The notes beneath the pieces were generated by a model, which had not been told where the DNA came from, searched no databases, and worked only from the letters and a program-made list of their open reading frames with translations. From the IMG/VR virus record IMGVR_UViG_3300017917_002434, positions 186,001 to 250,000 of that record: 64,000 nucleotides of DNA, one strand, 5' to 3'. The translations under genes and the position numbers were made by a program. Positions 1 through 64,000 of this stretch are shown one piece after another; position 1 is the first letter of the stretch; each line of letters starts with the position of its first letter.

Positions 1-1
1 G

Positions 2-1342
2 ATAGATACCGGCGATATTGTAGTACGCGGTAATAGAATTACTACAACACTTTCAAACAGCGACCTTGAATTACGTGCTAACGGCACGGGGTCTGTAATA
101 ATTGACAACACAGATTTAATCGTAAACGGTGACCTAATAGTTACTACAGATGTACAATTAAACAACACACAGATTACCGGAACACTGACTCACAATGGTA
201 CTGCTAATCATACAGGAACTGTAAATCAAACTGGAGCATATAATTTAACCGGAAATATGAATATCACCGGTACTGCTCAATACAGCAATATTCGTGTAGA
301 AGGCAACGTTATTAGAACTACAGTACCAGGCAGCGATCTAACTTTCCAGGCCACGGGTGCCGGCATAATCACTGCTCCTTTCAATGACGTTGAGATAACA
401 CAGAATTTAACTGTATCGGGGGATGTAACTACTACTGATATAGTAGCTTCAAACTCAGTTACAGCACCGATTATCAACTTAGGTTCTATAACTATCAGCG
501 GTAACCTTATTACCACAAACACATCTAATACCAATTTAGAACTTAGAGCTAACGGCACCGGCGGAATAGAATTAGAGTCTATCATAGTCAATCAAAATCA
601 GATTACTACTCAAAATAACACAGATATTGTTATCGCTCCAAACGGCACAGGTATCGTTGATTTCCAGGGTACACAGGCCGTAAGATTGCCGAGAGGGACA
701 GTGGCAGAACGTCCAGTTGGTCAAGCTGGTCAATTGAGATATAACACTACCAGCAATTATTACGAAGGTTTCGACGGAACAAATTGGCGTAGATTAGACG
801 GTGTTTATGACCTAGATGAAAATACCTACATAACTCCAGAGACTACTCCCGGAGCCAATGATAACGTTATTAGTTTTTACATTAATGGTCTGAATCGTGC
901 TACCTTAAACGCTACAGGATTTTCTACAAGTAACGTAGATATAGGCAATATAAATATCACGGGTAATACGATTTCTACTACCAATACTGACGGGAACTTA
1001 ATATTGGCTCCGAACGGTACTGGTAGTACTGTTATTGGCGTTTTTGCCTTACGTAATAATACTATTACAAACACACAGAATGACGCTGTAACTTCTTTTA
1101 ACCAAACAGGTACCGGATACTTTAAAATTTCCGGAACCAACGGCTTCGTCCTTCCAAGAGGATCAGACGCAGAAAGAGGAGTGATTTTTGAAACAGGTAT
1201 GATGAGATACAATACCACAGATCAGCGTGTAGAAGTGTATGATGGCATAACTTGGGTTTCGGCAGCAGGTAGCACAGGAACTGGTATTACTTATAGCGAA
1301 GCAGAAGGATTAGCTATTACAACAGCATTAATTTTTGGATGA
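2..1342 (+). CDS. Tail fibre/baseplate-appendage structural protein, C-terminal part (5' end outside window)
   Basis: Frame of ORF 257..1342 is open back to position 2 (IDTGDIVVRGNRITTT...). Repeated 'I.GN.ITT..N.(D/N)L.L.(A/P)NGTG' units and two 'LPRG..AERP....G..RYNTT...E.(F/Y)DG..W' units typical of T4-like fibre proteins. Confidence 0.7.
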   Translation: MDTGDIVVRGNRITTTLSNSDLELRANGTGSVIIDNTDLIVNGDLIVTTDVQLNNTQITGTLTHNGTANHTGTVNQTGAYNLTGNMNITGTAQYSNIRVEGNVIRTTVPGSDLTFQATGAGIITAPFNDVEITQNLTVSGDVTTTDIVASNSVTAPIINLGSITISGNLITTNTSNTNLELRANGTGGIELESIIVNQNQITTQNNTDIVIAPNGTGIVDFQGTQAVRLPRGTVAERPVGQAGQLRYNTTSNYYEGFDGTNWRRLDGVYDLDENTYITPETTPGANDNVISFYINGLNRATLNATGFSTSNVDIGNINITGNTISTTNTDGNLILAPNGTGSTVIGVFALRNNTITNTQNDAVTSFNQTGTGYFKISGTNGFVLPRGSDAERGVIFETGMMRYNTTDQRVEVYDGITWVSAAGSTGTGITYSEAEGLAITTALIFG

Positions 1343-1350
1343 TAGATTAG

Positions 1351-1680
1351 ATGGCAACATTTTTTAGAAACAAAGTAGTTAAAGACCTAGGAATGATGTC
1401 TACCCATATGGTAGAAACTACTGCCGCCAGCCGAGTTACAGTTATCGGTCTAAGTATGACCAATCTAACAACAGCAGTCATCAAAGTCAGCATAACATTA
1501 ACAGACAATACTTCTACTACAGGTTATTTTATCAAAGATGTTACTATACCACCAAATCAAAGTTTACGAGTTATTAATGGTGGAGAGAAGTTAGTCATGG
1601 CAGAAAATAATTTATTAGCAGCTTTTGCCGATAGAGAAAATGCTGCCGATGTAATTGTAAGCTACGTCGAAATTATATAA
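1351..1680 (+). CDS. Small virion structural/adaptor protein (109 aa)
   Basis: Compact beta-rich ORF directly after a fibre gene; similar size and pattern to 13758..14078. Confidence 0.5.
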   Translation: MATFFRNKVVKDLGMMSTHMVETTAASRVTVIGLSMTNLTTAVIKVSITLTDNTSTTGYFIKDVTIPPNQSLRVINGGEKLVMAENNLLAAFADRENAADVIVSYVEII

Positions 1681-1689
1681 GGAATTGAT

Positions 1690-2049
1690 ATGACATATTA
1701 CATAGGTGATTTTAACGTAGAAGGTATTTTAGGTGTTGGAGTTCCTAGATATTTTTATGGATTAAGAAGAACAGCTGACGGAGAACTTTATTTGGGTAGA
1801 CTTGATCAGCTTGATCCAGAAGGTGTGTTAGAAATTAACCAGCCCGGAATACCAGAAGACAATTACAATGACTTTGAAGTCGGAACAGATTTTTTTGAAG
1901 GTATTGATGTTAACCACGATACCGTGTATAAAAACTTAAATTATCAGCAATATCGTTGGGATAACAGAAATTTATATTATTATATCGATGAAGACGGACA
2001 GTTAGTAGTAAGGATCAGTGAAGAATACCAGTATCCTACAGGAATTTAA
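1690..2049 (+). CDS. Hypothetical acidic protein (119 aa), probably structural
   Basis: AAGGA Shine-Dalgarno at ~1679-1683; tightly packed in the structural operon. Confidence 0.5.
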   Translation: MTYYIGDFNVEGILGVGVPRYFYGLRRTADGELYLGRLDQLDPEGVLEINQPGIPEDNYNDFEVGTDFFEGIDVNHDTVYKNLNYQQYRWDNRNLYYYIDEDGQLVVRISEEYQYPTGI

Positions 2050-2059
2050 GAGATAAATT

Positions 2060-5000
2060 ATGGCAGAATATAAGATCAGTAGATTAAAGTTTACCTGGAA
2101 AGGTGACTGGCAACCTAATTTTAATTATATCGTCGACGATATTGTAAGATTTGGTGGTAAAAGTTATGTCTGTATTGAAAGACACACATCATCTACCCAG
2201 AGTTTTTATGCTGATTTAAATTTTATTGATCAGACTACGATACCGGCTTCACCCGATCCTCGATGGGAATTGATGTTCGATGGCTATGAGTGGCGAGGCG
2301 ACTGGACTCCGTTTACTGTTTACAATGTAGGCGATATAGTCAAATACAAATCTATCTCTTATATCTGTATCAGTTCACATACTTCTAACACAGTAACTAT
2401 TGGTCTAGAAGGCGACCAGACACATTGGGTTTCTTATGCTAGGTCAGATGACTGGAAAGGCGATTGGCAACCTTCTACCACATATTCTGTCAGAGATGTC
2501 GTAAAATATAACGGTATAGTATACAGAGCAGTAGCTAGAAATATTTCCAGCGATGTAACTACAGGTCTAGAAGGAAACTTTGCTGACTGGGAAATAGTAA
2601 ATCCAGCACAACAATGGAGACAGGCCTGGACAACAAATAGAAGATATAGAAAAAACGACATCGTCAAATACGGCGGTATAGTCTATAGATGTATTACTGG
2701 GCATACGTCAGCATTAACTGCCGCTGAAGGTTTAGAAGACGACCAAGCAGCTTGGGAAATAGTTTACAAAAATATAGAATACAAAGGCGACTGGGTACCG
2801 GCAGTAATAGCACCAGTTACCCCGGGCGTTAGATATAAACTAAACGATGTAGTAAAGTTTGGTGGTGGAATATGGATCTGCGTCGACTATCATACTAGTA
2901 CAACAGAATTTGACCTCACAAAATGGCAGGTGTATGTACCTGGCTTCGAATTTGAAAATGAGTGGAATACTAATACTGTCTATCAAAGAGGCGATGTTGT
3001 TAGATATGGGGGTTACTCTTATGAGGCTTTGAATAATAGCATAGGTCAGAATCCTGCTACTTCAGCACAACAAAACGACGATAGTTCTATAGCATTCTGG
3101 AAATTATTAAACATAGGCTTTAGGGTCAGCGGAGAGTGGGCTAACAACACAGCATATTTTGTCGGTGATGTTGTAAGACGCAACGGACAATTTTATGTTG
3201 CTATCAAAGATGTTTTAACAGATCCTAACATAGATACAGTTGGTTGGGAATTAGTAATTCCTGGAGAAAAATATAGAAAAGAATGGGAATTAGATGAAAC
3301 TTATGCTATAGGCGATATCGTAGTTTTTGAAGATAACACCTATAGATGTCTAGTTAAACACTTAGCTTCAAACATTAATCTAAGACCGGACAATGATTAC
3401 GATAATAATATATGGACATTGTTAATCAGAGGCGAGCCAACAAACAGTCTGAGATATCAAGGCGATATAAAATTCTATGGAGAAACTGATGACGGTAGTA
3501 CCGTAGGTCAGACTAGATTACCTATCGGAATAACAGGACAGACACTACGGGTAGTTAATAATGCTCCATCATGGGAAACATTTAATATAGCACAAAAAGT
3601 GTACTATGTGAGCACCGAAGGCTTTGACGATCCTGACAATGGCACTAGTTTGAACAGTGCTTTTAGAACAGTAAAGTATGCCTGCGATTTCGCCATTGGC
3701 CCGGCTACTATTTTTGTTAAAGCAGGAGTGTACTCCGAAATACTACCGATGAAAGTGCCGAGAGATGTTGCTATCGTAGGCGAAGAATTAAGAAGCACCA
3801 TAATTGAACCTGCTGTTGGGTATGAACTTTCAGACATGTTCTATGTTAACAACGGTTGTGGTATTAGGAATATGACGCTAAGAGGTTTAAATGGAACTCT
3901 TACAGCAATTAATCAATATGGAACCAGAAGACCAACAGCCGGTGCGTATGTGTCGTTAGATCCAGGATCAGGACCTACAGACAGCTCTGTTTGGATCACT
4001 ACAAAATCTTGCTATGTACAAAACGTAACAACTTTTGGTAATGGTTGTGTAGGATTAAAAGTTGACGGTGCTTTACATGGCGGCGGCAATAAATCCATAG
4101 TAGCTAACGATTTTACACAGATTCTTTCAGATGGCATCGGAGCATGGGTTACTAACAACGGTCTTTCAGAACTTGTTTCAGTATTCTCATACTACGGTCA
4201 CATGGGATACTTGGCAGAAAACGGAGGTAAGATTCGTGCTACCAACGGTAACAGCTCTTATGGAACATATGGCTGCGTGGCTGAAGGTGTTGACGAAACT
4301 GAAACTCCTGCCGAAGGGTTCATCAATAACAGAACTTCTGAAGCGGTTATAGCATCAGCATTCTCAGGCGAAGCTAATGATGAAATTTTAAATCTCGAAT
4401 TCAGCAATGCTGGTGAAAATTATACTTCGGCGACTATGAGTTTCGTAGGTTCAGGAGCAGGAGCATCAGTTATCGTTGATGAGTTCCGAGACGGGGGCAT
4501 CTTTGAATGGAGGTTATTAGATCCGTTGCCTGGAGGATTTTTAGGCGGTGGCGGATTTCAGTCTACAGGAAACAATGCCCAGGCCGGTGACACAACGGGG
4601 ATTAATATCGCTTCAAACGACGAAGCATTGCCCGGAGATTACATAGGTGCTAGAATCATTATTACCAGCGGAACCGGTACAGGACAATACGGAATAGTTG
4701 CTTCTTATGATATTGTAACTAAGAGAATAGACGTAGCTAACGAATATGACGGAGCAGCAGGATGGACGCATGTTATTCCTGGTTATCCTCTAGCTCCATT
4801 GTTAGATACTACTTCAGTATATAGGATTGAGCCACGACCAATCACTGCTGCTCCTCTATACACTAACGATTCAATACCCGGAGATATAAGATATTTTACA
4901 GACGCTATCTATATTAAAGAGATAGGTCGATTAGTAGCGACCGGTCGACCAGCCGATGGAAGTGTAGGATCTATCTATATAGGTACTGATGAAACTAATA

Positions 5001-7702
5001 TTACTATATCTAATGCTGCTAATAACCCAGAAATTTATACATCAGTAGCATGGGACGGAACCAGCAGAATTGCTGCTGTAACCAATGCTACTTCTGCTAT
5101 TGTCGGTACTTGGAATACGGGGTCATCATCATTTACTTTTAATTCTATCGTAACTAATATTGGAGTTAATAATTGTACTAACATAGCCGGTGGCGGCGGC
5201 TCATTTGTAGCTACAGCACCTTCAACAACTGGTTCTGTAGCAGTATATACCTCATCGTGGATTTTAAGATCGACACCAGTATCAGCACCCTGGACTGCTG
5301 TAGCTTATGGAAAAAATAGATTTGTTATAATTTCTACCACAGGAAAAACAGCTATTAGTACCAACTCGGGCGTAACATGGACAGCAGGCTCAGACATACC
5401 TGCGTTCGGTGATTCAACACAGCCACAATGGACTGATATGTGCTACGGAAACAATAGATTTGTAGCCATATCATCCAATACCAATGCTGTAGCCTATAGC
5501 TTTGATGGTCTAACGTGGTACTTGTCGGCTCTGCCTTTCGATACGAACTGGAGAAGAATCAGTTATGATCAGGGATTATTTGTAGCTATTAGTACTTCTT
5601 TAACACAATATGCTGCTGTTTCGGACAGCGGCGGCTTCGCTTGGGAATTAGTAACTTTAGACGGAGGATCTCTAGGTAGAGATGCTCTAGCATTTGTTCC
5701 TAATACTACTACTAGAGGTCGATGGGTTTTGTTGTCTGTAGATGCTGGGACTGTTGACACATTTCAGTACGGTGCTACATTCAGATGTAGACCGGTTATC
5801 ACAGGCGGTAGAATACAATCGATGAAAATATGGGAACCAGGCAGCGGCTATACCGGACAGCCCGTGTTCACGCTCAGCGATCCAGTATCAACATCAAACC
5901 CCCAATACGAATTTAGAATTGGTAACGGTGTCCTAGCTAATCCTACCTTTATTAATAGAGGTATTGGATATAAAACATCTACTACAAGAGTAACAGTAAG
6001 TGGTGACGGATATGCTGATATCTACGAACTCGGTGGAGATATCATAGTTGACGGAGTTCCTAGGGTTGTTAGAACTGGTGCTAACTTTGAAATTAATGCT
6101 ATTAACTGGGAACCATCAGTACTTCCCATCTCTGGACCGTGGGGCGGAGTTACTGCTGGTACAGATAAATTCGTAGGAATTACATTTCAAGGAGTCGGAA
6201 CAACGCAGATAGTGTATTCAGCAGACGGAGAAGGTTGGACCAGTGCTACGATTCCGCAGCAGCGAGATTGGAGAGATATAAGATTTGGCAACGGCGTCTA
6301 CATCGCAGTAGCCTATGGTACTGTGTTTGCTAGAAGCACTAACGGGACTACTTGGTCTACAGTAACAGTTCCTAATGCCAATTGGTCTTCTGTAGATTAT
6401 CTAAATGGAAAATGGGTAGCTATTTCTAACGGTTCGGCAAACGCTCTGTATTCTGAGGACAACGGCCTAACATGGCAGACATCTTCACTGCCGGTCAGTG
6501 CTCAATGGATCAAAGTTAAGCACGGAGCTAATAATTTCATCGCTATCTCTAACAACAATGATAAGGCAGCAATATCCGTAGATGGTCAAGCATGGCTACT
6601 AAGAACTTTGCCGACGACAGCCCAGTGGTCGGATGTTGCCTACGGAAATAATCATGTGATATTGATCGCAAGAAATAGCAATCAGATAGCACTTTCCGAG
6701 GACGATGGAAACTCTTGGGACGCAGCATCCGCACCTTCAACAGACGATTGGGCACATATTATATTCGCCAATAGAAAGTTTGTTTTATTTTCGGGTACCG
6801 GATCAAAAATTTATTCATCTAGATTAGGTCTATCGTGGCTAGAAAGAGATTATCCGTTAAGTAATCCAACGGCAGCAGTAGCAGGATTGAACAAATATCT
6901 AGTTTTATCTGACAATGATGCTGCTGTAGCTTCAGACGGATCAGATAACAAAGTTTACAGAGTGTTAACAGTACAGATTTTAAGTGGTTCTATAGGAAAT
7001 TACAGATTAGCTATCAGAGTGGGTCCTGATTTCAACAGAACAACTAGTCCGGAACATAATGCTCCCATAGAGATTCGCGAAAAATACAGTCAAGTTCGAT
7101 TAACTGGACACGATTTCTTAGAGATAGGTACTGGTAATTTTACCCAAACAAATTATCCTACTACTAATCTTATTAATCTAGCACCAGAAAATGAAGTGTA
7201 TAATCGAGGTGGCGGTCGTGTATTCTATACATCAACAGACCAAGACGGTAATTTCCGAGTTGGTGAACTGTTTGCTGTTGAACAGGCTACTGGCGTAGTT
7301 ACAATTAGTGCTGATTATTTCGACCTCGGTGGATTATCAGAATTGAGATTAGGTGGTATACGTGTGGGCGGAACAGGAGTTGTTATCAGAGAGTTTTCTA
7401 CAGATGTTACATTTGCTGCTGATTCTAACAATGTAGTGCCTACACAGAGAGCTATTAAGTCCTATATAGAAAGACGTATTTCAGGTGGTGGATCAGAAGC
7501 AGCTACAGGTACATTGATCGCAGGTACAGTTAGAATAGGAGGACCGAATAATATCGGTAGTACTACTAATACCTACGTAAATTTACCTAGAAATATGAAT
7601 ATGAGAAAAGGGGCCTCGGGTATGATGCTGGCTATGAGCATGTTTTCGGACGCTTTTAACAGTAATCTAGACGGGCAAGAAGTTGGTAGGGATTTAGGTT
7701 AA
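2060..7702 (+). CDS. Giant tail fibre/spike protein (1880 aa): 8 N-terminal CBM5/12-like repeats, beta-helix-like region, BNR/beta-propeller-like repeats
   Basis: Eight 'W.G.W.....Y...D(I/V)V.(Y/F)GG..Y.C' repeats; 'YYVS..G.D...G.....AFRTVKYA' beta-helix start; many 'S.DG..W......W..(I/V).YG...F(V/I)A' units; paralogue of 7745..13744. Confidence 0.75.
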   Translation: MAEYKISRLKFTWKGDWQPNFNYIVDDIVRFGGKSYVCIERHTSSTQSFYADLNFIDQTTIPASPDPRWELMFDGYEWRGDWTPFTVYNVGDIVKYKSISYICISSHTSNTVTIGLEGDQTHWVSYARSDDWKGDWQPSTTYSVRDVVKYNGIVYRAVARNISSDVTTGLEGNFADWEIVNPAQQWRQAWTTNRRYRKNDIVKYGGIVYRCITGHTSALTAAEGLEDDQAAWEIVYKNIEYKGDWVPAVIAPVTPGVRYKLNDVVKFGGGIWICVDYHTSTTEFDLTKWQVYVPGFEFENEWNTNTVYQRGDVVRYGGYSYEALNNSIGQNPATSAQQNDDSSIAFWKLLNIGFRVSGEWANNTAYFVGDVVRRNGQFYVAIKDVLTDPNIDTVGWELVIPGEKYRKEWELDETYAIGDIVVFEDNTYRCLVKHLASNINLRPDNDYDNNIWTLLIRGEPTNSLRYQGDIKFYGETDDGSTVGQTRLPIGITGQTLRVVNNAPSWETFNIAQKVYYVSTEGFDDPDNGTSLNSAFRTVKYACDFAIGPATIFVKAGVYSEILPMKVPRDVAIVGEELRSTIIEPAVGYELSDMFYVNNGCGIRNMTLRGLNGTLTAINQYGTRRPTAGAYVSLDPGSGPTDSSVWITTKSCYVQNVTTFGNGCVGLKVDGALHGGGNKSIVANDFTQILSDGIGAWVTNNGLSELVSVFSYYGHMGYLAENGGKIRATNGNSSYGTYGCVAEGVDETETPAEGFINNRTSEAVIASAFSGEANDEILNLEFSNAGENYTSATMSFVGSGAGASVIVDEFRDGGIFEWRLLDPLPGGFLGGGGFQSTGNNAQAGDTTGINIASNDEALPGDYIGARIIITSGTGTGQYGIVASYDIVTKRIDVANEYDGAAGWTHVIPGYPLAPLLDTTSVYRIEPRPITAAPLYTNDSIPGDIRYFTDAIYIKEIGRLVATGRPADGSVGSIYIGTDETNITISNAANNPEIYTSVAWDGTSRIAAVTNATSAIVGTWNTGSSSFTFNSIVTNIGVNNCTNIAGGGGSFVATAPSTTGSVAVYTSSWILRSTPVSAPWTAVAYGKNRFVIISTTGKTAISTNSGVTWTAGSDIPAFGDSTQPQWTDMCYGNNRFVAISSNTNAVAYSFDGLTWYLSALPFDTNWRRISYDQGLFVAISTSLTQYAAVSDSGGFAWELVTLDGGSLGRDALAFVPNTTTRGRWVLLSVDAGTVDTFQYGATFRCRPVITGGRIQSMKIWEPGSGYTGQPVFTLSDPVSTSNPQYEFRIGNGVLANPTFINRGIGYKTSTTRVTVSGDGYADIYELGGDIIVDGVPRVVRTGANFEINAINWEPSVLPISGPWGGVTAGTDKFVGITFQGVGTTQIVYSADGEGWTSATIPQQRDWRDIRFGNGVYIAVAYGTVFARSTNGTTWSTVTVPNANWSSVDYLNGKWVAISNGSANALYSEDNGLTWQTSSLPVSAQWIKVKHGANNFIAISNNNDKAAISVDGQAWLLRTLPTTAQWSDVAYGNNHVILIARNSNQIALSEDDGNSWDAASAPSTDDWAHIIFANRKFVLFSGTGSKIYSSRLGLSWLERDYPLSNPTAAVAGLNKYLVLSDNDAAVASDGSDNKVYRVLTVQILSGSIGNYRLAIRVGPDFNRTTSPEHNAPIEIREKYSQVRLTGHDFLEIGTGNFTQTNYPTTNLINLAPENEVYNRGGGRVFYTSTDQDGNFRVGELFAVEQATGVVTISADYFDLGGLSELRLGGIRVGGTGVVIREFSTDVTFAADSNNVVPTQRAIKSYIERRISGGGSEAATGTLIAGTVRIGGPNNIGSTTNTYVNLPRNMNMRKGASGMMLAMSMFSDAFNSNLDGQEVGRDLG

Positions 7703-7714
7703 AAACATATTAGA

Positions 7715-7720
7715 TAAATA
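7715..7720 (+). promoter_or_regulatory. T4-type late promoter core (TAAATA)
   Basis: gaTAAATA in the intergenic gap, followed by GGAG SD and ATG 7745; the same motif recurs before most structural genes. Confidence 0.65.
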
Positions 7721-7744
7721 TGGTATCGAAGATCGGAGTAATCG

Positions 7745-10700
7745 ATGGCAGAGTTTAAATTAGGTAGAATTAGGTTTATATGGAAAGGCGAATGGGCCGC
7801 GGGTACCTCTTACCTTAAAGATGACGTAGTCAGAGTAAACGGTAAAGTTTATATCTGCGTTATCGGACATACGGCAGATTCAAATTTTTATGTAGATGCG
7901 AATAATGTTCCCGCACGTTGGAATCAAGCCAGCGATGGCCAATCTTGGAGAGGTGACTGGACTGTTGACACTGAATATTTTGTCAACGATATCGTTAAAT
8001 ATGGCGGACAGTTATACATCTGTTTAGTAGGACACACATCGTCTGCTAACATCAACGACGGATTAGAAGTTGATCTAGATCTTGGCGACAGTACACAGAC
8101 TAAGTGGGATCAATTTGCCGAAGGTTTTGATTGGAAAGGCGACTGGACTACCAGCACCAGATACAAATTAAACGACATAGTCAAATACGGCGGCAATACA
8201 TATCTATGTAATCTAGGACATATCTCTGCTCCTACCGCAGCCATGGGATTAGAAGGTCTAGATAGAGTAACATCAGGACAAAAAGCAGACATTGACAAAT
8301 GGGATCAGTTCTCTGAAGCATTTGACTGGAAAGGTCCATGGACACCATCTACTCGATATAAAATCAATGATGTAGTTTCCTTCGGCGGAACTACTTATGT
8401 ATGTAATGAAGGACATCCTGCTGCTGCGACATTCGCCTTAGGTCTTGAAGCAGATCAGGGTAAGTGGGATTATTTTAATCAAGGTATTGAATATCTCGGT
8501 GCTTGGGACGCAGACGCACAAAATTATAAAGTAAACGATCTAGTTAAAAACGGCAACGGCGTTTATATCTGTTTACAAAAGCATACTTCAAGCCTCTCAA
8601 GAACCTTCGAACAAGATGAAGATTCTGGTTATTGGGCACAATTCTTAGAAGGATTACAATTTGAAGATAGTTGGAACACGTCTACTATCTATCAACCTGG
8701 CGACATAGTTACCTATGGTGGGTATGCTTATGTTGCCACAACTAACCACAGTAACATCAAACCTACACAGGCAGTAACCGGAGCCCAGAACTGGGATCTA
8801 TTCACCACAGCATTTAAATTCCAACAAGACTGGTCAGGAGTCACCGCATATAAAGTCGGCGATGTTGTAAGGCTCAGCGGATATACCTATGTAGCTATCG
8901 CAGATAATACTAATTTCAAACCACCTAATCTAACATATTGGGAACAATTAAATCCTGGTATACGCTGGTTAGGTGCTTGGGCCAATGGTTACGGATATGT
9001 GTTAGGTGACGCTGTACGTTACGGACCTAACAGTTATATCTGCGTTCTAGCACACACATCTGCTACAGCAACAAATAGACCGGATGTAGACATCTCAGGA
9101 ACATTTTGGAATCTATTAGCTAACGGTCAAGAATCGTCCGTGTTAACAACACAAGGCGATATCGTTTACTACGGTGGTGCCGGGCCTACAAGATTACCTA
9201 TAGGTTCAGACGGACAGGTTCTTGTCGTTAACAATGCTGCAGCACCCGAATGGAAATATTGGGGTGAAGTAGATCAACTCTATTATGTGAGCTTAGAAGG
9301 TACAGACGAGCCAGCACCTACATACGGTATTACATTAGACAAACCATGGAGAACCGTAAGATACGCTGCTGACCAGATAGAAAAAGGCACTAGAAATCCA
9401 GAAGCTGCCTATCTGCTAGAAATTAATAGACAATTTGTACAGCGTGAAACAGTTCAGTGGATTAACTATCAGATTACCAACAACATCGCTCCTTTTGTTT
9501 CGAGTTTTTCTTATAATACAACCAAGTGTGAGCGTGATGTTGGATTAATCATTGACGCTTTATTATGGGATATCCGCCACGGCGGTAACGTAAGATCTAG
9601 ACAGGCTGCTGTTGAATACGTAACAAACGCCTCAACATTCTACGGTCTAGGACAAAAAGAAGAAACAGTAGCAGCGATTAATTATGCTGTTGATACATTG
9701 ATCAATACCTGTGTACTACTTAACACAGCACCGGCAACAAATTATCAAGTCACTAACAGCGTTCCAGTCAATGACAGAATCTTACAGATTATCAATACAA
9801 ATTATGTTGCTGAAGATTCATCCTTTACAGAAATTACTAATCTAAAAACACTAATCAACACAGCTATATCGGGCGGTGCGTTAGTGAATGTAGGAGCTGA
9901 AGTAAAACCTCAGAGAACTATATTAGTTAAGACTGGTGTATTCTTTGAAACACTACCAATCATTGTGCCTGTAGATACTGCGGTTGTTGGCGACGAATTA
10001 AGATCTACTAATATCAGACCGGCTACTAGCCAGATCGATCCAACAGATGTTCCTAAAAGTGTTGCTGCTCTAGTATGGTTAGCAAGCGTTCTAGAGGCGG
10101 TTGTTACAGGAGTTACATTTAGTAAAACTACCACAGGGTCAAATCCAAATACACTAACACAGAGTCAAACGAAACCATTCGCTGACAGCTCAGTGGGTAA
10201 TGTTGTGAATTTGGTAGTGCAGAATGCTTACACTTACATTACGGACACTCTGATAATAGGCGGCCCATCAGGTATTACGTTTGTAGGAACAAACACTCCG
10301 GTTAGTGATTATGATACTTACGCAGCAGTAAGACAACTAGAACTTAACAGAGAATTTATCGTAGCAGAAATTCATGCTTATATTGCTGATACATATCCCG
10401 CATACACATATTCTTTAGCGGCTTGTGCTCGAGATATTAATGAATATATAGATGCGGCAAAATATGATTTAATTTATCCTGGCAATTATAGAACGTTAAC
10501 AGCAGCAAAATGGTATGTTAACGGCGTTACTGGTTCAGTAACTGAAAACATGTTCCTAGTTCGAAACAGCACAGGCGTTAGAAATATGACTGTCCAAGGC
10601 CTAACAGGAACACTAACTGGACCAAATTCTTATGGTACATATAGACCAACAGCTGGTGCTTATGTTTCTTTAGATCCAGGCTGGGGCCCTAACGATCAGC

Positions 10701-13700
10701 GTGTTTGGATTACTACAAGATCGTGTTATGTACAGAACGTAACTACATTCGGTACTGCCTGTATTGGTGCTAAGATCGATGGTGATCTACATGCCGGCGG
10801 TAATAAATCTATCGTTGCCAACGACTTTACACAGGTCCTCTCAGACGGAATCGGTGTATGGTGTACTAATCTCGGAAGAACAGAACTTGTTTCTGTATTC
10901 TCATACTACGGACATATTGGTTATCTAGCAGAAGACGGCGGTAAGATACGTGCTACTAACGGTAACAGCTCCTACGGTACATTTGGTTGTGTTGCTGAAG
11001 GCGTTGATGCTACAGAAACACCTATCACAGGCATAGTCAATAACAGATACGAAGAAGCACTGATTACTAAGGTTTTAACTAATACACAACAAGTCCTTCG
11101 TGTTGAATATCAAAATGCTGGTATTGATTATACCGCAGGTACATTTACATTCAACGGTCCAGGTACGTCATTTACCACAGTCGGTGATGAAAGAAGAGAC
11201 GGCGGAATTTTTGAAGTAAGACTGTTAGATAATGATGACAGTTCCGGACAATTTGGAGGACTTGACTATCTAAGTTCAGAAAACGTAGCACAGGCAGGTA
11301 CAACTACATCGATCACCTTAGCCGCTACAGACGACCAAACCAGTACTGCCTATATCGGTATGCGTATCTATATTCAATCAGGTGCTGGCGTAGGACAATA
11401 CGGGTATATTAATACCTATAACGCAGGATCTAAAGTAGCTGGCGTGTTTAAAGAATCAACAGGTACCGCAGGTTGGGACCATGTCGTACCAGGAACTACA
11501 ATAGTATCTCCTGATCCTTCATCATTGTATATAATCGAACCAAGAGTTACAGTAGCAGCACCGACAGAAAGTTCACCTGCTGTTACAGGTGGTCCCGCAG
11601 GCGGATCCTCAGATGCGGTCTATGCTAACGTAAGACAGACATTTACAGGTCTGTCAGCATCGGGCGGATCAGGAACTGGAGCAACATTTAACGTAACTAG
11701 AAGCGGTGAAACTTATACTGTTACATTAAATCAAGCAGGACAAAATTATACGAACGGAAATACCTTAACTATTCTTGGCACAGCGGTAGGCGGTGCTACA
11801 CCAGCCAACGATATCAGGATCAAAGTAGAAACTGTTGATTCTACTCCCGGATTGGTTGTAGGAGAAATATTAACATTTAGACACGAAGGCAAAGGACGCG
11901 GCGGTAATTTCGTACTGCTTCCAGTCGCATCTAGCAACGTCGGTTATTTTTCTACCAACGGTACAAGTTGGTCAACATCTACATTGCCAGCGACTGCTGT
12001 TTGGACATCTTTAGCAACAGGCGATATTAGCAATGTATCATATGTGGTAGCACTGGGTTCTACAGGAACTACAACTGCTGCTTATAGTATTGATGGTGGA
12101 GCAACATGGACCGGATCAAACTTACCCCAGACTAGTGCTGTAACTTCTGTAGCTTTTGGCGGGGGTAGATTTGTTGCCGTAAGATCAGATTCTGCTACGC
12201 CCTTAGTATCTACAAATGGTACTACATGGGCTAACGGTGCTAATCCTCTCCCAGGAGCAACTAATTGGCAGAGTATTACCTACGGAAAAGGTAGATTCTT
12301 TGCTGTGGCCACAGGCGGTACAGCATCTGCTTACAGCCTAGATGGAATTACCTGGACTGCTGCCGCACTACCATCATCGTCAACATGGAACAGCATAGCA
12401 TTTGGAAATAATATATTTGTAGCATTATCTGTAGCAGGTGTGCTGGCTATAAGCAATAACGGGACCAGCTGGACCGCAGTTTCCGGAACCATAACCGCTG
12501 ACGAAGTTGGATACGGACAAGGAACATTTGTTGCTACCAGCAATGGTACCGCAGCAGCACACTGGGATTCACAAGACGGATTGACTTGGACTCAAGGAAC
12601 TGCGACATTTGCTGCCACAGGAAGACCGGTATTTGGTAATCCTAATAGATCTCCATTGTGGGTGATTCCTCTCTCAGCTGCTACTCCTCAAGCACTAGTT
12701 ACAGGTACTAGAGCCTATGTACGTTGTAGAATCGCTGATACTAAGATAGTAGAATTCAGGGTAGTTGAGCCAGGTAGCGGTTACAGTTCTGTAACACCGC
12801 CGACATTGACTATTACAGATCCTAACAATACCTACGAAGCACCGTATACTGTGCGTGTCGGTAACGGTGTATTAGCTAATCCAACATTTGTTACCAGGGG
12901 TGCCGATTGGGAAGTCGCTACAGGAACCGTAGTCGGTGACGGTTACGCAGATATTTTCCAGAATGGCAATTACGTAGACGTCAGAGATCTGTATTCTATA
13001 CCAGTACCAGGTTCAAACGTTGAATTTTCAACATTGCCTGGACAGTTTTACAAACTGGTTACTGTGACACAGTTACTAGGTACAGGGCCTTACACAGCTA
13101 GATTACAGGTAAGTCCTCCGATAGAGATTCCTGAAGCTATGCCGCACGAGGATACTTTTGAAATTAGGATCCGTTATTCACAGGTTCGACTAACTGGTCA
13201 TGATTTCTTAGATATAGGAACAGGCAATTTTACCAGCACTAACTATCCAAATTTACCTTTAATAGATCCGATACCCGCCAACGAAACAGTAGAAAGCAAC
13301 GGCGGTCGTGTGTTCTATACATCAACTGACCAAGATGGCAACTTCCGAGTTGGTGGGTTGTTTACAGTTGAACAAAGTACGGGTACTGCTACACTGAACG
13401 CAGATGCGTTTAATATCGCAGGCCTACAAGAGCTCAGTTTGGGCTCGGTAGAATTGGGCACAGGGGGTGCTACAATCACTGAATTCTCAACGGATCCGTT
13501 CTTTACACAGAATTCAGATTCAGTTATACCTACGCAGAGAGCTATTAAAGCCTACATCAGTTCACAAATTGGTTCAGGCTCTAGTACGTTGAACGTAAAT
13601 ACTCTCACAGCAGGTCAGATATTTGTAGCTAATGACTTCATTACTACTACCACAGGGGGCAGAATCAACGTTCTAGCTCCGATGAATTTCATAGGTGGTA

Positions 13701-13744
13701 TTAATGGAGTGCCGGTGGCTATGAACTTATTTTTACATAGTTAA
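7745..13744 (+). CDS. Giant tail fibre/spike protein (1999 aa), paralogue of 2060..7702 with two inserted CxRD helical domains
   Basis: Same 8 CBM-like repeats; shared blocks 'GGNKSIVANDFTQ', 'YSQVRLTGHDFL.IGTGNFT', 'GGRVFYTSTDQDGNFRVG', 'PTQRAIK'. Confidence 0.75.
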   Translation: MAEFKLGRIRFIWKGEWAAGTSYLKDDVVRVNGKVYICVIGHTADSNFYVDANNVPARWNQASDGQSWRGDWTVDTEYFVNDIVKYGGQLYICLVGHTSSANINDGLEVDLDLGDSTQTKWDQFAEGFDWKGDWTTSTRYKLNDIVKYGGNTYLCNLGHISAPTAAMGLEGLDRVTSGQKADIDKWDQFSEAFDWKGPWTPSTRYKINDVVSFGGTTYVCNEGHPAAATFALGLEADQGKWDYFNQGIEYLGAWDADAQNYKVNDLVKNGNGVYICLQKHTSSLSRTFEQDEDSGYWAQFLEGLQFEDSWNTSTIYQPGDIVTYGGYAYVATTNHSNIKPTQAVTGAQNWDLFTTAFKFQQDWSGVTAYKVGDVVRLSGYTYVAIADNTNFKPPNLTYWEQLNPGIRWLGAWANGYGYVLGDAVRYGPNSYICVLAHTSATATNRPDVDISGTFWNLLANGQESSVLTTQGDIVYYGGAGPTRLPIGSDGQVLVVNNAAAPEWKYWGEVDQLYYVSLEGTDEPAPTYGITLDKPWRTVRYAADQIEKGTRNPEAAYLLEINRQFVQRETVQWINYQITNNIAPFVSSFSYNTTKCERDVGLIIDALLWDIRHGGNVRSRQAAVEYVTNASTFYGLGQKEETVAAINYAVDTLINTCVLLNTAPATNYQVTNSVPVNDRILQIINTNYVAEDSSFTEITNLKTLINTAISGGALVNVGAEVKPQRTILVKTGVFFETLPIIVPVDTAVVGDELRSTNIRPATSQIDPTDVPKSVAALVWLASVLEAVVTGVTFSKTTTGSNPNTLTQSQTKPFADSSVGNVVNLVVQNAYTYITDTLIIGGPSGITFVGTNTPVSDYDTYAAVRQLELNREFIVAEIHAYIADTYPAYTYSLAACARDINEYIDAAKYDLIYPGNYRTLTAAKWYVNGVTGSVTENMFLVRNSTGVRNMTVQGLTGTLTGPNSYGTYRPTAGAYVSLDPGWGPNDQRVWITTRSCYVQNVTTFGTACIGAKIDGDLHAGGNKSIVANDFTQVLSDGIGVWCTNLGRTELVSVFSYYGHIGYLAEDGGKIRATNGNSSYGTFGCVAEGVDATETPITGIVNNRYEEALITKVLTNTQQVLRVEYQNAGIDYTAGTFTFNGPGTSFTTVGDERRDGGIFEVRLLDNDDSSGQFGGLDYLSSENVAQAGTTTSITLAATDDQTSTAYIGMRIYIQSGAGVGQYGYINTYNAGSKVAGVFKESTGTAGWDHVVPGTTIVSPDPSSLYIIEPRVTVAAPTESSPAVTGGPAGGSSDAVYANVRQTFTGLSASGGSGTGATFNVTRSGETYTVTLNQAGQNYTNGNTLTILGTAVGGATPANDIRIKVETVDSTPGLVVGEILTFRHEGKGRGGNFVLLPVASSNVGYFSTNGTSWSTSTLPATAVWTSLATGDISNVSYVVALGSTGTTTAAYSIDGGATWTGSNLPQTSAVTSVAFGGGRFVAVRSDSATPLVSTNGTTWANGANPLPGATNWQSITYGKGRFFAVATGGTASAYSLDGITWTAAALPSSSTWNSIAFGNNIFVALSVAGVLAISNNGTSWTAVSGTITADEVGYGQGTFVATSNGTAAAHWDSQDGLTWTQGTATFAATGRPVFGNPNRSPLWVIPLSAATPQALVTGTRAYVRCRIADTKIVEFRVVEPGSGYSSVTPPTLTITDPNNTYEAPYTVRVGNGVLANPTFVTRGADWEVATGTVVGDGYADIFQNGNYVDVRDLYSIPVPGSNVEFSTLPGQFYKLVTVTQLLGTGPYTARLQVSPPIEIPEAMPHEDTFEIRIRYSQVRLTGHDFLDIGTGNFTSTNYPNLPLIDPIPANETVESNGGRVFYTSTDQDGNFRVGGLFTVEQSTGTATLNADAFNIAGLQELSLGSVELGTGGATITEFSTDPFFTQNSDSVIPTQRAIKAYISSQIGSGSSTLNVNTLTAGQIFVANDFITTTTGGRINVLAPMNFIGGINGVPVAMNLFLHS

Positions 13745-13757
13745 TGGAGAATTTTAA

Positions 13758-14078
13758 ATGCCAACAGGAAGATTAGGGGCTAGTGATGTCGCAGCAGCTT
13801 CAAATACCACAGTTTACACTGTGCCCTCAGATACTTTTTCGGTAGTTACACTGTCGATCTGTAATAGAGGAAATCAAGCGGTTGCTGTCAGAGTAGCGGT
13901 TTCTGCGGCTGCAACGCCTACAGCAGCAGAATGGATCGAATATGACACAGAAGTATTAGGCAAGGGTGTTTTAGAACGTACAGGTATTGTTATGGACGCA
14001 GGTAGATTGCTAGTAGTATATTCTAGCGGTGCTAACGTCAGTGCAGTAGCGTTCGGTATAGAAACACCAACAGCATAA
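13758..14078 (+). CDS. Small virion structural/adaptor protein (106 aa)
   Basis: GGAG SD; 'TTVYTVP....VVTLSICNR...VRVA' pattern of small T4-like fibre-associated proteins. Confidence 0.55.
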   Translation: MPTGRLGASDVAAASNTTVYTVPSDTFSVVTLSICNRGNQAVAVRVAVSAAATPTAAEWIEYDTEVLGKGVLERTGIVMDAGRLLVVYSSGANVSAVAFGIETPTA

Positions 14079-14081
14079 ATA
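14076..14081 (+). promoter_or_regulatory. Late promoter core (TAAATA)
   Basis: caTAAATA overlapping the upstream stop codon; AGGGG SD then ATG 14102. Confidence 0.55.
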
Positions 14082-14101
14082 TACATTGACAGGGGATTTA
14101 C

Positions 14102-14434
14102 ATGGGACGATATATCACAACAACGGGCACAGCGAATAATGTTATTCGTGAAGTTTCTTCAGCCTTTAACGCTTCAGTCAATGATCGAATTTTAGCCAAC
14201 AGTTCGGGGGGTGCTTTTACTATCACTCTACCTAACATAGCTACATTATTGCTCAACGATACGATACAGATTATCGACATCGGTGGTGTAGCAGCAACAA
14301 ATAATATCACAGTTGCTAGAAATGGTTCTAAAATCCAAAACATCAACGACGATTTAACTATCGACGTTAATGGATCGATCATTACTCTAGTTTACACTGG
14401 CACGACCTATGGCTGGGTAGTAGCATCAGCTTAA
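14102..14434 (+). CDS. Stand-alone gp34-like proximal tail fibre repeat domain protein (110 aa)
   Basis: 'ANSSGGAFTITLP....NDTIQIIDIGG.AATNNITVARNGSKI....DLTI......TLVY.....GW' matches the repeat seen in T4 gp34-like fibres. Confidence 0.6.
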   Translation: MGRYITTTGTANNVIREVSSAFNASVNDRILANSSGGAFTITLPNIATLLLNDTIQIIDIGGVAATNNITVARNGSKIQNINDDLTIDVNGSIITLVYTGTTYGWVVASA

Positions 14435-14455
14435 TGAAACGACACAGGAAGGAAC

Positions 14456-15424
14456 ATGCCTACATCATTTAGAAATTTAGTACAGATCAAAGGAGATGCT
14501 GTTTACGCTACAGAAGAACATCTAGAGCGTGGCAGGATCTGGGTCTATACTCCAGGCAATAACTATACCAACTACCAGATATGTTGGCGTGCTCCGGCGA
14601 GAGGTACTGCCGTTATAGAAATATGGGGTGCCGGAGGATCCGGTGCTCGTATGTGCTGCTGCGGGGGCGGACTTCCTGGTAACGCAGGTGCTTATGCGAA
14701 AAGAACTATCAGAGTAGAACCAAATTGTTATATCTGCGGAGCAGTAGGATTTAGCTGCGGTAACGCAGATGCTATCTGTTTTAGAGGCTGCTCAGATCCA
14801 ACTGGTGTAACATGGACAGGTAACTGCGGTGCTTCGGGCTGTATGTGTGCCCAAGGTGGTGCCGGCGGACGTTCATTCTGTACTACAGGCACATCACTTT
14901 ATTGTTGTTTCGCAGCTAACGGCTATTGTGCTCGTGGACCGTACAATGATAACTGTGGTACGATCTGTAACTACTTTGGTGGAATATGGATCGCCTGTGC
15001 CTATGGCGGAGACATCAATCGCTGCGGCGGATTTAGTTGTACAGCATTTTTAGGCTGTCAAGGTCCTTGTATCTGTTCATATACATACCACGTAGCAACA
15101 CCACCGGGATATGTTTCCAAGTGCGGCGGAGTCGTAGTATTTGGAACAGAAAACAATAACGAATTTTCAAACTGGTCAGGGCAAGGTGCCCACCAGCATC
15201 AATCAGCACTGAACGCACAGTCTCGACAACCAACACACGGCGTCCCATGGTCGTATTGCTGGGGATTTGGTGGAGGCTGCGGCTGTTACGAGAACGAAGG
15301 ATGCTATCCTAGCGTTGGACCTGGATATCCAGGTACACCACCGAATCCGTGTCCTGAAGTCAGAGATCACGGACGCCGGGGCGGTCACGGTGCTATCAGA
15401 ATTAGATTTATAGAGGGACAATAA
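14456..15424 (+). CDS. Cys/Gly-rich fibre-associated protein, paralogue 1 (322 aa, 30 Cys)
   Basis: Gly-rich phage tail domain frame 'IEIWGAGGSG...GN.GAY.K.TI' ... 'GG.GAIRIRF' with a CCC motif; Cys counted by hand. Confidence 0.65.
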   Translation: MPTSFRNLVQIKGDAVYATEEHLERGRIWVYTPGNNYTNYQICWRAPARGTAVIEIWGAGGSGARMCCCGGGLPGNAGAYAKRTIRVEPNCYICGAVGFSCGNADAICFRGCSDPTGVTWTGNCGASGCMCAQGGAGGRSFCTTGTSLYCCFAANGYCARGPYNDNCGTICNYFGGIWIACAYGGDINRCGGFSCTAFLGCQGPCICSYTYHVATPPGYVSKCGGVVVFGTENNNEFSNWSGQGAHQHQSALNAQSRQPTHGVPWSYCWGFGGGCGCYENEGCYPSVGPGYPGTPPNPCPEVRDHGRRGGHGAIRIRFIEGQ

Positions 15425-15425
15425 G

Positions 15426-16421
15426 ATGCCAACATCATTTAAAGGTCTCGTTCAAGCAAAGTTGCCCTTTATCGCGTTTGAAGAAGAAAACTTAGAGCAA
15501 GGACGTATTTGGGCCTATACACACGGTAATGTTCGTACTAAGATGTGCGGTGAAGTGTGTTGGATCGCACCCGCTAACGGTGTGGCTACTATCGAGATCT
15601 GGGGTGCTGGCGGAAGTGGTGCTAAAATGTGCTGCTGTGGCGGCGGTATTCCGGGAAATCCAGGTGCGTATTCACGAAGAACTATATGTGTAGCTACAGG
15701 ATGTTTAATCACAGGGACTATTGGTTTTAGTTGCGGTAACTCGAACGATCTATGCTTCCGAGGCTGCTCCGAACCAACTGGAGTATGCTGGCGTTCGACT
15801 ACAACCAACGGCTGTATGTGTGCCCAAGGCGGTCGTGGAGGCACTACATATTGTTCTACAGGAACTTCCTTATATTGCTGTTTTACTGCTGCTGGTTTTT
15901 GTTCGACTGGTCCTTTTAATGCTAACTGCGGAATTATATGTAATTTTGGAACCGGTACTGCTTCATGCTGTGCTGAGGGGTTCGGTGGAGACGTTAATGT
16001 CCGAGGCGGATTCAGCCGTGCTACTTTCTTTGGTTGTACTCCTAGCTGTCCTTGTTCAACGATTTACCACGTGGCAACACCACCGGGTTATTATTCAGAC
16101 TGCGGTGCTGAAATAACATATACTAATGAGAGCGATAGTGGACATTCAAGCTGGAGTGGTATGGCGTTAAACGGATTCCTTTATGGACTTAACGTAGCAG
16201 GCCGCCAACCAGGACGAGGTGTTGACGCTGCTCACTCATGCTGGACCGGCGGTAGAACCTGCGGATGTTACGATGGACAAGGATGTATTCCTTTTGTTCC
16301 GCCAGGATTTCCAGGATTACCGGCGTTTCCTTGCCCAGATGTTCGAGATCATGCTTTCCGAGGTGGACACGGTGCTATCCGCATTCGATTCGTACAAGAC
16401 GGTACAGTAAGAGATTTATAA
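15426..16421 (+). CDS. Cys/Gly-rich fibre-associated protein, paralogue 2 (331 aa, 30 Cys)
   Basis: Same MPTSF start and WGAGGSGA.MCCCGGG, CFRGCS.PTGV, YHVA.P.G, CP.VRDH motifs. Confidence 0.65.
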   Translation: MPTSFKGLVQAKLPFIAFEEENLEQGRIWAYTHGNVRTKMCGEVCWIAPANGVATIEIWGAGGSGAKMCCCGGGIPGNPGAYSRRTICVATGCLITGTIGFSCGNSNDLCFRGCSEPTGVCWRSTTTNGCMCAQGGRGGTTYCSTGTSLYCCFTAAGFCSTGPFNANCGIICNFGTGTASCCAEGFGGDVNVRGGFSRATFFGCTPSCPCSTIYHVATPPGYYSDCGAEITYTNESDSGHSSWSGMALNGFLYGLNVAGRQPGRGVDAAHSCWTGGRTCGCYDGQGCIPFVPPGFPGLPAFPCPDVRDHAFRGGHGAIRIRFVQDGTVRDL

Positions 16422-16432
16422 GAGATAATATA

Positions 16433-17401
16433 ATGCCTACATCGTTTCAAAATTTAGTAAGATCTAGAACAACTGGTCGAGTAGAGGAAAACCTAGAAAC
16501 AGGTAGAATCTATGTGTTTACTCCCGGTACTATGTATACCAATTTCTGTAACGGATTTTGCTGGAATCCTCCGGCGACAGGAAGAGCAGTAATTGAGGTA
16601 TGGGGTGCTGGTGGGTCTGGAGCACAGATGTGCTGCTGCGGTGGAGGTACTCCAGGTAATGCAGGTGCGTATTCAAAGAAAACTATTTGTGTTAGCACCA
16701 ACGACTTTGTAAGAGGTAGTATTGGTAACAGTTGTGGTAATAGTTCTGCTTTATGTTTCCGTGGATGTTCAGATCCTACAGGAGTATGTTGGACTCAATG
16801 TGCTGCTACTCAAAACGGTTGTATCTGCTCTCAAGGCGGAGCAGGCGGCCGCGGTATGTGTTCCACAGGAACTTCATTGTTCTGTTGCTTTGTAAACCAA
16901 AGTCATTGCTTTACAGGACCATTTAACGATAACTGCGGCATTATCTGTAATTACTTCAACGGTATATGGATTGCCTGTGCGTTCGGCGGTGATGTCAACT
17001 GCTGCGGACACTTTAGTTGCTCAGTATTTTTCGGCTGTCAACCACAATGCCCATGTTGCTTCCAATATCACGTAGCTTCGCCGGCAGGATTTTATAGTTG
17101 TGGACCATACAACGTAGCAGCATTTGGTGCTGAGGACGATAATAGACACAGTAACTGGTCCGGTCAACCATTAATGCAAGAAACTAGTGCGTTCTCAGCA
17201 ATGCGTAGATCACCAACAGCAGGTATTCCGATGAATTATTGCTGGAGATCAGATAGAAAATGCGGATGCTACGAGATGCAGGGTTGTATACATTACGCAC
17301 CACCAGCAACGGGCGGATATCCAACAAGCCCATGTCCAGGTGTTCGCGATCATGCTGGTCGTGGAGGCTGGGGTGCTGTTAGAATTAGATTCTTTACATA
17401 A
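16433..17401 (+). CDS. Cys/Gly-rich fibre-associated protein, paralogue 3 (322 aa, 33 Cys)
   Basis: Start moved from 16265 to the ATG at 16433 because MPTSF matches the N-termini of both paralogues and removes the overlap. Confidence 0.65.
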   Translation: MPTSFQNLVRSRTTGRVEENLETGRIYVFTPGTMYTNFCNGFCWNPPATGRAVIEVWGAGGSGAQMCCCGGGTPGNAGAYSKKTICVSTNDFVRGSIGNSCGNSSALCFRGCSDPTGVCWTQCAATQNGCICSQGGAGGRGMCSTGTSLFCCFVNQSHCFTGPFNDNCGIICNYFNGIWIACAFGGDVNCCGHFSCSVFFGCQPQCPCCFQYHVASPAGFYSCGPYNVAAFGAEDDNRHSNWSGQPLMQETSAFSAMRRSPTAGIPMNYCWRSDRKCGCYEMQGCIHYAPPATGGYPTSPCPGVRDHAGRGGWGAVRIRFFT

Positions 17402-17404
17402 ATA
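17399..17404 (+). promoter_or_regulatory. Late promoter core (TAAATA)
   Basis: caTAAATA over the stop codon; GAGG SD before ATG 17421. Confidence 0.55.
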
Positions 17405-17420
17405 GTGTTAGAGGAAGATT

Positions 17421-18068
17421 ATGAGAAAAAATTTTACATTTTTATTACCAGATGAGCCATATAAAAATACCACAGCTCTAAACAAGGTACAGAATGCGGT
17501 CTATACTGGACCTCGTTATCTTGCTATCTGTGTTATCGATGCTACGGGTGAAATCAAGTATGTTGCTAGACGAGGCGAAAGTTTAGCTGAAATCAATTTC
17601 GAGTCGCTAGTTGATGATGACCCAGCAACAACATTTTATCTAATCGATGCCAGCGAACATCCATTTGCCGCAGCTTACTTGTTACATACTTATGAAACAG
17701 GCGATGTCCCTGATTATTCGGTAGATTTAGTCGATGCTGACGGCAACGAATGGAATTATACATATCATTACGACGACGGTACTGGTTCTATTGGACAATG
17801 TTTTTATGGACAGAGTCTAAAATACATTAACAATCAGTTCGTAGGACCAGAATACAGATTACACGCTATTACCAAAGAAAGTCTTATCCAAAATTATAAA
17901 AATATCGCTGTAGCGATCGAACAAAGTTTACAGGTTAATGACTATACAGATGCCGATCGCGAAGCTCTAACAGAGCATGTAGCATGGCTACGTGATCTAG
18001 AGAGAAGATACGCAGGTATCGATCATTGGAAAATTCCATTTCCAAATAATGTTCCAACAATGATTTAA
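17421..18068 (+). CDS. Hypothetical protein (215 aa), possible tail-fibre assembly chaperone
   Basis: Follows the Cys-rich trio; C-terminal 'EAL..H.AWLRDL....W..PFP' resembles the '(Y/W)RQ.LRDL...FP' end of phage tail assembly chaperones (weak). Confidence 0.4.
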   Translation: MRKNFTFLLPDEPYKNTTALNKVQNAVYTGPRYLAICVIDATGEIKYVARRGESLAEINFESLVDDDPATTFYLIDASEHPFAAAYLLHTYETGDVPDYSVDLVDADGNEWNYTYHYDDGTGSIGQCFYGQSLKYINNQFVGPEYRLHAITKESLIQNYKNIAVAIEQSLQVNDYTDADREALTEHVAWLRDLERRYAGIDHWKIPFPNNVPTMI

Positions 18069-18069
18069 A

Positions 18070-18148
18070 AAACTCTTGAACCAAGACTAGGTTCTGTGTT
18101 ATTATTGTAGTGATACATAGTAAGACAGAACCTATTTTCTTGGAGTTT
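18070..18148 (+). promoter_or_regulatory. Long hairpin covering the SD of the GT9 gene, with an overlapping sigma70-like promoter (TTGAAC 18076, TGn-TATTAT 18100)
   Basis: Arms ccaaga/tcttgg, taggttctgt/acagaaccta (10 bp perfect), ttatta/tagtaa, tgta/taca closing a GTGA loop; GGAG at 18142-18145 lies in the 3' arm. Confidence 0.6.
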
Positions 18149-18150
18149 AA

Positions 18151-19092
18151 ATGGAACAACGCTCTAAAGCATTTTTTCTAAACGGCGGAGCAGGCCGTAT
18201 GATTTGTGCTATCCCTGCTTTTGAAAAATACGAACAAGAGTCTGGCGATAAAGACTTTATTATCATCTGCGAAGGCGGAACAGATGTATTCAAAGGACAC
18301 CCGACCCTTGATGCTAGAACCTATGATATCTGGCACAAACACCTTTTTAAAGAAAAGATCAAAGATCGAGATATCGTAAGTCCGGAACCTTATCGCATCT
18401 GGGAATACTATAACCAGAAATGTTCTATAGCACAGGCGTTCGATATCGAAATTAACAGAAAAGGTATTCGGAGCCTTCCCAAACCTACATTAATCTTAAG
18501 CAAGGATGAATTGCTTACTGGTCGCAAACTTATCAACGATGTTAAAAAACAACTAAAAAAGAATAAAATAGTTATCTTCCAACCGTTTGGTAGAGGTATT
18601 CAAGTTATCGATGATACCCCTATAGATTCAACTAGCCGTAGTATTGAATTTAAAGATGTAAAGGCTTTAATCAAAAAATTACAAGAAAAAGATTTTGGTG
18701 TAGTTTTAATGAGTGAGTTTAAGATAGATTTTACTGATGAAAAATTCAAAGATGAAATCGCTATGCCAGAAAATGTAACTATGCGTCAGTGGGCCGCAAT
18801 TATCAAATATGCTGATCATTTTTTAGGCTGCGACAGTTTAGGGCAACATCTAGCATATTGTGTAGATAAACCTGCTACAGTGTTGTTCGGATCAACATAT
18901 CCTATTAATGTGTCGTATCCAGATTGTAAATCATTTACTATCCTAGACATGGGTGAAGATTTACGTGAATATAGTCCTATCAGAATTACCATGGATGAAC
19001 GCATTGATAGAAAACACGAACCTATAATGACAATGACTCCAGAAATACAAAATTACGTTGTAGAAGCCGTACAAGGGAAACATAAAAAATGA
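18151..19092 (+). CDS. Glycosyltransferase family 9 (ADP-heptose heptosyltransferase-like)
   Basis: N-terminal 'GGAGRMICAIPA' and C-terminal GT9 signature 'WAAIIKYADHFLGCDSLGQHLAYCVDKPATVLFGST.P' (cf. DSG..HLA.A...P...LFG.T). Confidence 0.7.
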   Translation: MEQRSKAFFLNGGAGRMICAIPAFEKYEQESGDKDFIIICEGGTDVFKGHPTLDARTYDIWHKHLFKEKIKDRDIVSPEPYRIWEYYNQKCSIAQAFDIEINRKGIRSLPKPTLILSKDELLTGRKLINDVKKQLKKNKIVIFQPFGRGIQVIDDTPIDSTSRSIEFKDVKALIKKLQEKDFGVVLMSEFKIDFTDEKFKDEIAMPENVTMRQWAAIIKYADHFLGCDSLGQHLAYCVDKPATVLFGSTYPINVSYPDCKSFTILDMGEDLREYSPIRITMDERIDRKHEPIMTMTPEIQNYVVEAVQGKHKK

Positions 19093-20897
19093 CAGAACCT
19101 AAACTTAATTCTGGCTGGATAGCAGCCATAGCACGTGGGCATAATGCCGGTGTGTGTCTTTTTAAGGATGGAGAAGTAGTATTTTCTATAGAAGAAGAAA
19201 GATTAACACGACAAAAATATGACGGCGGCCCTTTAGCATCGATGGTTAAAATTTTAGAGTACACAGATAAATTAGACTATCTAGTTATCGCACATACTCA
19301 AAAACTACAAGACACTGCCGGACGCATCGATTACAGCGGTGATGATATGTACACAGGTCTAGCTAGAAAACTAGGCCTAATTAGCAGAAAAGAAAATAAT
19401 TTCAACCATCCGCAGGTAGTTGATTTAAGTTTTATGCATCATAAGCTACATGCTGCCTGTGCTTTTTATCGATCAGGGTTTGACGATGCTGTCGCACTGA
19501 TTGTAGACGGTGCTGGGACATTCATCCAATTGATGTATGGCAACGAACCGTTATGGGTTTGGGAAATTGAATCTATCATCGACTGCGATTATCCGTCGCA
19601 GTTTACGACTCTTTATAAAAATTATGGTGCTCGTGAACCAATCGCTGGCACATACATGGACAAGTGCCCGTCGGATCAGTTCGGTGAAGCTGGAAAATTC
19701 CACGAAGCATGGCTTTCGGATAGAGCAGGTATAGTTAAAACCTACGAGGCTGTCACCGAATATTGTGGGTTCTCGGCTATCGAAGCAGGGAAAACCATGG
19801 GATTATTTCCCTATGGTAAACCTAACGATAAAATTCCTAAGTTGTTCGATTTTACTTCGAAGGTTCCGTTGTCTAATAGGAATCTAATCGTGCCTGCCTA
19901 TCCATCTTCTTCTATAGTTAACAGTGCTTTGTTTGACTATCTAGATGAAGTACCTGTAGAAGGTGAAGATGTTACTAAATTACAGAGTCGTAGAGACCTA
20001 GCCTACGCTTGCCAGACTCAAACACAAGAACAGGTAGTTCGTTTAATTCGTAAAGCAGTTGAAATAAGCGGAAAGAAGAATGTAGTAATCAGCGGAGGCT
20101 ACGGATTAAATTGTGTAGCAAATTATCATTATCTAGAACAGCTAAAAGATGAAGGCATCAAGATTTATGTTGAGCCTATCAGTAATGATGCTGGTACTGC
20201 TATGGGTGCTGGAATGATGTTCTGGAGAGCTTTGTCGGATAGCAGAGAAAAACAAAAATTGGATACTCTGTATCTAGGTCCTGAGTATACATATTCTGAT
20301 AGAGAAATCCAAGAAAAAGTTAATTATGCTGGCGGAGAAGTTGTAGATGCTACTAATAAAGATGTTGTAAAACTACTCCGTGAAAAGAACATTGTGACGA
20401 TCTTTCAAGGCCGTTCAGAAAATGGTCCACGTGCTCTAGGAAACCGTTCTGTGCTGTTTGACCCAACATTCGAAGACGGTAAAGATTTTGTCAATACTGT
20501 AAAACGTAGAGAGTATTTCCGCCCATTTGCCGGTAGTATTATACACGATCACGTACATGATTGGTTCGATCTCAGAGGCATGGACGAAACCCCCCATATG
20601 ATGTACGCTGTAAATTGTAAGCCCGGGGTAGCAGAAAAAATTCCTAGTATTATACATGTCGACGGCACATGTAGAATACAGAGTGTAAAACGTGATCAAA
20701 ATCCTCACTACTACGATCTTATCAAAGAATTCTACGATCAAACAGGAATTCCTATCATTTTTAACACCAGCTTTAATCTAGGCGGCGATCCACTAGTTGA
20801 AACGCTAGACGATGCTATCGAGACATTGGTTAAGAGTGATATCGAGTATCTGTTTTTACCTGAATACGGTAAGCTGATCAAGATCGCTAATAGCTAA
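19089..20897 (+). CDS. O-carbamoyltransferase, NodU/CmcH/TobZ family
   Basis: Motifs EEERLTRQK, HH..HA..AFY, VDGAG, GKTMGL.PYG, SGG..LNCVAN, DAGTA.GA, GRSE.GPRALGNRS, KRRE.FRPFA, HVDGTCR.Q, NTSFN; ATGA overlap with the GT9 stop. Confidence 0.93.
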   Translation: MTEPKLNSGWIAAIARGHNAGVCLFKDGEVVFSIEEERLTRQKYDGGPLASMVKILEYTDKLDYLVIAHTQKLQDTAGRIDYSGDDMYTGLARKLGLISRKENNFNHPQVVDLSFMHHKLHAACAFYRSGFDDAVALIVDGAGTFIQLMYGNEPLWVWEIESIIDCDYPSQFTTLYKNYGAREPIAGTYMDKCPSDQFGEAGKFHEAWLSDRAGIVKTYEAVTEYCGFSAIEAGKTMGLFPYGKPNDKIPKLFDFTSKVPLSNRNLIVPAYPSSSIVNSALFDYLDEVPVEGEDVTKLQSRRDLAYACQTQTQEQVVRLIRKAVEISGKKNVVISGGYGLNCVANYHYLEQLKDEGIKIYVEPISNDAGTAMGAGMMFWRALSDSREKQKLDTLYLGPEYTYSDREIQEKVNYAGGEVVDATNKDVVKLLREKNIVTIFQGRSENGPRALGNRSVLFDPTFEDGKDFVNTVKRREYFRPFAGSIIHDHVHDWFDLRGMDETPHMMYAVNCKPGVAEKIPSIIHVDGTCRIQSVKRDQNPHYYDLIKEFYDQTGIPIIFNTSFNLGGDPLVETLDDAIETLVKSDIEYLFLPEYGKLIKIANS

Positions 20898-20898
20898 T

Positions 20899-20923
20899 AA
20901 AACCCCCGTTTTAGGGGGTTTTT
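20899..20923 (+). terminator. Rho-independent terminator (possibly bidirectional)
   Basis: aaaaccccc-gtttta-gggggttttt immediately after the carbamoyltransferase stop. Confidence 0.8.
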
Positions 20924-20942
20924 AGTTTCTCCAAAAATCAGT

Positions 20943-20948
20943 TAAATA
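20943..20948 (+). promoter_or_regulatory. Late promoter core (TAAATA)
   Basis: gtTAAATA directly after the terminator and before ATG 20970. Confidence 0.6.
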
Positions 20949-20969
20949 TAAGATACAACGAGCGTAACT

Positions 20970-22544
20970 ATGACTGATTTTACCAAGTACTTTGGCAGTG
21001 GTGTAAAAAATACTCTGTTTCTTAAAAACGGAGTAAACTTCTTTAATAGAGGGCCATGGCGTCAAATCTTTGCCGACACAGAAATTGATCGCTGGTATGT
21101 GGGTGATTTTGCCGCAGCACAGTATATTATTTCTGTGGAATTCGATTCACAGAAAAAAGAAACAATGTCAATACTGGTGGTTGCTAGACCTGACCAAGCC
21201 AGCTATACGATATACGGGCGTGCCTCTATAGATGATCCATTGATTACTGTTTCGGCTACAGTCAATGACAGTTATCTCAGTCTAAAATTATCTCCAATAA
21301 TCGACGATTACGAAGGCGTTCGTGCGATCTATTTTGCTCAATACTTCGCTACATTGACTGATCTAGAAAGACCCACACCTTTAACTTATCTAGTAGATGA
21401 AGGAAATATAGGTGGCGGTGGTGGTGGCGGTGGACAAATACCCGACGGCGGAGGATCTGGAGGAAGCAATGCTAATCTCTCCGCTATAGATAGAACTTTA
21501 ACTCCTACTTCAGACGGAACATTTGATGTAGGTATTGCTTTAAAAAGATTCAGAGATCTCTATCTTAAAAATACAATAAATCTAGACGGTGCTGTAATTT
21601 CTAAAAACATAGGCGGTAGCATTGAGTTACCAGAAGGAACTACTGTTGGCGGAAATGAGTTAAAATCTTTTGGCACTATTTCTGTAGCAGGCGAAAACGA
21701 CGTTGACAGTATATCGTTAAATGATAATCTAACTTTGATAGCCGGCTCTGGCATGACTATCACTACAAATTCGTCAAATAGAAGTATCACACTTTCTAGT
21801 TCAGGTGGTGGCGGTGGAGGTGGGGGCGTATCGGCTAACGCTTTCGGAGTGATAAGTGTAGCAGGTCAATCAACTATCAGAGCCGACTCCGCCTCGGATA
21901 CTCTAACTTTTGTAGCAGGTTCAGGAATATCTATAACAACCAACGCAACCAGCGATAGAATTACTATTACCAACACAGGCGGATCTAGTGGTGGCGGTGG
22001 TGGTGGCGGAACTGCTACAGATATTATAGTATCTGAAGTTCTCGATGGCGTATATCCGATGGTGATCGCCGAAGGAACAGATCCTATATCCGGACAAAGT
22101 TTATACGCTAGCTCTGGAGTGACTTTAGAAGTCACGACCAGTACATTAAATGTTACAGCAACAACAGCTAAATGGGCTGACTTAGCAGAAAAATATTTGG
22201 CTGATCGTGCCTACGAACCAGGGACTGTACTAGAGTTCGGCGGAGACAAAGAAGTCACACTAGCAGAAGATTCTACACGTAGAGTAGCAGGAGTAGTTTC
22301 GACCAATCCAGCATTCGTAATGAATGAAAACCTCCAAGGTGAAACAGTAGTAAAATTAGCATTACAGGGTCGTGTTCCTTGTAAAGTCAGAGGAAAAATA
22401 CGCAAGGGAGACATGTTAGTAAGTGGAGGGGGTGGTTATGCCAGACCATGTAATGACCCAATGCTAGGTACGGTAATAGGAAAAGCTCTAGAAGATTTTG
22501 ACGAAGTGTCGGGAATCATAGAGGTTGTAGTTGGCAGATTATAA
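20970..22544 (+). CDS. Fibre/spike protein with poly-Gly linkers and C-terminal intramolecular-chaperone (peptidase G2-like) domain
   Basis: Three poly-Gly tracts; C-terminal 'ADLAEKY..D..YEPGTVL.FGG.KEVT...VAGVVSTNPA.VMN...LALQGRVPCKV.G.I.KGD.LV'. Confidence 0.65.
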   Translation: MTDFTKYFGSGVKNTLFLKNGVNFFNRGPWRQIFADTEIDRWYVGDFAAAQYIISVEFDSQKKETMSILVVARPDQASYTIYGRASIDDPLITVSATVNDSYLSLKLSPIIDDYEGVRAIYFAQYFATLTDLERPTPLTYLVDEGNIGGGGGGGGQIPDGGGSGGSNANLSAIDRTLTPTSDGTFDVGIALKRFRDLYLKNTINLDGAVISKNIGGSIELPEGTTVGGNELKSFGTISVAGENDVDSISLNDNLTLIAGSGMTITTNSSNRSITLSSSGGGGGGGGVSANAFGVISVAGQSTIRADSASDTLTFVAGSGISITTNATSDRITITNTGGSSGGGGGGGTATDIIVSEVLDGVYPMVIAEGTDPISGQSLYASSGVTLEVTTSTLNVTATTAKWADLAEKYLADRAYEPGTVLEFGGDKEVTLAEDSTRRVAGVVSTNPAFVMNENLQGETVVKLALQGRVPCKVRGKIRKGDMLVSGGGGYARPCNDPMLGTVIGKALEDFDEVSGIIEVVVGRL

Positions 22545-22550
22545 CACCAA

Positions 22551-22556
22551 TAAATA
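22551..22556 (+). promoter_or_regulatory. Late promoter core (TAAATA)
   Basis: aaTAAATA 9 nt before ATG 22566. Confidence 0.6.
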
Positions 22557-22565
22557 CTAGGTAAA

Positions 22566-23141
22566 ATGACAGTACAGACAAAACAATTTAGAACTGAATT
22601 TGGTTACAGAAGTCCGGGATTCCTCGTAGATCAGGAAGGCGATCTAACGGCATTATCTATAACTACCTCAAATGTCAATGCTACTACGATAAGCATAAGT
22701 GGTTCGGCAGTGATCGATACTAATCGATTAACAGAAACTATAAGAAATAGTAGTTTAGAAACACTAGGAACATTACAAAATTTAACAGTAAACGGTGACG
22801 TATTACTGAAAAAGAATAATATAAATCGGCTGACCCTGATAAATGGCAGATTAGTAATTAACAGTCTAGCCACAGGAGCAATAGATAATGTTGATATAGG
22901 TCAAACTACACCTGGTAAAGTAGATACCTATCAATTAAATGTGGTAGAAAATAACGGCGTAAATGGTGAATTAGTTGCCGATGGTGCTAACATATCGTTT
23001 GATGCTGCTACTATAACCGGTACTGTTACTTATATAGAAAATATTTCTATCAATGCGGTTCCTACATCAGGTCAACATGCCGCTCGTAAAGATTATGTAG
23101 ATAATTCAGTCATCGCTTTCGCGGTGGCATTTGGAGCCTAA
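22566..23141 (+). CDS. Short fibre-like structural protein (191 aa)
   Basis: 'SSLETLGTLQNLTVNG', 'G.IDNV.IG.TTP', 'PT..QHAARKDYVD' fibre motifs and hydrophobic C-terminal 'IAFAVAFGA'. Confidence 0.6.
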   Translation: MTVQTKQFRTEFGYRSPGFLVDQEGDLTALSITTSNVNATTISISGSAVIDTNRLTETIRNSSLETLGTLQNLTVNGDVLLKKNNINRLTLINGRLVINSLATGAIDNVDIGQTTPGKVDTYQLNVVENNGVNGELVADGANISFDAATITGTVTYIENISINAVPTSGQHAARKDYVDNSVIAFAVAFGA

Positions 23142-23150
23142 GGATAAAAG

Positions 23151-26100
23151 ATGGCAAAGAGAAAAATAGACAATTATACATTTAGACCGGGTATCAGTTA
23201 CCTGGGAAATCTGTATCCAGATGAATGGCAGAGCTTTTCTGATAACGTGCCGTTTATCAAAGCAGAACTAACAGCCTATTTAAACTATAGGATAGACATC
23301 GACACTGAGGTAAATCTGTATCCAAATGCTGTCCGTATTTTAGAAAACAATATTAATTTTATCAAAGAAGAAGCGACTGCTTGGATAGCTACACAGGTAG
23401 CAGGTAACTTTCCTGGATTTGTAGGTTATACTTACGATTCAGCCAAATGTAAAAGAGACATTGGATTTGTTTTAACCGCTTATATCCATGATGTTAGATA
23501 CGGAGGTAATGAAGACACTAGAACCATAGTCGGAAAATACTGGATCAACAATGAGCCACAGGTCGATGGGGATCGTCAGGCTGAGGTTAAAACTCACGAG
23601 TTTATCAGAGATCTTATAACAGATTACATTTTGCCTCTAGCTTCGTACACACCATTACAGCTTATCGCAACTAGATACACAACAGGACCAGCAGCCGAGG
23701 CCAACGCAGCAGCCCGTATAGATACCCTTTCAGCAATCACGACCACAGTAATCGCTAATGGCTTATCGTCGATGCCAGCGATATCTTATAAATCTGCTCC
23801 ATACGAAAATTATACATTTAATTCTGAAAAATGTCAGAGAGATCTTGGCTACGTACTAGATGCTTACTTACATGACTTGCGTTATGGCGGAAACGAACAG
23901 ACTCGACTCACGATACAAAAATACTACGACAACGGAGTACTACAAGTCGACGGCAGCGGCCAAGCTGAAGTTGAAGGTCATGAATTTGTAAGAGATCTTA
24001 TTATTAATAATATCATGCAGAATGAAGCCGGTACGATATTGTATCCTGAAGCTGTGAGATTATTAACGCTGAACAAGGCCTATTTACAAAATGAAATCTT
24101 AGGATGGATCGCTAATGAAGTCACTGAAGCTACTAAATGCGAAAGAGATATTGGATATCTTATCGATGGAGCACAATATGACATAGTACTAGGCACAAAT
24201 TACAATGCTTTATTTTTAGGCTTAGCAGAATTCAACTCTTTAGATAATGATTTTTTCGTTATCGACACTATACAAAGAACTAAAACAGCCATAGCAGCTC
24301 TACCTAATGTTGCTGCGAGTACCGCAGCAGTGGCTAGAAATAATGCTTTCTTCAATGAAGTAGTTGACATAATCCAGAATGGTAGAGGAAGTGCTAATGA
24401 ATTAGTGTTAGCCGAACCAAGTAATGCTACAGTCAGTAGGATCGCAGCTAAAAATCAACTTGTAGCCAATAAAAATTTCTTAGCCGCAGAAGTTAATGCG
24501 TGGGTAGCAGAGCAATATCCTACAGCTGATCATGATCCTGTAAAATGTTCTAGAGACGTTAAGTATGCTATCGATGCCTTATGCTACGATATCTTATATG
24601 GCGGAAACTCGGCTACTTACGATCAGGCTAGATTTTTCTTTTACGGTTTCTCTAGCGGAGCTCCAGGCATTGATCCTACTCATAGATTACAAACTGTAGC
24701 TGCCTATGTACATCTAAAACAAGTTATCGGTCAAGTGGTACAGAATCAAACGGTTACTAAGACCACAGGCAATACCTTAACACAGAATCAAACATTTCCA
24801 GCAGCCAGTTCGTCGGATGCTATTATCTGTCAAAATCTAGTACAGATCACAGCAGATGTTGTAGCAGCGACAACACAAACACAGGCAAATACGATTTTAT
24901 CCGGTATTGTAAGATCAGTTCCTAGCATCACATTCGCGACTTCTGCTTTACAGACAGCTTTTAATGCGATAACAACAGCTAAAACATCTGTGATAAATTC
25001 TGTTGTTGTTTTCAAAGGATATACCTATGATTCTGCCAAGTGTATCAGAGATTCTGGCTTTGTCATAGATGCCCTAATCTATGACTTAGAAAATAACGGT
25101 AACGAAGAATCAAGACGAATAGCCCAGAAATACTATATAGATGGAGTTTTTCAAGTTGACGGATCCCGTATTCCTGAAATAGCCAGCTATAGATTTTTAC
25201 AAGAAACGATCAAGAATTATATTTTTCCAAGAGTAAATGCTCCTGATTATCAGATTGTATATCCTCAGATATTAACAGCACCATCTGCTGAAGTAGGTGC
25301 CTACGCAAGAATTACTGAACTAACAGATGTGTTTATTAATTTTCTAAAAGATGGTCCTAGTAGTTTACCAGCACTGTCTCAGAGAACTGTTCCTTATCAA
25401 ACAGTAGAACAGCAGGTAGTTGACACTACCAAAGCCTACGATCCTGATGCTGGCACAGCTATTTTAGCACTTTCAAATGCTCTAGTTAACATCATAGAAC
25501 AAGGTCTCGGAGCATTGCCTGTTAAAGAAAGTGCTGGATATGGTTTGATCAAATTTCAGGGTGTTGTAAGATTAGAAGACCTTTTACTAATCACAAATAC
25601 TACAAAAAATGTAGTTATCTATAATTTCTCTAGCAATACTGCTGGCGGCGAAATTGTGCCAGAGTTTGACGGCGATGACGATTTCATAGCGTTCAAACAG
25701 GTTACAGATCGAGTTATTCATCTACGATTAAATGTTGATACATCGACTATGGATGAAACTGACGAGCTACAGATATTTGCTGAAGCCCCGGAAATGAAAG
25801 TTCGTCCGTACGATTTTGGTACAGATGCTATCGAACGTCATAGAGTTGCTTCGCCTCAGTCAATGCTTGACGCTGACTTCGAATATGGTCTACAACCAAC
25901 TAAGTGGCAGGCTATTGGTATCGCCAGAGGTTATCCATCAGTGTATGAAGTACCAGGATCAGATTTTGAAGTTGTGTCTATAACAACCGATGCGTCATTT
26001 CCTAACAACGGTGTAGGTGCTTCGACTATAACTGTAACCACAGCAGCACCGCACGGATTATCAGCTGGTACACCGGTTACAGTGGCTGGTCTTGACACAG

Positions 26101-29100
26101 CGATCTCTGGTATCAGTAGAGCAGAGGGAGCGTTTGTCTTAGTAACTATCCCGACTCCTACTACATTTACATATTTTGCCAAGTCTAGAGTAGGTACTAC
26201 CTCAGGAACCAGTTTAAAAACTACCTATACTCAGATTAGAAAAGGCGGATTTTACACAGGGGCATCCATAGGTTTACCGACTATCAACTTGTTATCTAAC
26301 GGGACATCGGGAACTTTTGTAACACAATTTGATACTCCGGCTGCGACATCTCGAATAGCTATCGCCAGCGGTAATATTCCAAGCGTAGGATCACCTATGA
26401 ATGCCGCAGTAGGTATCGGGTTTGGTTCTCAGGTCACTGCCGTAGTCGGTGCTGGGGGTGTCGTAGTGACTCCCACTGTGTTAGGGGACTATGCTCCAAC
26501 ACTATTAGGTCTTACTACTCTTACCGTAGCTAGTACCAGCGGTATAGTGATTGGTTTAGGTGCCAATGATCAGACTGGATCGTCGACGTTCGTTGAATCT
26601 ATAGTAGGAACTAATGTAACATTTACTAGACCTTTTTCCGGTGCTGTGATAGGAAATACCACTACCTATACAGAATTAACCGGAACCAACGAAATATCTA
26701 TCGGTTCAGCAGCAACATTCAATGTCGTTGGTAGCTCGGCAGGTTACATTTCTGTAGCCGTTAATTCAGGAGGCAGCGATTATCAAGTAGGAGATGTATT
26801 AAGAATAGTAGGAACTGATCTTACAGGAACAACGCCAGCTAACGATCTATTGATCAAAGTAGCTACAGTATCCGGTGGTGCTATTTTAACTGCCGACGTT
26901 ATTTCTGGAACTAGTGTAATGTCGTCACCTAACGAAACTATTAGCGGCATTAATAATAGTTCTTATACTGCTACTAGTCCAGACAGTACCATAGGTTCTG
27001 GAGCTACTTTTGACGTAACTAGAAACGGCACAGCTTTTACATCAGTAATCAATGCCGGTGGTACTGGATACGTCAAGGGAACAGAGTTTCTAATCTTAGG
27101 AACTGTATTTACAAATAACACTACTCCGGCTAACGATGTAGAAATCACAGTTACCCAGACCACAGCAACATTTACTGGTCTATTACAAGATGCGACTACA
27201 CTATCTGGTAGCTCGGCACAATTTAGTATAACTAGGATCGGTGCTACCTATACCAGTTTGGTAGTTTCATTCGCTGGTAGCGGTTATGCCCTAGGAGAGA
27301 TCGTTACGATCTACGGAACCCAACTAGGGGGCAACAATCCTTCAAACGATCTTCAGATCCAGGTTGACAACGTAGGCGGGGGCGGTGAAATTATCGCAGC
27401 GTCGCTGGTCAGCGGACTTGTAGCTAATGAAGATGCTCCTGGTGTAATTTCTCAGATATCTACCGCAGGTACAGGTGATAATAGAACAACTATTAATAAT
27501 GTCCCAGTTCTAATAGTTCCAGGATCAGGAATTAACTGTGAATTTTCTATAACTAGAACCGCCAGCGGTTATACAAACGTAGTAGTAACAGATGGAGGCA
27601 CTGCCTACCTACCAGGAAATAGAATTAGGATCCTAGGCAGCGACCTTGGGGGAGCAAACACAACTAATGATGCTATTGTTTCAGTGACTTCTGTTGACTC
27701 TATCACCGGAGCAATTACCGCAGCTACAGTAACTGGAACTGGTGTAGCAGGTATCAATTTACAGTTATATTCATCTGTGACTCTCAGCGAATTTACTACA
27801 GCTACTATAGCTTCGAGTACCAGCCTAGGCTTTGGTACCCTAGCGACTTTACAGATAATTTTTCAAGAGCCGCATGGTATACCACCCGGGGGATCATTTA
27901 TCGTTACTGTGAGTTCAGACAACGGATCTAACAATCATGCGTTAGCCAATGGATCTTTCTCTGCTACTCAGATACCTACAAGAAACACTATTACTTTCCA
28001 GGCTAGATCTCCGGGCGTTATCACAGGAGCACCTATTACCGGAGTCGTATACCCAAGACCGGACAGTTTCTTCACACATAGACCGTTTGACGGCGGTGTA
28101 CAACTAGGTACTGGCGGTCCACAACACGGTGTACAGGCTATACGACAGAGTAAAAAATATATTCGTTATCAATCTGGTAAAGGTGTAATGTATACAACGG
28201 GTGCTCTGTTTGCTCCAAGTTATGATGTATTGTCTATATTGGCAACAGATGTCGAAGTTGGAGCTACCATAGAAATCACCTTAGGTGATAATGATCACGG
28301 GTTACAGCGTGGTGCTGTGATTAGACTCAGCGGAGTCTTAACTGGAGGTTACGATGGCGATTATGAAGTAGATGAAATCGTCAGCGAACGTACATTTAGA
28401 ATAATCGCTACGAAGCGTGTAGGTTCTAGAAAACCGTCATTGAGCTTCAGCTGTCAAATTTCTACACTACGTTGGAAGGGTGCGGTAGTACGTGCCGGAG
28501 TGTTTGATGATCAAAATGGAATATTCTGGGAATATGACGGACAGACATTATGGGCCGTTCAGCGTACTTCTACTAAACAATTAGCAGGTACGATCTCAGT
28601 TAACGCTGGCTCAAACAGGATCACAGGACTGAACAGTAGATTTAGAGATCAATTAAAAGCCGGTGACGCTGTTACTATCAGAGGTATGACACACATCGTA
28701 ACTCACGTCGACAGCCAAACTTCGATGACTGTTAACCCAGATTATCGCGGCGTCAGCAATGTGTCAAACGCTAAGATGAGTTTAATTTCAGAAGTACGTG
28801 TACAACAACGAGATTTCAACAAAGATAGATTAGACGGAACAGGTCCTAGCGGATACGATCTAGATATTACCAAGATGCAGATGATCGGAATCCAATATTC
28901 ATGGTACGGTGCTGGTTTTATTGACTTCATGTTGCGAGGATCTGATGGAAATTATGTGTTCGCCCATAGAATGAGAAATTCGAATATCAATACCGAAGCT
29001 TATATGAGAACAGGTAACTTGCCTGTGAGATATGAAGTTTCAAACTACGGTGCGACCAGCAGATTAGTTGGAGACATTGGAAACACATCTACAGAGTTAA

Positions 29101-31232
29101 CTCTCGAAAGCATAGCAGGATTCCCTACTACGGGAATCGTTTATATCGATAACGAAATGATTTCGTACACTGGAGTTAATACCAGCCAGAACAAACTCAC
29201 AGGGTGTACTAGATCAGCACAGTTAGATCTATTCATTGCTGGTGCTAATAGAAATTTTACCGCAGGGGTAGCTGCTAATCACAGCAACGGTACAGGTGTA
29301 ATTTTAATGAATAACACTACAACACCTTTGATTAGCCACTGGGGTAGTGCGTTCTTGACCGACGGATTGTTTGATTTTGACCGTGGATACATTTTCAACT
29401 ATGCTTCTACCGGTCTAAGTGTAAGCACTGTTAAATCAACGGCTTTCCTAATTCGTCTAGCACCTAGTGTGTCAAACGCAGTTGTTGGAGATCTAGGCGA
29501 TAGAGAGCTCCTAAATAGAGCACAATTACTATTGAAAGAAATCGCAGTAACGTCAGACACAGGCTCGGGCGGTATTATTGTTGAGGGAGTATTAAATCCT
29601 CAGAATTATCCTTCTAATCCTAGCGACATTGTTTGGTCAGGTTTGTCCGGTGTTGCGGCCGGTGGTCAGCCTAGCTTCGCTCAGATAGCACCAGGAGGAT
29701 CTGTAAACTGGTCAGGCGGCGTAGCCCAACCAACAGCTACAGCCACAGCATTAAACACAGTTACCGCCAATATCACTGTACCAAATAAAACAGCATTCAA
29801 TAGACCTGCTGGTACATCATTCGTCTATGTTACACAGACTAGCTGGAATACATCAGGATCCCAGAGTGGTTTCGCTATAGCAGCTTCAGATACTAAATTC
29901 CAGTCTGGTACAACAATTTCATCCGTAGCTTCGAGTCCTAGTCCAGTAGCCACGACATTAGGAATATTAACTTCTAGTATGTCTACATTCTTTAGAAGTA
30001 TATCGGGTAATAGTATCAGCGGTAACGGTATTACTGCCACATTGAACTTTAACAACCAAGGATACGTACCGTTTCCAGTAAATTCGAGAATAACTGTTAG
30101 TGGTTTCAGTGCTTATAATGGAACTTATATCGTAACTGGAGCAGGAAATAACTTTGTACAGTTTGCCTCTACGTCGACTAACTTCCAAACAAACGGAACA
30201 GTCCAGACTGCTTACGTCGCTGGGCAGACAACATTGAACATAACAGAAGCTAGTTGGAATAACATGACTAGCCCTGTAACACAGACAGGATTTGGCGTAA
30301 CATCTTCATTTCCGGCAGGAACAACTGTCACTGGAGTTACATCGATACAAGGAACATCGCCGAACAGATACTATACCGTGACATTCAGTCAGGGTCTTAC
30401 TTCTGATTTACCGTTATCATCTACGACTATCAATACCAGTTTTGGTGGAGCAAGAACAAGCACAAATAACCTATTCTTTACCGCAGCTAGTTGGACAGCA
30501 TTACCAGTAGATGTTCCGGTTAACGGCACACTGACTAATGATCCTACCAAATTTACTGGCGGAACTATTATCAACTCTATCAGCGGCCTACAGACATTTG
30601 GCGGTACTGGATACTATTCTGTATCATTTAGTAACAACTGTATAGGAACATTAGCAGGCGGAACAACTGTCACATTTGATACTATACCTTATTTTACTCT
30701 GTTCTTGAGTAGAACTTCGGCACAGGCTGTTAATGCTAATGCCACTATAACTATGTCATTGGCACAAAACTCTGCTGTCACCAACTTTGTGTATTTTACA
30801 CAGGCCAGTTGGGAAACTCTAGTTTCGACCTATTCAGCAGGTGCCGGTACAGAAGTAGCAGATACAAAATTTGCTGCGGGTACTCGTGTTGCTACTGTGA
30901 GTACTCTAAGAACGTTTGGTGGTTCTGGATATTATGTAGTAACATTTACCCAGACGTCTAATGCTGTTGTGGCTGGCGGAAACACTATTACATTTAGATT
31001 TGGACAACCTCCATATGCGTTACCGGGCGAACAGGTATTCTCATTCATCAGTTTACCAGGAAGTTCGGACAGTCTTAACCTAGAGGACCTCAAAGAATTA
31101 ACCAATACTACCTTGGGTGGTAGAGGTACATTCCCTAACGGTCCTGACGTTTTGGCTATCAACATCTTCAAAGTATCTGGAGCAGCAGTTAACGCTAACG
31201 TAATTCTACGTTGGTCCGAAGCACAAGCCTAA
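23151..31232 (+). CDS. Giant virion structural protein (2693 aa) with five N-terminal CxRD helical repeats and Thr/Gly/Ser-rich beta repeats
   Basis: AAGGA SD; 'LLLITNTTKN..IYNF', 'DADFEYGLQPTKW', 'RYQSGKG', 'IQYSWYGAGFIDF' blocks typical of large T4-like virion proteins; repeated 'GG..Y..G..(I/L).I.G..LGG....ND'. Confidence 0.7.
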   Translation: MAKRKIDNYTFRPGISYLGNLYPDEWQSFSDNVPFIKAELTAYLNYRIDIDTEVNLYPNAVRILENNINFIKEEATAWIATQVAGNFPGFVGYTYDSAKCKRDIGFVLTAYIHDVRYGGNEDTRTIVGKYWINNEPQVDGDRQAEVKTHEFIRDLITDYILPLASYTPLQLIATRYTTGPAAEANAAARIDTLSAITTTVIANGLSSMPAISYKSAPYENYTFNSEKCQRDLGYVLDAYLHDLRYGGNEQTRLTIQKYYDNGVLQVDGSGQAEVEGHEFVRDLIINNIMQNEAGTILYPEAVRLLTLNKAYLQNEILGWIANEVTEATKCERDIGYLIDGAQYDIVLGTNYNALFLGLAEFNSLDNDFFVIDTIQRTKTAIAALPNVAASTAAVARNNAFFNEVVDIIQNGRGSANELVLAEPSNATVSRIAAKNQLVANKNFLAAEVNAWVAEQYPTADHDPVKCSRDVKYAIDALCYDILYGGNSATYDQARFFFYGFSSGAPGIDPTHRLQTVAAYVHLKQVIGQVVQNQTVTKTTGNTLTQNQTFPAASSSDAIICQNLVQITADVVAATTQTQANTILSGIVRSVPSITFATSALQTAFNAITTAKTSVINSVVVFKGYTYDSAKCIRDSGFVIDALIYDLENNGNEESRRIAQKYYIDGVFQVDGSRIPEIASYRFLQETIKNYIFPRVNAPDYQIVYPQILTAPSAEVGAYARITELTDVFINFLKDGPSSLPALSQRTVPYQTVEQQVVDTTKAYDPDAGTAILALSNALVNIIEQGLGALPVKESAGYGLIKFQGVVRLEDLLLITNTTKNVVIYNFSSNTAGGEIVPEFDGDDDFIAFKQVTDRVIHLRLNVDTSTMDETDELQIFAEAPEMKVRPYDFGTDAIERHRVASPQSMLDADFEYGLQPTKWQAIGIARGYPSVYEVPGSDFEVVSITTDASFPNNGVGASTITVTTAAPHGLSAGTPVTVAGLDTAISGISRAEGAFVLVTIPTPTTFTYFAKSRVGTTSGTSLKTTYTQIRKGGFYTGASIGLPTINLLSNGTSGTFVTQFDTPAATSRIAIASGNIPSVGSPMNAAVGIGFGSQVTAVVGAGGVVVTPTVLGDYAPTLLGLTTLTVASTSGIVIGLGANDQTGSSTFVESIVGTNVTFTRPFSGAVIGNTTTYTELTGTNEISIGSAATFNVVGSSAGYISVAVNSGGSDYQVGDVLRIVGTDLTGTTPANDLLIKVATVSGGAILTADVISGTSVMSSPNETISGINNSSYTATSPDSTIGSGATFDVTRNGTAFTSVINAGGTGYVKGTEFLILGTVFTNNTTPANDVEITVTQTTATFTGLLQDATTLSGSSAQFSITRIGATYTSLVVSFAGSGYALGEIVTIYGTQLGGNNPSNDLQIQVDNVGGGGEIIAASLVSGLVANEDAPGVISQISTAGTGDNRTTINNVPVLIVPGSGINCEFSITRTASGYTNVVVTDGGTAYLPGNRIRILGSDLGGANTTNDAIVSVTSVDSITGAITAATVTGTGVAGINLQLYSSVTLSEFTTATIASSTSLGFGTLATLQIIFQEPHGIPPGGSFIVTVSSDNGSNNHALANGSFSATQIPTRNTITFQARSPGVITGAPITGVVYPRPDSFFTHRPFDGGVQLGTGGPQHGVQAIRQSKKYIRYQSGKGVMYTTGALFAPSYDVLSILATDVEVGATIEITLGDNDHGLQRGAVIRLSGVLTGGYDGDYEVDEIVSERTFRIIATKRVGSRKPSLSFSCQISTLRWKGAVVRAGVFDDQNGIFWEYDGQTLWAVQRTSTKQLAGTISVNAGSNRITGLNSRFRDQLKAGDAVTIRGMTHIVTHVDSQTSMTVNPDYRGVSNVSNAKMSLISEVRVQQRDFNKDRLDGTGPSGYDLDITKMQMIGIQYSWYGAGFIDFMLRGSDGNYVFAHRMRNSNINTEAYMRTGNLPVRYEVSNYGATSRLVGDIGNTSTELTLESIAGFPTTGIVYIDNEMISYTGVNTSQNKLTGCTRSAQLDLFIAGANRNFTAGVAANHSNGTGVILMNNTTTPLISHWGSAFLTDGLFDFDRGYIFNYASTGLSVSTVKSTAFLIRLAPSVSNAVVGDLGDRELLNRAQLLLKEIAVTSDTGSGGIIVEGVLNPQNYPSNPSDIVWSGLSGVAAGGQPSFAQIAPGGSVNWSGGVAQPTATATALNTVTANITVPNKTAFNRPAGTSFVYVTQTSWNTSGSQSGFAIAASDTKFQSGTTISSVASSPSPVATTLGILTSSMSTFFRSISGNSISGNGITATLNFNNQGYVPFPVNSRITVSGFSAYNGTYIVTGAGNNFVQFASTSTNFQTNGTVQTAYVAGQTTLNITEASWNNMTSPVTQTGFGVTSSFPAGTTVTGVTSIQGTSPNRYYTVTFSQGLTSDLPLSSTTINTSFGGARTSTNNLFFTAASWTALPVDVPVNGTLTNDPTKFTGGTIINSISGLQTFGGTGYYSVSFSNNCIGTLAGGTTVTFDTIPYFTLFLSRTSAQAVNANATITMSLAQNSAVTNFVYFTQASWETLVSTYSAGAGTEVADTKFAAGTRVATVSTLRTFGGSGYYVVTFTQTSNAVVAGGNTITFRFGQPPYALPGEQVFSFISLPGSSDSLNLEDLKELTNTTLGGRGTFPNGPDVLAINIFKVSGAAVNANVILRWSEAQA

Positions 31233-31236
31233 AAGG

Positions 31237-31264
31237 TTGACAATCAGACTTTTTGCTGTATAAT
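31237..31264 (+). promoter_or_regulatory. sigma70 consensus (early) promoter of the heptose operon
   Basis: TTGACA (31237-31242), 16 nt, TATAAT (31259-31264); predicted +1 at about 31271, the ATG. Confidence 0.8.
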
Positions 31265-31270
31265 TACAGC

Positions 31271-31666
31271 ATGAGTCTGATTTTTGTTAACGGTTCTTTT
31301 GATATACTTCATCCAGGACACATCGAACTGCTAAACTATGCCAAAAGTTTAGGATCTCATCTCATGGTTGCCATAGATTCGGACGCTAGAATTACTAGTT
31401 TAAAAGGACCGACTCGGCCTATTAACAATCAACGTTATAGAGCGTTCATGTTAAAAAATCTTAGAGCAGTGGACGAAGTAGTAATTTTTGATTCTGACCA
31501 AGAATTAATAAACTTGATCGCTGCCTGTGATATAATGGTAAAAGGCAGCGACTATATGGGTAAACCTATCGTAGGCGAAGAAGTCTGCGATGAAATTATA
31601 TTTTTTGATAGATTATATGACTATTCAACAACAAAAATCATTCAAGATATTGTTAATCGGAGATGA
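31271..31666 (+). CDS. hldC: D-glycero-beta-D-manno-heptose 1-phosphate adenylyltransferase (RfaE domain II)
   Basis: 'NGSFDILHPGH' (HxGH), 'DSD..I..LKG..RPIN', 'VKGSDY', 'YSTT.II'; start moved to ATG 31271. Confidence 0.85.
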   Translation: MSLIFVNGSFDILHPGHIELLNYAKSLGSHLMVAIDSDARITSLKGPTRPINNQRYRAFMLKNLRAVDEVVIFDSDQELINLIAACDIMVKGSDYMGKPIVGEEVCDEIIFFDRLYDYSTTKIIQDIVNRR

Positions 31667-32366
31667 TTGTTCTGATGTGTATCAATATGGCACAGTTGAA
31701 AGGTTAAGTCCCGAAGCACCCGTGCCGGTATTTGTTCCTACCCACAAAGAAACACGGCCTGGAATGGCCGGTAATGTATCTAAGAATCTCGAAGCACTAG
31801 GGTGTGAAGTAAATTATATTCATGCTAAAACATCCACTAAAACGAGACTGATAGATAAACGCAGTAATCAACATATTGCTAGGATAGATAATGACGAAAT
31901 GTCTGAACCTATATCGTTCGAAACTGAAATACCTAAAATTTACGATGCTATTGTCGTCAGCGACTACAACAAAGGCACAGTCACATATGAACTCATCGAA
32001 GAGTTAATTGATACTAAAATTCCTGTGTTTATCGACACTAAAAAAATTGATCTAGAAAGATTCCAGGGCAGCTGGGTGAAAATTAACGCTGCTGAGTATA
32101 GACTAATTAAAAGTGAATGTACAGGATTGATCGTAACACTAGGTGAGGACGGTGCTCGAGTTATTCATCATGATATTCACTACCCAGCACCTAAAGTAGA
32201 AATCAGCGATGTCTGTGGTGCCGGAGATACATTTTTGGCTGCTCTAGCTTATAGATATTGCGAAACAAAAGACATCGACGAAGCTGTTAAGTTTGCTATC
32301 AAAGCAGCCAGTATCACAGTCCAGCATCTAGGTAATTACGCACCAACATTAGAGGAAATAAAATGA
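31617..32366 (+). CDS. hldA: D-glycero-D-manno-heptose 7-phosphate kinase (RfaE domain I, PfkB family)
   Basis: 'IGD...D.Y.YG.V.RLSPEAPVPV', 'G.AGNV..NL.ALG', 'VSDYNKG', 'DVCGAGDTF'. Confidence 0.85.
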   Translation: MTIQQQKSFKILLIGDDCSDVYQYGTVERLSPEAPVPVFVPTHKETRPGMAGNVSKNLEALGCEVNYIHAKTSTKTRLIDKRSNQHIARIDNDEMSEPISFETEIPKIYDAIVVSDYNKGTVTYELIEELIDTKIPVFIDTKKIDLERFQGSWVKINAAEYRLIKSECTGLIVTLGEDGARVIHHDIHYPAPKVEISDVCGAGDTFLAALAYRYCETKDIDEAVKFAIKAASITVQHLGNYAPTLEEIK

Positions 32367-32743
32367 CAGAAAGACTTACAGGAAAAGTAGATAAAGGATG
32401 GGGCTTTGAAATTATATGGGCTACCAACGATCACTATTGCGGAAAAATTTTAGTATTCGAAAAGGCAGGAAATAAGTTTTCTATGCACTTCCATAAAACC
32501 AAAGATGAAACTTGGTTTGTTAATTCTGGCAAATTTAAATTACGTTGGATAGATACTAAAGATGCTAAAATCTATGAACAAGAATTAAATGAAGGCGATA
32601 CTTGGCATAATCCTCCTTTACAACCTCATCAATTAGAAGCCATGACAGATGGTGCTATGGTGTTTGAAGTCAGCACAGCAGATTCTATAGAGGATAATTA
32701 TCGATTAGTACCCGGAGACAGTCAAAAGAAAGCAGAACAATGA
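32363..32743 (+). CDS. Cupin-fold sugar isomerase-like protein
   Basis: 'KGWG.E', 'SMHFH..KDETW.V..G', 'P..PH.L.A', 'EVST.D...DNYR' cupin metal motifs; translationally coupled on both sides. Confidence 0.75.
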   Translation: MTERLTGKVDKGWGFEIIWATNDHYCGKILVFEKAGNKFSMHFHKTKDETWFVNSGKFKLRWIDTKDAKIYEQELNEGDTWHNPPLQPHQLEAMTDGAMVFEVSTADSIEDNYRLVPGDSQKKAEQ

Positions 32744-33228
32744 ACATATATCTAGACATGGACGATGTTGTAGCTGATTGGTTTGGCTACGCTAGAGAGT
32801 ATCTCAATGAGCCACTGTTCAAAGATGGTGACATATTGCCCGAAGCTACTTGGCAAAAATTAAAAAATGATCAGCGTATGTATAGTAAACTTCCTGTTAA
32901 AAAGGGAGCATATGATTTAGTCAACTGGTGTAGAAATTATAGAGATACAAAAAACGCAGGACTTTATTTTCTCAGTGCTATCCCCAAAGGCAATGATATG
33001 CCCTGGGCACCTCAAGATAAAGTTTTTTGGGCACATGAATATTTTCCTGACATCCCTGTATTTTTAGGTCCATATAGTTTTGATAAGTGGGTTAGATGTT
33101 CTCCTGGAGATATCCTAATAGATGATCGTAGATCAAATTGTGAAGATTGGGAACGTGCCGGGGGCCTATCACACATATACCGCTCTTGGCCGGAATGTAA
33201 ACTTTGGTTAGAGGACATTCTAAAATGA
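32740..33228 (+). CDS. HAD-superfamily phosphatase, 5'(3')-deoxyribonucleotidase-like
   Basis: 'IYLDMDDVVADW' (DxD motif I), 'FLSA', 'K..W', 'ILIDDR..N...W..AGG'. Confidence 0.75.
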   Translation: MNIYLDMDDVVADWFGYAREYLNEPLFKDGDILPEATWQKLKNDQRMYSKLPVKKGAYDLVNWCRNYRDTKNAGLYFLSAIPKGNDMPWAPQDKVFWAHEYFPDIPVFLGPYSFDKWVRCSPGDILIDDRRSNCEDWERAGGLSHIYRSWPECKLWLEDILK

Positions 33229-34115
33229 TCATAGTAACTGGTGGTGCCGGCTTCATTGGTTCTAATATTATAAAAGGTCTAAATGATAGATCTATTTCAA
33301 ATATTATTGTTGTTGATGATATTAATCCCGATAAAGAAAAAAATCTAGAAGATTTAAAATTTTCAGATATACTTTCCCCTCAAGATTTCTACGGCATCTG
33401 GAATCACTGGCACATCGTTGATGCGGTATTTCACGAAGGTGCTATATCATCTACCACAGAAAAAGATCAAAATAAGATAGATCAGTATAATCTTCAACCC
33501 GGTTATTGGCTAGTAGAGCAGGCTGCTAGAAACAATTTTTTATTATCTTATGCTAGCTCTGCTTCAGTCTACGGTGACAGCAATACCTTTAAAGAAAAAC
33601 AGCCACTAAATCCTCAATCGCTTTATGCTACTAGTAAAATGCTGTTAGATCAATATGTCTATAGCACATTATTAGATTATCCTGATACTAGAATACAGGG
33701 TTGGAGATATTTCAACGTCTATGGAAAAAATGAAATTCACAAAAAAGATCAAGCGAGCCCGATAACGAAATTTAGTCAGCAGGCCAAAAATACAGGAAAA
33801 ATAAAAGTTTTTAAAGGCAGCGAAAATTTTCAGCGAGATTTTATCTGTGTCAGCGACATAGCCGATATTAAAATAAAATCATTAGACAAGAACTTTAATG
33901 GAATTTTTAATCTCGGTACAGGAAAAGCAATATCGTTTTTAGAAGTGGCTGAACTGATCAAAGAAAGATATTCGGCGACTATTGAAGAAGTAGAGTTTCC
34001 TCAAGAGCTTATCAATCAATACCAAAAATATACCTGTTCGGATAATACAGAATTATTGAAGGTGATAGGAAATTATGATTTTACGTCTATTAGATCTTTT
34101 CTTTCAACGACATAA
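33225..34115 (+). CDS. hldD: ADP-L-glycero-D-manno-heptose 6-epimerase
   Basis: 'MIIVTGGAGFIGSNI', 'FHEGAISSTTE', 'YASSASVYG', YxxxK (YATSK), 'RYFNVYG..E.HK', 'RDFI.V.D', 'YQKYT'; GAGGA SD before ATG 33225. Confidence 0.85.
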   Translation: MIIVTGGAGFIGSNIIKGLNDRSISNIIVVDDINPDKEKNLEDLKFSDILSPQDFYGIWNHWHIVDAVFHEGAISSTTEKDQNKIDQYNLQPGYWLVEQAARNNFLLSYASSASVYGDSNTFKEKQPLNPQSLYATSKMLLDQYVYSTLLDYPDTRIQGWRYFNVYGKNEIHKKDQASPITKFSQQAKNTGKIKVFKGSENFQRDFICVSDIADIKIKSLDKNFNGIFNLGTGKAISFLEVAELIKERYSATIEEVEFPQELINQYQKYTCSDNTELLKVIGNYDFTSIRSFLSTT

Positions 34116-34347
34116 TTTTCTTTTCTATCTCTAATCTAATATTTTTTAGTCTAGTTCTTTCTTCAGTCTGTCTCGTAAGATTAGAGATCATGTCGATCGA
34201 TTCTACAGCAGCATCTAGATTTTTCGCCTGAGACTTAAATCTCTTATAGAGTTTTTCTAACTCTGTATCTTTAGTTTCTTCGATGAGTTTTTCGTAACGT
34301 CGGCAGTCTTCGATAAAATTTTTACTTTTAGTAATAGATAGTTTCAT
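34090..34347 (-). CDS. Hypothetical coiled-coil protein (85 aa)
   Basis: Charged helical ORF coupled to the upstream minus-strand gene. Confidence 0.5.
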   Translation of the reverse strand: MKLSITKSKNFIEDCRRYEKLIEETKDTELEKLYKRFKSQAKNLDAAVESIDMISNLTRQTEERTRLKNIRLEIEKKIMSLKEKI

Positions 34348-34730
34348 AATGAACTTCCCATTAATAATATTGTGTCGATTTTAGTTTTGATTATTTTATT
34401 AGTTAATGTAGTTTTTAAACCCGTGTGTACACCTTTAGGCAAAACGTCGATCATTGACCAACAAAAAGTTTGATTATTTGACGGGACAAATTCTTGATCT
34501 ACTAAGCAGATGTAAGTAGAAAATTCAAATCCGCTGTCTTGACTAAGATATAATTCTACCGGAACTAACCTAGCATCTTTACCATAGTATTCGTAGATGA
34601 TAGCTTGAGCGTCTTCTACTACAGATTTATCTCTAACAAAGCTAGGAACTGTCCATTTGAGATCTTCTAGTATCATTAAGATTCTAGAAGTTTTTTTTGA
34701 TATAAACAGGATTCCGGCATGTTTCTGCAT
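34344..34730 (-). CDS. Hypothetical protein, possibly degenerate Nudix fold
   Basis: 'AGILF......RIL', 'F.F.TY.C.V..EF.P', 'W.....LPK.(V/L)H.GL' recall phage Nudix proteins but the GX5EX7REUXEE box is missing; start set at MQKHAG, 5 nt after TATATA. Confidence 0.4.
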   Translation of the reverse strand: MQKHAGILFISKKTSRILMILEDLKWTVPSFVRDKSVVEDAQAIIYEYYGKDARLVPVELYLSQDSGFEFSTYICLVDQEFVPSNNQTFCWSMIDVLPKGVHTGLKTTLTNKIIKTKIDTILLMGSSL

Positions 34731-34741
34731 GCCTTTATATA

Positions 34742-36172
34742 TCATCCTTCTAAATCAAAGCTCCAATATCCGGCTGTGTATTCGCCTTCGAAAGATTTAA
34801 GCCATTGGCCGTCTTCCCATTTATATTGGATGCCAGTTTTGAGATTTTTGATATAGTATGGTTGAGAAATTTCAACTGACGGATCAAAGATCACAGTCCA
34901 GTCGGTACCGTTCCATTCTACGATAGAATTAGCGACTGCTACAAAATCTGAATCATCGGAATTTTTCCAAGCATCTGCTCCGTCCGAATTAGCCACCGAA
35001 CCAATATCTTCTAATATAAGATATTTCATACCTACTAATAATCCTGTTGTGGGATCAAATGTTTGAGGATTGATAATAGCATTGATGACTAAATCAGTCT
35101 GCGGCTCAGAATCAGAATCAAAGTCTACTACTAAAAATTGACTGTCTACTTCGTTGATACTAAATGTGCCTACGAGTTCGTAACCACTAGGTTGTAAAAA
35201 TCTAATACGACTAATTCCGGGTCTGTATTTTCCATACTGAGGAATAATTTTATTCCAATCAATCGCCCCAGCGGTTTTCTTAGGTATATCTAGTCCGCTT
35301 TCTACTATAGCCTCGTTGACATCTAAGGCACTGACATAGTAAGAACCAGTCTCAACACCTGTAACTGTCTTAGAAGACAACAGTAATACTCCGAAATTTC
35401 CCGGTGTAGTAATAATAGATGTTGATTTTATGTCTTTATTATCAACTGGACTATTAAACGCTAATTCTGCTAGAGGTTTTAACTGCCCATCATCATCAAA
35501 CATATTCATGATAATGTTCTGTACCACACCAAGTTTCTTAACCTTAACTGGAGGACTGATATAAATCGGCATCTCAAAATCAAGAGAACAGATGTCTATA
35601 TCAACTTCTGTGCCTTGAGGTATAGATCGAGATGTAAAATTTGAAGCGGTTAGTTCGACTACACTTAGGCTGGTCCAATCGATATAATTATCTGTAGTTT
35701 GTACCTCTAGACTGGGGTTGAATAATACTAGTATTTGCTCTAGTAATTGTAATTTTTGATCTGTGTTAGAACTCCAGATGTCTGCCCGCATACTTAATTT
35801 AAAAGGTGTAGGCATTAGTCGTTCAACAGTATAGCCGCCCCCCTGGGTGTTGTTGTATATTGGCTCGCCGGTCTCGTCATCAAAGGATTCATACGATCTT
35901 CCTCGAATACTGACCTTACTAACATAACTAGCATCGGCTAGTCTATTTCTATCTAATTCTATTCCTGTGATATAACACGCGATCTTTGGAACACTAGGCA
36001 GTTTATTTTCTGAATTTTCTCTGATGATCTGTGCTACTTGCTTGGTAAGATCGCCATAGGCAACAGGGACTTGTTTCAGAGATCCGTCGCCGGCTTGGTA
36101 CTTAAAACCAATGAAGATTCTCATAAACTGAGTTACATATCTTCGTATCTGTCCATCATAGAAAAAATCCAT
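34742..36172 (-). CDS. gp15: Tail sheath stabiliser/terminator (T4 gp15-like) with C-terminal extension
   Basis: 'FFYDGQIRRY..QF.R.F', 'VPV.YG', 'MP.P..L....DIW..N.DQKLQ.LEQILVLFNP'. Confidence 0.7.
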   Translation of the reverse strand: MDFFYDGQIRRYVTQFMRIFIGFKYQAGDGSLKQVPVAYGDLTKQVAQIIRENSENKLPSVPKIACYITGIELDRNRLADASYVSKVSIRGRSYESFDDETGEPIYNNTQGGGYTVERLMPTPFKLSMRADIWSSNTDQKLQLLEQILVLFNPSLEVQTTDNYIDWTSLSVVELTASNFTSRSIPQGTEVDIDICSLDFEMPIYISPPVKVKKLGVVQNIIMNMFDDDGQLKPLAELAFNSPVDNKDIKSTSIITTPGNFGVLLLSSKTVTGVETGSYYVSALDVNEAIVESGLDIPKKTAGAIDWNKIIPQYGKYRPGISRIRFLQPSGYELVGTFSINEVDSQFLVVDFDSDSEPQTDLVINAIINPQTFDPTTGLLVGMKYLILEDIGSVANSDGADAWKNSDDSDFVAVANSIVEWNGTDWTVIFDPSVEISQPYYIKNLKTGIQYKWEDGQWLKSFEGEYTAGYWSFDLEG

Positions 36173-37386
36173 TATTCGTCCGCCTTAGGTCTCAATGCTT
36201 TGCTCAAGCTCTGTTTTTCTTTTACTAGCTTGCCGTCTATCATACGCTCATTGGTATTATTAATGAACGTACCTTTCTGATTTTGTCTTGTTTCTCTACC
36301 TTCAAATCTTTCTCCAGATTCGGTATCCGTAGTTCCGAGATTGCTCATTGTCATTCTTACATTGTCTTCGTACTTGACCCATCTACGTCCATTAAATCTA
36401 AATAATCTCTTAGGGAAATAATCTGTTCGTAGACAGAACTGTCCTTCGACAGGATTTCCAGGAAATGTAATACCACTGGTAAATGGAGCACCGTTAGGAG
36501 TAACGCCATCTTCATGATAGTTTTGATAACCATCTTTAGTCGGTGTTGCTATGATAACGCTGGCATCAATTCCAGATCCGTCATTACTGGCTTCTATTTC
36601 GCCAGCATCGGTAGTAACTAATTTAACATTGCCTTGTTCATCAAGCGGCACAGTATAATACATAGTAGTGTCATAACCGCTCTTAGGAGAGTCTGATTCT
36701 GCTTGATCCAGAACTGCTTCAGTGATACGCATTTCTGTTTCATAGGTACTCATGATATCACGCAATGTTGTGTTAGTATCTTCGCCGGTGTCATCGGCTA
36801 GACCATCTAAGATTTGTTTAAATTCTTGACTGTCAACTAATGGCGTACATTTTGCTCTATAAAGATGAGGATACCATGTAGCTGAAAAACCTTCTGCGGC
36901 ACGATTAACTTCTTCTATAACATAAAATCTTTTTAGGGCAAATTTTAAATCATTAAGTGCGTGATAATCTTTGAGGTGAGGCAATTCGATAACATCACCC
37001 GCCAGCAATTTTCTACCAAGTTTTTCCACAGTATCGTTAATATGAAACGTTATGAAAATAGTATCGTTTTGTAAAAATAATCCAAACTGTGTTAGATTAA
37101 AATCTAAATCTGTTATATTGTATACACCTCTTAAAACATAAACATCGGGGTCGTATTTTCTATCTCGATTTTCTAAAAATAACAAATCTTGTATCTGTAG
37201 CTCGGGAATTCCGCCAGTATACACGGGTGTTGTTGGTGTGCTAGCACCGGGCAACGGATCGCCGGGTCCTATATATTTGTGAACCAATACATCAACACCG
37301 CCGACTTGAAACATTTCCCAGACGGTTTTGTCGATAAATTTGTAATCATTGCCCTTTTCTGGGCGATAAAGCGAAAGTCTTGGCAT
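36172..37386 (-). CDS. gp14: Neck protein (T4 gp14-like)
   Basis: 'IQDLLFLENRDRKY', 'L.QFGLFL..D..FITFH', 'GDV.ELPH', 'FYV.E.V'; adjacent to gp15-like and divergent from gp13-like; start set at MPRLSLY. Confidence 0.6.
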   Translation of the reverse strand: MPRLSLYRPEKGNDYKFIDKTVWEMFQVGGVDVLVHKYIGPGDPLPGASTPTTPVYTGGIPELQIQDLLFLENRDRKYDPDVYVLRGVYNITDLDFNLTQFGLFLQNDTIFITFHINDTVEKLGRKLLAGDVIELPHLKDYHALNDLKFALKRFYVIEEVNRAAEGFSATWYPHLYRAKCTPLVDSQEFKQILDGLADDTGEDTNTTLRDIMSTYETEMRITEAVLDQAESDSPKSGYDTTMYYTVPLDEQGNVKLVTTDAGEIEASNDGSGIDASVIIATPTKDGYQNYHEDGVTPNGAPFTSGITFPGNPVEGQFCLRTDYFPKRLFRFNGRRWVKYEDNVRMTMSNLGTTDTESGERFEGRETRQNQKGTFINNTNERMIDGKLVKEKQSLSKALRPKADE

Positions 37387-37393
37387 AGTCATA

Positions 37394-37414
37394 TATTTAC
37401 CGCTACGATAAATA
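37394..37414. promoter_or_regulatory. Back-to-back divergent late promoters
   Basis: TATTTA 37394-37399 (minus strand) and TAAATA 37409-37414 (plus strand) within a 33-bp gap. Confidence 0.75.
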
Positions 37415-37419
37415 CTAGC

Positions 37420-38184
37420 ATGAGCCAACTTGACCAAGAAAAACAGAAAGTATTCGACTACTGCCGTTTGATGCTGGGCGACGGTATGATCGACGTAGAA
37501 TTAGACCCACAACACTACGAAACAGCGTTACAGCGTAGTCTAGGAGTTTTTCGCCAACGTGGTGATAATTCTGTAGAAGAAAGTTTCGCATTTTTGACTT
37601 TACAAGAAAATCAAAATGTTTATACACTACCAGACGAAATTCAAGTAGTTAGGGAAATATATCGTCGAAGTATTGGATCTAGATCGGGTGGTGGAAACGG
37701 CGGTACAGTGTTTGAACCGTTTAACTTGGCCTATACAAACACTTATCTGTTAAGCTCGACTAATATGGGCGGATTACTAACCTATGAATTATTCGCAGGA
37801 TATCAGGAACGTGTGGGTAAGATGTTTGGTAGCTTCATTCAATTTACTTGGCATGCTCAAAGTCGTAAATTAACTATACATCAGCGACCTAGAACAAACG
37901 AAGAAATTATGCTTTGGTGTTATAATACACGACCGGATGTTGCTATTTTAGTCGATACTTACGCCGGTCAGTGGATCAAAGATTATACATTAGCCAACTG
38001 TAAAATAATGCTCGGCCAAGCTCGTGAAAAATTTGCCAGTATTGCTGGTCCTCAGGGCGGCACAGCACTCAACGGTGCTAGCATGAAAGCAGAAGGTCAA
38101 GCAGACATCGATAGGCTTACAGCAGAATTGGTTAATTATGTTCCAGGACACGCTAACGCCAGTTATACATTTGTTGTGGGATAA
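37420..38184 (+). CDS. gp13: Neck protein (T4 gp13-like)
   Basis: 'Y..L.LG...IDVELD..H', 'WIKDY.LA..K..LG.AR.KF..I.GP.GG..LNG..(M/L)..E'; start moved to ATG 37420. Confidence 0.75.
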   Translation: MSQLDQEKQKVFDYCRLMLGDGMIDVELDPQHYETALQRSLGVFRQRGDNSVEESFAFLTLQENQNVYTLPDEIQVVREIYRRSIGSRSGGGNGGTVFEPFNLAYTNTYLLSSTNMGGLLTYELFAGYQERVGKMFGSFIQFTWHAQSRKLTIHQRPRTNEEIMLWCYNTRPDVAILVDTYAGQWIKDYTLANCKIMLGQAREKFASIAGPQGGTALNGASMKAEGQADIDRLTAELVNYVPGHANASYTFVVG

Positions 38185-38186
38185 TT

Positions 38187-38528
38187 ATGCGAGCTAGCGA
38201 ATTTATATTTGAGAGTGACGAAGAATTCTATACCGAAACTGCTAAAATGGTTTGGGGAGTAGGAAAGAAAACTGCTCGGGGCGGTAAAGCTAAATTAAAA
38301 TTTCGCTGCTCAACAGGTCCGAGAAAAAGTCGGCAAGTAAGTCATCCTAGTAAATGCGGTCAGCCTATGGATGTAGCAAAAGCTCAAAAAATGAAAACCA
38401 CCCGTGCCCGTACAAAAACACAGGCGGCTCGTAGAACAGACCGTACCAAGTCGATCAATACTGCTAGTGTATTAGCTAATAAGCTAAACAATCCCGGTAA
38501 GCCAAAAACACCAAAACCTTATTATTAA
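38187..38528 (+). CDS. Small basic protein with capsid-targeting-like N-terminus
   Basis: MRASEFIFE then a Lys/Arg-rich body with 2 Cys. Confidence 0.5.
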   Translation: MRASEFIFESDEEFYTETAKMVWGVGKKTARGGKAKLKFRCSTGPRKSRQVSHPSKCGQPMDVAKAQKMKTTRARTKTQAARRTDRTKSINTASVLANKLNNPGKPKTPKPYY

Positions 38529-38531
38529 CGT

Positions 38532-38560
38532 TTGACAATTTAAATATTCTATTGTATAAT
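38532..38560 (+). promoter_or_regulatory. sigma70 consensus (early) promoter
   Basis: TTGACA (38532-38537), 17 nt, TATAAT (38555-38560); GGAGG SD at 38570. Confidence 0.85.
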
Positions 38561-38579
38561 AACCTTAATGGAGGATATT

Positions 38580-39239
38580 ATGATCATAGGTATTTGCGGT
38601 TTTATTGGCAGCGGCAAAGACACCGTCGCTGACTATCTTGTAAACTTTCACGAATTTCGCAGAGAGAGTTTTGCCAACACCCTTAAAGATGCTGTAGCAG
38701 CCGTATTTGGTTGGGATCGTACTATGCTAGAAGGCCGTACCAAGGAAGCCCGAGAATGGCGAGAGCAAGTCGACCCTTGGTGGGCAGAACGTCTCGATAT
38801 GCCTACGCTTACCCCGCGATGGATTCTACAATACTGGGGTACGGAAGTCTGCCGTAAAAATTTCCATGATGACATCTGGATCGCTTCATTAGAAAATAAA
38901 CTCCGCAACTCTAAGGACAATGTCGTGATTTCAGATTGCCGATTTCCTAACGAGATACAGAGTATTCGTAATGCCGGAGGCATTGTAGTTCGTGTGATCC
39001 GCGGTGATGAGCCTGAGTGGTATAACGATGCTGTAGCAGTTAATCGAGGACCTAAACACCTACGCTGGGCACTGAGTAAAGAAAGATTGAATCAATTTAA
39101 AATCCATGCGTCCGAAACAGCATGGGTAGGTACTAAATTTGATGCTGTATTGGATAATAATGGAAGTATCAGTGACTTGTTTGAAAAGATTGAAGAACTG
39201 GTTAAAAATCAGCGACAAGATCTCCCTGTTTCCATTTAA
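38580..39239 (+). CDS. gp1: Deoxynucleoside monophosphate kinase (T4 gp1-like)
   Basis: 'IIGICGFIGSGKDT.A' P-loop, 'SFA..LKD', 'TPR..LQ.WGTE..R', 'VISDCRFPNE', 'H.SE'. Confidence 0.9.
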   Translation: MIIGICGFIGSGKDTVADYLVNFHEFRRESFANTLKDAVAAVFGWDRTMLEGRTKEAREWREQVDPWWAERLDMPTLTPRWILQYWGTEVCRKNFHDDIWIASLENKLRNSKDNVVISDCRFPNEIQSIRNAGGIVVRVIRGDEPEWYNDAVAVNRGPKHLRWALSKERLNQFKIHASETAWVGTKFDAVLDNNGSISDLFEKIEELVKNQRQDLPVSI

Positions 39240-39537
39240 TACCCTCTTTAGCTAATACACGCTGACAGTTAGCACACACTGTTTTAAGATTAGCTACTTT
39301 ACAGTTATTAAGATCTTCATCAACATGATATACTGCGAATACCTCGGGATGCAGTGATTTAAAACCGCATCGATCGCAAGAAGTTTTCTTTCTATAACCT
39401 GCCCTATACCATCTAGGTATTCCGTGATATTTTCCGTGCTTTAAGCATATCTCACAGAGAGATCTGTAATATATCTTTTTTCCTTTTCGATAGTTTATAG
39501 CAGCCGGTCTTTGTCCGCATTTACATAGGGGTCTCAT
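39202..39537 (-). CDS. Zn-finger HNH-endonuclease-like protein (111 aa)
   Basis: CxC...CxxC, then CxxC..'VYHVDEDLNN...NLKTVCANC'; start set 5 nt after minus-strand TAAATA (39543-39548). Confidence 0.65.
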   Translation of the reverse strand: MRPLCKCGQRPAAINYRKGKKIYYRSLCEICLKHGKYHGIPRWYRAGYRKKTSCDRCGFKSLHPEVFAVYHVDEDLNNCKVANLKTVCANCQRVLAKEGIKWKQGDLVADF

Positions 39538-39613
39538 ATATCTATTTAAGAAAATTGGACCTTTTCTGCCCCTTTTCCTATGGTTTAAACGCTGTGTTTT
39601 TTGGTTAGCCGAA

Positions 39614-39619
39614 TAAATA
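39614..39619 (+). promoter_or_regulatory. Late promoter core (TAAATA) for tail sheath
   Basis: gaaTAAATA; AGGAG SD before ATG 39654; divergent partner at 39543-39548. Confidence 0.7.
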
Positions 39620-39653
39620 TTATACAAGATTCAAACCATCAGGAGATAACGGA

Positions 39654-42600
39654 ATGGCACTTAATTCACCAGGTGTAGAGGTTACAGTAATCGATGAGAG
39701 TTTTTATACCCCAGCTGAAAGCAGCACAACTCCATTGATCGTAATTGCTACCACAGAAAATAAAGCAAATGCTAGCGGAACAGGTACCGCACAGGGTACA
39801 CTAGCGACTAACGCAGGTAAAGTTTACAGGGTTTCAAGTCAGAGAGAACTCGTTGATTTCTTTGGCGTACCATCATTTAAGAGAACTATTTCGGGTTCTC
39901 CGCTACACGGCGACGAAAGAAACGAATACGGTTTACAAGCAGCCTACAGTTTCTTAGGTGCTGCTAATTCTGCTTATGTAGTTAGAGCAGCAGTAAATCT
40001 CGACGACCTAACTGCGAAATCAGAAATTCCTGGTTCTGAAGCAACTAGCGGTCAATGGTGGTTAGACACTCAAAGTACTAACTGGGGTATTTTTGAGTGG
40101 GACTCTGCTCCTGCTAATTTATCAGGACAGAAATTCAATAACAAAGTGCCCGTTGTTATCACAGCAGAAGATACAGAAAGTCTCAGCGGTAATGAACCAG
40201 CTACTGGTGTAGGCCGTGTAGGAGATTACGCTATAGTAACAGCGTCTGATGTTATTAGAATCTATTACAAAGGCAAAGATTATACAACAGTAGGTGAACC
40301 AGTTTCTTGGGAACTGTTAGGTACTAAAGAATGGCGTAAATTTTGGCCAGCATTTACAGCAGAAATCGACGGCCACTCAGCTAAAGTAAGTTCGTCTACA
40401 TTCATTATCAATGGTGTACAGATCAACGTGCCAGCCTACACAACTGTTAGCGGAATGGTAACATTGATCAATAACGCATTAGTTCAAGGTGTTAGAGCAG
40501 CTAATGTAAATGGTTTTGTAACCCTATATATTACTGATACTACAGACGACATGGTAGGTGATTCCACAGGTAGTAACGCTCTTGTGTTACAAGATGGTTC
40601 GGCCACTGTATTGAGTTTGTTTGGTGTTGCTGCTGGAACATATTACGGACCAGAATTAACTATGGCTCCGCACACTCAAGTTCCTCAGTGGAAATCAAAC
40701 GCTGCTATTTCAAGACCAAGCGGTTCTATCTGGGTTAAAACAACTGATCCTAACCTAGGAGCACGTTGGAGAGTAAAACGCTGGAACAGCAGTTCTAAAT
40801 CATGGTTAGAAGTAGCTGCTCCATTAGCTGCTAATGCCCAAGGTGCTATTTTCGGTGTTAACAAAACAGGTGGTGGTGCCGGTATTGACAAAGACACAGT
40901 TTATGTTCAGTACAATTACACCGAAGATACAGGTTACGATAATACTCCACAAACAGCAAGTTTTAAAATTTTTGTAAGAAAGAATAAAGGAGTAACTTCA
41001 GCAACATCTGACGTTATCGGAGCAGGAACATTTAGCGGCTCTTACACATTTAGTATGAGAGAAAGCCTAGTTAATAGTGCTAGTCTATCAAGTCCTATTT
41101 CAATATCATTTACAGCAGCAGGAACTGGTGCTGACGCAAATACACTCCGTACAGCAATCAACAATGCTGGATTCGTTAATGTCGAAGCTACTGTATTAGA
41201 CGGTAAAATTACTATTACACACAAACTAGGCGGAGAGATTAGAATTGTAGACGGTAACGATTTATTCACCGATGCCGGTTTTGTTGAATTTGATGTAACA
41301 GACTCTACAGGAACTCCGAACTTTTACGGTTCTCCGAGTGTCAGCAGCGATTTTGACTATGTAATCAGTAACTATATGCCAATGTCTGGAACATCTACAG
41401 GATATGTAGCATCACCAGATGCTCCATTGAATGATCCAGCTGACGGTCAAAGATGGTTTAACAGTCTGATCGATCAAGCCGACATTATGATCCATAATGG
41501 TTCAGCATGGGTTGGTTACAGATACAGTGGTTCTGGTGGTATCGCTACTACAGCATCACCAGTATACGCCAACGGTACAGATCCTCTAGGTCCTATTGTT
41601 AACAGCACTAGACCTTTGCTACAAAGCGATGGAACTGCTCTAGTAACTGGCGACCTATGGATTGATTCTAGTGATTTAGAAAACTATCCAGTCATTTACA
41701 GATACCAAGACGGTTTAACTGATCAAGTAGCTAATAACTGGGTGCTGATCGATAAGAGTGATAGCACATCAGAAGATGGTATTGTGTTTGCTGATGCTCG
41801 TTGGGATCTAAACGGAGAGTCTAAAGATCCTGCGACGATCGTAGAATTGCTATCTAGTGATTTTGTTGATTACGATGCTCCAGATCCGGACTTATATCCA
41901 AGAGGCATCCTACTATTCAATACTCGCAGAAGCGGTTTCAATATCAAGAGATATGTAAGAAATCATGTTGATACATCAGCAGATAATCTACGCTACGGTG
42001 ACGAATCGATGATAGATTACGAACCAGCACGTTGGGTTTCTGATTCTGGTTCAGCGTTTGGAAGAAAAGCACAACGACAAGTTGTTGTTACTGCGTTGAA
42101 AGGATTGTTAAATTCTAATACTGAAATCCGTGAGGACGAAGTACGTAATTTCAATCTAATATCTACTCCTGGATATCCAGAAGTTCTACAAGAAATGATT
42201 GCGTTGAACATAGACAGAGGCACTACAGCATTTGTTGTCGCAGACGCACCATTTAGATTATTACCAGACACTAATTCATTGAATAACTGGGGTAAAAATC
42301 TTGCTAATGCTGCCGATAATGGCGATGTAGGATTAAGAAGCTCAGACCCTTATGCTGGCATATTCTATCCAGCAGGGTTAACCAGCGATAACAACGGAAA
42401 CACTATCATGGTTCCACCAAGTCATATGATGCTTAGAACTATAGCATTAAATGATCAAGTGTCATATCCATGGTTCGCTCCAGCTGGAATTAGAAGAGGT
42501 GGTATTAATAATGCTACGGCGGTCGGTTACTTAGAAAGCAAAACCGGAACATTTAAACCAGTATCATTGACCGAAGGGCAGCGTGATACAATGGCTAACA

Positions 42601-43013
42601 TTAAGGTTAATCCTTTAACATTCTTTAATGGTGTTGGACTTGTAAATTACGGTCAGAAAACTCTAGCTTCGGGTTCATCGGCTTTAGATAGAATTAATGT
42701 ATCACGTTTAGTAATCTACCTACGTAGTCAGTTGAGTAAACTTGCTAAACCTTATGTTTTCGAGCCAAATGATAAGTTAACTAGAGATGAGATTAGACAA
42801 GCCGTTGAAAGCCTGTTGTTAGAGCTTGTAGGTCTACGTGCTATCTATGATTACGCTGTTGTATGTGATGAAACAAACAATACTCCAGCAAGAATCGATC
42901 GCAACGAACTATATGTAGACATCGCAATAGAACCAGTAAAAGCTATTGAATTTATCTACATCCCGTTGAGATTGAAAAATACAGGGGAGATAGCGGCATC
43001 GAGAGCAGCATAA
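39654..43013 (+). CDS. gp18: Tail sheath protein (1119 aa)
   Basis: 'SPGVEVTVIDES', 'PWFAPAG.RRG', 'VNP......G...YGQKT', 'LDRINV.RL', 'FEPND..TR', 'CDETNNTP.RIDRNEL.VDI.IEP.K.IEFIYI'. Confidence 0.95.
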   Translation: MALNSPGVEVTVIDESFYTPAESSTTPLIVIATTENKANASGTGTAQGTLATNAGKVYRVSSQRELVDFFGVPSFKRTISGSPLHGDERNEYGLQAAYSFLGAANSAYVVRAAVNLDDLTAKSEIPGSEATSGQWWLDTQSTNWGIFEWDSAPANLSGQKFNNKVPVVITAEDTESLSGNEPATGVGRVGDYAIVTASDVIRIYYKGKDYTTVGEPVSWELLGTKEWRKFWPAFTAEIDGHSAKVSSSTFIINGVQINVPAYTTVSGMVTLINNALVQGVRAANVNGFVTLYITDTTDDMVGDSTGSNALVLQDGSATVLSLFGVAAGTYYGPELTMAPHTQVPQWKSNAAISRPSGSIWVKTTDPNLGARWRVKRWNSSSKSWLEVAAPLAANAQGAIFGVNKTGGGAGIDKDTVYVQYNYTEDTGYDNTPQTASFKIFVRKNKGVTSATSDVIGAGTFSGSYTFSMRESLVNSASLSSPISISFTAAGTGADANTLRTAINNAGFVNVEATVLDGKITITHKLGGEIRIVDGNDLFTDAGFVEFDVTDSTGTPNFYGSPSVSSDFDYVISNYMPMSGTSTGYVASPDAPLNDPADGQRWFNSLIDQADIMIHNGSAWVGYRYSGSGGIATTASPVYANGTDPLGPIVNSTRPLLQSDGTALVTGDLWIDSSDLENYPVIYRYQDGLTDQVANNWVLIDKSDSTSEDGIVFADARWDLNGESKDPATIVELLSSDFVDYDAPDPDLYPRGILLFNTRRSGFNIKRYVRNHVDTSADNLRYGDESMIDYEPARWVSDSGSAFGRKAQRQVVVTALKGLLNSNTEIREDEVRNFNLISTPGYPEVLQEMIALNIDRGTTAFVVADAPFRLLPDTNSLNNWGKNLANAADNGDVGLRSSDPYAGIFYPAGLTSDNNGNTIMVPPSHMMLRTIALNDQVSYPWFAPAGIRRGGINNATAVGYLESKTGTFKPVSLTEGQRDTMANIKVNPLTFFNGVGLVNYGQKTLASGSSALDRINVSRLVIYLRSQLSKLAKPYVFEPNDKLTRDEIRQAVESLLLELVGLRAIYDYAVVCDETNNTPARIDRNELYVDIAIEPVKAIEFIYIPLRLKNTGEIAASRAA

Positions 43014-43014
43014 T

Positions 43015-43040
43015 TTGATGGGGGAGAAATCCCCTATCAA
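43015..43040 (+). terminator. Stem-loop after sheath gene (terminator or stability hairpin)
   Basis: ttgatggggga-gaaa-tcccctatcaa; no long U tract. Confidence 0.55.
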
Positions 43041-43047
43041 CAAATGA

Positions 43048-43053
43048 TAAATA
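43048..43053 (+). promoter_or_regulatory. Late promoter core (TAAATA) for tail tube
   Basis: gaTAAATA; GGAG SD; ATG 43075. Confidence 0.7.
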
Positions 43054-43074
43054 ACAATACCGGAGCATAAGAAT

Positions 43075-43704
43075 ATGGCAATTTCAACACTATCAAAATT
43101 AACAGTACCTTTAGCAACAGACGCTTCGTCTAGTGCTCAGGGTTTGTTAATGCCCAAGCTAAAGTATAGATTTAGGGTAGTCTTACAAGGCTTCGGGGCA
43201 AACGGAACAGTAGCAACCGAATTAACAAAACAAGTAAACGATATTACTCGCCCTAAAGTAAACTTTGAAGAAATAGAACTTCCAGTTTACAACTCAAGAG
43301 TGTATCTAGCAGGTAGACATAACTGGGAACCAGTAACATTAAATGTAAGAGATGATGCTACAGGGTCTATACAACGTCTTTGCGGCGAGCAAATCCAGAA
43401 ACAATTTGACTTTTTTGAACAGTCAGGAGCAGCGTCAGCCCAAGATTATAAGTTTGTTACTTTAATCGAAGTATTAGATGGCGGTAACGGAGCCCAAACA
43501 CCAAACGTTCTAGAAACTTTTGAATTGTATGGTTGTTTTGTACAGAACATCGACTACGGCGATTTAAATTACACATCAAACGAACCAGCAATGATCGCAT
43601 TGTCTATTCGTTATGATAACGCAATCCAGTACAAAGGCGGCGGCGTTGACGGTATCGGTAGAAATATTGGTGCTAGAACAGTCGGTACTTTGGCGACAGG
43701 TTAA
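43075..43704 (+). CDS. gp19: Tail tube protein
   Basis: Follows the sheath; 'PKLKYRFRV', 'YNS.VYLAG.H.W', 'E.FELYGCF....DYGDL.Y', 'I.YDNA'. Confidence 0.85.
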   Translation: MAISTLSKLTVPLATDASSSAQGLLMPKLKYRFRVVLQGFGANGTVATELTKQVNDITRPKVNFEEIELPVYNSRVYLAGRHNWEPVTLNVRDDATGSIQRLCGEQIQKQFDFFEQSGAASAQDYKFVTLIEVLDGGNGAQTPNVLETFELYGCFVQNIDYGDLNYTSNEPAMIALSIRYDNAIQYKGGGVDGIGRNIGARTVGTLATG

Positions 43705-43722
43705 TAGCCGAAAAAATAAATC

Positions 43723-43748
43723 AAGCCCGGAATTCCCGGGCTTTTTTT
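43723..43748 (+). terminator. Rho-independent terminator
   Basis: aagcccgg-aattc-ccgggc-ttttttt. Confidence 0.85.
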
Positions 43749-43764
43749 ATCACTAAATAATATT

Positions 43765-44889
43765 ATGTCAGACAAATTCACTAGATTTTTAAAGGGAGTA
43801 GGTCAAGGTATTACCAATCCTAAAGGTAACCTAGGCGATGCTCGTCACGCGGCTCGATTGTATATAGACAATCAGTATACAAGAGCACCGAGAACAAAAT
43901 TTTTATATCATGTACAATTTAATATAAATCGTCCAGCAGTTCTCTCTGCGAATTTTTTAAAGCTTCATCAAAAAACGATTGATATGATGGTTAAACAGGC
44001 AGACTTGCCTAAGATAACATTAGAACACGAAATAAAAAATCAATATAATAGAAAAAAAGTTATCTACAAAGATATAAAATATGAAGGTCTTAATATTGTA
44101 TTTCACGATGACAACCTCGGTGTGATTAACGCTCTCTGGGCACAATACCTATCGTGGTATTCCAATGAAAGATTATTGCCTCCCACATTCTGGACTCAGA
44201 CAAATGGCCCCTACTCTCCCTTAGATGGGACTCAATCCGGAGACGAAAGAATTGCGATAACCGGAGCAGCGGCCGGAGCAGATGATCCTCAATCCGGAAC
44301 TGTTCGATACGGACTAGATGTGCCAAAAAAGGCGTTCGTAAGACCGTTTTTTGATTCGATAACCATCTATACATTGAGCAGGAAAAAATTTAATTCTTAT
44401 ACATTGATTAATCCGCATATAACTAGTTGGAATCATGGAAACGTAGATCAAGCTTCTAATAACGGAACCATCGAAGCAACTATGAACATAGTCTATGAAA
44501 CTGTGCTATACGGCACCGGCAGCATCGTTAAAGGAACCTCGGCTACAGCGGCATTACCGAGACAGTTTACTGATCTGTATTACGATAAAACACCTAGCCC
44601 ATTGACTATACAGGGCGGACAGCTCACTAGTCTTTTTGGCCCGGGCGGTTTGCTTAACGCAGGATCGAGTATCATCGAGGATGCTCCATTAATATACGGA
44701 GTAGGTAATGTTCAAGGGGATATTACAGGCTCGTCTGGTCTTGAACAGGCCATTAAAGCAATTAATCTTTACAAGAGTTTAGCATCATTACGGCCCGAAA
44801 ATCTCATAGCTGAAGCCACTAATATTATTTTAACTCCGGGTGCTGTCGGTAATGCTGTAAGCGGAATCCCCGGAGTCCGCTTCAAATAA
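43765..44889 (+). CDS. Tail-tube-fold baseplate/tube initiator protein (gp48/gp54-like)
   Basis: 'P..KFLYHV.F', 'VK..DLPK......KNQYNRK', 'I.FHDDN', 'Y.LINP.ITSW.H'; TAAATA-N5-ATG start. Confidence 0.55.
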   Translation: MSDKFTRFLKGVGQGITNPKGNLGDARHAARLYIDNQYTRAPRTKFLYHVQFNINRPAVLSANFLKLHQKTIDMMVKQADLPKITLEHEIKNQYNRKKVIYKDIKYEGLNIVFHDDNLGVINALWAQYLSWYSNERLLPPTFWTQTNGPYSPLDGTQSGDERIAITGAAAGADDPQSGTVRYGLDVPKKAFVRPFFDSITIYTLSRKKFNSYTLINPHITSWNHGNVDQASNNGTIEATMNIVYETVLYGTGSIVKGTSATAALPRQFTDLYYDKTPSPLTIQGGQLTSLFGPGGLLNAGSSIIEDAPLIYGVGNVQGDITGSSGLEQAIKAINLYKSLASLRPENLIAEATNIILTPGAVGNAVSGIPGVRFK

Positions 44890-44904
44890 ATTTAAAATCA
44901 ACAT

Positions 44905-45282
44905 ATGGATAAAGTTTTAACAAATCTACCGCAAAGCGAATCGATCGATAGTGCTAATCGTACTAAGACGTATCTTAATAACTTTGGTAACAACGGAGAA
45001 GAATACCTTAGTGCCGAAGTAGATGCTACTATAGGATTCTTAACTAATAAGGGATTTGGTATCGAAGCTGCTTCAGTTACAGCGATCGTTCTTCTACAAC
45101 AGGCTAAAAGGGACGGCTTTCCTGTTTTTAAATTACTAGAAACATTACAATCATTAAATCAACTAGAACTCTCAGGTCTAGTGGCAGAAATATTAAATCT
45201 TAATCGTAGCCAAACTTCTAGATTAGGATTTCGAACAGCTATATCTGCTAATCAAATCAAACTTAGAAATATCAGAGCATAA
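44905..45282 (+). CDS. Hypothetical protein (125 aa)
   Basis: Packed ORF in the late cluster; stop overlaps the next start. Confidence 0.5.
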   Translation: MDKVLTNLPQSESIDSANRTKTYLNNFGNNGEEYLSAEVDATIGFLTNKGFGIEAASVTAIVLLQQAKRDGFPVFKLLETLQSLNQLELSGLVAEILNLNRSQTSRLGFRTAISANQIKLRNIRA

Positions 45283-45722
45283 TGGTACGGTTCGCCCAGG
45301 GAAAATTCGAGATGAAGAATCCCGACAAATACATCGGGAAAAAAACACCACTGGCACGTAGTTCATGGGAGTTTGTTTTCATGCGTATGTTAGACGAACA
45401 CCCGGGAGTTGAGAAATGGGCGAGCGAAAGTATACAGATTCCTTATAGAGATCCACTAACAGGCAAATATACAATATATGTGCCTGATTTTTTTATCGTG
45501 TACAACGATAAGGGTGGAAAAAAACATGCCGAGGTCGTTGAAGTAAAACCGAGCAATCATATGTTCTTAGAAAAAGTAGGAAAAAGTAGATACAATCAAG
45601 AGCAGTATGTAAAAAACATGGCTAAGTGGGAAGCGGCAAACGCTTGGTGTAAACAACAGGGTATAAAGTTTAGAGTAGTCAACGAAGACGATATTTTCCA
45701 CAAAGGCTCAAAACGCAGATAA
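45282..45722 (+). CDS. gp4: Head completion nuclease (T4 gp4-like, TnsA-type PD-(D/E)xK)
   Basis: 'G.F..KNP.KYIG', 'RSSWE..FM', 'W.SE...IPY..P', 'Y.PDF', 'VEVKP', 'N.AKW.AA..WC', 'F.V..E'. Confidence 0.85.
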   Translation: MVRFAQGKFEMKNPDKYIGKKTPLARSSWEFVFMRMLDEHPGVEKWASESIQIPYRDPLTGKYTIYVPDFFIVYNDKGGKKHAEVVEVKPSNHMFLEKVGKSRYNQEQYVKNMAKWEAANAWCKQQGIKFRVVNEDDIFHKGSKRR

Positions 45723-45729
45723 GTATAGT

Positions 45730-46212
45730 ATGACGAAAAAACTTGAAGAACTATTCAATTTAGAGGATACTAGGAACGTAGAAGTTAAGGTTCCTGTAAT
45801 CGAAGAATCTAAGGATGAAGTACGGGATCTAGAACGTAGTTATAGGGAAGTCGATGCTATAGCTGGACAATTACCGGCTATCGCAGATCTAGAAAATCTC
45901 GGAGAAAACGAACTTGATGCGTTAGCAAAAAAAGCCGAAGAAGCCTATGATGATCTCATGGATTTAGGCATGAATGTAGAAGTACGATACAGCGGAAGAA
46001 TTTTTGAAGTAGCAGGAACTATGCTTAAAAATGCCATAGATGCTAAATCTGCTAAAATTGACAAAAAGCTCAAAGCTATAGATGCTAAATTGAAAAAATT
46101 AAAAATTGACAAAGATGCTGGCGACGAGGATCCTAATAGTATGCTTAACGGGCAGGCCTTTGTCATAACCGATCGCAACGAGTTATTGAAAAAACTCCAA
46201 GGAAAGGAATAA
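45730..46212 (+). CDS. Terminase small subunit (gp16-like)
   Basis: Helical 'A...YDDLMDLG.....R...R.FEVA..ML..A' and C-terminal 'DRNELLK'; lies upstream of TerL. Confidence 0.55.
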   Translation: MTKKLEELFNLEDTRNVEVKVPVIEESKDEVRDLERSYREVDAIAGQLPAIADLENLGENELDALAKKAEEAYDDLMDLGMNVEVRYSGRIFEVAGTMLKNAIDAKSAKIDKKLKAIDAKLKKLKIDKDAGDEDPNSMLNGQAFVITDRNELLKKLQGKE

Positions 46213-46220
46213 ATACTGAT

Positions 46221-46784
46221 ATGAAAACACTAAAAGATTACCTAGCTGAGAGTAAAAAAACCTACGGATTTCGCATCAAAGTAGCAGGTCCCTTGCCAGA
46301 AGGCTTTGAAGATAGAGCCAAAGCAAAAATGGGCAAATACGGCTGCGGCAAATTTGAAAAGGTTGCTACTACTCCTATCCAAAAAACTGCTCTAGAGTTC
46401 CTAGACCTATCAAACATTGAAGTTACTGTTTTTGAGTGTGAGTGTTCATACCCAGTAACACCACAGCAGGTACAGGTAGATATCCATGAGTCTACTGGTA
46501 TTTCTAATACTCATCTAAGAGTTAGAAATGTTAATGATCCATTTGAACAAGCAGAACCCCTAGGCGATCCTAGTGGAAAAGCATTGTTAAATGACAGCGA
46601 ATTAAAAGATGCTGAAAAAATCAAACACAAAGAAAATTTTGGAAATGAATTTACAGCATCGTTCTTGAAAGATATTGCTAAAGTCAGCAAAGAAAGAACA
46701 AAAGAATCAAATCAGGGCGAATATAAGATGCCCAAAACACCTAAACAAGATAAAGCAGGCATGAAAAGTGCCTTGGGGAGTTAA
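46221..46784 (+). CDS. Hypothetical protein with capsid-targeting-like N-terminus (187 aa)
   Basis: MKTLKDYLAE|SKK; TAAATA-N5-ATG start. Confidence 0.5.
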   Translation: MKTLKDYLAESKKTYGFRIKVAGPLPEGFEDRAKAKMGKYGCGKFEKVATTPIQKTALEFLDLSNIEVTVFECECSYPVTPQQVQVDIHESTGISNTHLRVRNVNDPFEQAEPLGDPSGKALLNDSELKDAEKIKHKENFGNEFTASFLKDIAKVSKERTKESNQGEYKMPKTPKQDKAGMKSALGS

Positions 46785-46785
46785 T

Positions 46786-47328
46786 ATGGATTTTAAAGCT
46801 ATACTAGAAAAGATGGCCGAACTAGATGCTAGTAAGGTATCAGAGGAGTGTGGCATGCCCATGACATCCTCAGCACCAAACACAGCACCACCGTCGATGA
46901 GTATTAATCTTAATGCTCAGGGACTAGATAATATTCAATCGTTAATGCAATTGATTAACAAAGTCAATCCTAGCATGTCAACACCGATGGGAGGAAACAG
47001 TTCCGAGCCCACATTGCCGATGGTCAAACCTGAGCCTTCGATGGCATCTTTAAGAGACAAACTCTTACCTAAAGAGCCGCCAAAATTAGCAGATAACGAC
47101 ATCGATCCAATGGATAACATGGATCGCGAAGAGGAATCATTTGCTAACGCACCAGACGGAGCATCAGAGCCCGAAATCAAACCTATGAGTGCTGCGGTAC
47201 CAAATGGGGACGACTTACATCGTAAGAAACGACAATTCCCTGCTACACAGCCCGGTGATAATCCAATGGCTGTAGAAAATATCAAAGCACAACTAGAAGC
47301 TCTGTTAGCAGAAATTAAATCTAAATAA
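46786..47328 (+). CDS. Hypothetical low-complexity Pro/Met/acidic protein, possible head core protein
   Basis: Start moved to MDFKAILEKM after a GGGGAG SD; helical ends with a disordered-looking middle. Confidence 0.45.
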   Translation: MDFKAILEKMAELDASKVSEECGMPMTSSAPNTAPPSMSINLNAQGLDNIQSLMQLINKVNPSMSTPMGGNSSEPTLPMVKPEPSMASLRDKLLPKEPPKLADNDIDPMDNMDREEESFANAPDGASEPEIKPMSAAVPNGDDLHRKKRQFPATQPGDNPMAVENIKAQLEALLAEIKSK

Positions 47329-47343
47329 TTTCGCAGTTAAACC

Positions 47344-47371
47344 AAATAGGCTCTTCGGAGCCTATTTTTTT
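47344..47371 (+). terminator. Rho-independent terminator with cUUCGg loop
   Basis: aaataggctc-ttcg-gagcctattttttt. Confidence 0.9.
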
Positions 47372-47385
47372 CATTAAATAGTTGT

Positions 47386-48972
47386 ATGGCAAAGTCATTA
47401 GATGGTAATCTCATCAAGAAAGCACATGCCCAGACCAAATATACTTTAGAAGAAGTAAAGCATCTGGAAGCATGTATGGATCCTGTAACAGGACCTTTGT
47501 ATTTCTGTAGGAATTTTTTAAAGATCCAACATCCTGTTCGTGGAAGTATTCCATTTGAACCTTACGAATATCAAGAAAGATTAATACAGGCCTATCACGA
47601 AAACAAGCAGTGTATTGCTATGTTACCTCGTCAGATGGGTAAGACAACCTGTGCCACAGGTTATCTATTATGGTATACAATGTTTGTACCAGAAGCACAG
47701 GTTCTGATCGCTGCTCACAAATATGAGGGTGCTCAGGATATTATGAATCGTTATCGCTATGGTTATGAAAATCTGCCTGACTTTATACGTGCTGGTGTTT
47801 ATAGTTATAATAGGAATACAATCGAGTATGATAATGGTGCTCGTATCCAAGCAACCACAACCACTGAAAACACCGGTCGTGGTAAATCGCTATCCTTAAT
47901 TTACTGTGACGAGTTTGCGTTCGTACAGCCGCCAGAGAAAGCCAAGGAGTTCTGGACTGCCTTATCACCGACATTGTCTACAGGCGGTAAGTGTATTATT
48001 ACATCAACACCAAACTCAGACGAAGATCAGTTTGCTCTTATCTGGACAGAAGCTAACAAAAAGTTTGACGAGTTTGGCAACGAACAAAAACTAGGTACCA
48101 ACGGATTCTACAGTTATTTCGCACACTGGGCAGAGCATCCAGATCGTGATGAAGAGTGGGCTAAGGTAGAACGTGCCAAGATCGGTGAAGAGCGTTTCCG
48201 CCGTGAGTTTGACTGCGAGTTCTTGATCTTTGACGAAACATTAATCAACGCAGTAAAACTAGCCGAACTCAAAGGTAGCGAACCTGTAATGACTATGGGT
48301 CAGACACGTTGGTATAAAGAAATAAATCCGCAGGCCACATATCTCATAGCACTAGATCCTAGCTTGGGCACAGGCGGCGACTATGCTGCCATAGAAGTTT
48401 TTGAGATGCCTGCTATGGAGCAGGTAGCAGAATGGCGACACAATCTAACACCTATACAAAGTCAAGTAAAACATATGAGAGAAATATTAAAATATATTTC
48501 TGAACGATCGATGGAATTAGGTGGACAGCCCCAGATTTATTATTCTGTAGAAAATAATTCGTTAGGCGAAGCAGCATTGATCGTCATTAATGATATAGGC
48601 GAAGAGAATTTTCCTGGACTATTTTTAAGTGAACCTATACGCAAAGGACATGTGCGTAAGTTCCGCAAAGGATTTAACACAACACACAGGACTAAAGTAA
48701 CTGCCTGTAGTCAACTTAAAAATATGCTAGAAACCTATAAGATGAAAATACATAGTAAGCCTCTGATTTCTGAGCTAAAAACATTCGTAGCACACGGTGT
48801 GGGTTTTGGTGCTAAAACAGGAGAACACGACGATCTAGTTTCGTCCACTCTGTTAATCATACGTATGGCTGGTATCTTAGCAGATTGGGATCCGCACATA
48901 TATGAAAAAATGACAGAACGACTGTCTGAAGAACAGTTACCCATGCCCATTTATGTAAGTTCTATATATTAA
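47386..48972 (+). CDS. gp17: Terminase large subunit (T4 gp17-like)
   Basis: 'F..Y.YQ', Walker A 'PRQMGKTT', 'GRG.S..L.Y.DEFAF', 'IITSTPN', nuclease 'ALDPS.G.GGDY', 'HDDLV'. Confidence 0.95.
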   Translation: MAKSLDGNLIKKAHAQTKYTLEEVKHLEACMDPVTGPLYFCRNFLKIQHPVRGSIPFEPYEYQERLIQAYHENKQCIAMLPRQMGKTTCATGYLLWYTMFVPEAQVLIAAHKYEGAQDIMNRYRYGYENLPDFIRAGVYSYNRNTIEYDNGARIQATTTTENTGRGKSLSLIYCDEFAFVQPPEKAKEFWTALSPTLSTGGKCIITSTPNSDEDQFALIWTEANKKFDEFGNEQKLGTNGFYSYFAHWAEHPDRDEEWAKVERAKIGEERFRREFDCEFLIFDETLINAVKLAELKGSEPVMTMGQTRWYKEINPQATYLIALDPSLGTGGDYAAIEVFEMPAMEQVAEWRHNLTPIQSQVKHMREILKYISERSMELGGQPQIYYSVENNSLGEAALIVINDIGEENFPGLFLSEPIRKGHVRKFRKGFNTTHRTKVTACSQLKNMLETYKMKIHSKPLISELKTFVAHGVGFGAKTGEHDDLVSSTLLIIRMAGILADWDPHIYEKMTERLSEEQLPMPIYVSSIY

Positions 48973-48985
48973 GATAAATATAAAC

Positions 48986-50728
48986 ATGGAAGATAATATC
49001 AAAAGTGTAAGCACTGACCTTTTTTACAAGATTAGAAGCCGATTTTCAGGCCTAAAATTAGGATCTGAATTAGGCGAAATTACCATCAACCCAGAAGAAG
49101 CTGTATTCTTTGATTTTGATTACATGGAAGGACAAAATCCTGTCGGACATGTAAGCATCAGTCTAGCTGAGCCTGGAAACATGAAAGTCTACTATAGTAC
49201 AGGTATTACTGAAAATATGGATGCTGTACAGAAAGATACATGGTATGATTTTTTAAGAGGACTTAGAGAATTTGCCAAAAGACGATTAATGAGTTTTGAT
49301 ACACGAGATATTACTAAGGATAATTTAGATCAAAGAGACTTTAGTTTCTTGAGTCAATACGCAAATAATACACCTGTCGGAGAGGGAGTTATGAAAGAAG
49401 GAATGTACGGTACTGCTAAAACCAGTTACCAAAAATTAGAAAACACAAGATTGATCATCAAACACGATCAACAGGTAGATGAAACTAGCCCGGGTGCTCG
49501 AACCAGACACATCAATGCTATGTTCATAGAAAACGGCCAAGGTGAGCGATTTAAATATCCGTTCATTCATTTAGCAGGTGCTCGTGCTATGCAGAGGCAT
49601 GTACAGGAAGGCGGTTTGCCCTACGACGATATTGGCAAACACATCATTGGTATCAGTGAAAAAATCGCACATCTAAAGAATTTTGGAAATTACGTAGTAC
49701 GAAATGATCTCATGAACTCCGAAACTAATGAGATCGTCGGTCGTGCTCATGAAACACTAGATAGTCTAAGAGAAACAATTAAAAAATTAGCCAAGAAAAG
49801 TCATTATGAACAATTTAAGGCACAGTTCCAGGCAGAACAGGTAACAGAGGTACCAGAAGAGTTCATCGAAGATCTAACTAATAAATTTACAGTAAAGAAT
49901 TTCAAAGAAGATATCAAGGCCGCATTCCCTATCATTTATAGCCTAATGCAGACCAAAGAAGATATACATTATGACGACATAGTCGCGATGACTCAACCAA
50001 CTAACGAAGAAGTAGAACTCGACCTCGAAAGCGTAGAAGAATTTGATGATCCATTTTCAAAATTTGAAGATTGGGCTATGAACTTAGGCGAAGATAATGC
50101 TATCACTAGTCAAGACGAAGAAGAAAAAGCAGCAGCAGTAGAAAAATTACAGGCTCTGGTAGGCGAACATTTTCCCGCAGGTGTTGATGGTCAAAACGCC
50201 ATCAGCAGCTTAAAAGGCATAATCGACGATCCCGAACTAGCACGTGAAATCAAAGATGCTGCTAAAGAAGACGCAGACACTTGCGTTCGACCTTTAGTAT
50301 ATCAATGGCTAGAAAATAATGCTCCAGACGTAGTGGACGAATTAGATTTTGGTGACATGGATATGCCAGACGAACCTCAATATGATGACGAAGGCGGAGA
50401 CACAGATGATTCTTACGCTCTAGCATCGGCAGGTCACGGATCTGATGAGGACTATGGAGACTTTGGCAACGAATACGAAGGAATCGATCCCCAAGAACAA
50501 AAAATAAATGTGCAAGAAGTTGCTGAATTTATGTTTACAGGCTATGATCCAATCAAAAAAACATTTCCTAAAGGCCCAGAAGGTATGATCACTATGGTAG
50601 GCAAAAAATTTGGACCAAAGGCCGAATCCGCAGCACGTGAATTAGTGATGCGTATGGCACCTAACCAAAATACACAAGTACCACAGGTAAATGAATTATC
50701 AAGAATCAAAGAATTATCTGGACTATAA
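48986..50728 (+). CDS. Hypothetical protein (580 aa) with very acidic C-terminal third
   Basis: TAAATA-N5-ATG late start; ends 'ELSRIKELSGL'; no recognised catalytic motif. Confidence 0.55.
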   Translation: MEDNIKSVSTDLFYKIRSRFSGLKLGSELGEITINPEEAVFFDFDYMEGQNPVGHVSISLAEPGNMKVYYSTGITENMDAVQKDTWYDFLRGLREFAKRRLMSFDTRDITKDNLDQRDFSFLSQYANNTPVGEGVMKEGMYGTAKTSYQKLENTRLIIKHDQQVDETSPGARTRHINAMFIENGQGERFKYPFIHLAGARAMQRHVQEGGLPYDDIGKHIIGISEKIAHLKNFGNYVVRNDLMNSETNEIVGRAHETLDSLRETIKKLAKKSHYEQFKAQFQAEQVTEVPEEFIEDLTNKFTVKNFKEDIKAAFPIIYSLMQTKEDIHYDDIVAMTQPTNEEVELDLESVEEFDDPFSKFEDWAMNLGEDNAITSQDEEEKAAAVEKLQALVGEHFPAGVDGQNAISSLKGIIDDPELAREIKDAAKEDADTCVRPLVYQWLENNAPDVVDELDFGDMDMPDEPQYDDEGGDTDDSYALASAGHGSDEDYGDFGNEYEGIDPQEQKINVQEVAEFMFTGYDPIKKTFPKGPEGMITMVGKKFGPKAESAARELVMRMAPNQNTQVPQVNELSRIKELSGL

Positions 50729-50747
50729 TAACTTATAACTCGAGATT

Positions 50748-50766
50748 GGGCACTTAGGTGCCCTTT
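50748..50766 (+). terminator. Rho-independent terminator
   Basis: gggcac-ttag-gtgccc-ttt. Confidence 0.7.
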
Positions 50767-50873
50767 CTCTTGATCAATATTACCATTTCACGTTTACCAA
50801 CCATCGGTTGTCGGCGTTAATATATACAGTTGTCGACGAATCTCGACAACAAAAATAAAATGGAGATTTTCAT

Positions 50874-51056
50874 ATGAAATCAGTAGTAACTTTATTCGCT
50901 ACACTCTTCGCAGTTTCTGCTTTTGCCCAAGCACCTGCAGCTCCTGCTAAGAAAGAAGAAGCAAAGCCTGCTGCCGCAGCACCTGCTAAGAAAGAAGAAG
51001 CAAAGCCAGCAGCACCAGCTAAGAAAGAAGAAAAGAAAGACGCAGCCAAGAAGTAA
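50874..51056 (+). CDS. Small secreted Ala/Lys/Pro/Glu-rich peptide (60 aa) with Sec signal peptide
   Basis: GGAG SD; MK + hydrophobic core + AFA|Q cleavage motif; three PAKKEE repeats; own terminator. Confidence 0.75.
   Translation: MKSVVTLFATLFAVSAFAQAPAAPAKKEEAKPAAAAPAKKEEAKPAAPAKKEEKKDAAKK
50943..51031 (+). repeat. Three copies of cc(t/a)gctaagaaagaagaa (PAKKEE) within the small peptide gene
   Basis: Read directly from the sequence. Confidence 0.85.
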
Positions 51057-51064
51057 TTGGTCCG

Positions 51065-51097
51065 AAGAAAGGGTTCTGTAATAGAACCTTTTCTTTT
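51065..51097 (+). terminator. Rho-independent terminator
   Basis: aagaaagggttct-gtaat-agaaccttttctttt. Confidence 0.75.
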
Positions 51098-51130
51098 GGC
51101 GAAAAAAAATATTGTAAACATCTTGTTTTT

Positions 51131-51204
51131 TATAAATAAATCACGCATAATAACAATATGCGTAAGGCATACATTTTAAGGCATATTAAAGGAGGCAATT
51201 TAAA
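51131..51204 (+). promoter_or_regulatory. Perfect T4 late promoter (TATAAATA) and structured/repetitive gp32 leader
   Basis: TATAAATA 51131-51138; hairpin acgcata/tatgcgt 51143-51163; AGGCA at 51165, 51179, 51193; GGAGG SD. Confidence 0.65.
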
Positions 51205-52173
51205 ATGGCAACATTAGCAGAAATCCGTGCGAAACTTCAAGAAGCACAAGCAGGCCAAGGCGGCAAATCAAGCGGCGGCGACAACGCAATCTATCCACAC
51301 TGGAACATGGCAGAAGGTAAAGAAGCAACTATTCGTTTCTTGCCCGACGGTGATTCTAACAACACTTTCTTCTGGATTGAACGAGCAATGATTAAATTGC
51401 CGTTTGCTGGAATCAAAGGTGACACATCAAGTAAACCTGTACAAGTACAAGTTCCTTGTATGGAAATGTGGAATGAAACCTGTCCTATCCTAAGCGAAGT
51501 GCGTGGTTGGTTCAAAGATAAATCACTAGAAGACATGGGTCGTAAGTATTGGAAGAAGCGTTCTTACATCTTCCAAGGCTTCGTTGTTAAGAATCCTATC
51601 GCAGAAGATACAACTCCAGAAAACCCAATTCGCCGATTTATCATCGGTCCTCAAATCTATCAAATCATTAAGAGTGCGTTGATGGATCCTGAGCTAAATG
51701 AACTACCAACTGATTTCAACCACGGTGTTGATTTCCGTATTGCTAAAACTAGCAAAGGTGGTTATGCTGACTACAGCACATCAAAGTGGAGCCGTGTTGA
51801 ACGTGCCCTTAGCGATGAAGAACGTGCGGCAGTCGAAGCACAAGGTCTGTTTAACTTAAAAGACTTCTTACCAAAGAAACCCACAGAAGTAGAACTCAAA
51901 GTCATTAAAGAGATGTTTGAAGCATCTGTCGACGGAGAAGCCTACGATATGGAACGTTGGGGTCAGTACTTCAAACCAGCAGGACTCGGTCAAGCAACAG
52001 GTGATCCAGTAGCACGTCGTTCAGACGATGTACCGGCAGGTGAAGACGATGAGCCGGCAGTAGCCGCTCCGGCCCCTAAGGCAGAGGCAGCACCAGCAAC
52101 AGCAGCCGCAGGTGCTAACAACAGTAGAGCACAAGACATCCTAGCGATGATCCGCTCACGTCAAGGCCAATAA
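51205..52173 (+). CDS. gp32: Single-stranded DNA-binding protein (T4 gp32-like)
   Basis: 'IRFLPD', 'C......CPI', 'YWKKRSYI.QG.V', 'G.DF.I.K..KGGYADY.TS.W', acidic/Ala-rich tail. Confidence 0.85.
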   Translation: MATLAEIRAKLQEAQAGQGGKSSGGDNAIYPHWNMAEGKEATIRFLPDGDSNNTFFWIERAMIKLPFAGIKGDTSSKPVQVQVPCMEMWNETCPILSEVRGWFKDKSLEDMGRKYWKKRSYIFQGFVVKNPIAEDTTPENPIRRFIIGPQIYQIIKSALMDPELNELPTDFNHGVDFRIAKTSKGGYADYSTSKWSRVERALSDEERAAVEAQGLFNLKDFLPKKPTEVELKVIKEMFEASVDGEAYDMERWGQYFKPAGLGQATGDPVARRSDDVPAGEDDEPAVAAPAPKAEAAPATAAAGANNSRAQDILAMIRSRQGQ

Positions 52174-52180
52174 AGCGACA

Positions 52181-52200
52181 GGAGGGGGTAATTCCCCTCC
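52181..52200 (+). terminator. GC-rich stem-loop between gp32 and uvsX
   Basis: ggaggggg-taat-tcccctcc; weak U tract. Confidence 0.55.
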
Positions 52201-52228
52201 ATTCCATTTCTGTGAGGATTGAATAATA

Positions 52229-53308
52229 ATGACAAAAGCATTTGATATTAGTAAATTTAGAAAAAGCCTCACCAAGAGTATTGAAGGTCTTGGTATAGGT
52301 TTTAATGACCCAACTGACTGGGTCTCAACAGGCAATTATGCCTTGAATTATTTGATCAGTGGAGATTTCAAAAAAGGAGTTCCACTAGGAAAAGTGACTG
52401 TGTTCGCAGGCGAATCAGGAGCGGGCAAATCTTATATCTGTTCCGGTAATATGATCAAACATGCTCAAGAACAAGGCATCTACGTAGTATTAGTAGATAG
52501 CGAAAACGCACTAGATCAAGCATGGTTAGAAGCACTAGGTGTAGATACATCAGAAGAAAAACTTCTTAAACTCAATATGGCAATGATTGATGATGTTGCT
52601 AAGACTATTGTTGAGTTTATGAAAGAATACAAAGCTATGCCGGAAGAAACCCGTCCTAAAGTTTTGTTTGTACTTGACTCCCTAGGCATGTTGCTTACTC
52701 CTACAGACGTTAACCAGTTTGAAGCAGGCGATTTGAAAGGTGACATGGGTCGTAAACCCAAGGCATTGACGGCACTTGTTCGTAATTGTGTAAACATGTT
52801 TGGTAGTTATAATGTTGGCCTAGTAGCAACTAATCACACATACGCTTCACAAGATATGTTTGATCCGGATGATAAGATCTCAGGCGGACAGGGCTTTATC
52901 TACGCATCGTCAATCGTTGTTGCTATGAAAAAACTCAAGCTCAAAGAAGACGAAGATGGCAACAAGATTTCAGAAGTCAAAGGTATTCGTGCTGCTTGTA
53001 AGATCATGAAAACTCGCTACGCTAAACCTTTTGAATCAGTACAAGTTAAAATTCCTTATGAAACAGGTATGAATCCATATAGTGGACTGGTCGACCTGTT
53101 CGAAGGAAAGTCTTTGTTAAAGAAAGACGGCAATAGGTTGAGTTTTGTAACCGTCGACGGCGAGATTCTGAAATTCTATCGCAAAGAGTGGGAACGTAAC
53201 GAAGGTGGGTGTTTAGATAAAATTATGGAAGAAGTTTCTAAAGGTACGGTAAAATTAGATTCTGAGATAACTAATAATGTTGAACCCCAACCGGAGACTG
53301 TAGAATGA
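52229..53308 (+). CDS. uvsX: RecA-like recombinase
   Basis: 'STGNYALN.LISG', Walker A 'GESGAGKS', 'DSENA', 'DSLGML', 'NHTY', 'SGG.G..YASS'. Confidence 0.93.
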   Translation: MTKAFDISKFRKSLTKSIEGLGIGFNDPTDWVSTGNYALNYLISGDFKKGVPLGKVTVFAGESGAGKSYICSGNMIKHAQEQGIYVVLVDSENALDQAWLEALGVDTSEEKLLKLNMAMIDDVAKTIVEFMKEYKAMPEETRPKVLFVLDSLGMLLTPTDVNQFEAGDLKGDMGRKPKALTALVRNCVNMFGSYNVGLVATNHTYASQDMFDPDDKISGGQGFIYASSIVVAMKKLKLKEDEDGNKISEVKGIRAACKIMKTRYAKPFESVQVKIPYETGMNPYSGLVDLFEGKSLLKKDGNRLSFVTVDGEILKFYRKEWERNEGGCLDKIMEEVSKGTVKLDSEITNNVEPQPETVE

Positions 53309-53550
53309 AAGAAGATATGATTGCCGATCTTTGGCACGTGATGAGCGAGCACATCCCAGAGAAACAGAAAAAGGATGTAGCATTTGATTTTGTAAATGTC
53401 CTCCTGGACTACGGCATCAAGGAATCAGTGTTAAGCAGCATGCAAGGCATTGATCCTCATCTAGATGAAGCCATTGAATATTCCTTAGATTCTGAAGACG
53501 AAGCAGAATACGAGGAGTATGACAACGATTATAATGAGGACGATGAGTGA
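53305..53550 (+). CDS. Small acidic hypothetical protein (81 aa)
   Basis: Coupled between uvsX and uvsY; D/E-rich tail. Confidence 0.6.
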   Translation: MKEDMIADLWHVMSEHIPEKQKKDVAFDFVNVLLDYGIKESVLSSMQGIDPHLDEAIEYSLDSEDEAEYEEYDNDYNEDDE

Positions 53551-54002
53551 GTTGGTACGACAAAGTCAGTAAAGATATTTCTTATATTCCAGATGCGGCA
53601 CAATTCTATGAAAACGAATTACAGGCTGCTAAACTAGAATGTAAGATTTTTGGAAATATTGAAAAAGTATCAGCATCAATGCCGGGTATAGTCGAGAATC
53701 GTTTTAATCAACTACAAGAGATTGAAGCGATTCTCGAGTACCTTAATATCGAACTGAGACGTTTAAAAAGCCAACATTTTCGTAAGTATCTAGAAAATTA
53801 TCAGCGTAGCCTAAGTTCAAGAGACTGCGAAAAGTTTGTTGATGGTGAAGCAGATGTTGTTGATTTTGAAAAGATCATCAACGAGTTTGCCTTACTTAGA
53901 AACAAATGGTTAGGTGTTATCAAAGCACTGGATCAGAAACAGTGGCAATTGACTAACATCGTTAAATTACGTGTAGCAGGCATGGAAGACGCCTCTCTTT
54001 AA
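53547..54002 (+). CDS. uvsY: Recombination mediator protein
   Basis: About 150 aa helical protein after uvsX; 'Y...LS.RD.EK.VDGE.D', 'K.LD.K.WQL.NIVKLR.AG'; GTG start. Confidence 0.7.
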   Translation: MSWYDKVSKDISYIPDAAQFYENELQAAKLECKIFGNIEKVSASMPGIVENRFNQLQEIEAILEYLNIELRRLKSQHFRKYLENYQRSLSSRDCEKFVDGEADVVDFEKIINEFALLRNKWLGVIKALDQKQWQLTNIVKLRVAGMEDASL

Positions 54003-54634
54003 TAAGACACCATTCCCCATTTATTTTTCTTAGCACCGGCGTAATGGTCAGCGTAAGCACCAAAGGTCTTTTTTACCGGATTCCATTCTCTGGTATCTAA
54101 TCCCACATATCGCAGATTGTGATCATTAAATAATTTGTTCAATAGGCCTTGTCCTTGAAAATCATATTCATGTTCTAAATATTTGCCTACTGATTTTTTA
54201 GTCTTTTCTATGACATACTTTGGCAAATACATAAATCCAGCGTTGAAATAATATTCTCTAGGTACTCCGAGTATCGCTGCTAACCCTTCTACAGATTTTC
54301 CAGGATCGGTAACAGCGTAAAATTGATCTCCACACATTTCGAAAAGATTAGGGGCATTGTCTTTAATAATATAATCAGAATCGAAATAGATGATCTGATC
54401 ATAATTTTCAAAATCGTAGAACTTTAATTTCTGATAGTCTATGTGTTTACCTGCGGCAGGTTTATAGTCGTTAGGATCAGTGACCATATAGTAATCAGCA
54501 CCACAGCGATTAGCATATCTTCTAGCGTTACGTTCACTGATAGCATACATTTCTTGATGAAATGAATATGTTGTTAGCCTATCTGTCTGTACGTAATTGG
54601 GAATATTGATCTGAAATATAATTCTTTTAGGCAT
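53999..54634 (-). CDS. GT-A glycosyltransferase (GT8-like)
   Basis: 'YDQIIYFDSD' DxD, 'YFNAGFM', 'Q..LN', 'HYAG..K'. Confidence 0.7.
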   Translation of the reverse strand: MPKRIIFQINIPNYVQTDRLTTYSFHQEMYAISERNARRYANRCGADYYMVTDPNDYKPAAGKHIDYQKLKFYDFENYDQIIYFDSDYIIKDNAPNLFEMCGDQFYAVTDPGKSVEGLAAILGVPREYYFNAGFMYLPKYVIEKTKKSVGKYLEHEYDFQGQGLLNKLFNDHNLRYVGLDTREWNPVKKTFGAYADHYAGAKKNKWGMVSY

Positions 54635-54655
54635 CTTAAATCCGTTTTAAAACGT

Positions 54656-54673
54656 TATTTAGTTAGATAAATA
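54656..54673. promoter_or_regulatory. Divergent late promoter pair
   Basis: TATTTA 54656-54661 (minus) and TAAATA 54668-54673 (plus). Confidence 0.65.
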
Positions 54674-54694
54674 CTCAGTTAATTAGAGGTTAGA

Positions 54695-55342
54695 ATGAAG
54701 AGTCTAAGAGATAAAATTTCAGATCCGCGATATGATAACGAATTTAGTCAAGTGTTGTTATCTGCCGAGCACCATTTTTATAATTTACATAAAGCTCATA
54801 ACGGAAATTGGCATATGGGGTGGGGAGCATATCTATTCGATGGACGTACCTACGAATACTGTATAGATATGTACGACAAACAAAAGTTATTATATGAAGT
54901 AGCAAAAAATAACAAGTCAGTCCTTGAGATAGGAACGTATGTCGGTCATTCATTATTATTAATGCTTCTTGCTAATCCAAAATTAAGAGCTACTTGTATT
55001 GATATCTCAGATGAGTTCGCTGGTCCGTCTGTCGAATATTTAAGAAAATCTTTTCCTGAAGCAGATATTGAATTCATTCATAAATCTAGTTTAGACGCTC
55101 TTCCTCTGATAGACAAAAAATACGATATGTTCCATATCGATGGCACACATAAAAATAAAATTATTACCATAGAGTTTCATCAGTGTATAGAAAAAAGAAG
55201 TTCAAATATTGTTGATGTTGTTTTTGACGATATATATTCTTGTCAAAAATTATTAGATCAAATCAAAGAAAATATGAATGTATTGGAATCGTCAATTCCC
55301 GGATGTACATTTTCAAACGGATATTTTAAGTTAAAGGTATAA
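54695..55342 (+). CDS. Class I SAM-dependent methyltransferase (Methyltransf_24-like)
   Basis: 'VLEIGTYVGHS', 'CID', 'YDMFHIDGTH', 'VFDD'. Confidence 0.8.
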   Translation: MKSLRDKISDPRYDNEFSQVLLSAEHHFYNLHKAHNGNWHMGWGAYLFDGRTYEYCIDMYDKQKLLYEVAKNNKSVLEIGTYVGHSLLLMLLANPKLRATCIDISDEFAGPSVEYLRKSFPEADIEFIHKSSLDALPLIDKKYDMFHIDGTHKNKIITIEFHQCIEKRSSNIVDVVFDDIYSCQKLLDQIKENMNVLESSIPGCTFSNGYFKLKV

Positions 55343-55345
55343 AGT

Positions 55346-56245
55346 ATGAAATCTTTAGTTACAGGCGGAGCTGGATTCATTGGCTCACACATAGTCGATA
55401 GATTAATTCAATTAGGACACGAAGTAGTCGTAATTGACAACGAAACATCGCAGGTTCATGATAATTTTTATTATAACGATAAGGCACAGTATCATAAGCT
55501 CGATATCGTAGATTACGAGAATACAAGAAAATTATACGAAGATGTAGATTATGTTTTTCATTGTGCGGCAGAATCTCGTATACAACCTACAATTTTAAAT
55601 CCACTAGGTGCCATTAAAACCAATACACTAGGAACAGGAACTGTGCTACAGTGTGCTAGAGAAGCCGGCGTGAAGAAAGTTATGTACAGTTCTACATCAT
55701 CTGGATACGGATTAAAAAATGAACCTCCATTAAGAGAAGACATGCCAGATGATTGTCTTAATCCTTATTCTGTATCAAAAGTGTCTGGCGAAAAACTTTG
55801 TTCGATGTATACTCGATTATTTGGTGTTAAAACAGTGATTTTTAGATACTTTAATGTCTACGGACCGAGAGAGCCCTTGAGAGGTCCTTATGCTCCTGTT
55901 GTTGGTCTTTTTATTAGACAGCATCGAGCAGGAGAAGCATTGACTATCGTTCCTGATGGAACACAGCGTAGGGACTTTACACATGTAGATGATGTTGTAG
56001 AAGCTAATATACTAGCCATGTCTAAAGACGACCACGATCATTACGGCGAAGTTTTTAATGTAGGTACAGGAACGAATCATTCTGTATTAGAACTAGCGGC
56101 TATGATATCAGAAAATACAAAAATGATCGAACCTAGGCTAGGCGAAGCATATATCACTTTAGCAGACAATTCAAAATTGCGAAATGTGTTTGGATGGAAA
56201 CCTACAAAAGATTTAGAAAGTTATGTCAAAGAACTGAAAAAATGA
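55346..56245 (+). CDS. NAD-dependent nucleotide-sugar epimerase/dehydratase (GalE-like)
   Basis: 'VTGGAGFIGSH', 'YSSTSS.YG', 'NPYSVSK', 'RYFNVYGP', 'RDFTHV.DVV.AN'. Confidence 0.9.
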   Translation: MKSLVTGGAGFIGSHIVDRLIQLGHEVVVIDNETSQVHDNFYYNDKAQYHKLDIVDYENTRKLYEDVDYVFHCAAESRIQPTILNPLGAIKTNTLGTGTVLQCAREAGVKKVMYSSTSSGYGLKNEPPLREDMPDDCLNPYSVSKVSGEKLCSMYTRLFGVKTVIFRYFNVYGPREPLRGPYAPVVGLFIRQHRAGEALTIVPDGTQRRDFTHVDDVVEANILAMSKDDHDHYGEVFNVGTGTNHSVLELAAMISENTKMIEPRLGEAYITLADNSKLRNVFGWKPTKDLESYVKELKK

Positions 56246-56823
56246 AGAAAAACAAATATGTGATCGACGAAGCAGCACCACATTTAGGCGGAAATTTGCT
56301 CTTCGGTGATGCTAATACATGGGCACCATTGGCCTGGGAATATATTTTAGAAAATTTTGATATAAAGTCCATGACAGATCTTGGATCAGGATTAGGACAC
56401 GCTGCTAAATGGTTTACAGACAAATCTATTGTTGTAACAGCAGTCGATGGGCTGTCTTACAATGTAGACAATGCCATATTACCAACAGTGCTTCATGATT
56501 TAACTGTTGGTCCATATACTAACGCAGTTGATCTAGTTTACTGTGTAGAAGTAGTAGAACACATAGAAGAAAAATATTTAGATAATCTGTTAACTTCATT
56601 AACTCAAGGTTCGTATCTTTTTATGACACATGCTGTGCCCGGTCAAGATGGATATCACCATGTTAATTGTAGAGACAGTGATTATTGGATCAATCACTTG
56701 CTAGACAGAAATTTTATATTACTAGATGAAGCTTCGGAAAAAATTAGATCTCTAGCAGCAGAAAATAATGCTATACATATTTCAAGAAACGGAATGATTT
56801 TTAAAAAATTATTGTCTGTGTAA
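56242..56823 (+). CDS. Class I SAM-dependent methyltransferase
   Basis: 'DLGSGLG', 'AVDG', 'DLVYCVEVVEHIEE', 'PGQ.G.HHVN'; start moved to ATG 56242 (ATGA coupling). Confidence 0.75.
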   Translation: MKKNKYVIDEAAPHLGGNLLFGDANTWAPLAWEYILENFDIKSMTDLGSGLGHAAKWFTDKSIVVTAVDGLSYNVDNAILPTVLHDLTVGPYTNAVDLVYCVEVVEHIEEKYLDNLLTSLTQGSYLFMTHAVPGQDGYHHVNCRDSDYWINHLLDRNFILLDEASEKIRSLAAENNAIHISRNGMIFKKLLSV

Positions 56824-57579
56824 TTTATTAATTTCTTTTACAGACTCTAGTAATCTCTGAGGCGTACCTATATCGAGTCCGTGTTCTACGATAGCAGCGA
56901 CGTCTTTAGGAAAACAAGCACCGCCATAACCAAACTGTCCGTCGGGGCCCGGGACATCCCAATGACTATTTCCTAGTCTAGTATCATTTTTAGCTATCTC
57001 TTTTATTTCTTTCCAGTCTACTCCTACGGCCTTAGCTAGATGAAACAGATCGTTCATAAACGTAACCTTAGTTGCCATAAAAGCATTAGCCATATATTTG
57101 AAAAGACTGGCCGAGGCAATGTCTGTGATATGATAGTGTTTGGCCTGTATCGTGCTAGATGAAATTATTTGTTTTGCTCTCTCGCAAAATCGAGGATTGC
57201 CACCTATCAACACCCATGTTGATGTTTCGTAATCTTCGGTAGCATTAGCCGCTGTAAGAAATTCGGGAGCATGTACTAGGTTTGGATATTGATCTTGTAA
57301 TCTTAGATATACCCCTGGAGGAACTGTGCTTTTACATATAATAACACCGTCGTATCCTTCTAATTCTTTTAACACAGATTTTACATACGAATCATCACAA
57401 TGCCCATCTTCCAACATTGGCGTTGGTACGCAGATGTATACAGCATCGCAACTTTTAATATCTTTTATAGTTGCTGATTGATCTCCCAATTTAGGATCTC
57501 TAGCAATAAAATGTTGATATCTGTGAGTATGGGCCACAGCTGAACCTACATACCCTAATCCAAAAATTCCTATTTTCAT
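56809..57579 (-). CDS. ugd: UDP-glucose/GDP-mannose 6-dehydrogenase, short form lacking the C-terminal domain
   Basis: 'GLGYVG', 'ICVPTP', 'KSTVPPG', 'PEFL', 'KY.AN.F.A.KV.F.N', catalytic 'GYGGACFPKD'. Confidence 0.85.
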   Translation of the reverse strand: MKIGIFGLGYVGSAVAHTHRYQHFIARDPKLGDQSATIKDIKSCDAVYICVPTPMLEDGHCDDSYVKSVLKELEGYDGVIICKSTVPPGVYLRLQDQYPNLVHAPEFLTAANATEDYETSTWVLIGGNPRFCERAKQIISSSTIQAKHYHITDIASASLFKYMANAFMATKVTFMNDLFHLAKAVGVDWKEIKEIAKNDTRLGNSHWDVPGPDGQFGYGGACFPKDVAAIVEHGLDIGTPQRLLESVKEINKLHRQ

Positions 57580-57601
57580 CAAGTCCTCTCTAACCACAGT
57601 T

Positions 57602-57631
57602 TATTTAGTGGGTATATTATTCAAATAAATA
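57602..57631. promoter_or_regulatory. Divergent late promoter pair
   Basis: TATTTA 57602-57607 (minus) and TAAATA 57626-57631 (plus, 5 nt before ATG 57637). Confidence 0.65.
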
Positions 57632-57636
57632 GAAAC

Positions 57637-58404
57637 ATGAAAATTGTTTTAGTTACTGGTGGGTTTGATCCGATTCATTCCGGACACATAAGTTATTTTA
57701 AGTCGGCACGTACCTTAGGCGATATGCTCATAGTCGGATTAAATTCTGATGATTGGTTAGAGCGTAAAAAAGGTCGTGCGTTTATGCCGTGGAATGAAAG
57801 ATTGTGTATTATCAATAATCTTTCAATGGTAGACGAAGTTTACACATTCGATGACGAAGATGGTTCTGCTAAACATTTTATTCAGCAGGTCCGAGCTCAT
57901 TACCCTGATGCTGAATTGATATTTGCCAACGGCGGCGATCGCACAGCAAAAAATATTCCCGAAATGGATGTTCAAGATTCTAATCTACGTTTCGAATTCG
58001 GTGTCGGCGGAGAAGATAAAAAGAACTCTAGCAGCTGGATCTTACAAGAGTGGAAGGCTCCAAAAACAGAAAGACCCTGGGGATATTATAGGGTATTACA
58101 CGAAGTTACTGGATGTAAAGTAAAAGAGCTAACAGTGAATCCTGGACAGAGTCTAAGTCTACAAAGACATAAAGATAGAACAGAAATATGGTTAGTAGCC
58201 AAAGGTCAATGTATGGTAGAACATTATGGTCATGCTATACAATCTGATGCGTATCTTGTTCAAACCCCCTTACATACTCACAGCGAATATCATGTCAGTA
58301 GAACTGCCTGGCATAGATTGTTTAATCCATATAACGAACCTTGTCAGATAGTTGAAATTCAATACGGCGATCGCTGTGTTGAGGAGGACATAGAAAGAAA
58401 ATGA
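57637..58404 (+). CDS. HxGH nucleotidyltransferase (TagD/RfaE-II-like) fused to a mannose-6-phosphate-isomerase-like cupin
   Basis: 'TGGFDPIHSGH', 'GLNSD.WL.RKKG..FM', 'FANGGDR', 'K.NSSS'; then 'RPWG.Y.VL', 'V.PGQSLSLQRH..R.E.W', 'EIQYG..C.E.DIER'. Confidence 0.85.
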   Translation: MKIVLVTGGFDPIHSGHISYFKSARTLGDMLIVGLNSDDWLERKKGRAFMPWNERLCIINNLSMVDEVYTFDDEDGSAKHFIQQVRAHYPDAELIFANGGDRTAKNIPEMDVQDSNLRFEFGVGGEDKKNSSSWILQEWKAPKTERPWGYYRVLHEVTGCKVKELTVNPGQSLSLQRHKDRTEIWLVAKGQCMVEHYGHAIQSDAYLVQTPLHTHSEYHVSRTAWHRLFNPYNEPCQIVEIQYGDRCVEEDIERK

Positions 58405-59096
58405 AAGATATAATACCTATCTTTGTAGGTTACGATCCTAGAGAAGCGATCGCATATCATACCTGTGTAAACAGTATTATTAGAAATTCCAGCCGCCCTG
58501 TAAGCATTATTCCCGTGGCACTTAATCTGTTCAAAGACTATACTGAAACACATACCGATGGCAGCAATCACTTTATCTATACCAGATTTCTTGTGCCATA
58601 TCTGATGAGCTGGACTGGTCATGCTATATTCATTGACGGTGATATGATCGTTAGAGGAGACATAGCAGAGCTTTGGGACCTACGTGAAATGGGCAAGGAT
58701 GTTCAAGTTGTAAAGCACGATTACAAAACAAAAATGCCTGTAAAATATTTAGGAGCAAAAAATGAAGACTATCCTAGAAAAAATTGGTCTAGTGTTATTC
58801 TGTGGAATTGTAATAGTTTTCCTAACCGGAAACTTACTCCCGAGTTCGTCCAGCGAGCCACAGGTGCCGAGCTCCACCGCTTCTCGTGGCTAGAAGAAGA
58901 CCGCATCGGAGAATTACCTAAGGAGTGGAACTGGCTAGACGTAGAATACGATTACAACCCCGACGCTAAATTAGTTCACTATACTTTAGGCACACCGTGT
59001 TTCCATGAATTTGCCACACAGGGAAATTTTGCTAATGAATGGCATAGAGAGCGAGTATTAACTGAACACTGCCAACAACATGATATTCTTAAGTAA
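58401..59096 (+). CDS. GT-A glycosyltransferase (GT8-related)
   Basis: 'IFVGYDPRE', 'F.YTRFLVPYL', 'FIDGDM', 'YPRKNWSS..LWNC', 'HYT.G.P'. Confidence 0.75.
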   Translation: MKDIIPIFVGYDPREAIAYHTCVNSIIRNSSRPVSIIPVALNLFKDYTETHTDGSNHFIYTRFLVPYLMSWTGHAIFIDGDMIVRGDIAELWDLREMGKDVQVVKHDYKTKMPVKYLGAKNEDYPRKNWSSVILWNCNSFPNRKLTPEFVQRATGAELHRFSWLEEDRIGELPKEWNWLDVEYDYNPDAKLVHYTLGTPCFHEFATQGNFANEWHRERVLTEHCQQHDILK

Positions 59097-59865
59097 GAAC
59101 GGTCAAGACGAATACATCAATCAATTCTGTAGAGCATCTAAAGGAACTCTAGTTAACACAGACAATTTTGATTATAATAGTAGTAACGAACCTATCGTAT
59201 TGAGAGGTATTCTCAAAGACAAGATAATGAAAAACTGTTGGAGGGATCAACGTGATTTTTATTACGTAGATACTGGTTATTTTGGAAATGAGAAAACTAA
59301 ATCTAATCCTAATGGTTGGAAACTATGGCATAGGATAGTCAAAAATAATCTACAACACGGAGAAATTATTCCTAGACCAGCAGATAGATTTCTTCGATTT
59401 AATAAAAAATTTCAACCGTGGAAAAAGACCGGAACTAAAATTCTCATAGCTGCTCCTGATGAAAAACCTTGTAAATTCTACGGTATCGATAAAGAGCAGT
59501 GGGTTAACGAAACCGTTAACACAATCAAACAATTTACAGATCGGCCTGTGGTAGTAAGAGAACGAGCTAAATTAAGAATTGATAGGATTAGCACCGACAC
59601 TTTAGAGCAGGCATTGAATAATGATGTATTTGCATTAGTTACATTTAACAGTGTCGCTGCTGTTGAGAGTATTTTTCACGGTATACCAGTTTTTACACTA
59701 GCACCGTGTAATGCTGCTAGTCCAGTAAGTTTACAGGACCTCAGCCATATAGAAAAACCGTATTACCCGGACAGCGATAAATTATTTGCGTGGGGCTGTC
59801 ATCTGGCCTACGGACAATTTAGTTTTACCGAAATGAGAGACGGATCAGTTTGGAACATTATATGA
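59080..59865 (+). CDS. Putative glycosyltransferase, capsule-synthesis (KpsC/KpsS)-like C-terminus
   Basis: 'Y.DTGYF', 'TDRP.VVR', 'LVTFNS.AA.ES..HGIPVF'; paralogous to 60520..61449. Confidence 0.5.
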   Translation: MIFLSKNGQDEYINQFCRASKGTLVNTDNFDYNSSNEPIVLRGILKDKIMKNCWRDQRDFYYVDTGYFGNEKTKSNPNGWKLWHRIVKNNLQHGEIIPRPADRFLRFNKKFQPWKKTGTKILIAAPDEKPCKFYGIDKEQWVNETVNTIKQFTDRPVVVRERAKLRIDRISTDTLEQALNNDVFALVTFNSVAAVESIFHGIPVFTLAPCNAASPVSLQDLSHIEKPYYPDSDKLFAWGCHLAYGQFSFTEMRDGSVWNII

Positions 59866-60533
59866 ATCTACACTTTATAACAAGCATATCAAAAGATTAT
59901 TGGTTTAATACAGCTAAAAAATGTATTAGTACATGGGACTTACCAGGAAAAGTTACAATATTTGTTGAACAACGAGAAGGCGATATGAGTTGGACTTCTG
60001 AATTACCGTTTCCTTTTCAATTAGTTTATGCCCCCGATCTTAAAGTAGATAGATTTACAACAACTAGCAAAATTGCTAAATTTTGGGGTAAATCATGTGC
60101 CCAGATACAGGCTGTTAGAGAACGCGGAACCGATGAAAGAGTTATATGGATCGACGCCGACGTGGAACAAATAGCTCCGGTAACAGCAGATCTTTTTAAT
60201 TTTGAATTTGTAGAACCTCTAGCCATGTTAAACAGCGGCGATCATGAAGATTGTTGGGAAACCGGTGTTGTTATCTTTAATCAACAGTTCGATAAACTGA
60301 ATTTAATCATGAAACGATACGAAAGTGCTTGGAATAACGAAGAGATTTTATGTAGTCTGTGGAAACCATATGATGCTCAGGTGTTGGGGTACATTGCCGA
60401 GGATCGCGGATATAAAAATCTCTGTAAACAGCCTTGCTCAAATGCCGATGCCTTAAAAAACAGTCATCTCGCAGATTATTTTACTCACTGGATCAATAAA
60501 GAAAACAAAGCAAAACTAAATGAACAAGATTAA
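59862..60533 (+). CDS. Putative GT-A glycosyltransferase
   Basis: 'KF..K..AQ', 'VIWIDAD', 'ETG...FN', 'YDAQV'; related to the ORF at 63339. Confidence 0.55.
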   Translation: MNLHFITSISKDYWFNTAKKCISTWDLPGKVTIFVEQREGDMSWTSELPFPFQLVYAPDLKVDRFTTTSKIAKFWGKSCAQIQAVRERGTDERVIWIDADVEQIAPVTADLFNFEFVEPLAMLNSGDHEDCWETGVVIFNQQFDKLNLIMKRYESAWNNEEILCSLWKPYDAQVLGYIAEDRGYKNLCKQPCSNADALKNSHLADYFTHWINKENKAKLNEQD

Positions 60534-61449
60534 GGTTGTTGGTTATCTTTCAGGAATTCCGCCAGGCGTTAAAAATCAACACAAACGCGATATCATCTTA
60601 CGATTTATAGAAGGCGTTCAGAAATCTGGTGACGACGGAGTTCTAAACAACAATAGAACAATCATTCCGGCCGACATTGCTTTTATCCAAGGTTGGGTAC
60701 ACGAAGGTAGCGGCGATTCTCCTCATCTGATGGTTAGAAAACAAGTAGTCCAACATCAAAAAATTTCAAGAAAACACACGTTAGTAGTAGACAGTAATTT
60801 GTTTAATTATGTTGACGGAAATCAAAATAAATCTTATCTAAGATATAGTTTCGACGGAGTTTTTCCCACTACCGCAAATTATTTTTGGGACAACGTCGAT
60901 CCTTCTAGGTGGATACAGATCAGCAGAGATCAAAATATATCTCTTAAAGACTGGAGAACCAAAGGCAATCATATTTTAATCTGTACCCAGAGACCAGGCG
61001 GTTGGAGCATGAAAGGATTAGATGTTAATCAATGGTTAAACATGACTATAGGTGAGCTAAAGAAATACACAGACCGACCTATCGTTGTTAGATCACATCC
61101 AGGTGCTAAGGGATCTAAGGAAAGTGTGTCAGTAAACAATCGTCAAGGATTGTATACTGTTAGCAATAATCAGTTTATACGAGATGATTTTAAAAATGCC
61201 CATGCTGTAATAACTTACAACAGTTCTCCAGGGGTAGCTGCGGCTATTGAAGGAATACCGGTATTTGTTACCGATCCTAATCCTCGAATTAGTCAAGCCT
61301 ACGAAGTAAGCAATCATAGATTAGAGTTAATAGAATCACCTAACACACCAGATCGACAAGCATGGGTTGAGAAACTATCTATGAGTCACTGGAATTTAGA
61401 AGAAGCTAGATCAGGTCAGGCCTGGAATCACATCAAGCAGTACATTTAG
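60520..61449 (+). CDS. Putative glycosyltransferase, capsule-synthesis (KpsC/KpsS)-like
   Basis: 'ILICTQ', 'TDRPIVVRSHP', 'VITYNSSPGV.AAIEGIPVF'. Confidence 0.55.
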   Translation: MNKIKVVGYLSGIPPGVKNQHKRDIILRFIEGVQKSGDDGVLNNNRTIIPADIAFIQGWVHEGSGDSPHLMVRKQVVQHQKISRKHTLVVDSNLFNYVDGNQNKSYLRYSFDGVFPTTANYFWDNVDPSRWIQISRDQNISLKDWRTKGNHILICTQRPGGWSMKGLDVNQWLNMTIGELKKYTDRPIVVRSHPGAKGSKESVSVNNRQGLYTVSNNQFIRDDFKNAHAVITYNSSPGVAAAIEGIPVFVTDPNPRISQAYEVSNHRLELIESPNTPDRQAWVEKLSMSHWNLEEARSGQAWNHIKQYI

Positions 61450-61984
61450 ATAGCCAATAAACAGCTACCTTACTTTTACTGCTTTTTCTATATGATGTTT
61501 TTATAAAAGTACCCCAGGTGTCTAATACTTCTTGATGAGACCAATCATCTTTAACGTGAACTTCGAAGGGATTTCCTTCGACAGCATCTTGAGGATAGTG
61601 AACTACCGGAATACTGATTATAACTGTCTTACTGATGTTGAGCAGATGGTCAACAACCTCTAGAGCTTCGTCTTTAGTCATATGCTCTAACACATCTCCA
61701 GCTATAGCAACGTCAATATTTCGAAAAGATTTCCAATCAATTTTTCTAACATCTTCATTTATTACTTTAGAATACTTTGATCTAAGATTAAATTTTTCTA
61801 TATATGGTTTCCATGCTTCGATAGCGATCCATTCGACATTTTTAGCTATGCCGGCATCAGTAATCAATCGATAATACGTACCACTGCCGGCTCCGATATC
61901 TAGTATCCGACTGATATTGTTTTGATTTTCTTTAAACCAAAACAGAATCTGATCTTTGCCTGCCGAGTTGCTACTTCCGCTCAT
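61433..61984 (-). CDS. Class I SAM-dependent methyltransferase
   Basis: 'ILDIGAGSGTY', 'AIEAW', 'GDVLEHM'. Confidence 0.8.
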   Translation of the reverse strand: MSGSSNSAGKDQILFWFKENQNNISRILDIGAGSGTYYRLITDAGIAKNVEWIAIEAWKPYIEKFNLRSKYSKVINEDVRKIDWKSFRNIDVAIAGDVLEHMTKDEALEVVDHLLNISKTVIISIPVVHYPQDAVEGNPFEVHVKDDWSHQEVLDTWGTFIKTSYRKSSKSKVAVYWLSKCTA

Positions 61985-62669
61985 CTTTGTTCCATATATG
62001 TGTTCGTATCAATGAAGATTTGCCGCCTGTAGGGTCTCTATCCTCAGCTTTTCCCATCATGTAACTATGTATTTGTATTTTTATCAAATGTTGATTAATA
62101 GCATTATCAGCCGGCATATATGTATGCTTATATTCATCGATTAAAATTTTAGCAGCATGAGGTTTTATAAGATATCCAGCATTACCGGGCATCGATGATT
62201 GGTAGTATGGGGCTGCTTCGGGCTCGCCCTGGGGATCTAACAAATATTGCCAATATTTTCTCATCTTTTTTTCGTGACTAGAAGCCACAGATAGTACATC
62301 ATCCCACTCAACCGGAATAAATCTTCGAATTATTCTTGCGTCGTCCTCCCATACAAATATAGGTTCGTTTATTTCATGACATTTTTGCCATAATCTGTAA
62401 TGACTGGAAAAACAACCTATTTCTCCGGGAGTATTGTGCTCAGGTCTATCTCGATACTCATCAGAAAATATAGTCGATGGACCGTATTTCATGCCCCAGG
62501 GGTGATATTTCTTGCCTTCTTTAATAAATCTTTCTTTAGTTTCGTCACCGTAGGACCCTTCGAACAATTCAACCGGCATATTAAAATTTTCCAGCTGGGA
62601 TTTTAGTGTAAGTGCTGAATCTAAACTACTTTTTATTTTAGAAAGATGGATAATGTAAGATTTATACAT
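61971..62669 (-). CDS. Glycosyltransferase family 25
   Basis: 'YIIHL', 'GEIGCFSSHYRLW', 'EDDA', 'GYLIKP.AA..L', 'PAD'. Confidence 0.8.
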   Translation of the reverse strand: MYKSYIIHLSKIKSSLDSALTLKSQLENFNMPVELFEGSYGDETKERFIKEGKKYHPWGMKYGPSTIFSDEYRDRPEHNTPGEIGCFSSHYRLWQKCHEINEPIFVWEDDARIIRRFIPVEWDDVLSVASSHEKKMRKYWQYLLDPQGEPEAAPYYQSSMPGNAGYLIKPHAAKILIDEYKHTYMPADNAINQHLIKIQIHSYMMGKAEDRDPTGGKSSLIRTHIWNKDERK

Positions 62670-63342
62670 TGGAAAACTTCTCTAAATTTTTAGTAAGACT
62701 AAATTTTCTAAGATTTTTCATGTTAAAAAATTTATGTAATCTTACGACAGGCACATTTGTGATTTTTATGTCAATTATCGCAGTACCTATATGTTTATCT
62801 GTAGGTAGTGCTCCACGTTCGTGAGCAAAATTTATTAATTTTTTAGCACCAACAGGTTTTATCAAATATCCATATGCTCCTCTGAGGTATCCGCCTGCTT
62901 TATCGAAATCGTTTGGAACTACATCTTGGCATTTTATAGGAATAGTCAAACTTTTTTCAACTTTTTCATTGTAATCTTCGCTAAACTGATCATAAGGATC
63001 TAAATTTAGTACCTCTGTGAAATGTTGTTCAATATCCTCTGGTAATTTTCTTATAAAAATTCCGTCGTGTTCTAAAATCAAAAATGTTTCCTCTTGTTCT
63101 GAGCATTTTTTCCATAATTCATAGTGGCTTAGGAAGCATCCCTTAACCCCGGGCAACTTTTCTATCTTATCTTGTAGAAAATTTTTGATACCGTACTGAT
63201 CAAATTTATATTGATCCTTTATGCCATCGCTGCCTATCCAGCCTCTGAGGTCTATACCGAACTTTTCTGCCTCTGCTACTGCTTCCTGAGCAAATTTTAC
63301 GCTCATCTCAATCTGATTTTGAAAAATTACAAAGCACTTCAT
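62662..63342 (-). CDS. Glycosyltransferase family 25
   Basis: 'GVKGCFLSHYELW', 'ILEHDG', 'GAYGYLIKP.GAKKL', 'PTD'. Confidence 0.8.
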   Translation of the reverse strand: MKCFVIFQNQIEMSVKFAQEAVAEAEKFGIDLRGWIGSDGIKDQYKFDQYGIKNFLQDKIEKLPGVKGCFLSHYELWKKCSEQEETFLILEHDGIFIRKLPEDIEQHFTEVLNLDPYDQFSEDYNEKVEKSLTIPIKCQDVVPNDFDKAGGYLRGAYGYLIKPVGAKKLINFAHERGALPTDKHIGTAIIDIKITNVPVVRLHKFFNMKNLRKFSLTKNLEKFSNV

Positions 63343-63998
63343 TGCCAGTATGACTCTTTCCTCACCACTCTGAGATCTTTTTTCAAACTTTTACCTTTGT
63401 CCTTACGCTCACCTTTGAGATGATCTAGATATGCTCCCCATTCACAATTAATCAGCGGGTGTCCTTCACCTCTTATTAGTCCTTTGCTCCAATTTAACTG
63501 TTTCAAAAATGGAAATCTTTTACGGACTTCGTCGAATACATAACTGTCGTGCCACTCTTCTAATAAAAATATACCTGTCTCGGCACGATCGTACATGCGT
63601 TTAAATTCTCTGATAAAATTTTTGGTCATTTCTGAACGTAGATTTAGAGAATATAAACCACATTCGGAAAATTTGTTGTCTCTACCTAAATAGCAAAGGT
63701 CCATGTCCATAGGAATTAGATCTCTGATTTTGTCCATCGTGATAGGACTGTGACAAACCATGTCGGCATCCATCCATATTAATACATCAGCATCGCAATT
63801 TTCGGCACAATGAAAAATACTGTAAACTTTATGAGCAAATCTTACCGCATCCCACTTGAAAGGCTTGTGGCTGTCTTTTCTGTGGGCTAATCTTGGTATA
63901 CCTGATATGTCTCCGTTGGCATGAGGAACACCTTTCCATTTGTCTTTGAATGATTTTAAATCAGGAACACCAGTGTCTAAGTCTGTTAGAGTTATCCT
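63339..63998 (-). CDS. Putative GT-A glycosyltransferase, 5' end outside window
   Basis: Frame open to the window edge (...FKWDAVRFAHKVYSIFHC...VLIWMDAD...ECG...EWHDSYVF...HLKG.RK). Confidence 0.65.
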   Translation of the reverse strand, partial: RITLTDLDTGVPDLKSFKDKWKGVPHANGDISGIPRLAHRKDSHKPFKWDAVRFAHKVYSIFHCAENCDADVLIWMDADMVCHSPITMDKIRDLIPMDMDLCYLGRDNKFSECGLYSLNLRSEMTKNFIREFKRMYDRAETGIFLLEEWHDSYVFDEVRKRFPFLKQLNWSKGLIRGEGHPLINCEWGAYLDHLKGERKDKGKSLKKDLRVVRKESYWQ

Positions 63999-64000
63999 TG

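Follow-up and report, generated by a model that had tools for sequence, protein, structure and literature searches.

The gene for a giant virion-type protein in the stretch of DNA analyzed here, 64,000 nucleotides in length and referred to below as the window, raises the question whether a phage displays relatives of the light-harvesting phycobiliproteins on its particles and, if so, whether these domains are loaded with pigment. In a preceding reading made from the sequence alone, five repeats with a C-x-R-D motif had been noticed in the N-terminal part of this protein. They had been likened to the attachment site around Cys84 of the phycocyanin alpha chain and interpreted as a phycobiliprotein-like globin domain, present in several copies on the virion and possibly carrying a tetrapyrrole.

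The encoded protein comprises 2693 residues, with the repeat array occupying residues ~50–710 and a beta-rich body extending over residues ~794–2693 (Table 1). All five C-x-R-D sites are indeed found at the Cys codons to which they had been assigned, and the 22-residue segments quoted for them recur letter for letter in the translation. These sites account for 5 of the 11 cysteines of the protein, while 0.019 C.RD sites are expected from its composition and three or more sites were encountered in none of 20,000 shuffles. Each site falls within an all-helical repeat of ~110 residues, the boundaries of which were set with an iterated HMM (domain E values from 1e-19 to 1e-34); among the five copies, repeat 4, which contains an additional Cys at residue 478, attains the highest HMM score and repeat 3 is the most divergent. 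The cores of the copies share 26–62% identity at the protein and 44–62% at the DNA level and stem from old duplications. An upstream pattern described as L..N..F(I/L)..E...(W/Y) is reflected in the family HMM, where L reaches 66%, N 79%, F 55%, I 59%, E 67% and an aromatic residue 94%. Two further phycobiliprotein-like copies, both with C-x-R-D, are located outside the region covered by the sequence-only reading, in a tail-fibre-like protein of 1999 residues.

Table 1. Positions of the giant gene, its repeats and related features in the window (E values refer to the repeat HMM).
Feature	Position (nt)	Residues	Strand	Characteristics
Tail-fibre-like protein, 1999 aa	7745..13744		+	Matches tail-fibre PHROGs and phrog_4527
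Repeat in 1999-aa protein	9401..9754		+	C-x-R-D; E 2e-27
Second, partial repeat in 1999-aa protein	10322..10546		+	C-x-R-D; E 2.5e-21, HMM positions 4-78
ORF just upstream of giant gene, 191 aa	22566-23141			Considered as S/T-type bilin lyase
Giant virion-type protein gene, 2693 aa	23151..31232		+	ORF; five-repeat N-terminal array and beta-rich body
Repeat 1	23316..23678	56-176	+	Cys100 (codon 23448), KCKRD...GGN; E 2.4e-28
Repeat 2	23769..24044	207-298	+	Cys228 (codon 23832), KCQRD...GGN; E 3.2e-22
Repeat 3	24039..24377	297-409	+	Cys330 (codon 24138), KCERD...GTN; E 7.4e-20
Repeat 4	24435..24788	429-546	+	Cys466 (codon 24546), KCSRD...GGN; E 1.2e-34
Repeat 5	24924..25271	592-707	+	Cys631 (codon 25041), KCIRD...NGN; E 8.5e-23
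C-terminal body	25530..31229	794-2693	+	Beta-rich, Gly/Thr/Ser-rich, own short internal repeats

The likeness to the alpha-84 motif extends well beyond the motif itself, over ~100 aligned residues, with Cys, Arg and Asp of the repeats falling on Cys84, Arg86 and Asp87 of phycocyanin alpha. With regard to the proposed phycobiliprotein-like domain, support came from five partly independent tests (Pfam, profile, hhalign, fold and CpcA-HMM comparisons), and we regard it as highly probable that the repeat domain is a true phycobiliprotein homolog. The Pfam family PF00502 (Phycobilisome) matches homologous repeats within the proteins P0027 (36.7 bits), P0034 (25.9 bits) and P0053 (24.9 bits) above its gathering cutoff of 22.2 bits; these matches jointly cover profile positions 29–141 of 155, and at E ≤ 0.01 the family is detected in 9 of 102 diverse single repeats. 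Neither PF00502 nor any other Pfam family was found in the whole 2693-residue protein or in its single repeats. When a profile of 102 repeats was compared with 177,635 PDB sequences, 19 of the 20 matches were phycocyanin alpha chains; the alignment covers CpcA residues 39–103 and places the Cys of the repeats on Cys84. A profile search was required, since plain phmmer with residues 1–850 against the PDB yielded no phycobiliprotein and only a weak TetR match. Alignment of the repeats with 20 genuine CpcA/CpcB sequences by hhalign gave a probability of 93.5% (P 2.3e-7) over 97 columns, ranging from column 36 to 145 of 173 on the phycobiliprotein side.

In the opposite direction, an HMM derived from CpcA only scored 20.5 bits on the 2693-residue protein, compared with a maximum of 12.1 bits among 500 shuffles. 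It matches four repeats in register, including the repeat 2 region (residues 169–238 on CpcA positions 24–94) and, as the best single match, repeat 3 (residues 321–362 on CpcA 75–119). The repeat HMM in turn recovers alpha-type phycobiliprotein subunits with 19–21 bits and beta-type subunits with 9–13 bits, and by sequence the domain is closest to phycocyanin alpha. A search of a protein-language-model atlas with repeat 4 was uninformative, as the top match with a name (phage lysozyme/SLT) scored 0.53, far below the lead level.

Structure prediction for a single repeat, for which an unrelated fold had been named as the outcome that would speak against the proposal, instead led back to the same family. 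The AlphaFold model of repeat 1 (residues 50–180; pLDDT 87.3, pTM 0.77) consists of five helices, and all of its best 50 fold neighbors in the PDB are phycobiliproteins, with Foldseek probabilities of up to 0.99 and TM scores of up to 0.62. AlphaFold may be biased toward folds seen previously, and the single Foldseek E values of these neighbors are weak (0.2–1), as are the single PDB sequence and Foldseek E values taken together (0.008 to 1). As modelled, the repeat is a truncated phycobiliprotein core of ~110 residues and five helices. It shares with CpcA and PF00502 the globin-type helical core with helices A/B, E, F and G, which line the bilin pocket at Cys84, as well as the helix-B motif A..L..N...[IL] and, at identical spacing, the helix-E motif K-C-x-R-D-I-G-[YF]-x-L...G-G. 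In contrast to CpcA with its ~162 residues, the X/Y hairpin and helix H are missing. Light-harvesting subunits pair as alpha-beta monomers via the N-terminal X/Y hairpin and helix H and via a salt bridge of Arg93 (Asp13-Arg93). Unlike in phycobiliproteins, the Arg93 position is occupied by Asp in the phage domain (81% of the repeats), few phycobiliprotein-invariant residues are kept apart from the triad, and the domains form tandem arrays inside virion proteins rather than free subunits that build phycobilisome discs.

In phycobiliproteins, all three residues hold the bilin: ring A through a thioether to the Cys, the inner pyrrole nitrogens through hydrogen bonds to the Asp and a propionate through the Arg. 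CXRD is a recognized signature of bilin-binding globins (PMC10151467), and Asp87 hydrogen-bonds bilin rings B and C (PMC11587079). The phage family retains these residues to a high degree. Among 3,180 copies from 276 proteins, which average ~25% identity, C-R-D-D is present in 92.7%, with Cys and Arg each conserved at 94–95% and Asp(+3) at 98%. Asp(+3), which is replaced by bulky aromatics, is absent from 1 of 3,000 Cys-bearing copies vs. 74 of 180 copies without the Cys. Cys, Arg and Asp are lost as a unit, in part through general decay of degenerate copies, since the control residue Tyr(+30) is co-lost as well (odds ratio 35). Two invariants, Asp(+14) (98%) and Tyr(+30) (92–94%), are new to the family and do not occur in phycobiliproteins. 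The extreme conservation of the triad, its joint loss and the restriction to cyanophages described below lend indirect support to the proposal that the domain may carry or sense a tetrapyrrole.

The location of the domain on the virion is indicated by annotation and synteny, on the basis of which the 2693-residue protein is a putative virion protein. It matches PHROG tail-fibre and virion structural families, with phrog_4527 aligned to residues 50–261 and phrog_5838 ("virion structural protein") to residues 794–2013, and its gene resides within a tail/structural module, flanked by sugar-modifying genes and neighbored by genes for tail fibres, a gp15-like sheath stabilizer, gp13, sheath and tube. 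The gene is syntenic on a contig of 367.5 kb, and p091 of cyanophage S-PM2 takes the same position upstream of gp13. The C-terminal body has no relative among PDB sequences, and apart from a module of ~60 residues, BLASTP revealed no homology to the non-repeat part of S-PM2 p091 or of the gp7-like protein of MED4-213. The window itself belongs to a freshwater jumbo phage with a genome of ~270–370 kb that has some genes in common with Synechococcus phages. Assignment to the classical cyanomyoviruses was rejected, as sheath and terminase are closest to those of the jumbo phages PA5oct, Phosso, Atu_ph07 and GAP32; no near-identical DNA exists among 50,697 phage records.

Beyond the window, the module occurs in ~1,670 representative giant proteins, with 4–37 copies each, and the repeat-bearing phage proteins range from 1,000 to 6,400 residues. 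Among the same 50,697 phage records, 249 genomes of cultured isolates encode the domain, all of them cyanophages, and in this cultured set it resides only in tail-fibre, baseplate and virion proteins. Free-standing single-domain forms were represented by just six small matches, which are probably gene fragments because all of them lie on contigs of 0.8–2 kb. As in the window protein, C-x-R-D domains are present in S-PM2 p091, gp7 of P-HM1 and P-HM2, CPMG_00035 of MED4-213 and SSM1_102 of S-SM1. In these cyanomyovirus proteins, two to five or more copies were detected and the genes are situated in tail/baseplate modules; the carriers are Kyanoviridae/Eurybiavirus phages of ~175–200 kb, whereas the window represents a jumbo lineage resembling PA5oct and Atu_ph07. 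The repeat-bearing SSM1_102 (T4-GC969) has been detected in virions by mass spectrometry (Sullivan 2010); in that proteomic work, samples were alkylated with iodoacetamide, and bilin-modified peptides were probably not looked for. S-PM2 p091 (T4-GC830) is given only as hypothetical. The three sequenced phages whose adsorption requires light, independently of host photosynthesis, are S-PM2, P-HM1 and P-HM2, and the domain is present in all three; it is absent genome-wide from P-SSM2 and P-SSP7, which adsorb in the dark.

Genes that could provide or attach a bilin are not apparent in the vicinity. None of the ORFs of the 64-kb window scanned with Pfam and PHROG corresponds to ho1, pcyA, pebS or a lyase gene; what these ORFs specify is confined to enzymes of the sugar-nucleotide, glycosyltransferase and methyltransferase kinds and to structural and replication proteins of T4 type. 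The ORF of 191 residues immediately upstream of the giant gene (Table 1) matches no Pfam or PHROG family, retrieved only unnamed viral clusters from the atlas and gave a poor, beta-rich AlphaFold model (31 homologs; pLDDT 63, pTM 0.28). P-SSM2 possesses a heme oxygenase and a bilin reductase and lacks the repeat throughout its 252 kb, which weakens the idea that phage bilin genes serve solely for loading the repeats. An S-type lyase is encoded by S-CREM2, yet the 48 kb scanned, in which its giant fibre and baseplate genes lie, contain no repeats, and the virion proteome of this phage thus lends no support. No report of pigmented cyanophage particles was found in the literature.

The closest parallels for a bilin-binding domain of this kind are the BBAGs, distant relatives of phycobiliproteins that are cellular, single-domain and not involved in light harvesting and whose genes adjoin those for heme oxygenase and bilin reductase (PMC10151467). 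BBAG-1 and BBAG-3 keep CXRD and attach bilins independently of a lyase (Rockwell, Martin and Lagarias 2023; PMC10151467), which provides a precedent for loading of the phage domain. The repeats resemble these two proteins in carrying CXRD, a likeness drawn from BBAG descriptions rather than sequences, and differ from BBAGs in being arrayed in virion proteins and in the absence of heme oxygenase and bilin reductase genes among the scanned window ORFs.

The best overall explanation, which we see as evenly poised between right and wrong, is a mobile phage module derived from phycobiliproteins that is loaded with bilin on a virion appendage. Each repeat descends from the bilin-binding globin fold, and phages of picocyanobacteria have placed the module, in 2–37 copies, in a variety of giant virion proteins, among them tail-fibre and gp7-like baseplate proteins. 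The data show the repeat, its homology and fold, its distribution and the conservation and joint loss of the triad, while bilin attachment and any downstream role are inferred. In the mechanism considered most likely, every copy would take up a bilin made by host or phage while the particle is assembled in the infected cyanobacterium, either autocatalytically as in the BBAG globins or with the help of a lyase. The conserved Cys would form a thioether to ring A, Asp(+3) would hydrogen-bond the inner pyrrole nitrogens and Arg(+2) would hold the propionate, turning the appendage into a string of biliprotein beads. Covalent bilin binding by the repeats, taken by itself, is plausible, albeit slightly on the doubtful side. 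Downstream, the beads might serve in light-responsive adsorption or in photoprotection. A more specific version, in which the chromophorylated repeats act as the long-sought photoreceptor for light-dependent adsorption and illumination alters their conformation or interactions and thereby licenses attachment, we consider rather unlikely. An exposed bilin on a free virion could act as a photosensitizer and therefore be costly.

The strongest competing explanation, tentative but to be taken seriously, holds that the module descends from phycobiliproteins, has lost pigment binding and now serves as a compact helical spacer or ruler in long fibres and baseplate proteins, with Cys-Arg-Asp kept for folding or for contacts between domains or chains by way of salt bridges, a short-lived disulfide or metal coordination. 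Shuffling among unrelated protein bodies in 2–37 copies is what a length-setting bead would lead one to expect, the features for oligomerization of light-harvesting subunits are gone, and the newly invariant Asp(+14) and Tyr(+30) suggest a re-tooled core; the lack of bilin genes in the window and, conversely, the bilin genes without repeats in P-SSM2 are likewise in line with this explanation. A comparable arrangement is known from decorative domain arrays on phage particles such as the Ig-like arrays of T4 Hoc, which also consist of small globular domains in tandem on virion proteins, shuffled between proteins and variable in copy number. Those Ig-like domains are beta-sandwich adhesion modules devoid of a cofactor site, whereas the phage repeat is all-alpha and keeps the triad for cofactor attachment. 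Against a spacer, the phycobiliprotein Cys is not known to have any role beyond the thioether, and it is unusual for an extracellular structural module to contain a lone, unpaired Cys in each domain. A single Cys cannot pair symmetrically in a homotrimer, and copy numbers are odd as well as even. The near-complete retention of Asp(+3) in Cys-bearing copies and its replacement by residues that resemble cavity filling also argue against a spacer, and a purely structural role does not require restriction to phages of bilin-producing hosts.

Improbable in our view is a third explanation, according to which the ligand of the pocket is a non-covalently bound small molecule or component of the host surface, e.g., a glycan of the cell envelope or, as a host cue, a free tetrapyrrole or bilin released from lysing cells, and the arrays act as low-affinity adhesins, as Ig-like domains do on other phages. 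It agrees with the arrangement of the domain in tandem on proteins of tail fibres and baseplates, with retention of the pocket-lining helices, with the sugar-modifying genes flanking the giant gene and with BBAG-2, whose binding of biliverdin in the absence of CXRD shows that this fold has further means of holding a bilin (PMC10151467). A non-covalent binder would have no evident need for so conserved a Cys, and the data indicate no ligand. Finally, chance or convergence, i.e., an unrelated helical bundle whose likeness to phycocyanin alpha goes no further than a short K-C-x-R-D-I-G motif, may be set aside as hardly credible, because in spite of modest single-method E values against genuine phycobiliproteins, window repeats below Pfam thresholds and an atlas search devoid of a phycobiliprotein signal, five different tests lead to one family in one register over ~100 residues rather than seven, the best 50 structural neighbors include no second fold family and the shuffle control of the CpcA-only HMM is exceeded by 8 bits.

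Phycobiliproteins are viewed as antenna proteins of cyanobacteria and algae, to which the BBAGs have recently been added as cellular relatives, and no description of truncated, triad-bearing phycobiliprotein arrays in tail or baseplate proteins of cyanophages was found in the searchable literature. Homology suggests, and does not prove, a bilin pigment on cyanophage tails. If the sites are loaded as in the bilin-carrying module favored here, the phage particles would be biliproteins, the repeats would offer mutable candidates for the light requirement of adsorption in S-PM2, P-HM1 and P-HM2, and they would be candidate targets for some of the bilin genes and lyases encoded by phages. Were the photoreceptor version true, these would be the first phages known to have a light sensor of their own, and the bilin lyases and reductases encoded by phages, or at least some of them, would have an acceptor protein. 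Should the sites carry no bilin, the repeats would still be a clear example of a host photosynthetic fold captured and rebuilt as a building block of the virion, and the new role of Cys-Arg-Asp would need explaining. Either way, a defined domain of ~110 residues becomes available for annotating ~1,670 representative proteins that are now termed "hypothetical" or "tail fiber".

The giant 2693-aa protein of the window contains exactly five C-x-R-D motifs, the cysteines of which (residues 100, 228, 330, 466 and 631) account for five of its 11 Cys residues. From composition, 0.019 such motifs are expected, and at least three sites occurred in none of 20,000 shuffles. An earlier sequence-only reading of this DNA had described five repeats resembling the phycocyanin bilin-attachment site; the five Cys codons it named are those of the C-x-R-D sites and the 22-residue strings it cited are all found in the protein, so that this observation is confirmed. 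Iteration to convergence of an HMM seeded with the five copies led to a unit of about 110 residues, matched by the window copies with E-values between 1e-19 and 1e-34 (see the table). Their cores share 26-62% identity (44-62% at the DNA level), and the copies are therefore old duplications and not the product of a recent expansion.

Features of the window, with residue numbers for those located in the giant protein
Feature	Window position	Residues	Strand	Remarks
Tail-fibre proteins	2060-13744			T4-type flanking genes
1999-aa tail-fibre-like protein gene	7745..13744			two further repeats, each with C-x-R-D
Tandem paralogous genes	14456-17401			322, 331 and 378 aa; all phrog_4205 (function not known)
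Carbamoyltransferase to heptose kinase/adenylyltransferase genes	19089-31666			three genes in between
191-aa ORF	22566-23141			directly upstream of repeat gene
Giant protein gene	23151..31232		+	2693-aa ORF
Repeat 1		56-176	+	iterated HMM
Repeat 2		207-298	+	iterated HMM
Repeat 3		297-409	+	iterated HMM
Repeat 4		429-546	+	iterated HMM
Repeat 5		592-707	+	iterated HMM
Second, unrelated repeat	~26650-27650	~1170-1500		four units of ~65-95 aa
C-terminal units	~30590-30950	~2484-2600		two units
Sugar enzyme cluster	31253-34115
Sugar enzyme cluster	53999-63342
Other T4-type flanking genes				gp15-like sheath stabiliser; 1119-aa sheath; tail tube; head-closure protein; large terminase; gp32-like SSB; UvsX

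A search with residues 40-760 of the window protein retrieved 969 relatives of about 2,000-4,300 aa each, the first 120 of which contain 1,666 HMM-detected repeat copies (4 to 24 per protein). When 1.84 billion representative proteins were searched exhaustively by HMMER with a profile built from 102 diverse copies (A1), 1,670 proteins were found at E ≤ 1e-3, 687 at E ≤ 1e-30, and the largest array comprised up to 37 copies in one protein of 6,382 aa. Free-standing small repeat proteins were not found; six small matches, all on contigs of 0.8-2 kb, are probably gene fragments. Although identity per column averages only about 25% within the family, a few columns are near-invariant, namely Cys and Arg(+2) (each 94-95%), Asp(+3) and Asp(+14) (each 98%), Tyr(+30) (92-94%), Tyr(-5) (88%) and Asn(+20) (83%), with positions counted from the Cys.

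The repeat is very probably a homologue of phycobiliproteins. Matches to the Pfam family Phycobilisome protein (PF00502) are precomputed for many homologues, and upon rescanning, repeats of three homologous proteins passed the gathering score of 22.2 bits (P0027, 36.7; P0034, 25.9; P0053, 24.9), their matches together covering positions 29-141 of the 155-position profile. Nine of the 102 single repeats matched PF00502 at E ≤ 0.01, and no other Pfam family recurred among them; the window protein's own repeats fall below Pfam thresholds. Among 177,635 distinct PDB sequences, 19 of the 20 matches of the A1 profile at E ≤ 10 were phycocyanin alpha chains, the aligned stretch being CpcA residues 39-103 and the repeat Cys falling on Cys84; the best E-value was 0.008, and taken singly, each E-value against genuine phycobiliproteins is modest. 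Comparison by hhalign with a profile of nine phycocyanin alpha (CpcA) and 11 beta (CpcB) sequences, translated from cpcBA loci of cyanobacterial genomes, gave 93.5% probability (P 2.3e-7, 97 aligned columns), pairing phycobiliprotein columns 36-145 of 173 with repeat columns 11-112 and placing the repeat C, R and D on Cys84, Arg86 and Asp87. An HMM derived solely from 112 CpcA sequences scored 20.5 bits on the window protein, as compared to a maximum of 12.1 bits for 500 shuffles of its N-terminal region, and its matches fell on four of the five repeats, in register with regard to the Cys; a CpcB HMM reached 2.3 bits. When the repeat HMM was conversely applied to phycobiliprotein subunits, those of alpha type reached 19-21 bits and those of beta type 9-13 bits. 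Nothing informative came from a protein-language-model search (best score 0.53).

Structure prediction and fold comparison had been set beforehand as a test of the proposed relationship. For residues 50-180, AlphaFold2 with A1 as alignment returned a confident five-helix model (pLDDT 87.3, pTM 0.77), phycobiliproteins being present in the training data of the method. The best 50 Foldseek neighbours of this model among 350,542 PDB chains were all phycobiliproteins (phycocyanin, phycoerythrin, allophycocyanin and cryptophyte types; probability up to 0.99, query-normalised TM up to 0.62), without any ordinary globin or other fold. The five tests agree, and the reading of the repeat as phycobiliprotein-like in fold and by homology is supported.

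In contrast to light-harvesting subunits, the alignment of the repeat starts past the X/Y hairpin and stops ahead of helix H, and the model comprises a short hairpin besides helices that match A/B, E, F and G. Arg93, the pairing partner of Asp13 from the other subunit in alpha-beta monomers, is replaced by Asp in 81% of the repeats, and the family has invariant residues of its own, Asp(+14) and Tyr(+30). Having lost the X/Y hairpin, helix H and Arg93, the repeat is not a phycobilisome subunit; it is a stripped phycobiliprotein core domain.

Covalent binding of a bilin by the repeat is plausible, if tentative. CXRD is a recognised signature of bilin-binding globins, and bilin biosynthesis-associated globins of types BBAG-1/3 with this motif attach bilin without a lyase (PMC10151467); Asp87 is hydrogen-bonded to the B and C rings of phycocyanobilin (PMC11587079). 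C-R-D-D is kept in 92.7% of 3,180 repeat copies from 276 proteins. Asp(+3) is missing in one and Arg in 47 of the 3,000 copies with Cys, as opposed to 74 and 129, respectively, of the 180 copies without it. For co-loss with Cys, the odds ratio is about 2,100 for Asp(+3) vs. 35 for the control Tyr(+30), calculated on phylogenetically non-independent copies, and because the control is co-lost too, the effect is partly one of general decay. Where a triad residue is replaced, its place is mostly taken by a bulky aromatic (Tyr or Phe for Cys, Tyr for Asp), as though to fill a cavity.

Alternatively, the repeat could be a pigment-free structural bead, which we regard as possible but somewhat doubtful: it would agree with the lack of bilin-synthesis and lyase genes within the 64-kb window and with phage P-SSM2, which possesses heme oxygenase and bilin reductase yet has no repeat genome-wide, whereas one conserved unpaired Cys per extracellular domain is hard to account for structurally. 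Further points against a bound bilin are that S-CREM2 has an S-type lyase, yet no repeat in the 48 kb scanned, and that no report of pigmented virions was found in the literature. Binding of a non-covalent ligand is improbable. The phage lyase PhiCpeT studied by Gasper and colleagues in 2017 reportedly came from P-HM1, bound phycoerythrobilin tightly and did not pass it on to the beta-subunit of the host. Cyanomyoviruses commonly carry lyase genes. The function of phage bilin genes has been termed "a mystery" (Sullivan 2010).

Among 50,697 phage records, 249 matched a repeat array in tblastn searches, 189 of them named "Synechococcus," 51 "Cyanophage," eight "Prochlorococcus" and one "Marine"; phages of heterotrophs were absent from these matches. 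The repeat is present in five copies in the "tail fiber protein" p091 of S-PM2, in two copies in the part examined of giant gp7-like "baseplate wedge" proteins of MED4-213, P-HM1 and P-HM2, and in three copies in the part examined of SSM1_102 from S-SM1 (6,180 aa, encoded just upstream of gp9). The three SSM1_102 repeats seen keep Cys and Asp(+3) and vary at the Arg position (C-E-D-D, C-K-T-D, C-Q-R-D), so that in some lineages the triad is least constrained at Arg. The distribution in BFVD, a library of predicted viral structures, agrees with this picture, and none of its entries is annotated as phycobiliprotein-like. Apart from a ~60-aa module, no homology links the non-repeat bodies of these proteins, which makes the repeat a shuffled module. 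SSM1_102 belongs to T4-GC969, which mass spectrometry found in purified particles of S-SM1, while S-PM2 p091 (T4-GC830) is listed only as hypothetical (Sullivan et al. 2010). For the window protein, annotation and synteny point to a location in the virion.

Some cyanophages adsorb only in light, irrespective of host photosynthesis (2019, PMC6628666). Among the sequenced phages treated in that paper, all three light-dependent adsorbers, S-PM2, P-HM1 and P-HM2, carry repeats in a tail-fibre or baseplate protein, and the genomes of the dark adsorbers P-SSM2 and P-SSP7 have none (best domain E-value 0.37). This agreement in five of five phages is a lead and not evidence, because it comprises about two independent lineages on each side.

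The window had no near-identical DNA among the 50,697 phage records. Its assignment to classical cyanomyoviruses was rejected, sheath and terminase being closest to PA5oct, Phosso, Atu_ph07 and GAP32 (terminase identity to jumbo-phage relatives 53%). Near-identical or syntenic copies of the giant gene reside on contigs of 269,730 and 367,522 bp, and the sequence was found in metagenomes of ponds, aquaculture, lagoons, rivers and lakes (2018-2025), the phage being widespread in fresh water. The neighbouring carbamoyltransferase shares 62% identity with its counterparts in the Synechococcus phages S-SSM7 and Sf-FS3, and nearly all its matches are from cyanophages; the host is therefore probably a freshwater picocyanobacterium. 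The phage is a T4-superfamily jumbo phage of ~270-370 kb with tail modules in common with Synechococcus phages, and its lineage may represent jumbo cyanophages without a cultured member.

At 236-240 kb of P-SSM2, a Nol-like carbamoyltransferase gene is directly followed by heptose kinase/adenylyltransferase and sugar kinase genes. In the window, a 524-aa tail-fibre-like gene, the 191-aa gene and the giant repeat gene intervene between the first two of these, which looks like an insertion into a sugar-modification cassette. The 191-aa ORF is conserved wherever the giant gene occurs (70 homologues) and matches no known family; it looks beta-rich, gave a poor structure model when examined as candidate bilin lyase, and has a C-terminal "HATRKDYVDN" motif that resembles motifs of tail fibres. 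The phrog_4205 trio, between tail-fibre genes and carbamoyltransferase, is conserved in the syntenic 367 kb contig. Two large gene clusters for enzymes of sugar nucleotides and envelope sugars (heptose kinase/adenylyltransferase, PfkB kinase, cupins, epimerases/dehydratases, UDP-glucose/GDP-mannose dehydrogenase-like and mannose-1-phosphate guanylyltransferase-like genes, GT8 and GT25 glycosyltransferases, several methyltransferases) constitute a glycan-modification repertoire unusually rich for a phage. Within the giant protein, the second repeat ("GSGATF.V...GG.GY..G....I.G..LGG..P.ND") is matched at the C-terminus of S-PM2 p091 (BLASTP E 3e-6) and looks like a further module shuffled among the giant proteins of cyanophages, while the two C-terminal units, ending in "TFGG(T/S)GYY.V(S/T)F," suggest a duplicated distal, possibly receptor-binding, domain.

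No account of phage virion proteins with a phycobiliprotein-like domain was found in the open-access full-text literature, nor is such a domain mentioned in a 2026 paper on phage pebS. The repeat belongs to a known superfamily, of which it is a novel truncated form arranged in arrays, in a setting without precedent.

What the first reader, a model, noticed from the sequence alone, without database searches (positions are those of the whole stretch)
32363..33228. Cupin and NT5C-type HAD sit where GmhA and GmhB are missing: possible non-orthologous heptose pathway enzymes
Seen: the operon has kinase, adenylyltransferase and epimerase but no SIS-fold GmhA or GmhB-type (DRDG) phosphatase; a cupin and a DxD HAD phosphatase are instead coupled by overlapping start/stop codons between hldA and hldD. 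Known: the pathway needs a ketose-aldose isomerase and a bisphosphate phosphatase; cupins include sugar-phosphate ketol-isomerases. Inference: these two ORFs complete a five-step pathway with new enzyme families.
Basis: inference. Interest (0 to 1): 0.7.

Follow-up and report, generated by a model that had tools for sequence, protein, structure and literature searches.

The report
Cupin stand-in for phage heptose isomerase
A large freshwater phage carries a tight five-gene operon for the activated sugar ADP-heptose. The usual first enzyme (GmhA) is missing, and a small metal-binding cupin related to mannose-phosphate isomerases sits in its place; comparison with about 200 phage loci suggests the cupin does that job, but no enzyme assay exists.

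Summary
Window 31271-34115 (+) holds hldC, hldA, a 126-aa cupin, a 162-aa NT5C-like HAD and hldD. They sit behind a perfect sigma-70-type promoter, and the last four genes are joined by ATGA overlaps. The 270-kb record has no SIS GmhA and no GmhB.

The cupin as the missing sedoheptulose-7-P isomerase is well supported, by inference only:
- 104 of 108 distinct family members lie within 3 kb of hld genes.
- 72 of 79 loci sampled from the kinase carry it, and none has GmhA.
- Phage loci sampled from GmhA lack it, with one exception.
- Its nearest folds are the type II phosphomannose isomerase domains, which perform the C6 analogue of the GmhA reaction.
- The 3His-1Glu metal site is invariant in linked copies.
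- Natural cupin-HldC and cupin-HAD fusions exist.

The HAD as a GmhB substitute is only plausible. Its slot is filled in relatives by a GmhB-type, a small EcbF/BcbF-like or this NT5C-like HAD, never two. However, most members of its family sit elsewhere, near nucleotide-metabolism genes.

The module was already visible in cyanophages such as P-SSM2, where it is misannotated. No biochemistry exists.

The parts
31237..31264 (+). Sigma-70-type promoter-like site (TTGACA, 16-nt spacer, TATAAT; 12 of 12 matches) just upstream of hldC
   Evidence: It is a consensus match only; 14 such sites were found in the region against 13.9 expected, but this is the only perfect one.
31271..31666 (+). hldC: D-glycero-beta-D-manno-heptose-1-phosphate adenylyltransferase-like (HIGH nucleotidyltransferase). 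The ORF opens at TTG 31253; ATG 31271 is the likely start.
   Evidence: PF01467 E 1.8e-13; TIGR02199 E 5.3e-35 (120 bits, below the 181.5 cut-off).
31590..32366 (+). hldA: PfkB-type heptose-7-phosphate kinase-like. It overlaps the end of hldC. A second in-frame ATG at 31617 fits the N-termini of relatives better.
   Evidence: PF00294 E 5.8e-20; TIGR02198 E 4.3e-46. Sequence read; relatives' N-termini.
32363..32743 (+). 126-aa single-domain cupin with a 3His-1Glu metal site (H42, H44, E49, H89). Proposed sedoheptulose-7-phosphate isomerase, standing in for GmhA.
32740..33228 (+). 162-aa NT5C-like HAD phosphatase (D6-x-D8, S79, K116, D128-D129). A candidate heptose-1,7-bisphosphate 7-phosphatase, or alternatively an ordinary nucleotidase.
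33225..34115 (+). hldD: ADP-glycero-manno-heptose 6-epimerase-like SDR
   Evidence: TIGR02197 E 5.5e-80, 268.9 bits against a cut-off of 274.6. PF01370.
18151..19092 (+). GT9 (heptosyltransferase family)-like glycosyltransferase, a likely consumer of ADP-heptose. It is contiguous with the heptose genes in relatives.
   Evidence: PF01075, 22.4 bits against a cut-off of 22 (marginal). The same gene lies next to the carbamoyltransferase and hld genes in L051, L261, L307 and S-CAM1.
19089..20897 (+). NodU/CmcH-type carbamoyltransferase, start/stop-coupled to the GT9 gene. It lies directly upstream of hldC in P-SSM2, S-CAM1 and Sf-FS3.
   Evidence: (PF16861 E 1e-56; PF02543).

Best explanation
The operon encodes a phage-borne route from sedoheptulose-7-phosphate to ADP-L-glycero-beta-D-manno-heptose.

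Shown:
- The five genes form one overlapping transcription-unit-like block.
- hldA, hldC and hldD are close to the curated heptose families.
- No SIS GmhA or GmhB-type gene is in the record.

Inferred, step 1: the cupin is a metal-dependent ketose-aldose isomerase. It would convert sedoheptulose-7-P to D-glycero-D-manno-heptose-7-P through an ene-diol bound at its His42/His44/Glu49/His89 metal site. This is the C7 counterpart of the fructose-6-P to mannose-6-P reaction of the type II phosphomannose isomerase cupins, its nearest structural relatives.

Inferred, steps 2 to 5:
- HldA phosphorylates O1.
- A HAD phosphatase removes the 7-phosphate. Here that is the NT5C-like one; relatives use a GmhB-type or a small EcbF/BcbF-like one. 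This step is the least certain, and it may be done by a non-dedicated phosphatase.
- HldC adenylylates.
- HldD epimerises C6.

The product is probably used by the phage's GT9-like transferase and modified by the adjacent carbamoyltransferase. The acceptor is unknown.
For: Linkage:
- 56 of 62 IMG/VR loci found with the cupin carry hldA/C/D beside it.
- In an independent sample found with the kinase, 72 of 79 loci carry the cupin, mostly overlapping a neighbouring gene, and 0 of 79 carry GmhA.
- 104 of 108 distinct cupin sequences lie within 3 kb of an hld gene.
- In G022 (94% complete) the cupin is about 207 kb from hldA/hldD, but all are present.

Complementary distribution with GmhA:
- 0 of 50 cupin-bearing records have SIS_2. 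These include complete S-CAM1 and Sf-FS3; P-SSM2 and S-SM2 are also negative.
- No cyanophage matches E. coli GmhA among 50,697 phage records.
- About 30 of 80 viral loci found with GmhA have hldA/hldC next to it, and only one (L120) has the cupin.
- The complete GmhA-bearing genomes G080, G082 and Cr30 have no cupin.
- The positive control for SIS_2 scored 5 of 5.

Fold and residues:
- The cupin model has pLDDT 94.
- Its top 17 Swiss-Prot structure matches are all the isomerase cupin domain of ManC/RfbM/XanB/AlgA, with TM 0.76-0.78 and rmsd about 2 A.
- PDB matches include phosphomannose and D-lyxose isomerases.
- The family profile aligns to E. coli ManC residues 350-478 with 92% probability.
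- 30 of 64 family members hit PF01050 and 28 hit the D-lyxose isomerase family.
- H42, H44, E49, H89, K28, E16, D111 and R114 are invariant in all 104 linked copies. One unlinked copy has lost H42 and E49.

Fusions: cupin+HldC (P0330, P0369), NT5C-like HAD+cupin (P0253) and HAD+cupin (P0315).

Phosphatase slot:
- Among linked loci the partner is GmhB-type in 23, NT5C-like in 16, small HAD in 13 and none in 52. Two kinds are never present together.
- The GmhB-type copies best match PRK08942 (E 1e-28 to 1e-40).
- Relatives with a cupin 93-94% identical to the window's carry the small HAD in exactly this slot.
- The NT5C-like HAD sits next to the cupin in at least four different gene orders.
- A divergent clade of it (100/99 support) is found only in loci that carry heptose genes: 7 members adjacent to them, 2 about 6 kb away.

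Substrate: a C6 epimerase only makes sense for a heptose, and HldD scores 268.9 against a cut-off of 274.6.

Hosts: cyanobacterial LPS lacks heptose (PMC4390846, PMC4515613), so the cultured cyanophages with this module probably cannot rely on a host pathway.
Against: - No enzyme of this cupin family has been assayed. Fold and metal site are shared with non-isomerase cupins such as oxalate decarboxylase, quercetinase, KdgF and the CapF C3-epimerase domain.
- The window's own cupin does not reach E 0.01 for PF01050.
- L120 carries the cupin together with GmhA, a GHMP heptose kinase and an HldC-like gene, although its near-twin L123 lacks the cupin.
- The cupin also co-varies with hldD, which is rare in GmhA-type phage loci. 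That is a confound.
- The record is 76% complete and the host is unknown. The sample is a freshwater pond, and no psbA was found. A Gram-negative host could supply heptose-7-P.
- For the HAD: 67 of 79 loci of its family have no heptose gene within 8 kb. Homologues at about 60% identity lie beside ribonucleotide reductase, glutaredoxin or dNMP kinase genes. The window's copy is nested among unlinked ones and is 80% identical to L152. Its fold is that of deoxyribonucleotidases.
- Half of the linked loci show no HAD at all.
Confidence: 0.55

Rival explanations
1. The cupin is a tailoring enzyme and not the isomerase. It would be a metal-dependent epimerase or isomerase acting on ADP-heptose or on the keto-intermediate of HldD, like the CapF/WbjC C3-epimerase cupin domain. 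Heptose-7-P would then come from the host's GmhA.
For: - CapF and WbjC cupin domains are among the fold matches.
- There is a weak WbuC-family hit.
- The cupin is very often adjacent to hldD, and some loci carry two hldD-like SDR genes around it.
- hldD is rare in GmhA-type phage loci.
- L120 has both GmhA and the cupin.
- The host of this freshwater phage is unknown.
Against: - The best structural neighbours are sugar-phosphate and aldose-ketose isomerases, not nucleotide-sugar epimerases.
- Cultured carriers infect picocyanobacteria, whose LPS lacks heptose.
- This reading does not explain why phages with the kinase, transferase and epimerase never carry GmhA when the cupin is present.
- E. 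coli and most bacteria run HldD without such a cupin.
- Cupin-HldC fusions mirror the isomerase-nucleotidyltransferase layout of ManC.
Confidence: 0.2
2. The NT5C-like HAD is the phage's ordinary 5'(3')-(deoxy)nucleotidase and happens to sit in the operon. The 7-phosphate is removed by a host or non-specific phosphatase, as in leaky E. coli gmhB mutants. This is compatible with the cupin being the isomerase.
For: - 67 of 79 family loci are unlinked to heptose genes.
- Neighbours elsewhere are ribonucleotide reductase, glutaredoxin and dNMP kinase genes.
- The best fold matches are deoxyribonucleotidases.
- The window's copy is 80% identical to the unlinked L152 copy and nested among unlinked copies.
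- It is the only copy in the record.
- 52 of 104 cupin loci have no HAD.
- A dNMP kinase-like gene lies about 5 kb away in this synteny.
Against: - It occupies exactly the slot held by a small HAD in phages with a 93-94% identical cupin.
- It never co-occurs with the other two HAD kinds in 104 loci.
- It is adjacent to the cupin in several different gene orders.
- A natural HAD-cupin fusion exists.
- One divergent clade is confined to heptose-bearing loci.
Confidence: 0.4
3. The operon makes an activated hexose (ADP-mannose or a derivative), and the cupin is a plain phosphomannose isomerase.
For: The cupin's nearest relatives are phosphomannose isomerases. JGI names homologues 'mannose-6-phosphate isomerase-like'.
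Against: - HldD scores almost at the equivalog cut-off for the heptose 6-epimerase, and C6 of mannose is not a stereocentre.
- HldA and HldC best match the RfaE domains.
- The same window already has a separate, much more typical PMI cupin fused to a nucleotidyltransferase in another sugar cluster.
- GmhB-type phosphatases accompany the cupin in relatives.
Confidence: 0.05
4. The cupin is an oxygenase, as in the GenBank annotation 'cysteine dioxygenase', that hydroxylates or oxidises a sugar or peptide. It would act like the many 2OG-dioxygenases in these clusters.
For: RefSeq names the cyanophage homologues cysteine dioxygenase. Quercetinase and other dioxygenases are among the fold matches. 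2OG-oxygenases are interleaved in some relatives.
Against: - There was no Pfam or NCBIfam hit to cysteine dioxygenase.
- The specific family signals are PMI and lyxose isomerase.
- The tight, conserved coupling is to hldA/C/D and not to the dioxygenases.
Confidence: 0.05

Closest known systems
GmhA (LpcA), SIS-fold D-sedoheptulose-7-phosphate isomerase, EC 5.3.1.28
   Same: The proposed reaction and the position in the pathway: first step, upstream of HldA/HldE. It has a complementary distribution with the cupin in phage heptose loci.
   Different: The fold is unrelated: a flavodoxin-like SIS domain of about 190 aa against a 126-aa beta-barrel cupin. No sequence similarity; SIS_2 and TIGR00441 give nothing in the record.
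Type II phosphomannose isomerase cupin domain of bifunctional GMP/PMI enzymes (ManC/CpsB, RfbM, XanB, AlgA; Pfam PF01050)
   Same: - Best structural match: TM 0.76-0.78 over about 115 residues.
- Profile alignment with 92% probability.
- Shared W-G, Lys, metal-ligand and E...D motifs.
- The chemistry yields the manno configuration at C2.
- Natural fusions to a nucleotidyltransferase exist in both.
   Different: - Only 19-24% identity.
- The first metal ligand is His here and Gln in ManC.
- Stand-alone and shorter.
- The window's copy is below E 0.01 for PF01050.
- It is linked to heptose genes and not to mannose genes.
- The fused nucleotidyltransferase is of the HIGH/cytidylyltransferase type and not the GMP type.
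GmhB, HAD-IIIA D-glycero-D-manno-heptose-1,7-bisphosphate 7-phosphatase
   Same: The role proposed for the window's HAD. GmhB-type genes fill the same operon slot next to the cupin in 23 related loci. Both belong to the HAD superfamily with the DxD nucleophile motif.
   Different: The window's HAD gives no hit to GmhB, histidinol-phosphatase or HAD-IIIA models. It has a small helical cap, as deoxyribonucleotidases do.
NT5C family 5'(3')-deoxyribonucleotidases (human mdN/cdN; S. epidermidis 3bwv)
   Same: Best sequence and fold match of the HAD. Most phage homologues sit in nucleotide-metabolism or early-gene contexts.
   Different: The score is below the Pfam gathering cut-off (22.7 against 24.8). 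About a fifth of the sampled homologues are embedded next to the cupin in heptose operons, and one is fused to it.
Heptose-related 'LPS genes' of T4-like cyanophages (P-SSM2 genes 308-313; T4-GC 303-308; S-CAM1, S-SM2, S-SSM7, P-TIM68, S-T4 and others)
   Same: The same module: carbamoyltransferase, hldC, hldA, small HAD, cupin, hldD. The cupin is 38-42% identical. Iyer and colleagues (PMC7824862) mention cupin-fold sugar isomerases, PfkB kinases and HAD phosphatases in such clusters in general terms.
   Different: In the window the gene order is cupin then HAD, and the HAD is of the NT5C type. Database names differ from what the sequences show: the small HAD is labelled 'phosphoheptose isomerase', and the cupin 'cysteine dioxygenase' or 'nucleotidyltransferase'. 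No paper in the searched library links a cupin to the GmhA step.
Other cupin sugar isomerases: archaeal cupin phosphoglucose isomerase and D-lyxose/D-mannose isomerase (2y0o, 7nzo), T. kodakarensis PMI (7zvy)
   Same: Single cupin barrel, His/His/Glu/His metal site and aldose-ketose isomerisation. They appear among the fold matches, and 28 of 64 family members hit the Lyx_isomer family.
   Different: Larger proteins (170-190 aa, except 7zvy), acting on C5/C6 substrates, with no link to heptose genes.

Membership tests
GmhA (SIS-fold sedoheptulose-7-P isomerase) | SIS domain detectable by PF13580 or TIGR00441 | tested here: not met
   There is no match in the cupin or anywhere in the record. 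The cupin is an all-beta barrel. It is therefore not a GmhA family member; only a functional analogy is proposed.
GmhA (function, EC 5.3.1.28) | Interconverts sedoheptulose-7-P and D-glycero-D-manno-heptose-7-P | not testable with these tools
   This needs an enzyme assay or complementation of a gmhA mutant. The only support here is genomic context and fold.
Cupin superfamily | Beta-barrel with motif 1 G-x5-H-x-H-x3,4-E-x6-G and motif 2 ending in H | tested here: met
   G36...H42-x-H44...E49...G56 and H89 were read. Cupin_2 E 1.4e-8. The model has 11 strands at pLDDT 94.
Type II phosphomannose isomerase domain (PF01050) | Score above the Pfam gathering cut-off (23.6 bits) | tested here: not met
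   The window's cupin does not reach E 0.01. Thirty of 64 family members do hit at E <= 0.01, and some exceed the cut-off, for example P0253 at 31 bits. It is a sister family, not a member.
Type II phosphomannose isomerase domain (PF01050) | Structural superposition and conservation of the W-G, Lys, metal-ligand and E/D motifs | tested here: met
   TM 0.76-0.78 with rmsd 1.7-2.3 A to ManC/AlgA/XanB domains. The hhalign match has 92% probability and aligns W13-G14, K28, H44, E49, H89 and E102; H42 aligns to Gln.
GmhB (HAD-IIIA heptose-1,7-bisphosphate phosphatase) | Match to TIGR00213, PRK08942 or HAD-IIIA models; D-x-D-G-T/V motif with a capless core | tested here: not met
   The window's HAD has no NCBIfam hit, and none was found in the record. 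HAD ORFs of relatives in the same slot do match.
NT5C 5'(3')-deoxyribonucleotidase family (PF06941) | Pfam gathering score; HAD motifs I-IV; deoxyribonucleotidase-like cap | tested here: inconclusive
   The score is 22.7 bits against a cut-off of 24.8. Many close homologues carry the precomputed PF06941 hit. The best folds are 3bwv, mdN and cdN with TM 0.6-0.72. Substrate preference was not testable.
ADP-L-glycero-beta-D-manno-heptose pathway (HldA, HldC, HldD) | Kinase, adenylyltransferase and 6-epimerase matching the curated equivalog models | tested here: inconclusive
   The best hits are the right models, but all fall below the trusted cut-offs: TIGR02198 157 against 345, TIGR02199 120 against 181, TIGR02197 269 against 275. 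HldD is near-equivalog; the kinase is shortened (258 aa).

The most novel reading that the evidence does not exclude
A phage-borne cupin family is a second, non-homologous fold for sedoheptulose-7-phosphate isomerase. With it, phages could build ADP-heptose from pentose-phosphate or Calvin-cycle sedoheptulose-7-P. This would include phages of picocyanobacteria, whose own envelope has no heptose. The phosphatase step would be filled interchangeably by three unrelated HAD families. The product would feed a phage GT9 transferase and a carbamoyltransferase that decorate a phage or host surface target.
Probability: 0.5. Interest if true: 0.75.

Novelty: new variant of a known kind. Interest (0 to 1): 0.62.

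Why it matters
ADP-heptose is the donor for the LPS inner core and for protein heptosylation, and it is a potent innate-immune signal. Its first step is currently assigned to a single enzyme family, GmhA.

A cupin isozyme would add a case of analogous enzymes. It would correct annotations carried since 2005 in model cyanophages: 'phosphoheptose isomerase' is a phosphatase, and 'cysteine dioxygenase' is the likely isomerase.

It would also mean that these phages install a complete heptose pathway in hosts that may have none. That raises the question of what they heptosylate. The idea can be tested directly with two small soluble proteins and existing E. coli mutants.

Tried and rejected
- Direct PDB sequence search with the cupin gave only generic cupins, mainly oxalate decarboxylase, which did not discriminate. 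For the HAD it gave one weak deoxyribonucleotidase hit.
- A weak tblastn hit of Cr30 GmhA in the record (C1:69866-70069, E 0.007) is an 81-aa ORF without the GNGGS motif. I rejected it as spurious.
- Searches of bacterial genomes for the cupin:
  - The single-protein scan found one 1.5-kb MAG contig, probably phage.
  - So the bacterial context could not be examined.
- I could not reach genomes of Prochlorococcus or marine Synechococcus to test directly for host gmhA. I relied on reviews stating that cyanobacterial LPS lacks heptose.
- Thirty records holding unlinked NT5C-like HADs were searched for the cupin. Most are fragments (4-65% complete), so 27 negatives of 30 are not informative.
- Literature searches for cupin with sedoheptulose, heptose, GmhA or ADP-heptose found nothing relevant.
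I repeated it without them.
- No complex prediction or read mapping was run; neither would change the conclusion.
Full report
**What is there**

The window is bases 186001-250000 of a 269,730-bp IMG/VR virus record, estimated 76% complete. It is a T4-like myovirus: a gp15 tail-sheath stabiliser lies at 34742-36172 on the minus strand, and gp13 and a dNMP kinase-like gene lie in the same synteny in relatives. Near-identical DNA occurs in pond, lake, river, lagoon and aquaculture metagenomes. No psbA was found, so the host is unknown.

On the plus strand a perfect TTGACA-16-TATAAT site (31237-31264) precedes five genes:
- hldC, 31271-31666
- hldA, 31590-32366
- a 126-aa cupin, 32363-32743
- a 162-aa HAD, 32740-33228
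- hldD, 33225-34115

The last three junctions are ATGA overlaps. HldC, HldA and HldD best match the RfaE domain II, RfaE domain I and ADP-glyceromanno-heptose 6-epimerase models. HldD scores 268.9 bits against a trusted cut-off of 274.6.

The record contains no SIS_2, gmhA, GmhB or histidinol-phosphatase-type HAD. A weak GmhA-like tblastn hit proved spurious.

**The module is widespread and already sequenced, but misnamed**

The cupin has more than 1,300 close homologues in aquatic metagenomes and 38-45% identical homologues in cultured cyanomyoviruses. These include S-CAM1, S-CAM3, P-SSM2, P-SSM5, S-SM2, S-SSM7, P-TIM68, S-T4, Bellamy, Sf-CH5/8 and Sf-FS3. That is essentially the same set of phages that carries the HldA-like kinase.

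In P-SSM2, S-CAM1 and Sf-FS3 the order is carbamoyltransferase, hldC, hldA, a 107-aa protein labelled 'phosphoheptose isomerase', the cupin (labelled 'cysteine dioxygenase' or 'nucleotidyltransferase'), and hldD. The 107-aa protein has no SIS signal. It is a small HAD related to the EcbF/BcbF capsule phosphatases (TIGR01689, E 2e-8).

So these phages have no annotated isomerase that stands up to inspection. A review of jumbo phages mentions 'cupin fold sugar isomerases', PfkB kinases and HAD phosphatases in cyanophage sugar clusters in general terms (PMC7824862). I found no paper that ties a cupin to the GmhA step.

**Evidence that the cupin is the isomerase: linkage**

Sampling IMG/VR from the cupin, 56 of 62 loci have hldA/C/D beside it. 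Sampling independently from the kinase, 72 of 79 loci have the cupin, usually overlapping its neighbour, and none has GmhA. Pooled, 104 of 108 distinct cupin sequences lie within 3 kb of an hld gene. In the 94%-complete G022 the cupin is unlinked, but hldA and hldD are still in the genome.

**Evidence that the cupin is the isomerase: complementarity with GmhA**

- None of 50 cupin-bearing records has SIS_2, and neither do complete P-SSM2 and S-SM2.
- No cyanophage among 50,697 phage records matches E. coli GmhA.
- Of 80 viral loci found with GmhA, about 30 have hldA/hldC and often a GmhB next to it, and only one (L120) has the cupin.
- The complete GmhA-type genomes G080, G082 and Cr30 lack the cupin.
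- The SIS_2 search recovered GmhA in 5 of 5 positive controls.

**Evidence that the cupin is the isomerase: structure and residues**

The AlphaFold model is confident (pLDDT 94). Its 17 best Swiss-Prot structure matches are all the C-terminal isomerase domain of the bifunctional mannose-1-P guanylyltransferase/phosphomannose isomerases ManC, RfbM, XanB and AlgA. Solved phosphomannose and D-lyxose isomerases are also among the PDB matches.

The family profile aligns with E. coli ManC 350-478 at 92% probability, matching the W-G, Lys, metal-ligand and Glu positions. Half of the family members hit PF01050 and the D-lyxose isomerase family.

Fructose-6-P to mannose-6-P is the C6 analogue of sedoheptulose-7-P to D-glycero-D-manno-heptose-7-P. 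This follows from the established chemistry of both enzymes.

The metal ligands H42, H44, E49 and H89, together with K28, E16, D111 and R114, are invariant in all 104 linked copies, which diverge to about 40% identity. One unlinked lineage has lost H42 and E49.

**Evidence that the cupin is the isomerase: fusions**

Natural proteins join the cupin to HldC in both orders (P0330, P0369), echoing the isomerase-nucleotidyltransferase layout of ManC. Others join it to HAD phosphatases (P0253, P0315).

**Evidence that the cupin is the isomerase: a separate mannose cupin**

The same window holds a second, much more typical PMI cupin (PF01050, 70.8 bits; 33% identical to ManC). It is fused to a nucleotidyltransferase in a separate sugar cluster (57637-58404). 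The heptose-operon cupin is therefore not simply the phage's mannose enzyme.

**The phosphatase**

Among the 104 linked loci the partner HAD is as follows:
- GmhB-type in 23 (best NCBIfam hit PRK08942, E 1e-28 to 1e-40)
- NT5C-like in 16
- the small EcbF/BcbF-like type in 13
- none detected in 52

Two kinds never occur together. Phages whose cupin is 93-94% identical to the window's have the small HAD in exactly the slot the NT5C-like HAD occupies here. The NT5C-like HAD abuts the cupin in several different gene orders. In a maximum-likelihood tree, a long-branched clade (100/99 support) occurs only in heptose-bearing loci. This pattern is what non-orthologous displacement of a pathway step looks like, and established E. 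coli work shows gmhB to be the most dispensable step.

Against this:
- The family as a whole lives elsewhere. 67 of 79 loci have no heptose gene within 8 kb.
- Homologues at about 60% identity lie beside ribonucleotide reductase, glutaredoxin or dNMP kinase genes.
- The window's copy is nested among unlinked copies, 80% identical to L152.
- The model is a deoxyribonucleotidase-type HAD.

I therefore rate the HAD's role as plausible but not established.

**Downstream use**

The window also encodes a GT9-like glycosyltransferase (18151-19092, marginal Pfam score) start/stop-coupled to a NodU-type carbamoyltransferase (19089-20897). In L051, L261, L307, S-CAM1 and P-SSM2 these genes are contiguous with the heptose genes. 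That suggests a heptosyl transfer followed by carbamoylation.

The acceptor is unknown. A 2,693-aa ORF (23151-31232) lies between the two gene groups here, and tail-fibre or giant structural genes flank the module in relatives. This is only suggestive.

**Weak points**

- There is no biochemical evidence for any member of the cupin family.
- Cupin folds and 3His-1Glu sites also serve decarboxylases, dioxygenases and the CapF C3-epimerase.
- L120 has both GmhA and the cupin, although its near-twin L123 lacks the cupin.
- The cupin co-varies with hldD as well as against gmhA.
- This genome is incomplete and its host may have its own pathway.
- I could not scan host or other bacterial genomes.

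**Verdict**

The cupin as a GmhA analogue is the best-supported reading (about 0.55-0.6). The HAD as a GmhB analogue stands at about 0.4-0.45. This is a new variant of a known pathway, not a new kind of system, and it can be tested directly.

Noticed in passing
window 53999-61449: A second nucleotide-sugar cluster. It holds two GT8 glycosyltransferases, two or three methyltransferases, a GDP-mannose-4,6-dehydratase-like SDR (55346-56245) and a UDP-glucose/GDP-mannose dehydrogenase fragment-like ORF (56809-57597, minus strand). It also holds a 255-aa fusion of a cytidylyltransferase-like domain with a classical type II phosphomannose isomerase cupin (57637-58404; PF01050, 70.8 bits).
   Followed up: partly
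L001 7077-7400; L002 8854-9180; L312 3676-4020; L313 7050-7361 and 8691-9020: The proteins labelled 'phosphoheptose isomerase' in the GenBank/RefSeq records of S-CAM1 and Sf-FS3 have no SIS domain and are about 107-aa HAD phosphatases (TIGR01689-like). The equally labelled genes of P-SSM2 and S-SM2 belong to the same T4-GC 306 cluster but were not scanned. The neighbouring cupin is labelled 'cysteine dioxygenase' or 'nucleotidyltransferase'. These appear to be propagated misannotations.
   Followed up: yes
window 23151-31232: A 2,693-aa ORF lies immediately upstream of the heptose operon. Equivalent 2,300-2,700-aa ORFs flank the module in relatives (L012, L017, L033, L229). It may be a virion fibre and a candidate glycosylation target. 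It was not analysed.
   Followed up: no
L120 13362-13751 versus L123: Two near-identical phage contigs differ by the presence or absence of a stand-alone cupin of this family. Both carry GmhA embedded among Fe-S cluster assembly genes (IscU/IscA-like), a GHMP-type heptose kinase and an HldC-like gene.
   Followed up: partly
L068 2217-3116 (protein P0253): A natural NT5C-like HAD + cupin fusion protein sits in a T4-like replication module, between regA/clamp-loader genes and a large ORF of at least 837 aa that runs off the contig end (unscanned). No hld gene is on the 6-kb contig.
   Followed up: partly
L061-L063, about 8001-8396: A cupin lineage not linked to hld genes has lost two metal ligands (H42 to V, E49 to K). 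It lies next to a ClpP-like gene, and may be a non-catalytic or repurposed paralogue.
   Followed up: no
L012 4254-4694; L017 5591-6034; L033 4830-5345: In relatives with a fused HldE, the ORF directly upstream of hldE is a NUDIX hydrolase in L012 (PF00293, E 1e-15) and looks similar by sequence in L017 and L033. 2OG-Fe(II) oxygenase genes are interleaved between hldE, hldD and the cupin in L012. The window's syntenic 133-aa ORF (34344-34745, minus strand) gave no Pfam hit.
   Followed up: partly
L313 (S-SM2) 1-12921: S-SM2 has an expanded cluster around the module: a transketolase-like gene (a possible sedoheptulose-7-P source), a class II aldolase, a second sugar pyrophosphorylase, two small HADs and four glycosyltransferases.
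   Followed up: no
G000:C1:71216-71650 (outside the window): A second, stand-alone cytidylyltransferase-like gene (27% identical to HldC) lies in the replication region of the same phage.
   Followed up: no

What the first reader, a model, noticed from the sequence alone, without database searches (positions are those of the whole stretch)
34730..57637. Systematic TAAATA-N5-ATG architecture implies leaderless late mRNAs
Seen: the late motif is exactly 5 nt from the ATG at 37420, 39537(-), 43765, 46221, 47386, 48986 and 57637, mostly with no usable SD; variants at 34730(-) (TATATA-N5) and 45730 (TAAGTA-N4). Abundant proteins (sheath, tube, gp32, giant fibre) instead have 15-65 nt leaders with GGAG-type SDs. 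Known: T4 gp55 transcripts start a few nt after TATAAATA. Inference: a two-tier late programme in which low-copy assembly/packaging proteins use leaderless translation and high-copy ones use SD-led translation.
Basis: partly seen in the sequence, partly recalled or inferred. Interest (0 to 1): 0.62.

Follow-up and report, generated by a model that had tools for sequence, protein, structure and literature searches.

The report
Promoters abutting start codons: leaderless phage genes
In this uncultivated freshwater jumbo phage about one gene in ten has a promoter box placed so that transcription should begin exactly at the ATG, which implies ribosome-binding-site-free (leaderless) mRNAs for both early-type and late-type genes; this is well supported by sequence and comparative evidence but not yet by RNA 5' ends.

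Summary
TAAATA-N5-ATG occurs 7 times in the window against 1.6 expected. Genome-wide (269.7 kb) there are 15 ORF-opening hits at N5 against 0.65 per offset (P about 7e-16). TAAATA is about 3-fold depleted overall.

The motif, its spacing and the ATG are conserved in up to 80 IMG/VR relatives while the spacer varies. A 364-kb relative sharing about 70% nucleotide identity shows the same peak. PA5oct and GAP32 have no peak, and T4 shows no clear enrichment.

The genome encodes a gp55-family late sigma factor. These genes lack SD pairing, usually have a pyrimidine at -1, and often sit just after terminators or in 10-70 nt divergent gaps.

One new result changes the reading. Sigma70-type TTGACA-N17-TATAAT promoters also abut ATGs, at N6. 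That one-base difference is what the geometry of the two promoter classes predicts if +1 is the A of the ATG.

So leaderless expression is very likely, but it is not specific to late genes. No informative RNA 5' ends were available.

Verdict: a new variant of known kinds (T4-type late promoter plus leaderless mRNA). Interest is moderate to high.

The parts
37409..37422 (+). TAAATA-N5-ATG. Predicted leaderless late promoter and start of gene 37420-38184, a head-tail adaptor Ad2-like protein.
   Evidence: Exact match. phrog_211, E 1.5e-34. The G001 orthologue (85% aa identity) keeps ATAAATA-N5-ATG. Lies 27 nt from a divergent gene.
37394..37399 (-). TAAATA on the minus strand, with ATGs at 37392 (N1) and 37386 (N7). 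Possible near-leaderless start of the divergent 404-406 aa gene.
   Evidence: Which ATG is used was not resolved.
39535..39548 (-). TAAATA-N5-ATG. Predicted leaderless start of gene 39537..39202 (111 aa, unknown function).
   Evidence: The G001 orthologue (75% aa identity) has TAAGTA-N5-ATG. No PHROG or Pfam hit.
43723..43750 (+). Intrinsic terminator hairpin plus T-tract (bidirectional). It ends 3 nt before the next promoter box.
   Evidence: The hairpin and T-run are conserved in relatives.
43754..43767 (+). TAAATA-N5-ATG. Predicted leaderless start of gene 43765-44889 (374 aa, weak tail-tube-like).
   Evidence: Orthologues in 51 loci at only 33-74% aa identity keep terminator, TAAATA, N5 and ATG, with varying spacers.
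45720..45732 (+). TAAGTA-N4-ATG variant. Start of gene 45730-46212 (160 aa, weak small-terminase-like).
   Evidence: ATAAGTA-N4/5-ATG is conserved in 63 loci.
46210..46223 (+). TAAATA-N5-ATG. Its TAA is the stop codon of the upstream gene. Start of gene 46221-46784 (virion structural protein).
   Evidence: Conserved in 64 loci at 42-92% aa identity. A metatranscriptome contig begins at 46224 and none spans 46062-46223; this is weak evidence.
47344..47374 (+). Intrinsic terminator hairpin plus T-tract, ending immediately before the TerL promoter box.
   Evidence: Conserved in relatives.
47375..47388 (+). TAAATA-N5-ATG. Predicted leaderless start of the large terminase gene 47386-48972.
   Evidence: About 72 of 80 relatives keep TAAATA at N4-6 with more than 15 different spacers. 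Six have a TAAGGA SD instead.
48975..48988 (+). TAAATA-N5-ATG. Predicted leaderless start of gene 48986-50728 (580 aa virion structural protein).
   Evidence: Conserved in 73 loci at 53-97% aa identity.
57626..57639 (+). TAAATA-N5-ATG. Predicted leaderless start of gene 57637-58404 (cytidylyltransferase-like plus mannose-6-P isomerase/cupin).
   Evidence: The G001 orthologue has TATAAATA-N5-ATG. Divergent from gene 57579(-).
34728..34741 (-). TATATA-N5-ATG weak variant, ATG at 34730. Uncertain member.
   Evidence: In the G001 orthologue the upstream frame is closed, so the start aligns with 34730. The box there is TACATA.
31236..31273 (+). Sigma70-type promoter TTGACA-N17-TATAAT-N6-ATG. Predicted leaderless early/middle start of gene 31271-31666 (nucleotidyltransferase-like).
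   Evidence: The G001 orthologue (131 aa) has TTGACA ... TAAAAT-N5-ATG.
38532..38570 (+). Perfect 12/12 sigma70-type promoter TTGACA-N17-TATAAT, then N7-ATG. Predicted leaderless or 1-nt-leader start of the dNMP kinase gene 38568-39239.
   Evidence: Anti-SD energy +0.9.
39614..39619 (+). TAAATA late box 34 nt upstream of the sheath gene ATG (39654). Leadered, with an AGGAG SD.
43048..43053 (+). TAAATA late box 21 nt upstream of the tail tube gene ATG (43075). Minimal leader of about 16 nt with a GGAG SD.
   Evidence: Part of the clade keeps ATAAATA plus SD.
7715..7720 (+). TAAATA late box 24 nt upstream of the 1999-aa fibre-like gene (7745). SD-led.
54656..54673 (.). Back-to-back TAAATA boxes, minus strand 54661-54656 and plus strand 54668-54673. 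Each lies 21 nt from its divergent gene (54634- and 54695+). Leadered class.

Best explanation
The window belongs to an uncultivated freshwater jumbo myophage. Complete relatives have genomes of about 355 kb, and the nearest cultured relatives are PA5oct, Phosso, Atu_ph07 and the Rak2-like phages.

The phage uses two promoter classes. One is the host sigma70 type, TTGACA-N17-TATAAT, found in front of replication and nucleotide-metabolism genes. The other is a -10-only late class with core (A)TAAATA, read by host RNA polymerase carrying a phage gp55-family sigma factor and found in front of virion and packaging genes.

In about 30 of roughly 300 genes the -10 element sits at the exact distance that puts the transcription start on the A of the ATG. 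That distance is N5 (range 4-6) for TAAATA and N6 (range 5-8) for TATAAT. The resulting mRNA would start with 5'-AUG, carry no Shine-Dalgarno sequence, and would be expected to initiate by the known leaderless route, direct binding of 70S or 30S-IF2-fMet-tRNA to the terminal AUG.

The remaining promoter-proximal genes have short leaders of 14-60 nt with GGAG-type SDs. Internal cistrons are SD-led or translationally coupled.

Shown here: the motif, its spacing, its conservation, the lack of SD, the sigma factor gene, and the functional split between the two promoter classes.

Inferred: the actual 5' ends, that leaderless translation is efficient in the unknown host, and any dosage role.
For: 1. 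There is a sharp N5 peak: 15 against 0.65 per offset, P 7e-16. TAAATA is about 3-fold depleted genome-wide.
2. The peak recurs in relative G001 (about 70% nt identity over aligned parts): N4 = 9, N5 = 14, P 1e-14. The pattern is also enriched in four other clade genomes, 65 hits against 17 for the control across the five.
3. Orthologues at 29-97% aa identity keep box, spacing and ATG while the spacer sequence changes. Of 19 own candidates with a G001 homologue, about 15 keep the box.
4. Sigma70-type promoters, which include a -35 box and so are a DNA-level signal, independently peak at N6 (own 7, P 1.7e-4; G001 10, P 2.8e-5). This is one nt more than the late class. That is expected because TATAAT ends at -7, whereas TATAAATA ends at -6 as I read the numbering of the gp55 open-complex structure, with adenines at -12 and -9 (PMC7892883).
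5. SD pairing is absent in both leaderless classes.
6. The base at -1 is a pyrimidine in 19 of 22 own sites and 22 of 26 G001 sites, matching the usual Y(-1)R(+1) start preference.
7. Three sites lie 0-6 nt after an intrinsic terminator T-tract. About ten sit in divergent gaps of 10-70 nt, some with a box on each strand.
8. A gp55-family sigma factor lies at genome 152761-153615 (phrog_12791, E 4e-80; T4 gp55 family phrog_234, E 7e-24). It keeps 5 of the 7 DNA-pocket residues of T4 gp55 and lies next to a gp47-like gene, as in T4.
9. TAAATA-linked genes are structural or packaging genes. TTGACA/TATAAT-linked leaderless genes are primase, SbcD-like nuclease, dNMP kinase and a MazG-like gene.
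10. The same (A)TAAATA box was proposed as the late promoter of CBB and GAP32 (PMC5259590). There it lies 20-40 nt upstream with an SD.
Against: - No transcript 5' end was observed. The only RNA data were sparse metatranscriptome contigs, which cannot define ends and may include DNA.
- The gp55-like protein is 284 aa with a long N-terminal extension, so its start-site distance could differ from that of T4.
- No gp45 clamp homologue was found, although the contig is only 76% complete.
- The host is unknown. If it is a proteobacterium, as weakly hinted, leaderless mRNAs are usually translated poorly there.
- About nine late-type sites follow a co-oriented gene by 3-33 nt with no terminator, so those ORFs are probably also present on read-through polycistronic RNA.
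- A few clade members replaced the TerL box with an SD, so the arrangement is not obligatory.
Confidence: 0.72

Rival explanations
1. Two-tier late dosage programme. Leaderless starts are a device specific to late genes that keeps low-copy assembly and packaging proteins scarce, while abundant virion proteins use SD-led leaders.
For: TerL, the TerS-like protein and the head-tail adaptor are in the leaderless set. MCP, sheath, tube and gp32 are SD-led with strong GGAG/AGGAGG sites.
Against: Leaderless geometry is equally present at sigma70-type promoters of replication and nucleotide-metabolism genes. The low-copy baseplate hub and wedge are SD-led. The leaderless set includes enzymes (radical-SAM-like, cytidylyltransferase/cupin), a 580-aa virion protein, a tube-like protein and many small unknown proteins whose copy number is unknown. 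No expression data exist.
Confidence: 0.3
2. RNA-level signal. TAAATA at -11 to -6 replaces the SD as an A/U-rich, unstructured ribosome standby or enhancer site on longer, polycistronic mRNAs. On this reading the genes are not leaderless.
For: The box occupies exactly the position where an SD would sit. About nine sites directly follow a co-oriented gene without a terminator. A/U-rich enhancers are known from general knowledge.
Against: The same hexamer sits 16-35 nt upstream of SD-led late genes, where it cannot act as an RBS. Several sites follow a terminator T-tract or lie in 10-40 nt divergent gaps. The sigma70-type cases carry a -35 box 17 nt upstream and peak one nt further out, which only a DNA-level promoter geometry explains. 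Genome-wide depletion of TAAATA fits avoidance of spurious promoters.
Confidence: 0.1
3. Genome compaction by-product. Promoters are simply squeezed against start codons. Real transcripts start a few nt inside or upstream, and these genes are mainly expressed from upstream promoters.
For: Coding density is about 94% and intergenic gaps are short.
Against: Compaction alone would not fix the spacing to within about 1 nt or conserve it across genomes about 70% identical in nucleotide sequence. It would not remove the SD, and it would not give different offsets for the two promoter classes. PA5oct and GAP32 are similarly compact and lack the peak.
Confidence: 0.07
4. Chance or a base-composition artefact.
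For: The genome is AT-rich (39% GC).
Against: None of 100 dinucleotide shuffles reaches the observed count. Poisson P is 7e-16. Of 16 N5 ATGs, 15 open ORFs of at least 60 codons. The arrangement is conserved in relatives.
Confidence: 0.01

Closest known systems
T4 late promoters (TATAAATA, gp55/gp33/gp45-dependent)
   Same: A -10-only element with the same TAAATA core, no -35 box, and a gp55-family sigma factor encoded by the phage. It drives virion and packaging genes. The expected start is 6 nt after the box (PMC2988020, PMC7892883).
   Different: The upstream TA of the octamer is not conserved; A is only preferred at -12. The sigma factor is 284 aa with an N-terminal extension. No gp45 homologue was found. 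T4 shows no marked box-N5-ATG enrichment, 10 hits against 5 for the control; that T4 late mRNAs have SD-bearing leaders is my own knowledge, not tested here.
Predicted late promoter ATAAATA of Rak2-like jumbo phages CBB and GAP32, and the PA5oct/Phosso relatives
   Same: Same box in front of structural genes, a gp55-like sigma factor, and no gp33 or gp45 reported (PMC5259590). These are the closest cultured relatives by TerL, at 44-53% aa identity.
   Different: In GAP32 and PA5oct the box lies about 20-40 nt upstream of SD-led starts. There is no N5 peak and no N6 peak for sigma70-type promoters.
Thermus phage phiYS40 middle/late leaderless transcripts
   Same: A large myophage in which a whole temporal class of mRNAs lacks leaders (secondary citation, review PMC3594737).
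   Different: The host is Thermus, a phylum in which leaderless genes are common. According to that review the phage appears to shift host IF2/IF3 levels. It has no gp55-type late promoter as far as I know (not checked here). In the present phage only about a third of promoter-proximal genes are leaderless, and both promoter classes take part.
The '-10 region adjacent to ORF' architecture of Deinococcus-Thermus; also actinobacterial leaderless genes and lambda cI from PRM
   Same: A -10 element at a fixed short distance from the start codon, no RBS, and a 5'-AUG mRNA (PMC12340547, PMC10491246).
   Different: Those are cellular or temperate-phage sigma70/SigA promoters. Here the arrangement is systematic in a lytic-type jumbo phage, extends to a phage-specific sigma class, and coexists with strong SD use.

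Membership tests
T4-type (gp55-dependent) late promoter | -10-like A/T box related to TATAAATA, with no conserved -35 element | tested here: met
   The TAAATA core is invariant, A is preferred at the position before it, and the 8 nt further upstream show no conservation. The full T4 octamer is rare: 2 in the window, 11 in the genome.
T4-type (gp55-dependent) late promoter | Phage encodes a gp55-family sigma factor | tested here: met
   Genome 152761-153615: phrog_12791, E 3.9e-80; phrog_234, E 7e-24; phmmer hit to T4 gp55, E 1.8e-6; 5 of 7 pocket residues conserved.
T4-type (gp55-dependent) late promoter | Precedes late (virion or packaging) genes | tested here: met
   Sheath, tube, baseplate wedge and hub, fibres, TerL, adaptor and virion structural proteins.
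T4-type (gp55-dependent) late promoter | Activation through the sliding clamp gp45 and co-activator gp33 | tested here: inconclusive
   No phrog_223 (gp45) match in the contig, but the contig is only 76% complete. gp33 was not searched. CBB relatives are also reported to lack both (PMC5259590).
T4-type (gp55-dependent) late promoter | Transcription starts about 6 nt downstream of the box, late in infection | not testable with these tools
   Only sparse metatranscriptome contigs were available.
Leaderless mRNA gene | Primary 5' end at, or within about 2 nt of, the A of the start codon | not testable with these tools
   Inferred from promoter geometry only. One RNA-library contig begins at 46224, 3 nt inside the ORF, which is not diagnostic.
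Leaderless mRNA gene | -10 element at a fixed distance of about 5-7 nt from the start codon | tested here: met
   N5 peak for TAAATA and N6 peak for TATAAT, in two genomes.
Leaderless mRNA gene | No Shine-Dalgarno pairing upstream of the start | tested here: met
   Mean energy -0.9 kcal/mol against -4.2 to -5.3 for other genes. Sigma70-type cases are all -3.7 or weaker.
Leaderless mRNA gene | AUG (not GUG or UUG) start codon | tested here: met
   All of the roughly 31 candidates use ATG. This discriminates only weakly, because 94% of all genes use ATG.
phiYS40-like temporal leaderless programme | Most transcripts of one temporal class are leaderless | tested here: not met
   Only about 22 of the roughly 60 TAAATA boxes lying upstream of genes are at N4-6, and sigma70-type promoters show the same architecture.

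The most novel reading that the evidence does not exclude
A globally distributed freshwater jumbo-phage clade has evolved a dual initiation regime in a host that otherwise uses strong SD sites. The clade has more than 590 TerL relatives in IMG/VR. Dozens of early and late genes would be transcribed as 5'-AUG mRNAs from both host-sigma70 and phage-gp55-type promoters. The phage-encoded ribosomal protein bS21, found in both complete clade genomes, or another phage factor would retune ribosomes between SD-led and leaderless messages during infection.
Probability: 0.15. Interest if true: 0.8.

Novelty: new variant of a known kind. Interest (0 to 1): 0.6.

Why it matters
If the 5' ends are confirmed, this would be, as far as the searched literature shows, the first case of gp55/T4-type late promoters producing leaderless mRNAs. 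It would also be a rare case of a lytic jumbo phage using leaderless initiation systematically, for about 10% of its genes, in both temporal classes.

The one-nucleotide offset between the two promoter classes is a built-in natural experiment on start-site selection.

It has practical consequences. RBS-based gene callers will mis-place these starts. The motif-plus-spacing rule also allows promoter, start-codon and operon annotation across hundreds of related metagenomic contigs.

It raises a testable question: why did this clade, unlike its cultured relatives PA5oct and GAP32, collapse its leaders? Candidate reasons are host ribosome properties, escape from host or phage mRNA-targeting factors, and dosage control.

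Tried and rejected
- Nucleotide search of the phage collection with window 43000-51000 found no match. Relatives were reachable only at the protein level.
- The canonical T4 octamer TATAAATA is not the signal here. It occurs 2 times in the window, fewer than chance.
- RNA evidence was not informative. Only two freshwater metatranscriptome runs hold 7-15% of the sampled words, and they are kept as contigs. Coverage was patchy and no 5'-end information could be taken. I treat the contig starting at 46224 as non-diagnostic.
- Phage-encoded IF3 as a leaderless-translation modulator: no IF3_C hit in the own genome or in two complete relatives.
- Host identification through bS21 stayed unresolved. 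Its closest homologues are unnamed metagenome proteins. The nearest cellular ones are Burkholderiales and Nitrosomonadales at 46-54% identity, which is only a weak hint.
- The bS21 huge phages of PMC9723584 (293-331 kb, 31-34% GC, Bacteroidetes hosts) are probably a different clade, judged from genome size and GC only.
- The GTG at 57597(-) with TAAATA-N4 was rejected as a start. The in-frame ATG at 57579 with an SD (N22) is preferred.
- The primary phiYS40 paper could not be read, so only the review statement is cited.
- gp33 was not searched.

Full report
**What the sequence is**

The window is bases 186001-250000 of a single 269,730-bp IMG/VR viral contig with 38.8% GC. CheckV estimates it to be 76% complete.

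It carries T4-like myophage genes:
- sheath at 39654-43013 and tail tube at 43075-43704;
- large terminase at 47386-48972;
- gp32-like SSB and UvsX;
- a head-tail adaptor;
- outside the window, a gp23-type capsid protein and a gp20-type portal.

By TerL, the nearest cultured phages are:

| Phage | TerL aa identity |
|---|---|
| Pseudomonas phage PA5oct | 53% |
| Sinorhizobium phage Phosso | 52% |
| Agrobacterium phage Atu_ph07 | 48% |
| Rak2-like phages GAP32 and CBB | 44-45% |

More than 590 IMG/VR contigs encode a TerL relative; the 80 best kept are 87-96% identical to the query. Two near-complete genomes of the clade are 353 and 364 kb. Metatranscriptome runs holding parts of the sequence are labelled freshwater.

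**Checking the observation**

All seven exact TAAATA-N5-ATG sites exist at the stated coordinates. The count is 7 against 1.63 expected, and no shuffle reached 7. Each ATG opens a real ORF.

The pattern holds across the whole genome:
- TAAATA occurs only 144 times on both strands, against about 440 expected from composition.
- The distance from the box to the next ORF-opening ATG peaks sharply at N5 (15) with a shoulder at N4 (5).
- Background is 0.65 per offset, giving P = 7e-16.
- A broader hump lies at N16-35.

Without assuming any motif, TAAATA ending 5 nt before the ATG is the commonest (hexamer, offset) combination upstream of first-ATG ORFs. It is ahead of every SD hexamer.

- TAAGTA-N4 at 45730 is real and conserved.
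- For 34730(-), the start codon is supported by orthology, but the TATATA box is weak.

Genes with the box at N3-7 have essentially no anti-SD complementarity, averaging -0.9 kcal/mol. Leadered late genes average -5.3 and all other genes -4.2.

**Is TAAATA a promoter?**

Several lines say yes.
- The genome encodes a gp55-family late sigma factor at genome 152761-153615 (284 aa). It matches phrog_12791 at E 3.9e-80 and the T4 gp55 family phrog_234 at E 7e-24.
- It lies next to a gp47/SbcD-like gene, as in T4.
- It keeps five of the seven residues (N13, R57, F86, Y97, T99) that form the base-flipping pockets of T4 gp55 (PMC7892883).
- The box is the 3' six bases of the T4 late octamer. It lies within the ATAAATA motif already proposed as the late promoter of CBB and GAP32 (PMC5259590).
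- It precedes sheath, tube, baseplate wedge and hub, fibres, TerL, adaptor and other virion proteins.
- It often follows intrinsic terminators directly.
- Its depletion elsewhere in the genome fits selection against spurious promoters.

**Does the geometry imply leaderless mRNAs?**

T4 late promoters sit at the position of the bacterial -10 element (PMC2988020). In the gp55 open-complex structure the flipped adenines are numbered -12 and -9. By my reading this places TATAAATA at -13 to -6, so +1 is the sixth base after the box. TAAATA-N5-ATG therefore puts +1 on the A of the ATG.

Five independent features agree with this.

1. Sigma70-type promoters in this genome also abut start codons, but at N6. 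There are 7 cases at N5-7 in the own genome (P 1.7e-4) and 10 in relative G001 (P 2.8e-5). Examples are a perfect TTGACA-N17-TATAAT in front of the dNMP kinase gene at 38568 and another in front of 31271. TATAAT ends at -7, so N6 again puts +1 on the A. The one-base difference between the classes is what DNA-level promoter geometry predicts. An RNA-level signal would not explain it.
2. The base before the ATG is a pyrimidine in 19 of 22 own sites and 22 of 26 G001 sites. This is the usual Y(-1)R(+1) start preference.
3. Three sites (43765, 47386 and genome 171589) begin 0-6 nt after a terminator T-tract.
4. About ten sites lie in divergent gaps of only 10-70 nt. Some have a box on each strand, for example genome 25852(-)/25892(+) and 264677(-)/264709(+).
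5. SD pairing is missing in both leaderless classes.

**Comparative evidence**

Across the 80 related loci, the orthologues of 43765, 46221, 47386 and 48986 retain box, spacing (mostly N5, some N4 or N6) and ATG. Protein identity goes as low as 33-56%, and the five spacer bases vary freely. SD-led neighbours (tube, gp32) retain their SDs instead.

In the complete relative G001 (364 kb, about 70% nt identity over aligned parts):
- the whole-genome histogram shows the same peak, N4 = 9 and N5 = 14;
- about 15 of the 19 own candidates with a homologue there keep the box, twice as TAAGTA.

Four further clade genomes are also enriched. Across all five, the pattern occurs 65 times against 17 for the reversed-pattern control.

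The cultured relatives differ:
- PA5oct and GAP32 show no N5 or N6 peak. Their (A)TAAATA boxes sit 20-40 nt upstream of SD-led starts.
- T4 shows no marked enrichment.
- Six TerL relatives within the clade carry a TAAGGA SD in place of the box, so the two architectures interconvert.

**What is not shown**

No 5' ends were observed. Two freshwater metatranscriptome runs hold only patches of the region, as assembled contigs. One 172-nt contig begins at 46224, 3 nt inside the ORF that should start the transcript at 46221, and nothing covers 46062-46223. Contig ends are not transcript ends, and DNA carry-over cannot be excluded.

The host is unknown. Three things point weakly to Pseudomonadota:
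- the consensus sigma70 promoters;
- the hosts of cultured relatives;
- the nearest cellular homologues of a clade-encoded bS21, which are Burkholderiales and Nitrosomonadales at 46-54% identity.

If that is correct, efficient leaderless translation would itself need explaining.

The split between leaderless and SD-led genes is real, but it is neither late-specific nor cleanly tied to abundance.

| Class | Genes |
|---|---|
| Sigma70-type, leaderless | primase, SbcD-like nuclease, dNMP kinase, MazG-like pyrophosphohydrolase, a nucleotidyltransferase |
| Late-type, leaderless | TerL, TerS-like protein, adaptor, two virion proteins, a tube-like protein, a radical-SAM-like protein, a cytidylyltransferase/cupin enzyme, many small unknowns |
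| SD-led | abundant MCP, sheath, tube and gp32, and also the low-copy baseplate hub and wedge |

A dosage role stays possible for individual genes but is untested.

**Comparison with known systems and novelty**

Four things are already known:
- T4-type late promoters;
- the ATAAATA motif of Rak2-like phages;
- leaderless mRNAs in lambda cI and in phiYS40 middle/late genes (PMC3594737, PMC10491246);
- the '-10 adjacent to ORF' signature of Deinococcus-Thermus genes (PMC12340547).

I found no paper linking gp55-type promoters or this phage group to leaderless transcripts. The PA5oct transcriptome paper reports only sigma70-like promoters.

I rate the finding as a new variant of known kinds. It is well supported by sequence statistics and conservation, and it awaits 5'-end mapping.

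Noticed in passing
L144:12242-12490 (-) in relative G001; also G002:C1:33352-33510: Both near-complete clade genomes encode a ribosomal protein bS21 homologue (Pfam PF01165, E 2e-16 and 1.5e-19). None is present in the 76%-complete contig that holds the window. The gene just downstream in G001 (193 aa) has a TTGACA-N17-TATACT-N6-ATG promoter, and the TTGACA contains the S21 stop codon.
   Followed up: partly
window 51131-51205: The gp32-like SSB gene has one of the window's two perfect T4 octamers, TATAAATA at 51131-51138; the other lies at 949-956. A stem-loop follows in the 61-nt leader (about 51141-51165), and then the strongest SD in the region (AGGAGG, -11.6 kcal/mol). This may be a translational operator like that of T4 gene 32.
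   Followed up: no
window 31271-31666, 57637-58404 and 56812-57579 (-): There are two cytidylyltransferase-like paralogues (phrog_7878), one behind a sigma70-type and one behind a late-type leaderless promoter. The second is fused to a mannose-6-P isomerase/cupin domain and lies divergent from a UDP-glucose-dehydrogenase-like gene. Together these suggest sugar-nucleotide metabolism of unknown purpose.
   Followed up: partly
L119:7-2314 (genome 7-2314): The contig begins inside a tRNA cluster (Ser-GCT at nt 7-99, then Met-CAT and Gly-TCC). This fits a truncated assembly. No tRNAs occur elsewhere in the contig.
   Followed up: no
window 2060-7702, 7745-13744, 23151-31232; genome 51943-60465 and 175202-180868: Five giant ORFs of 1880-2841 aa, presumably fibre or whisker proteins as in Rak2-like phages. 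Only 7745 (N24) and genome 51943 and 175202 have a nearby TAAATA box.
   Followed up: no
L039-L118, upstream of the TerL match: Six of 80 clade relatives have a TAAGGA Shine-Dalgarno 9 nt before the TerL ATG instead of terminator plus TAAATA-N5. Two others have neither. Leaderless and SD-led forms of the same gene therefore coexist in the clade.
   Followed up: partly
window 43723-43743: A perfect palindromic GC-rich hairpin is scored as a terminator on both strands, with T-runs on each side. It separates the tube gene from the tube-like gene.
   Followed up: no
genome 8061(-)/8072(+): Two divergent genes have ATGs only 10 nt apart. The minus-strand gene has TAAATA-N4 lying over the first codons of the plus-strand gene. 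The plus-strand gene has its TAAATA (N26) inside the minus-strand gene. The promoters are therefore fully interleaved.
   Followed up: no
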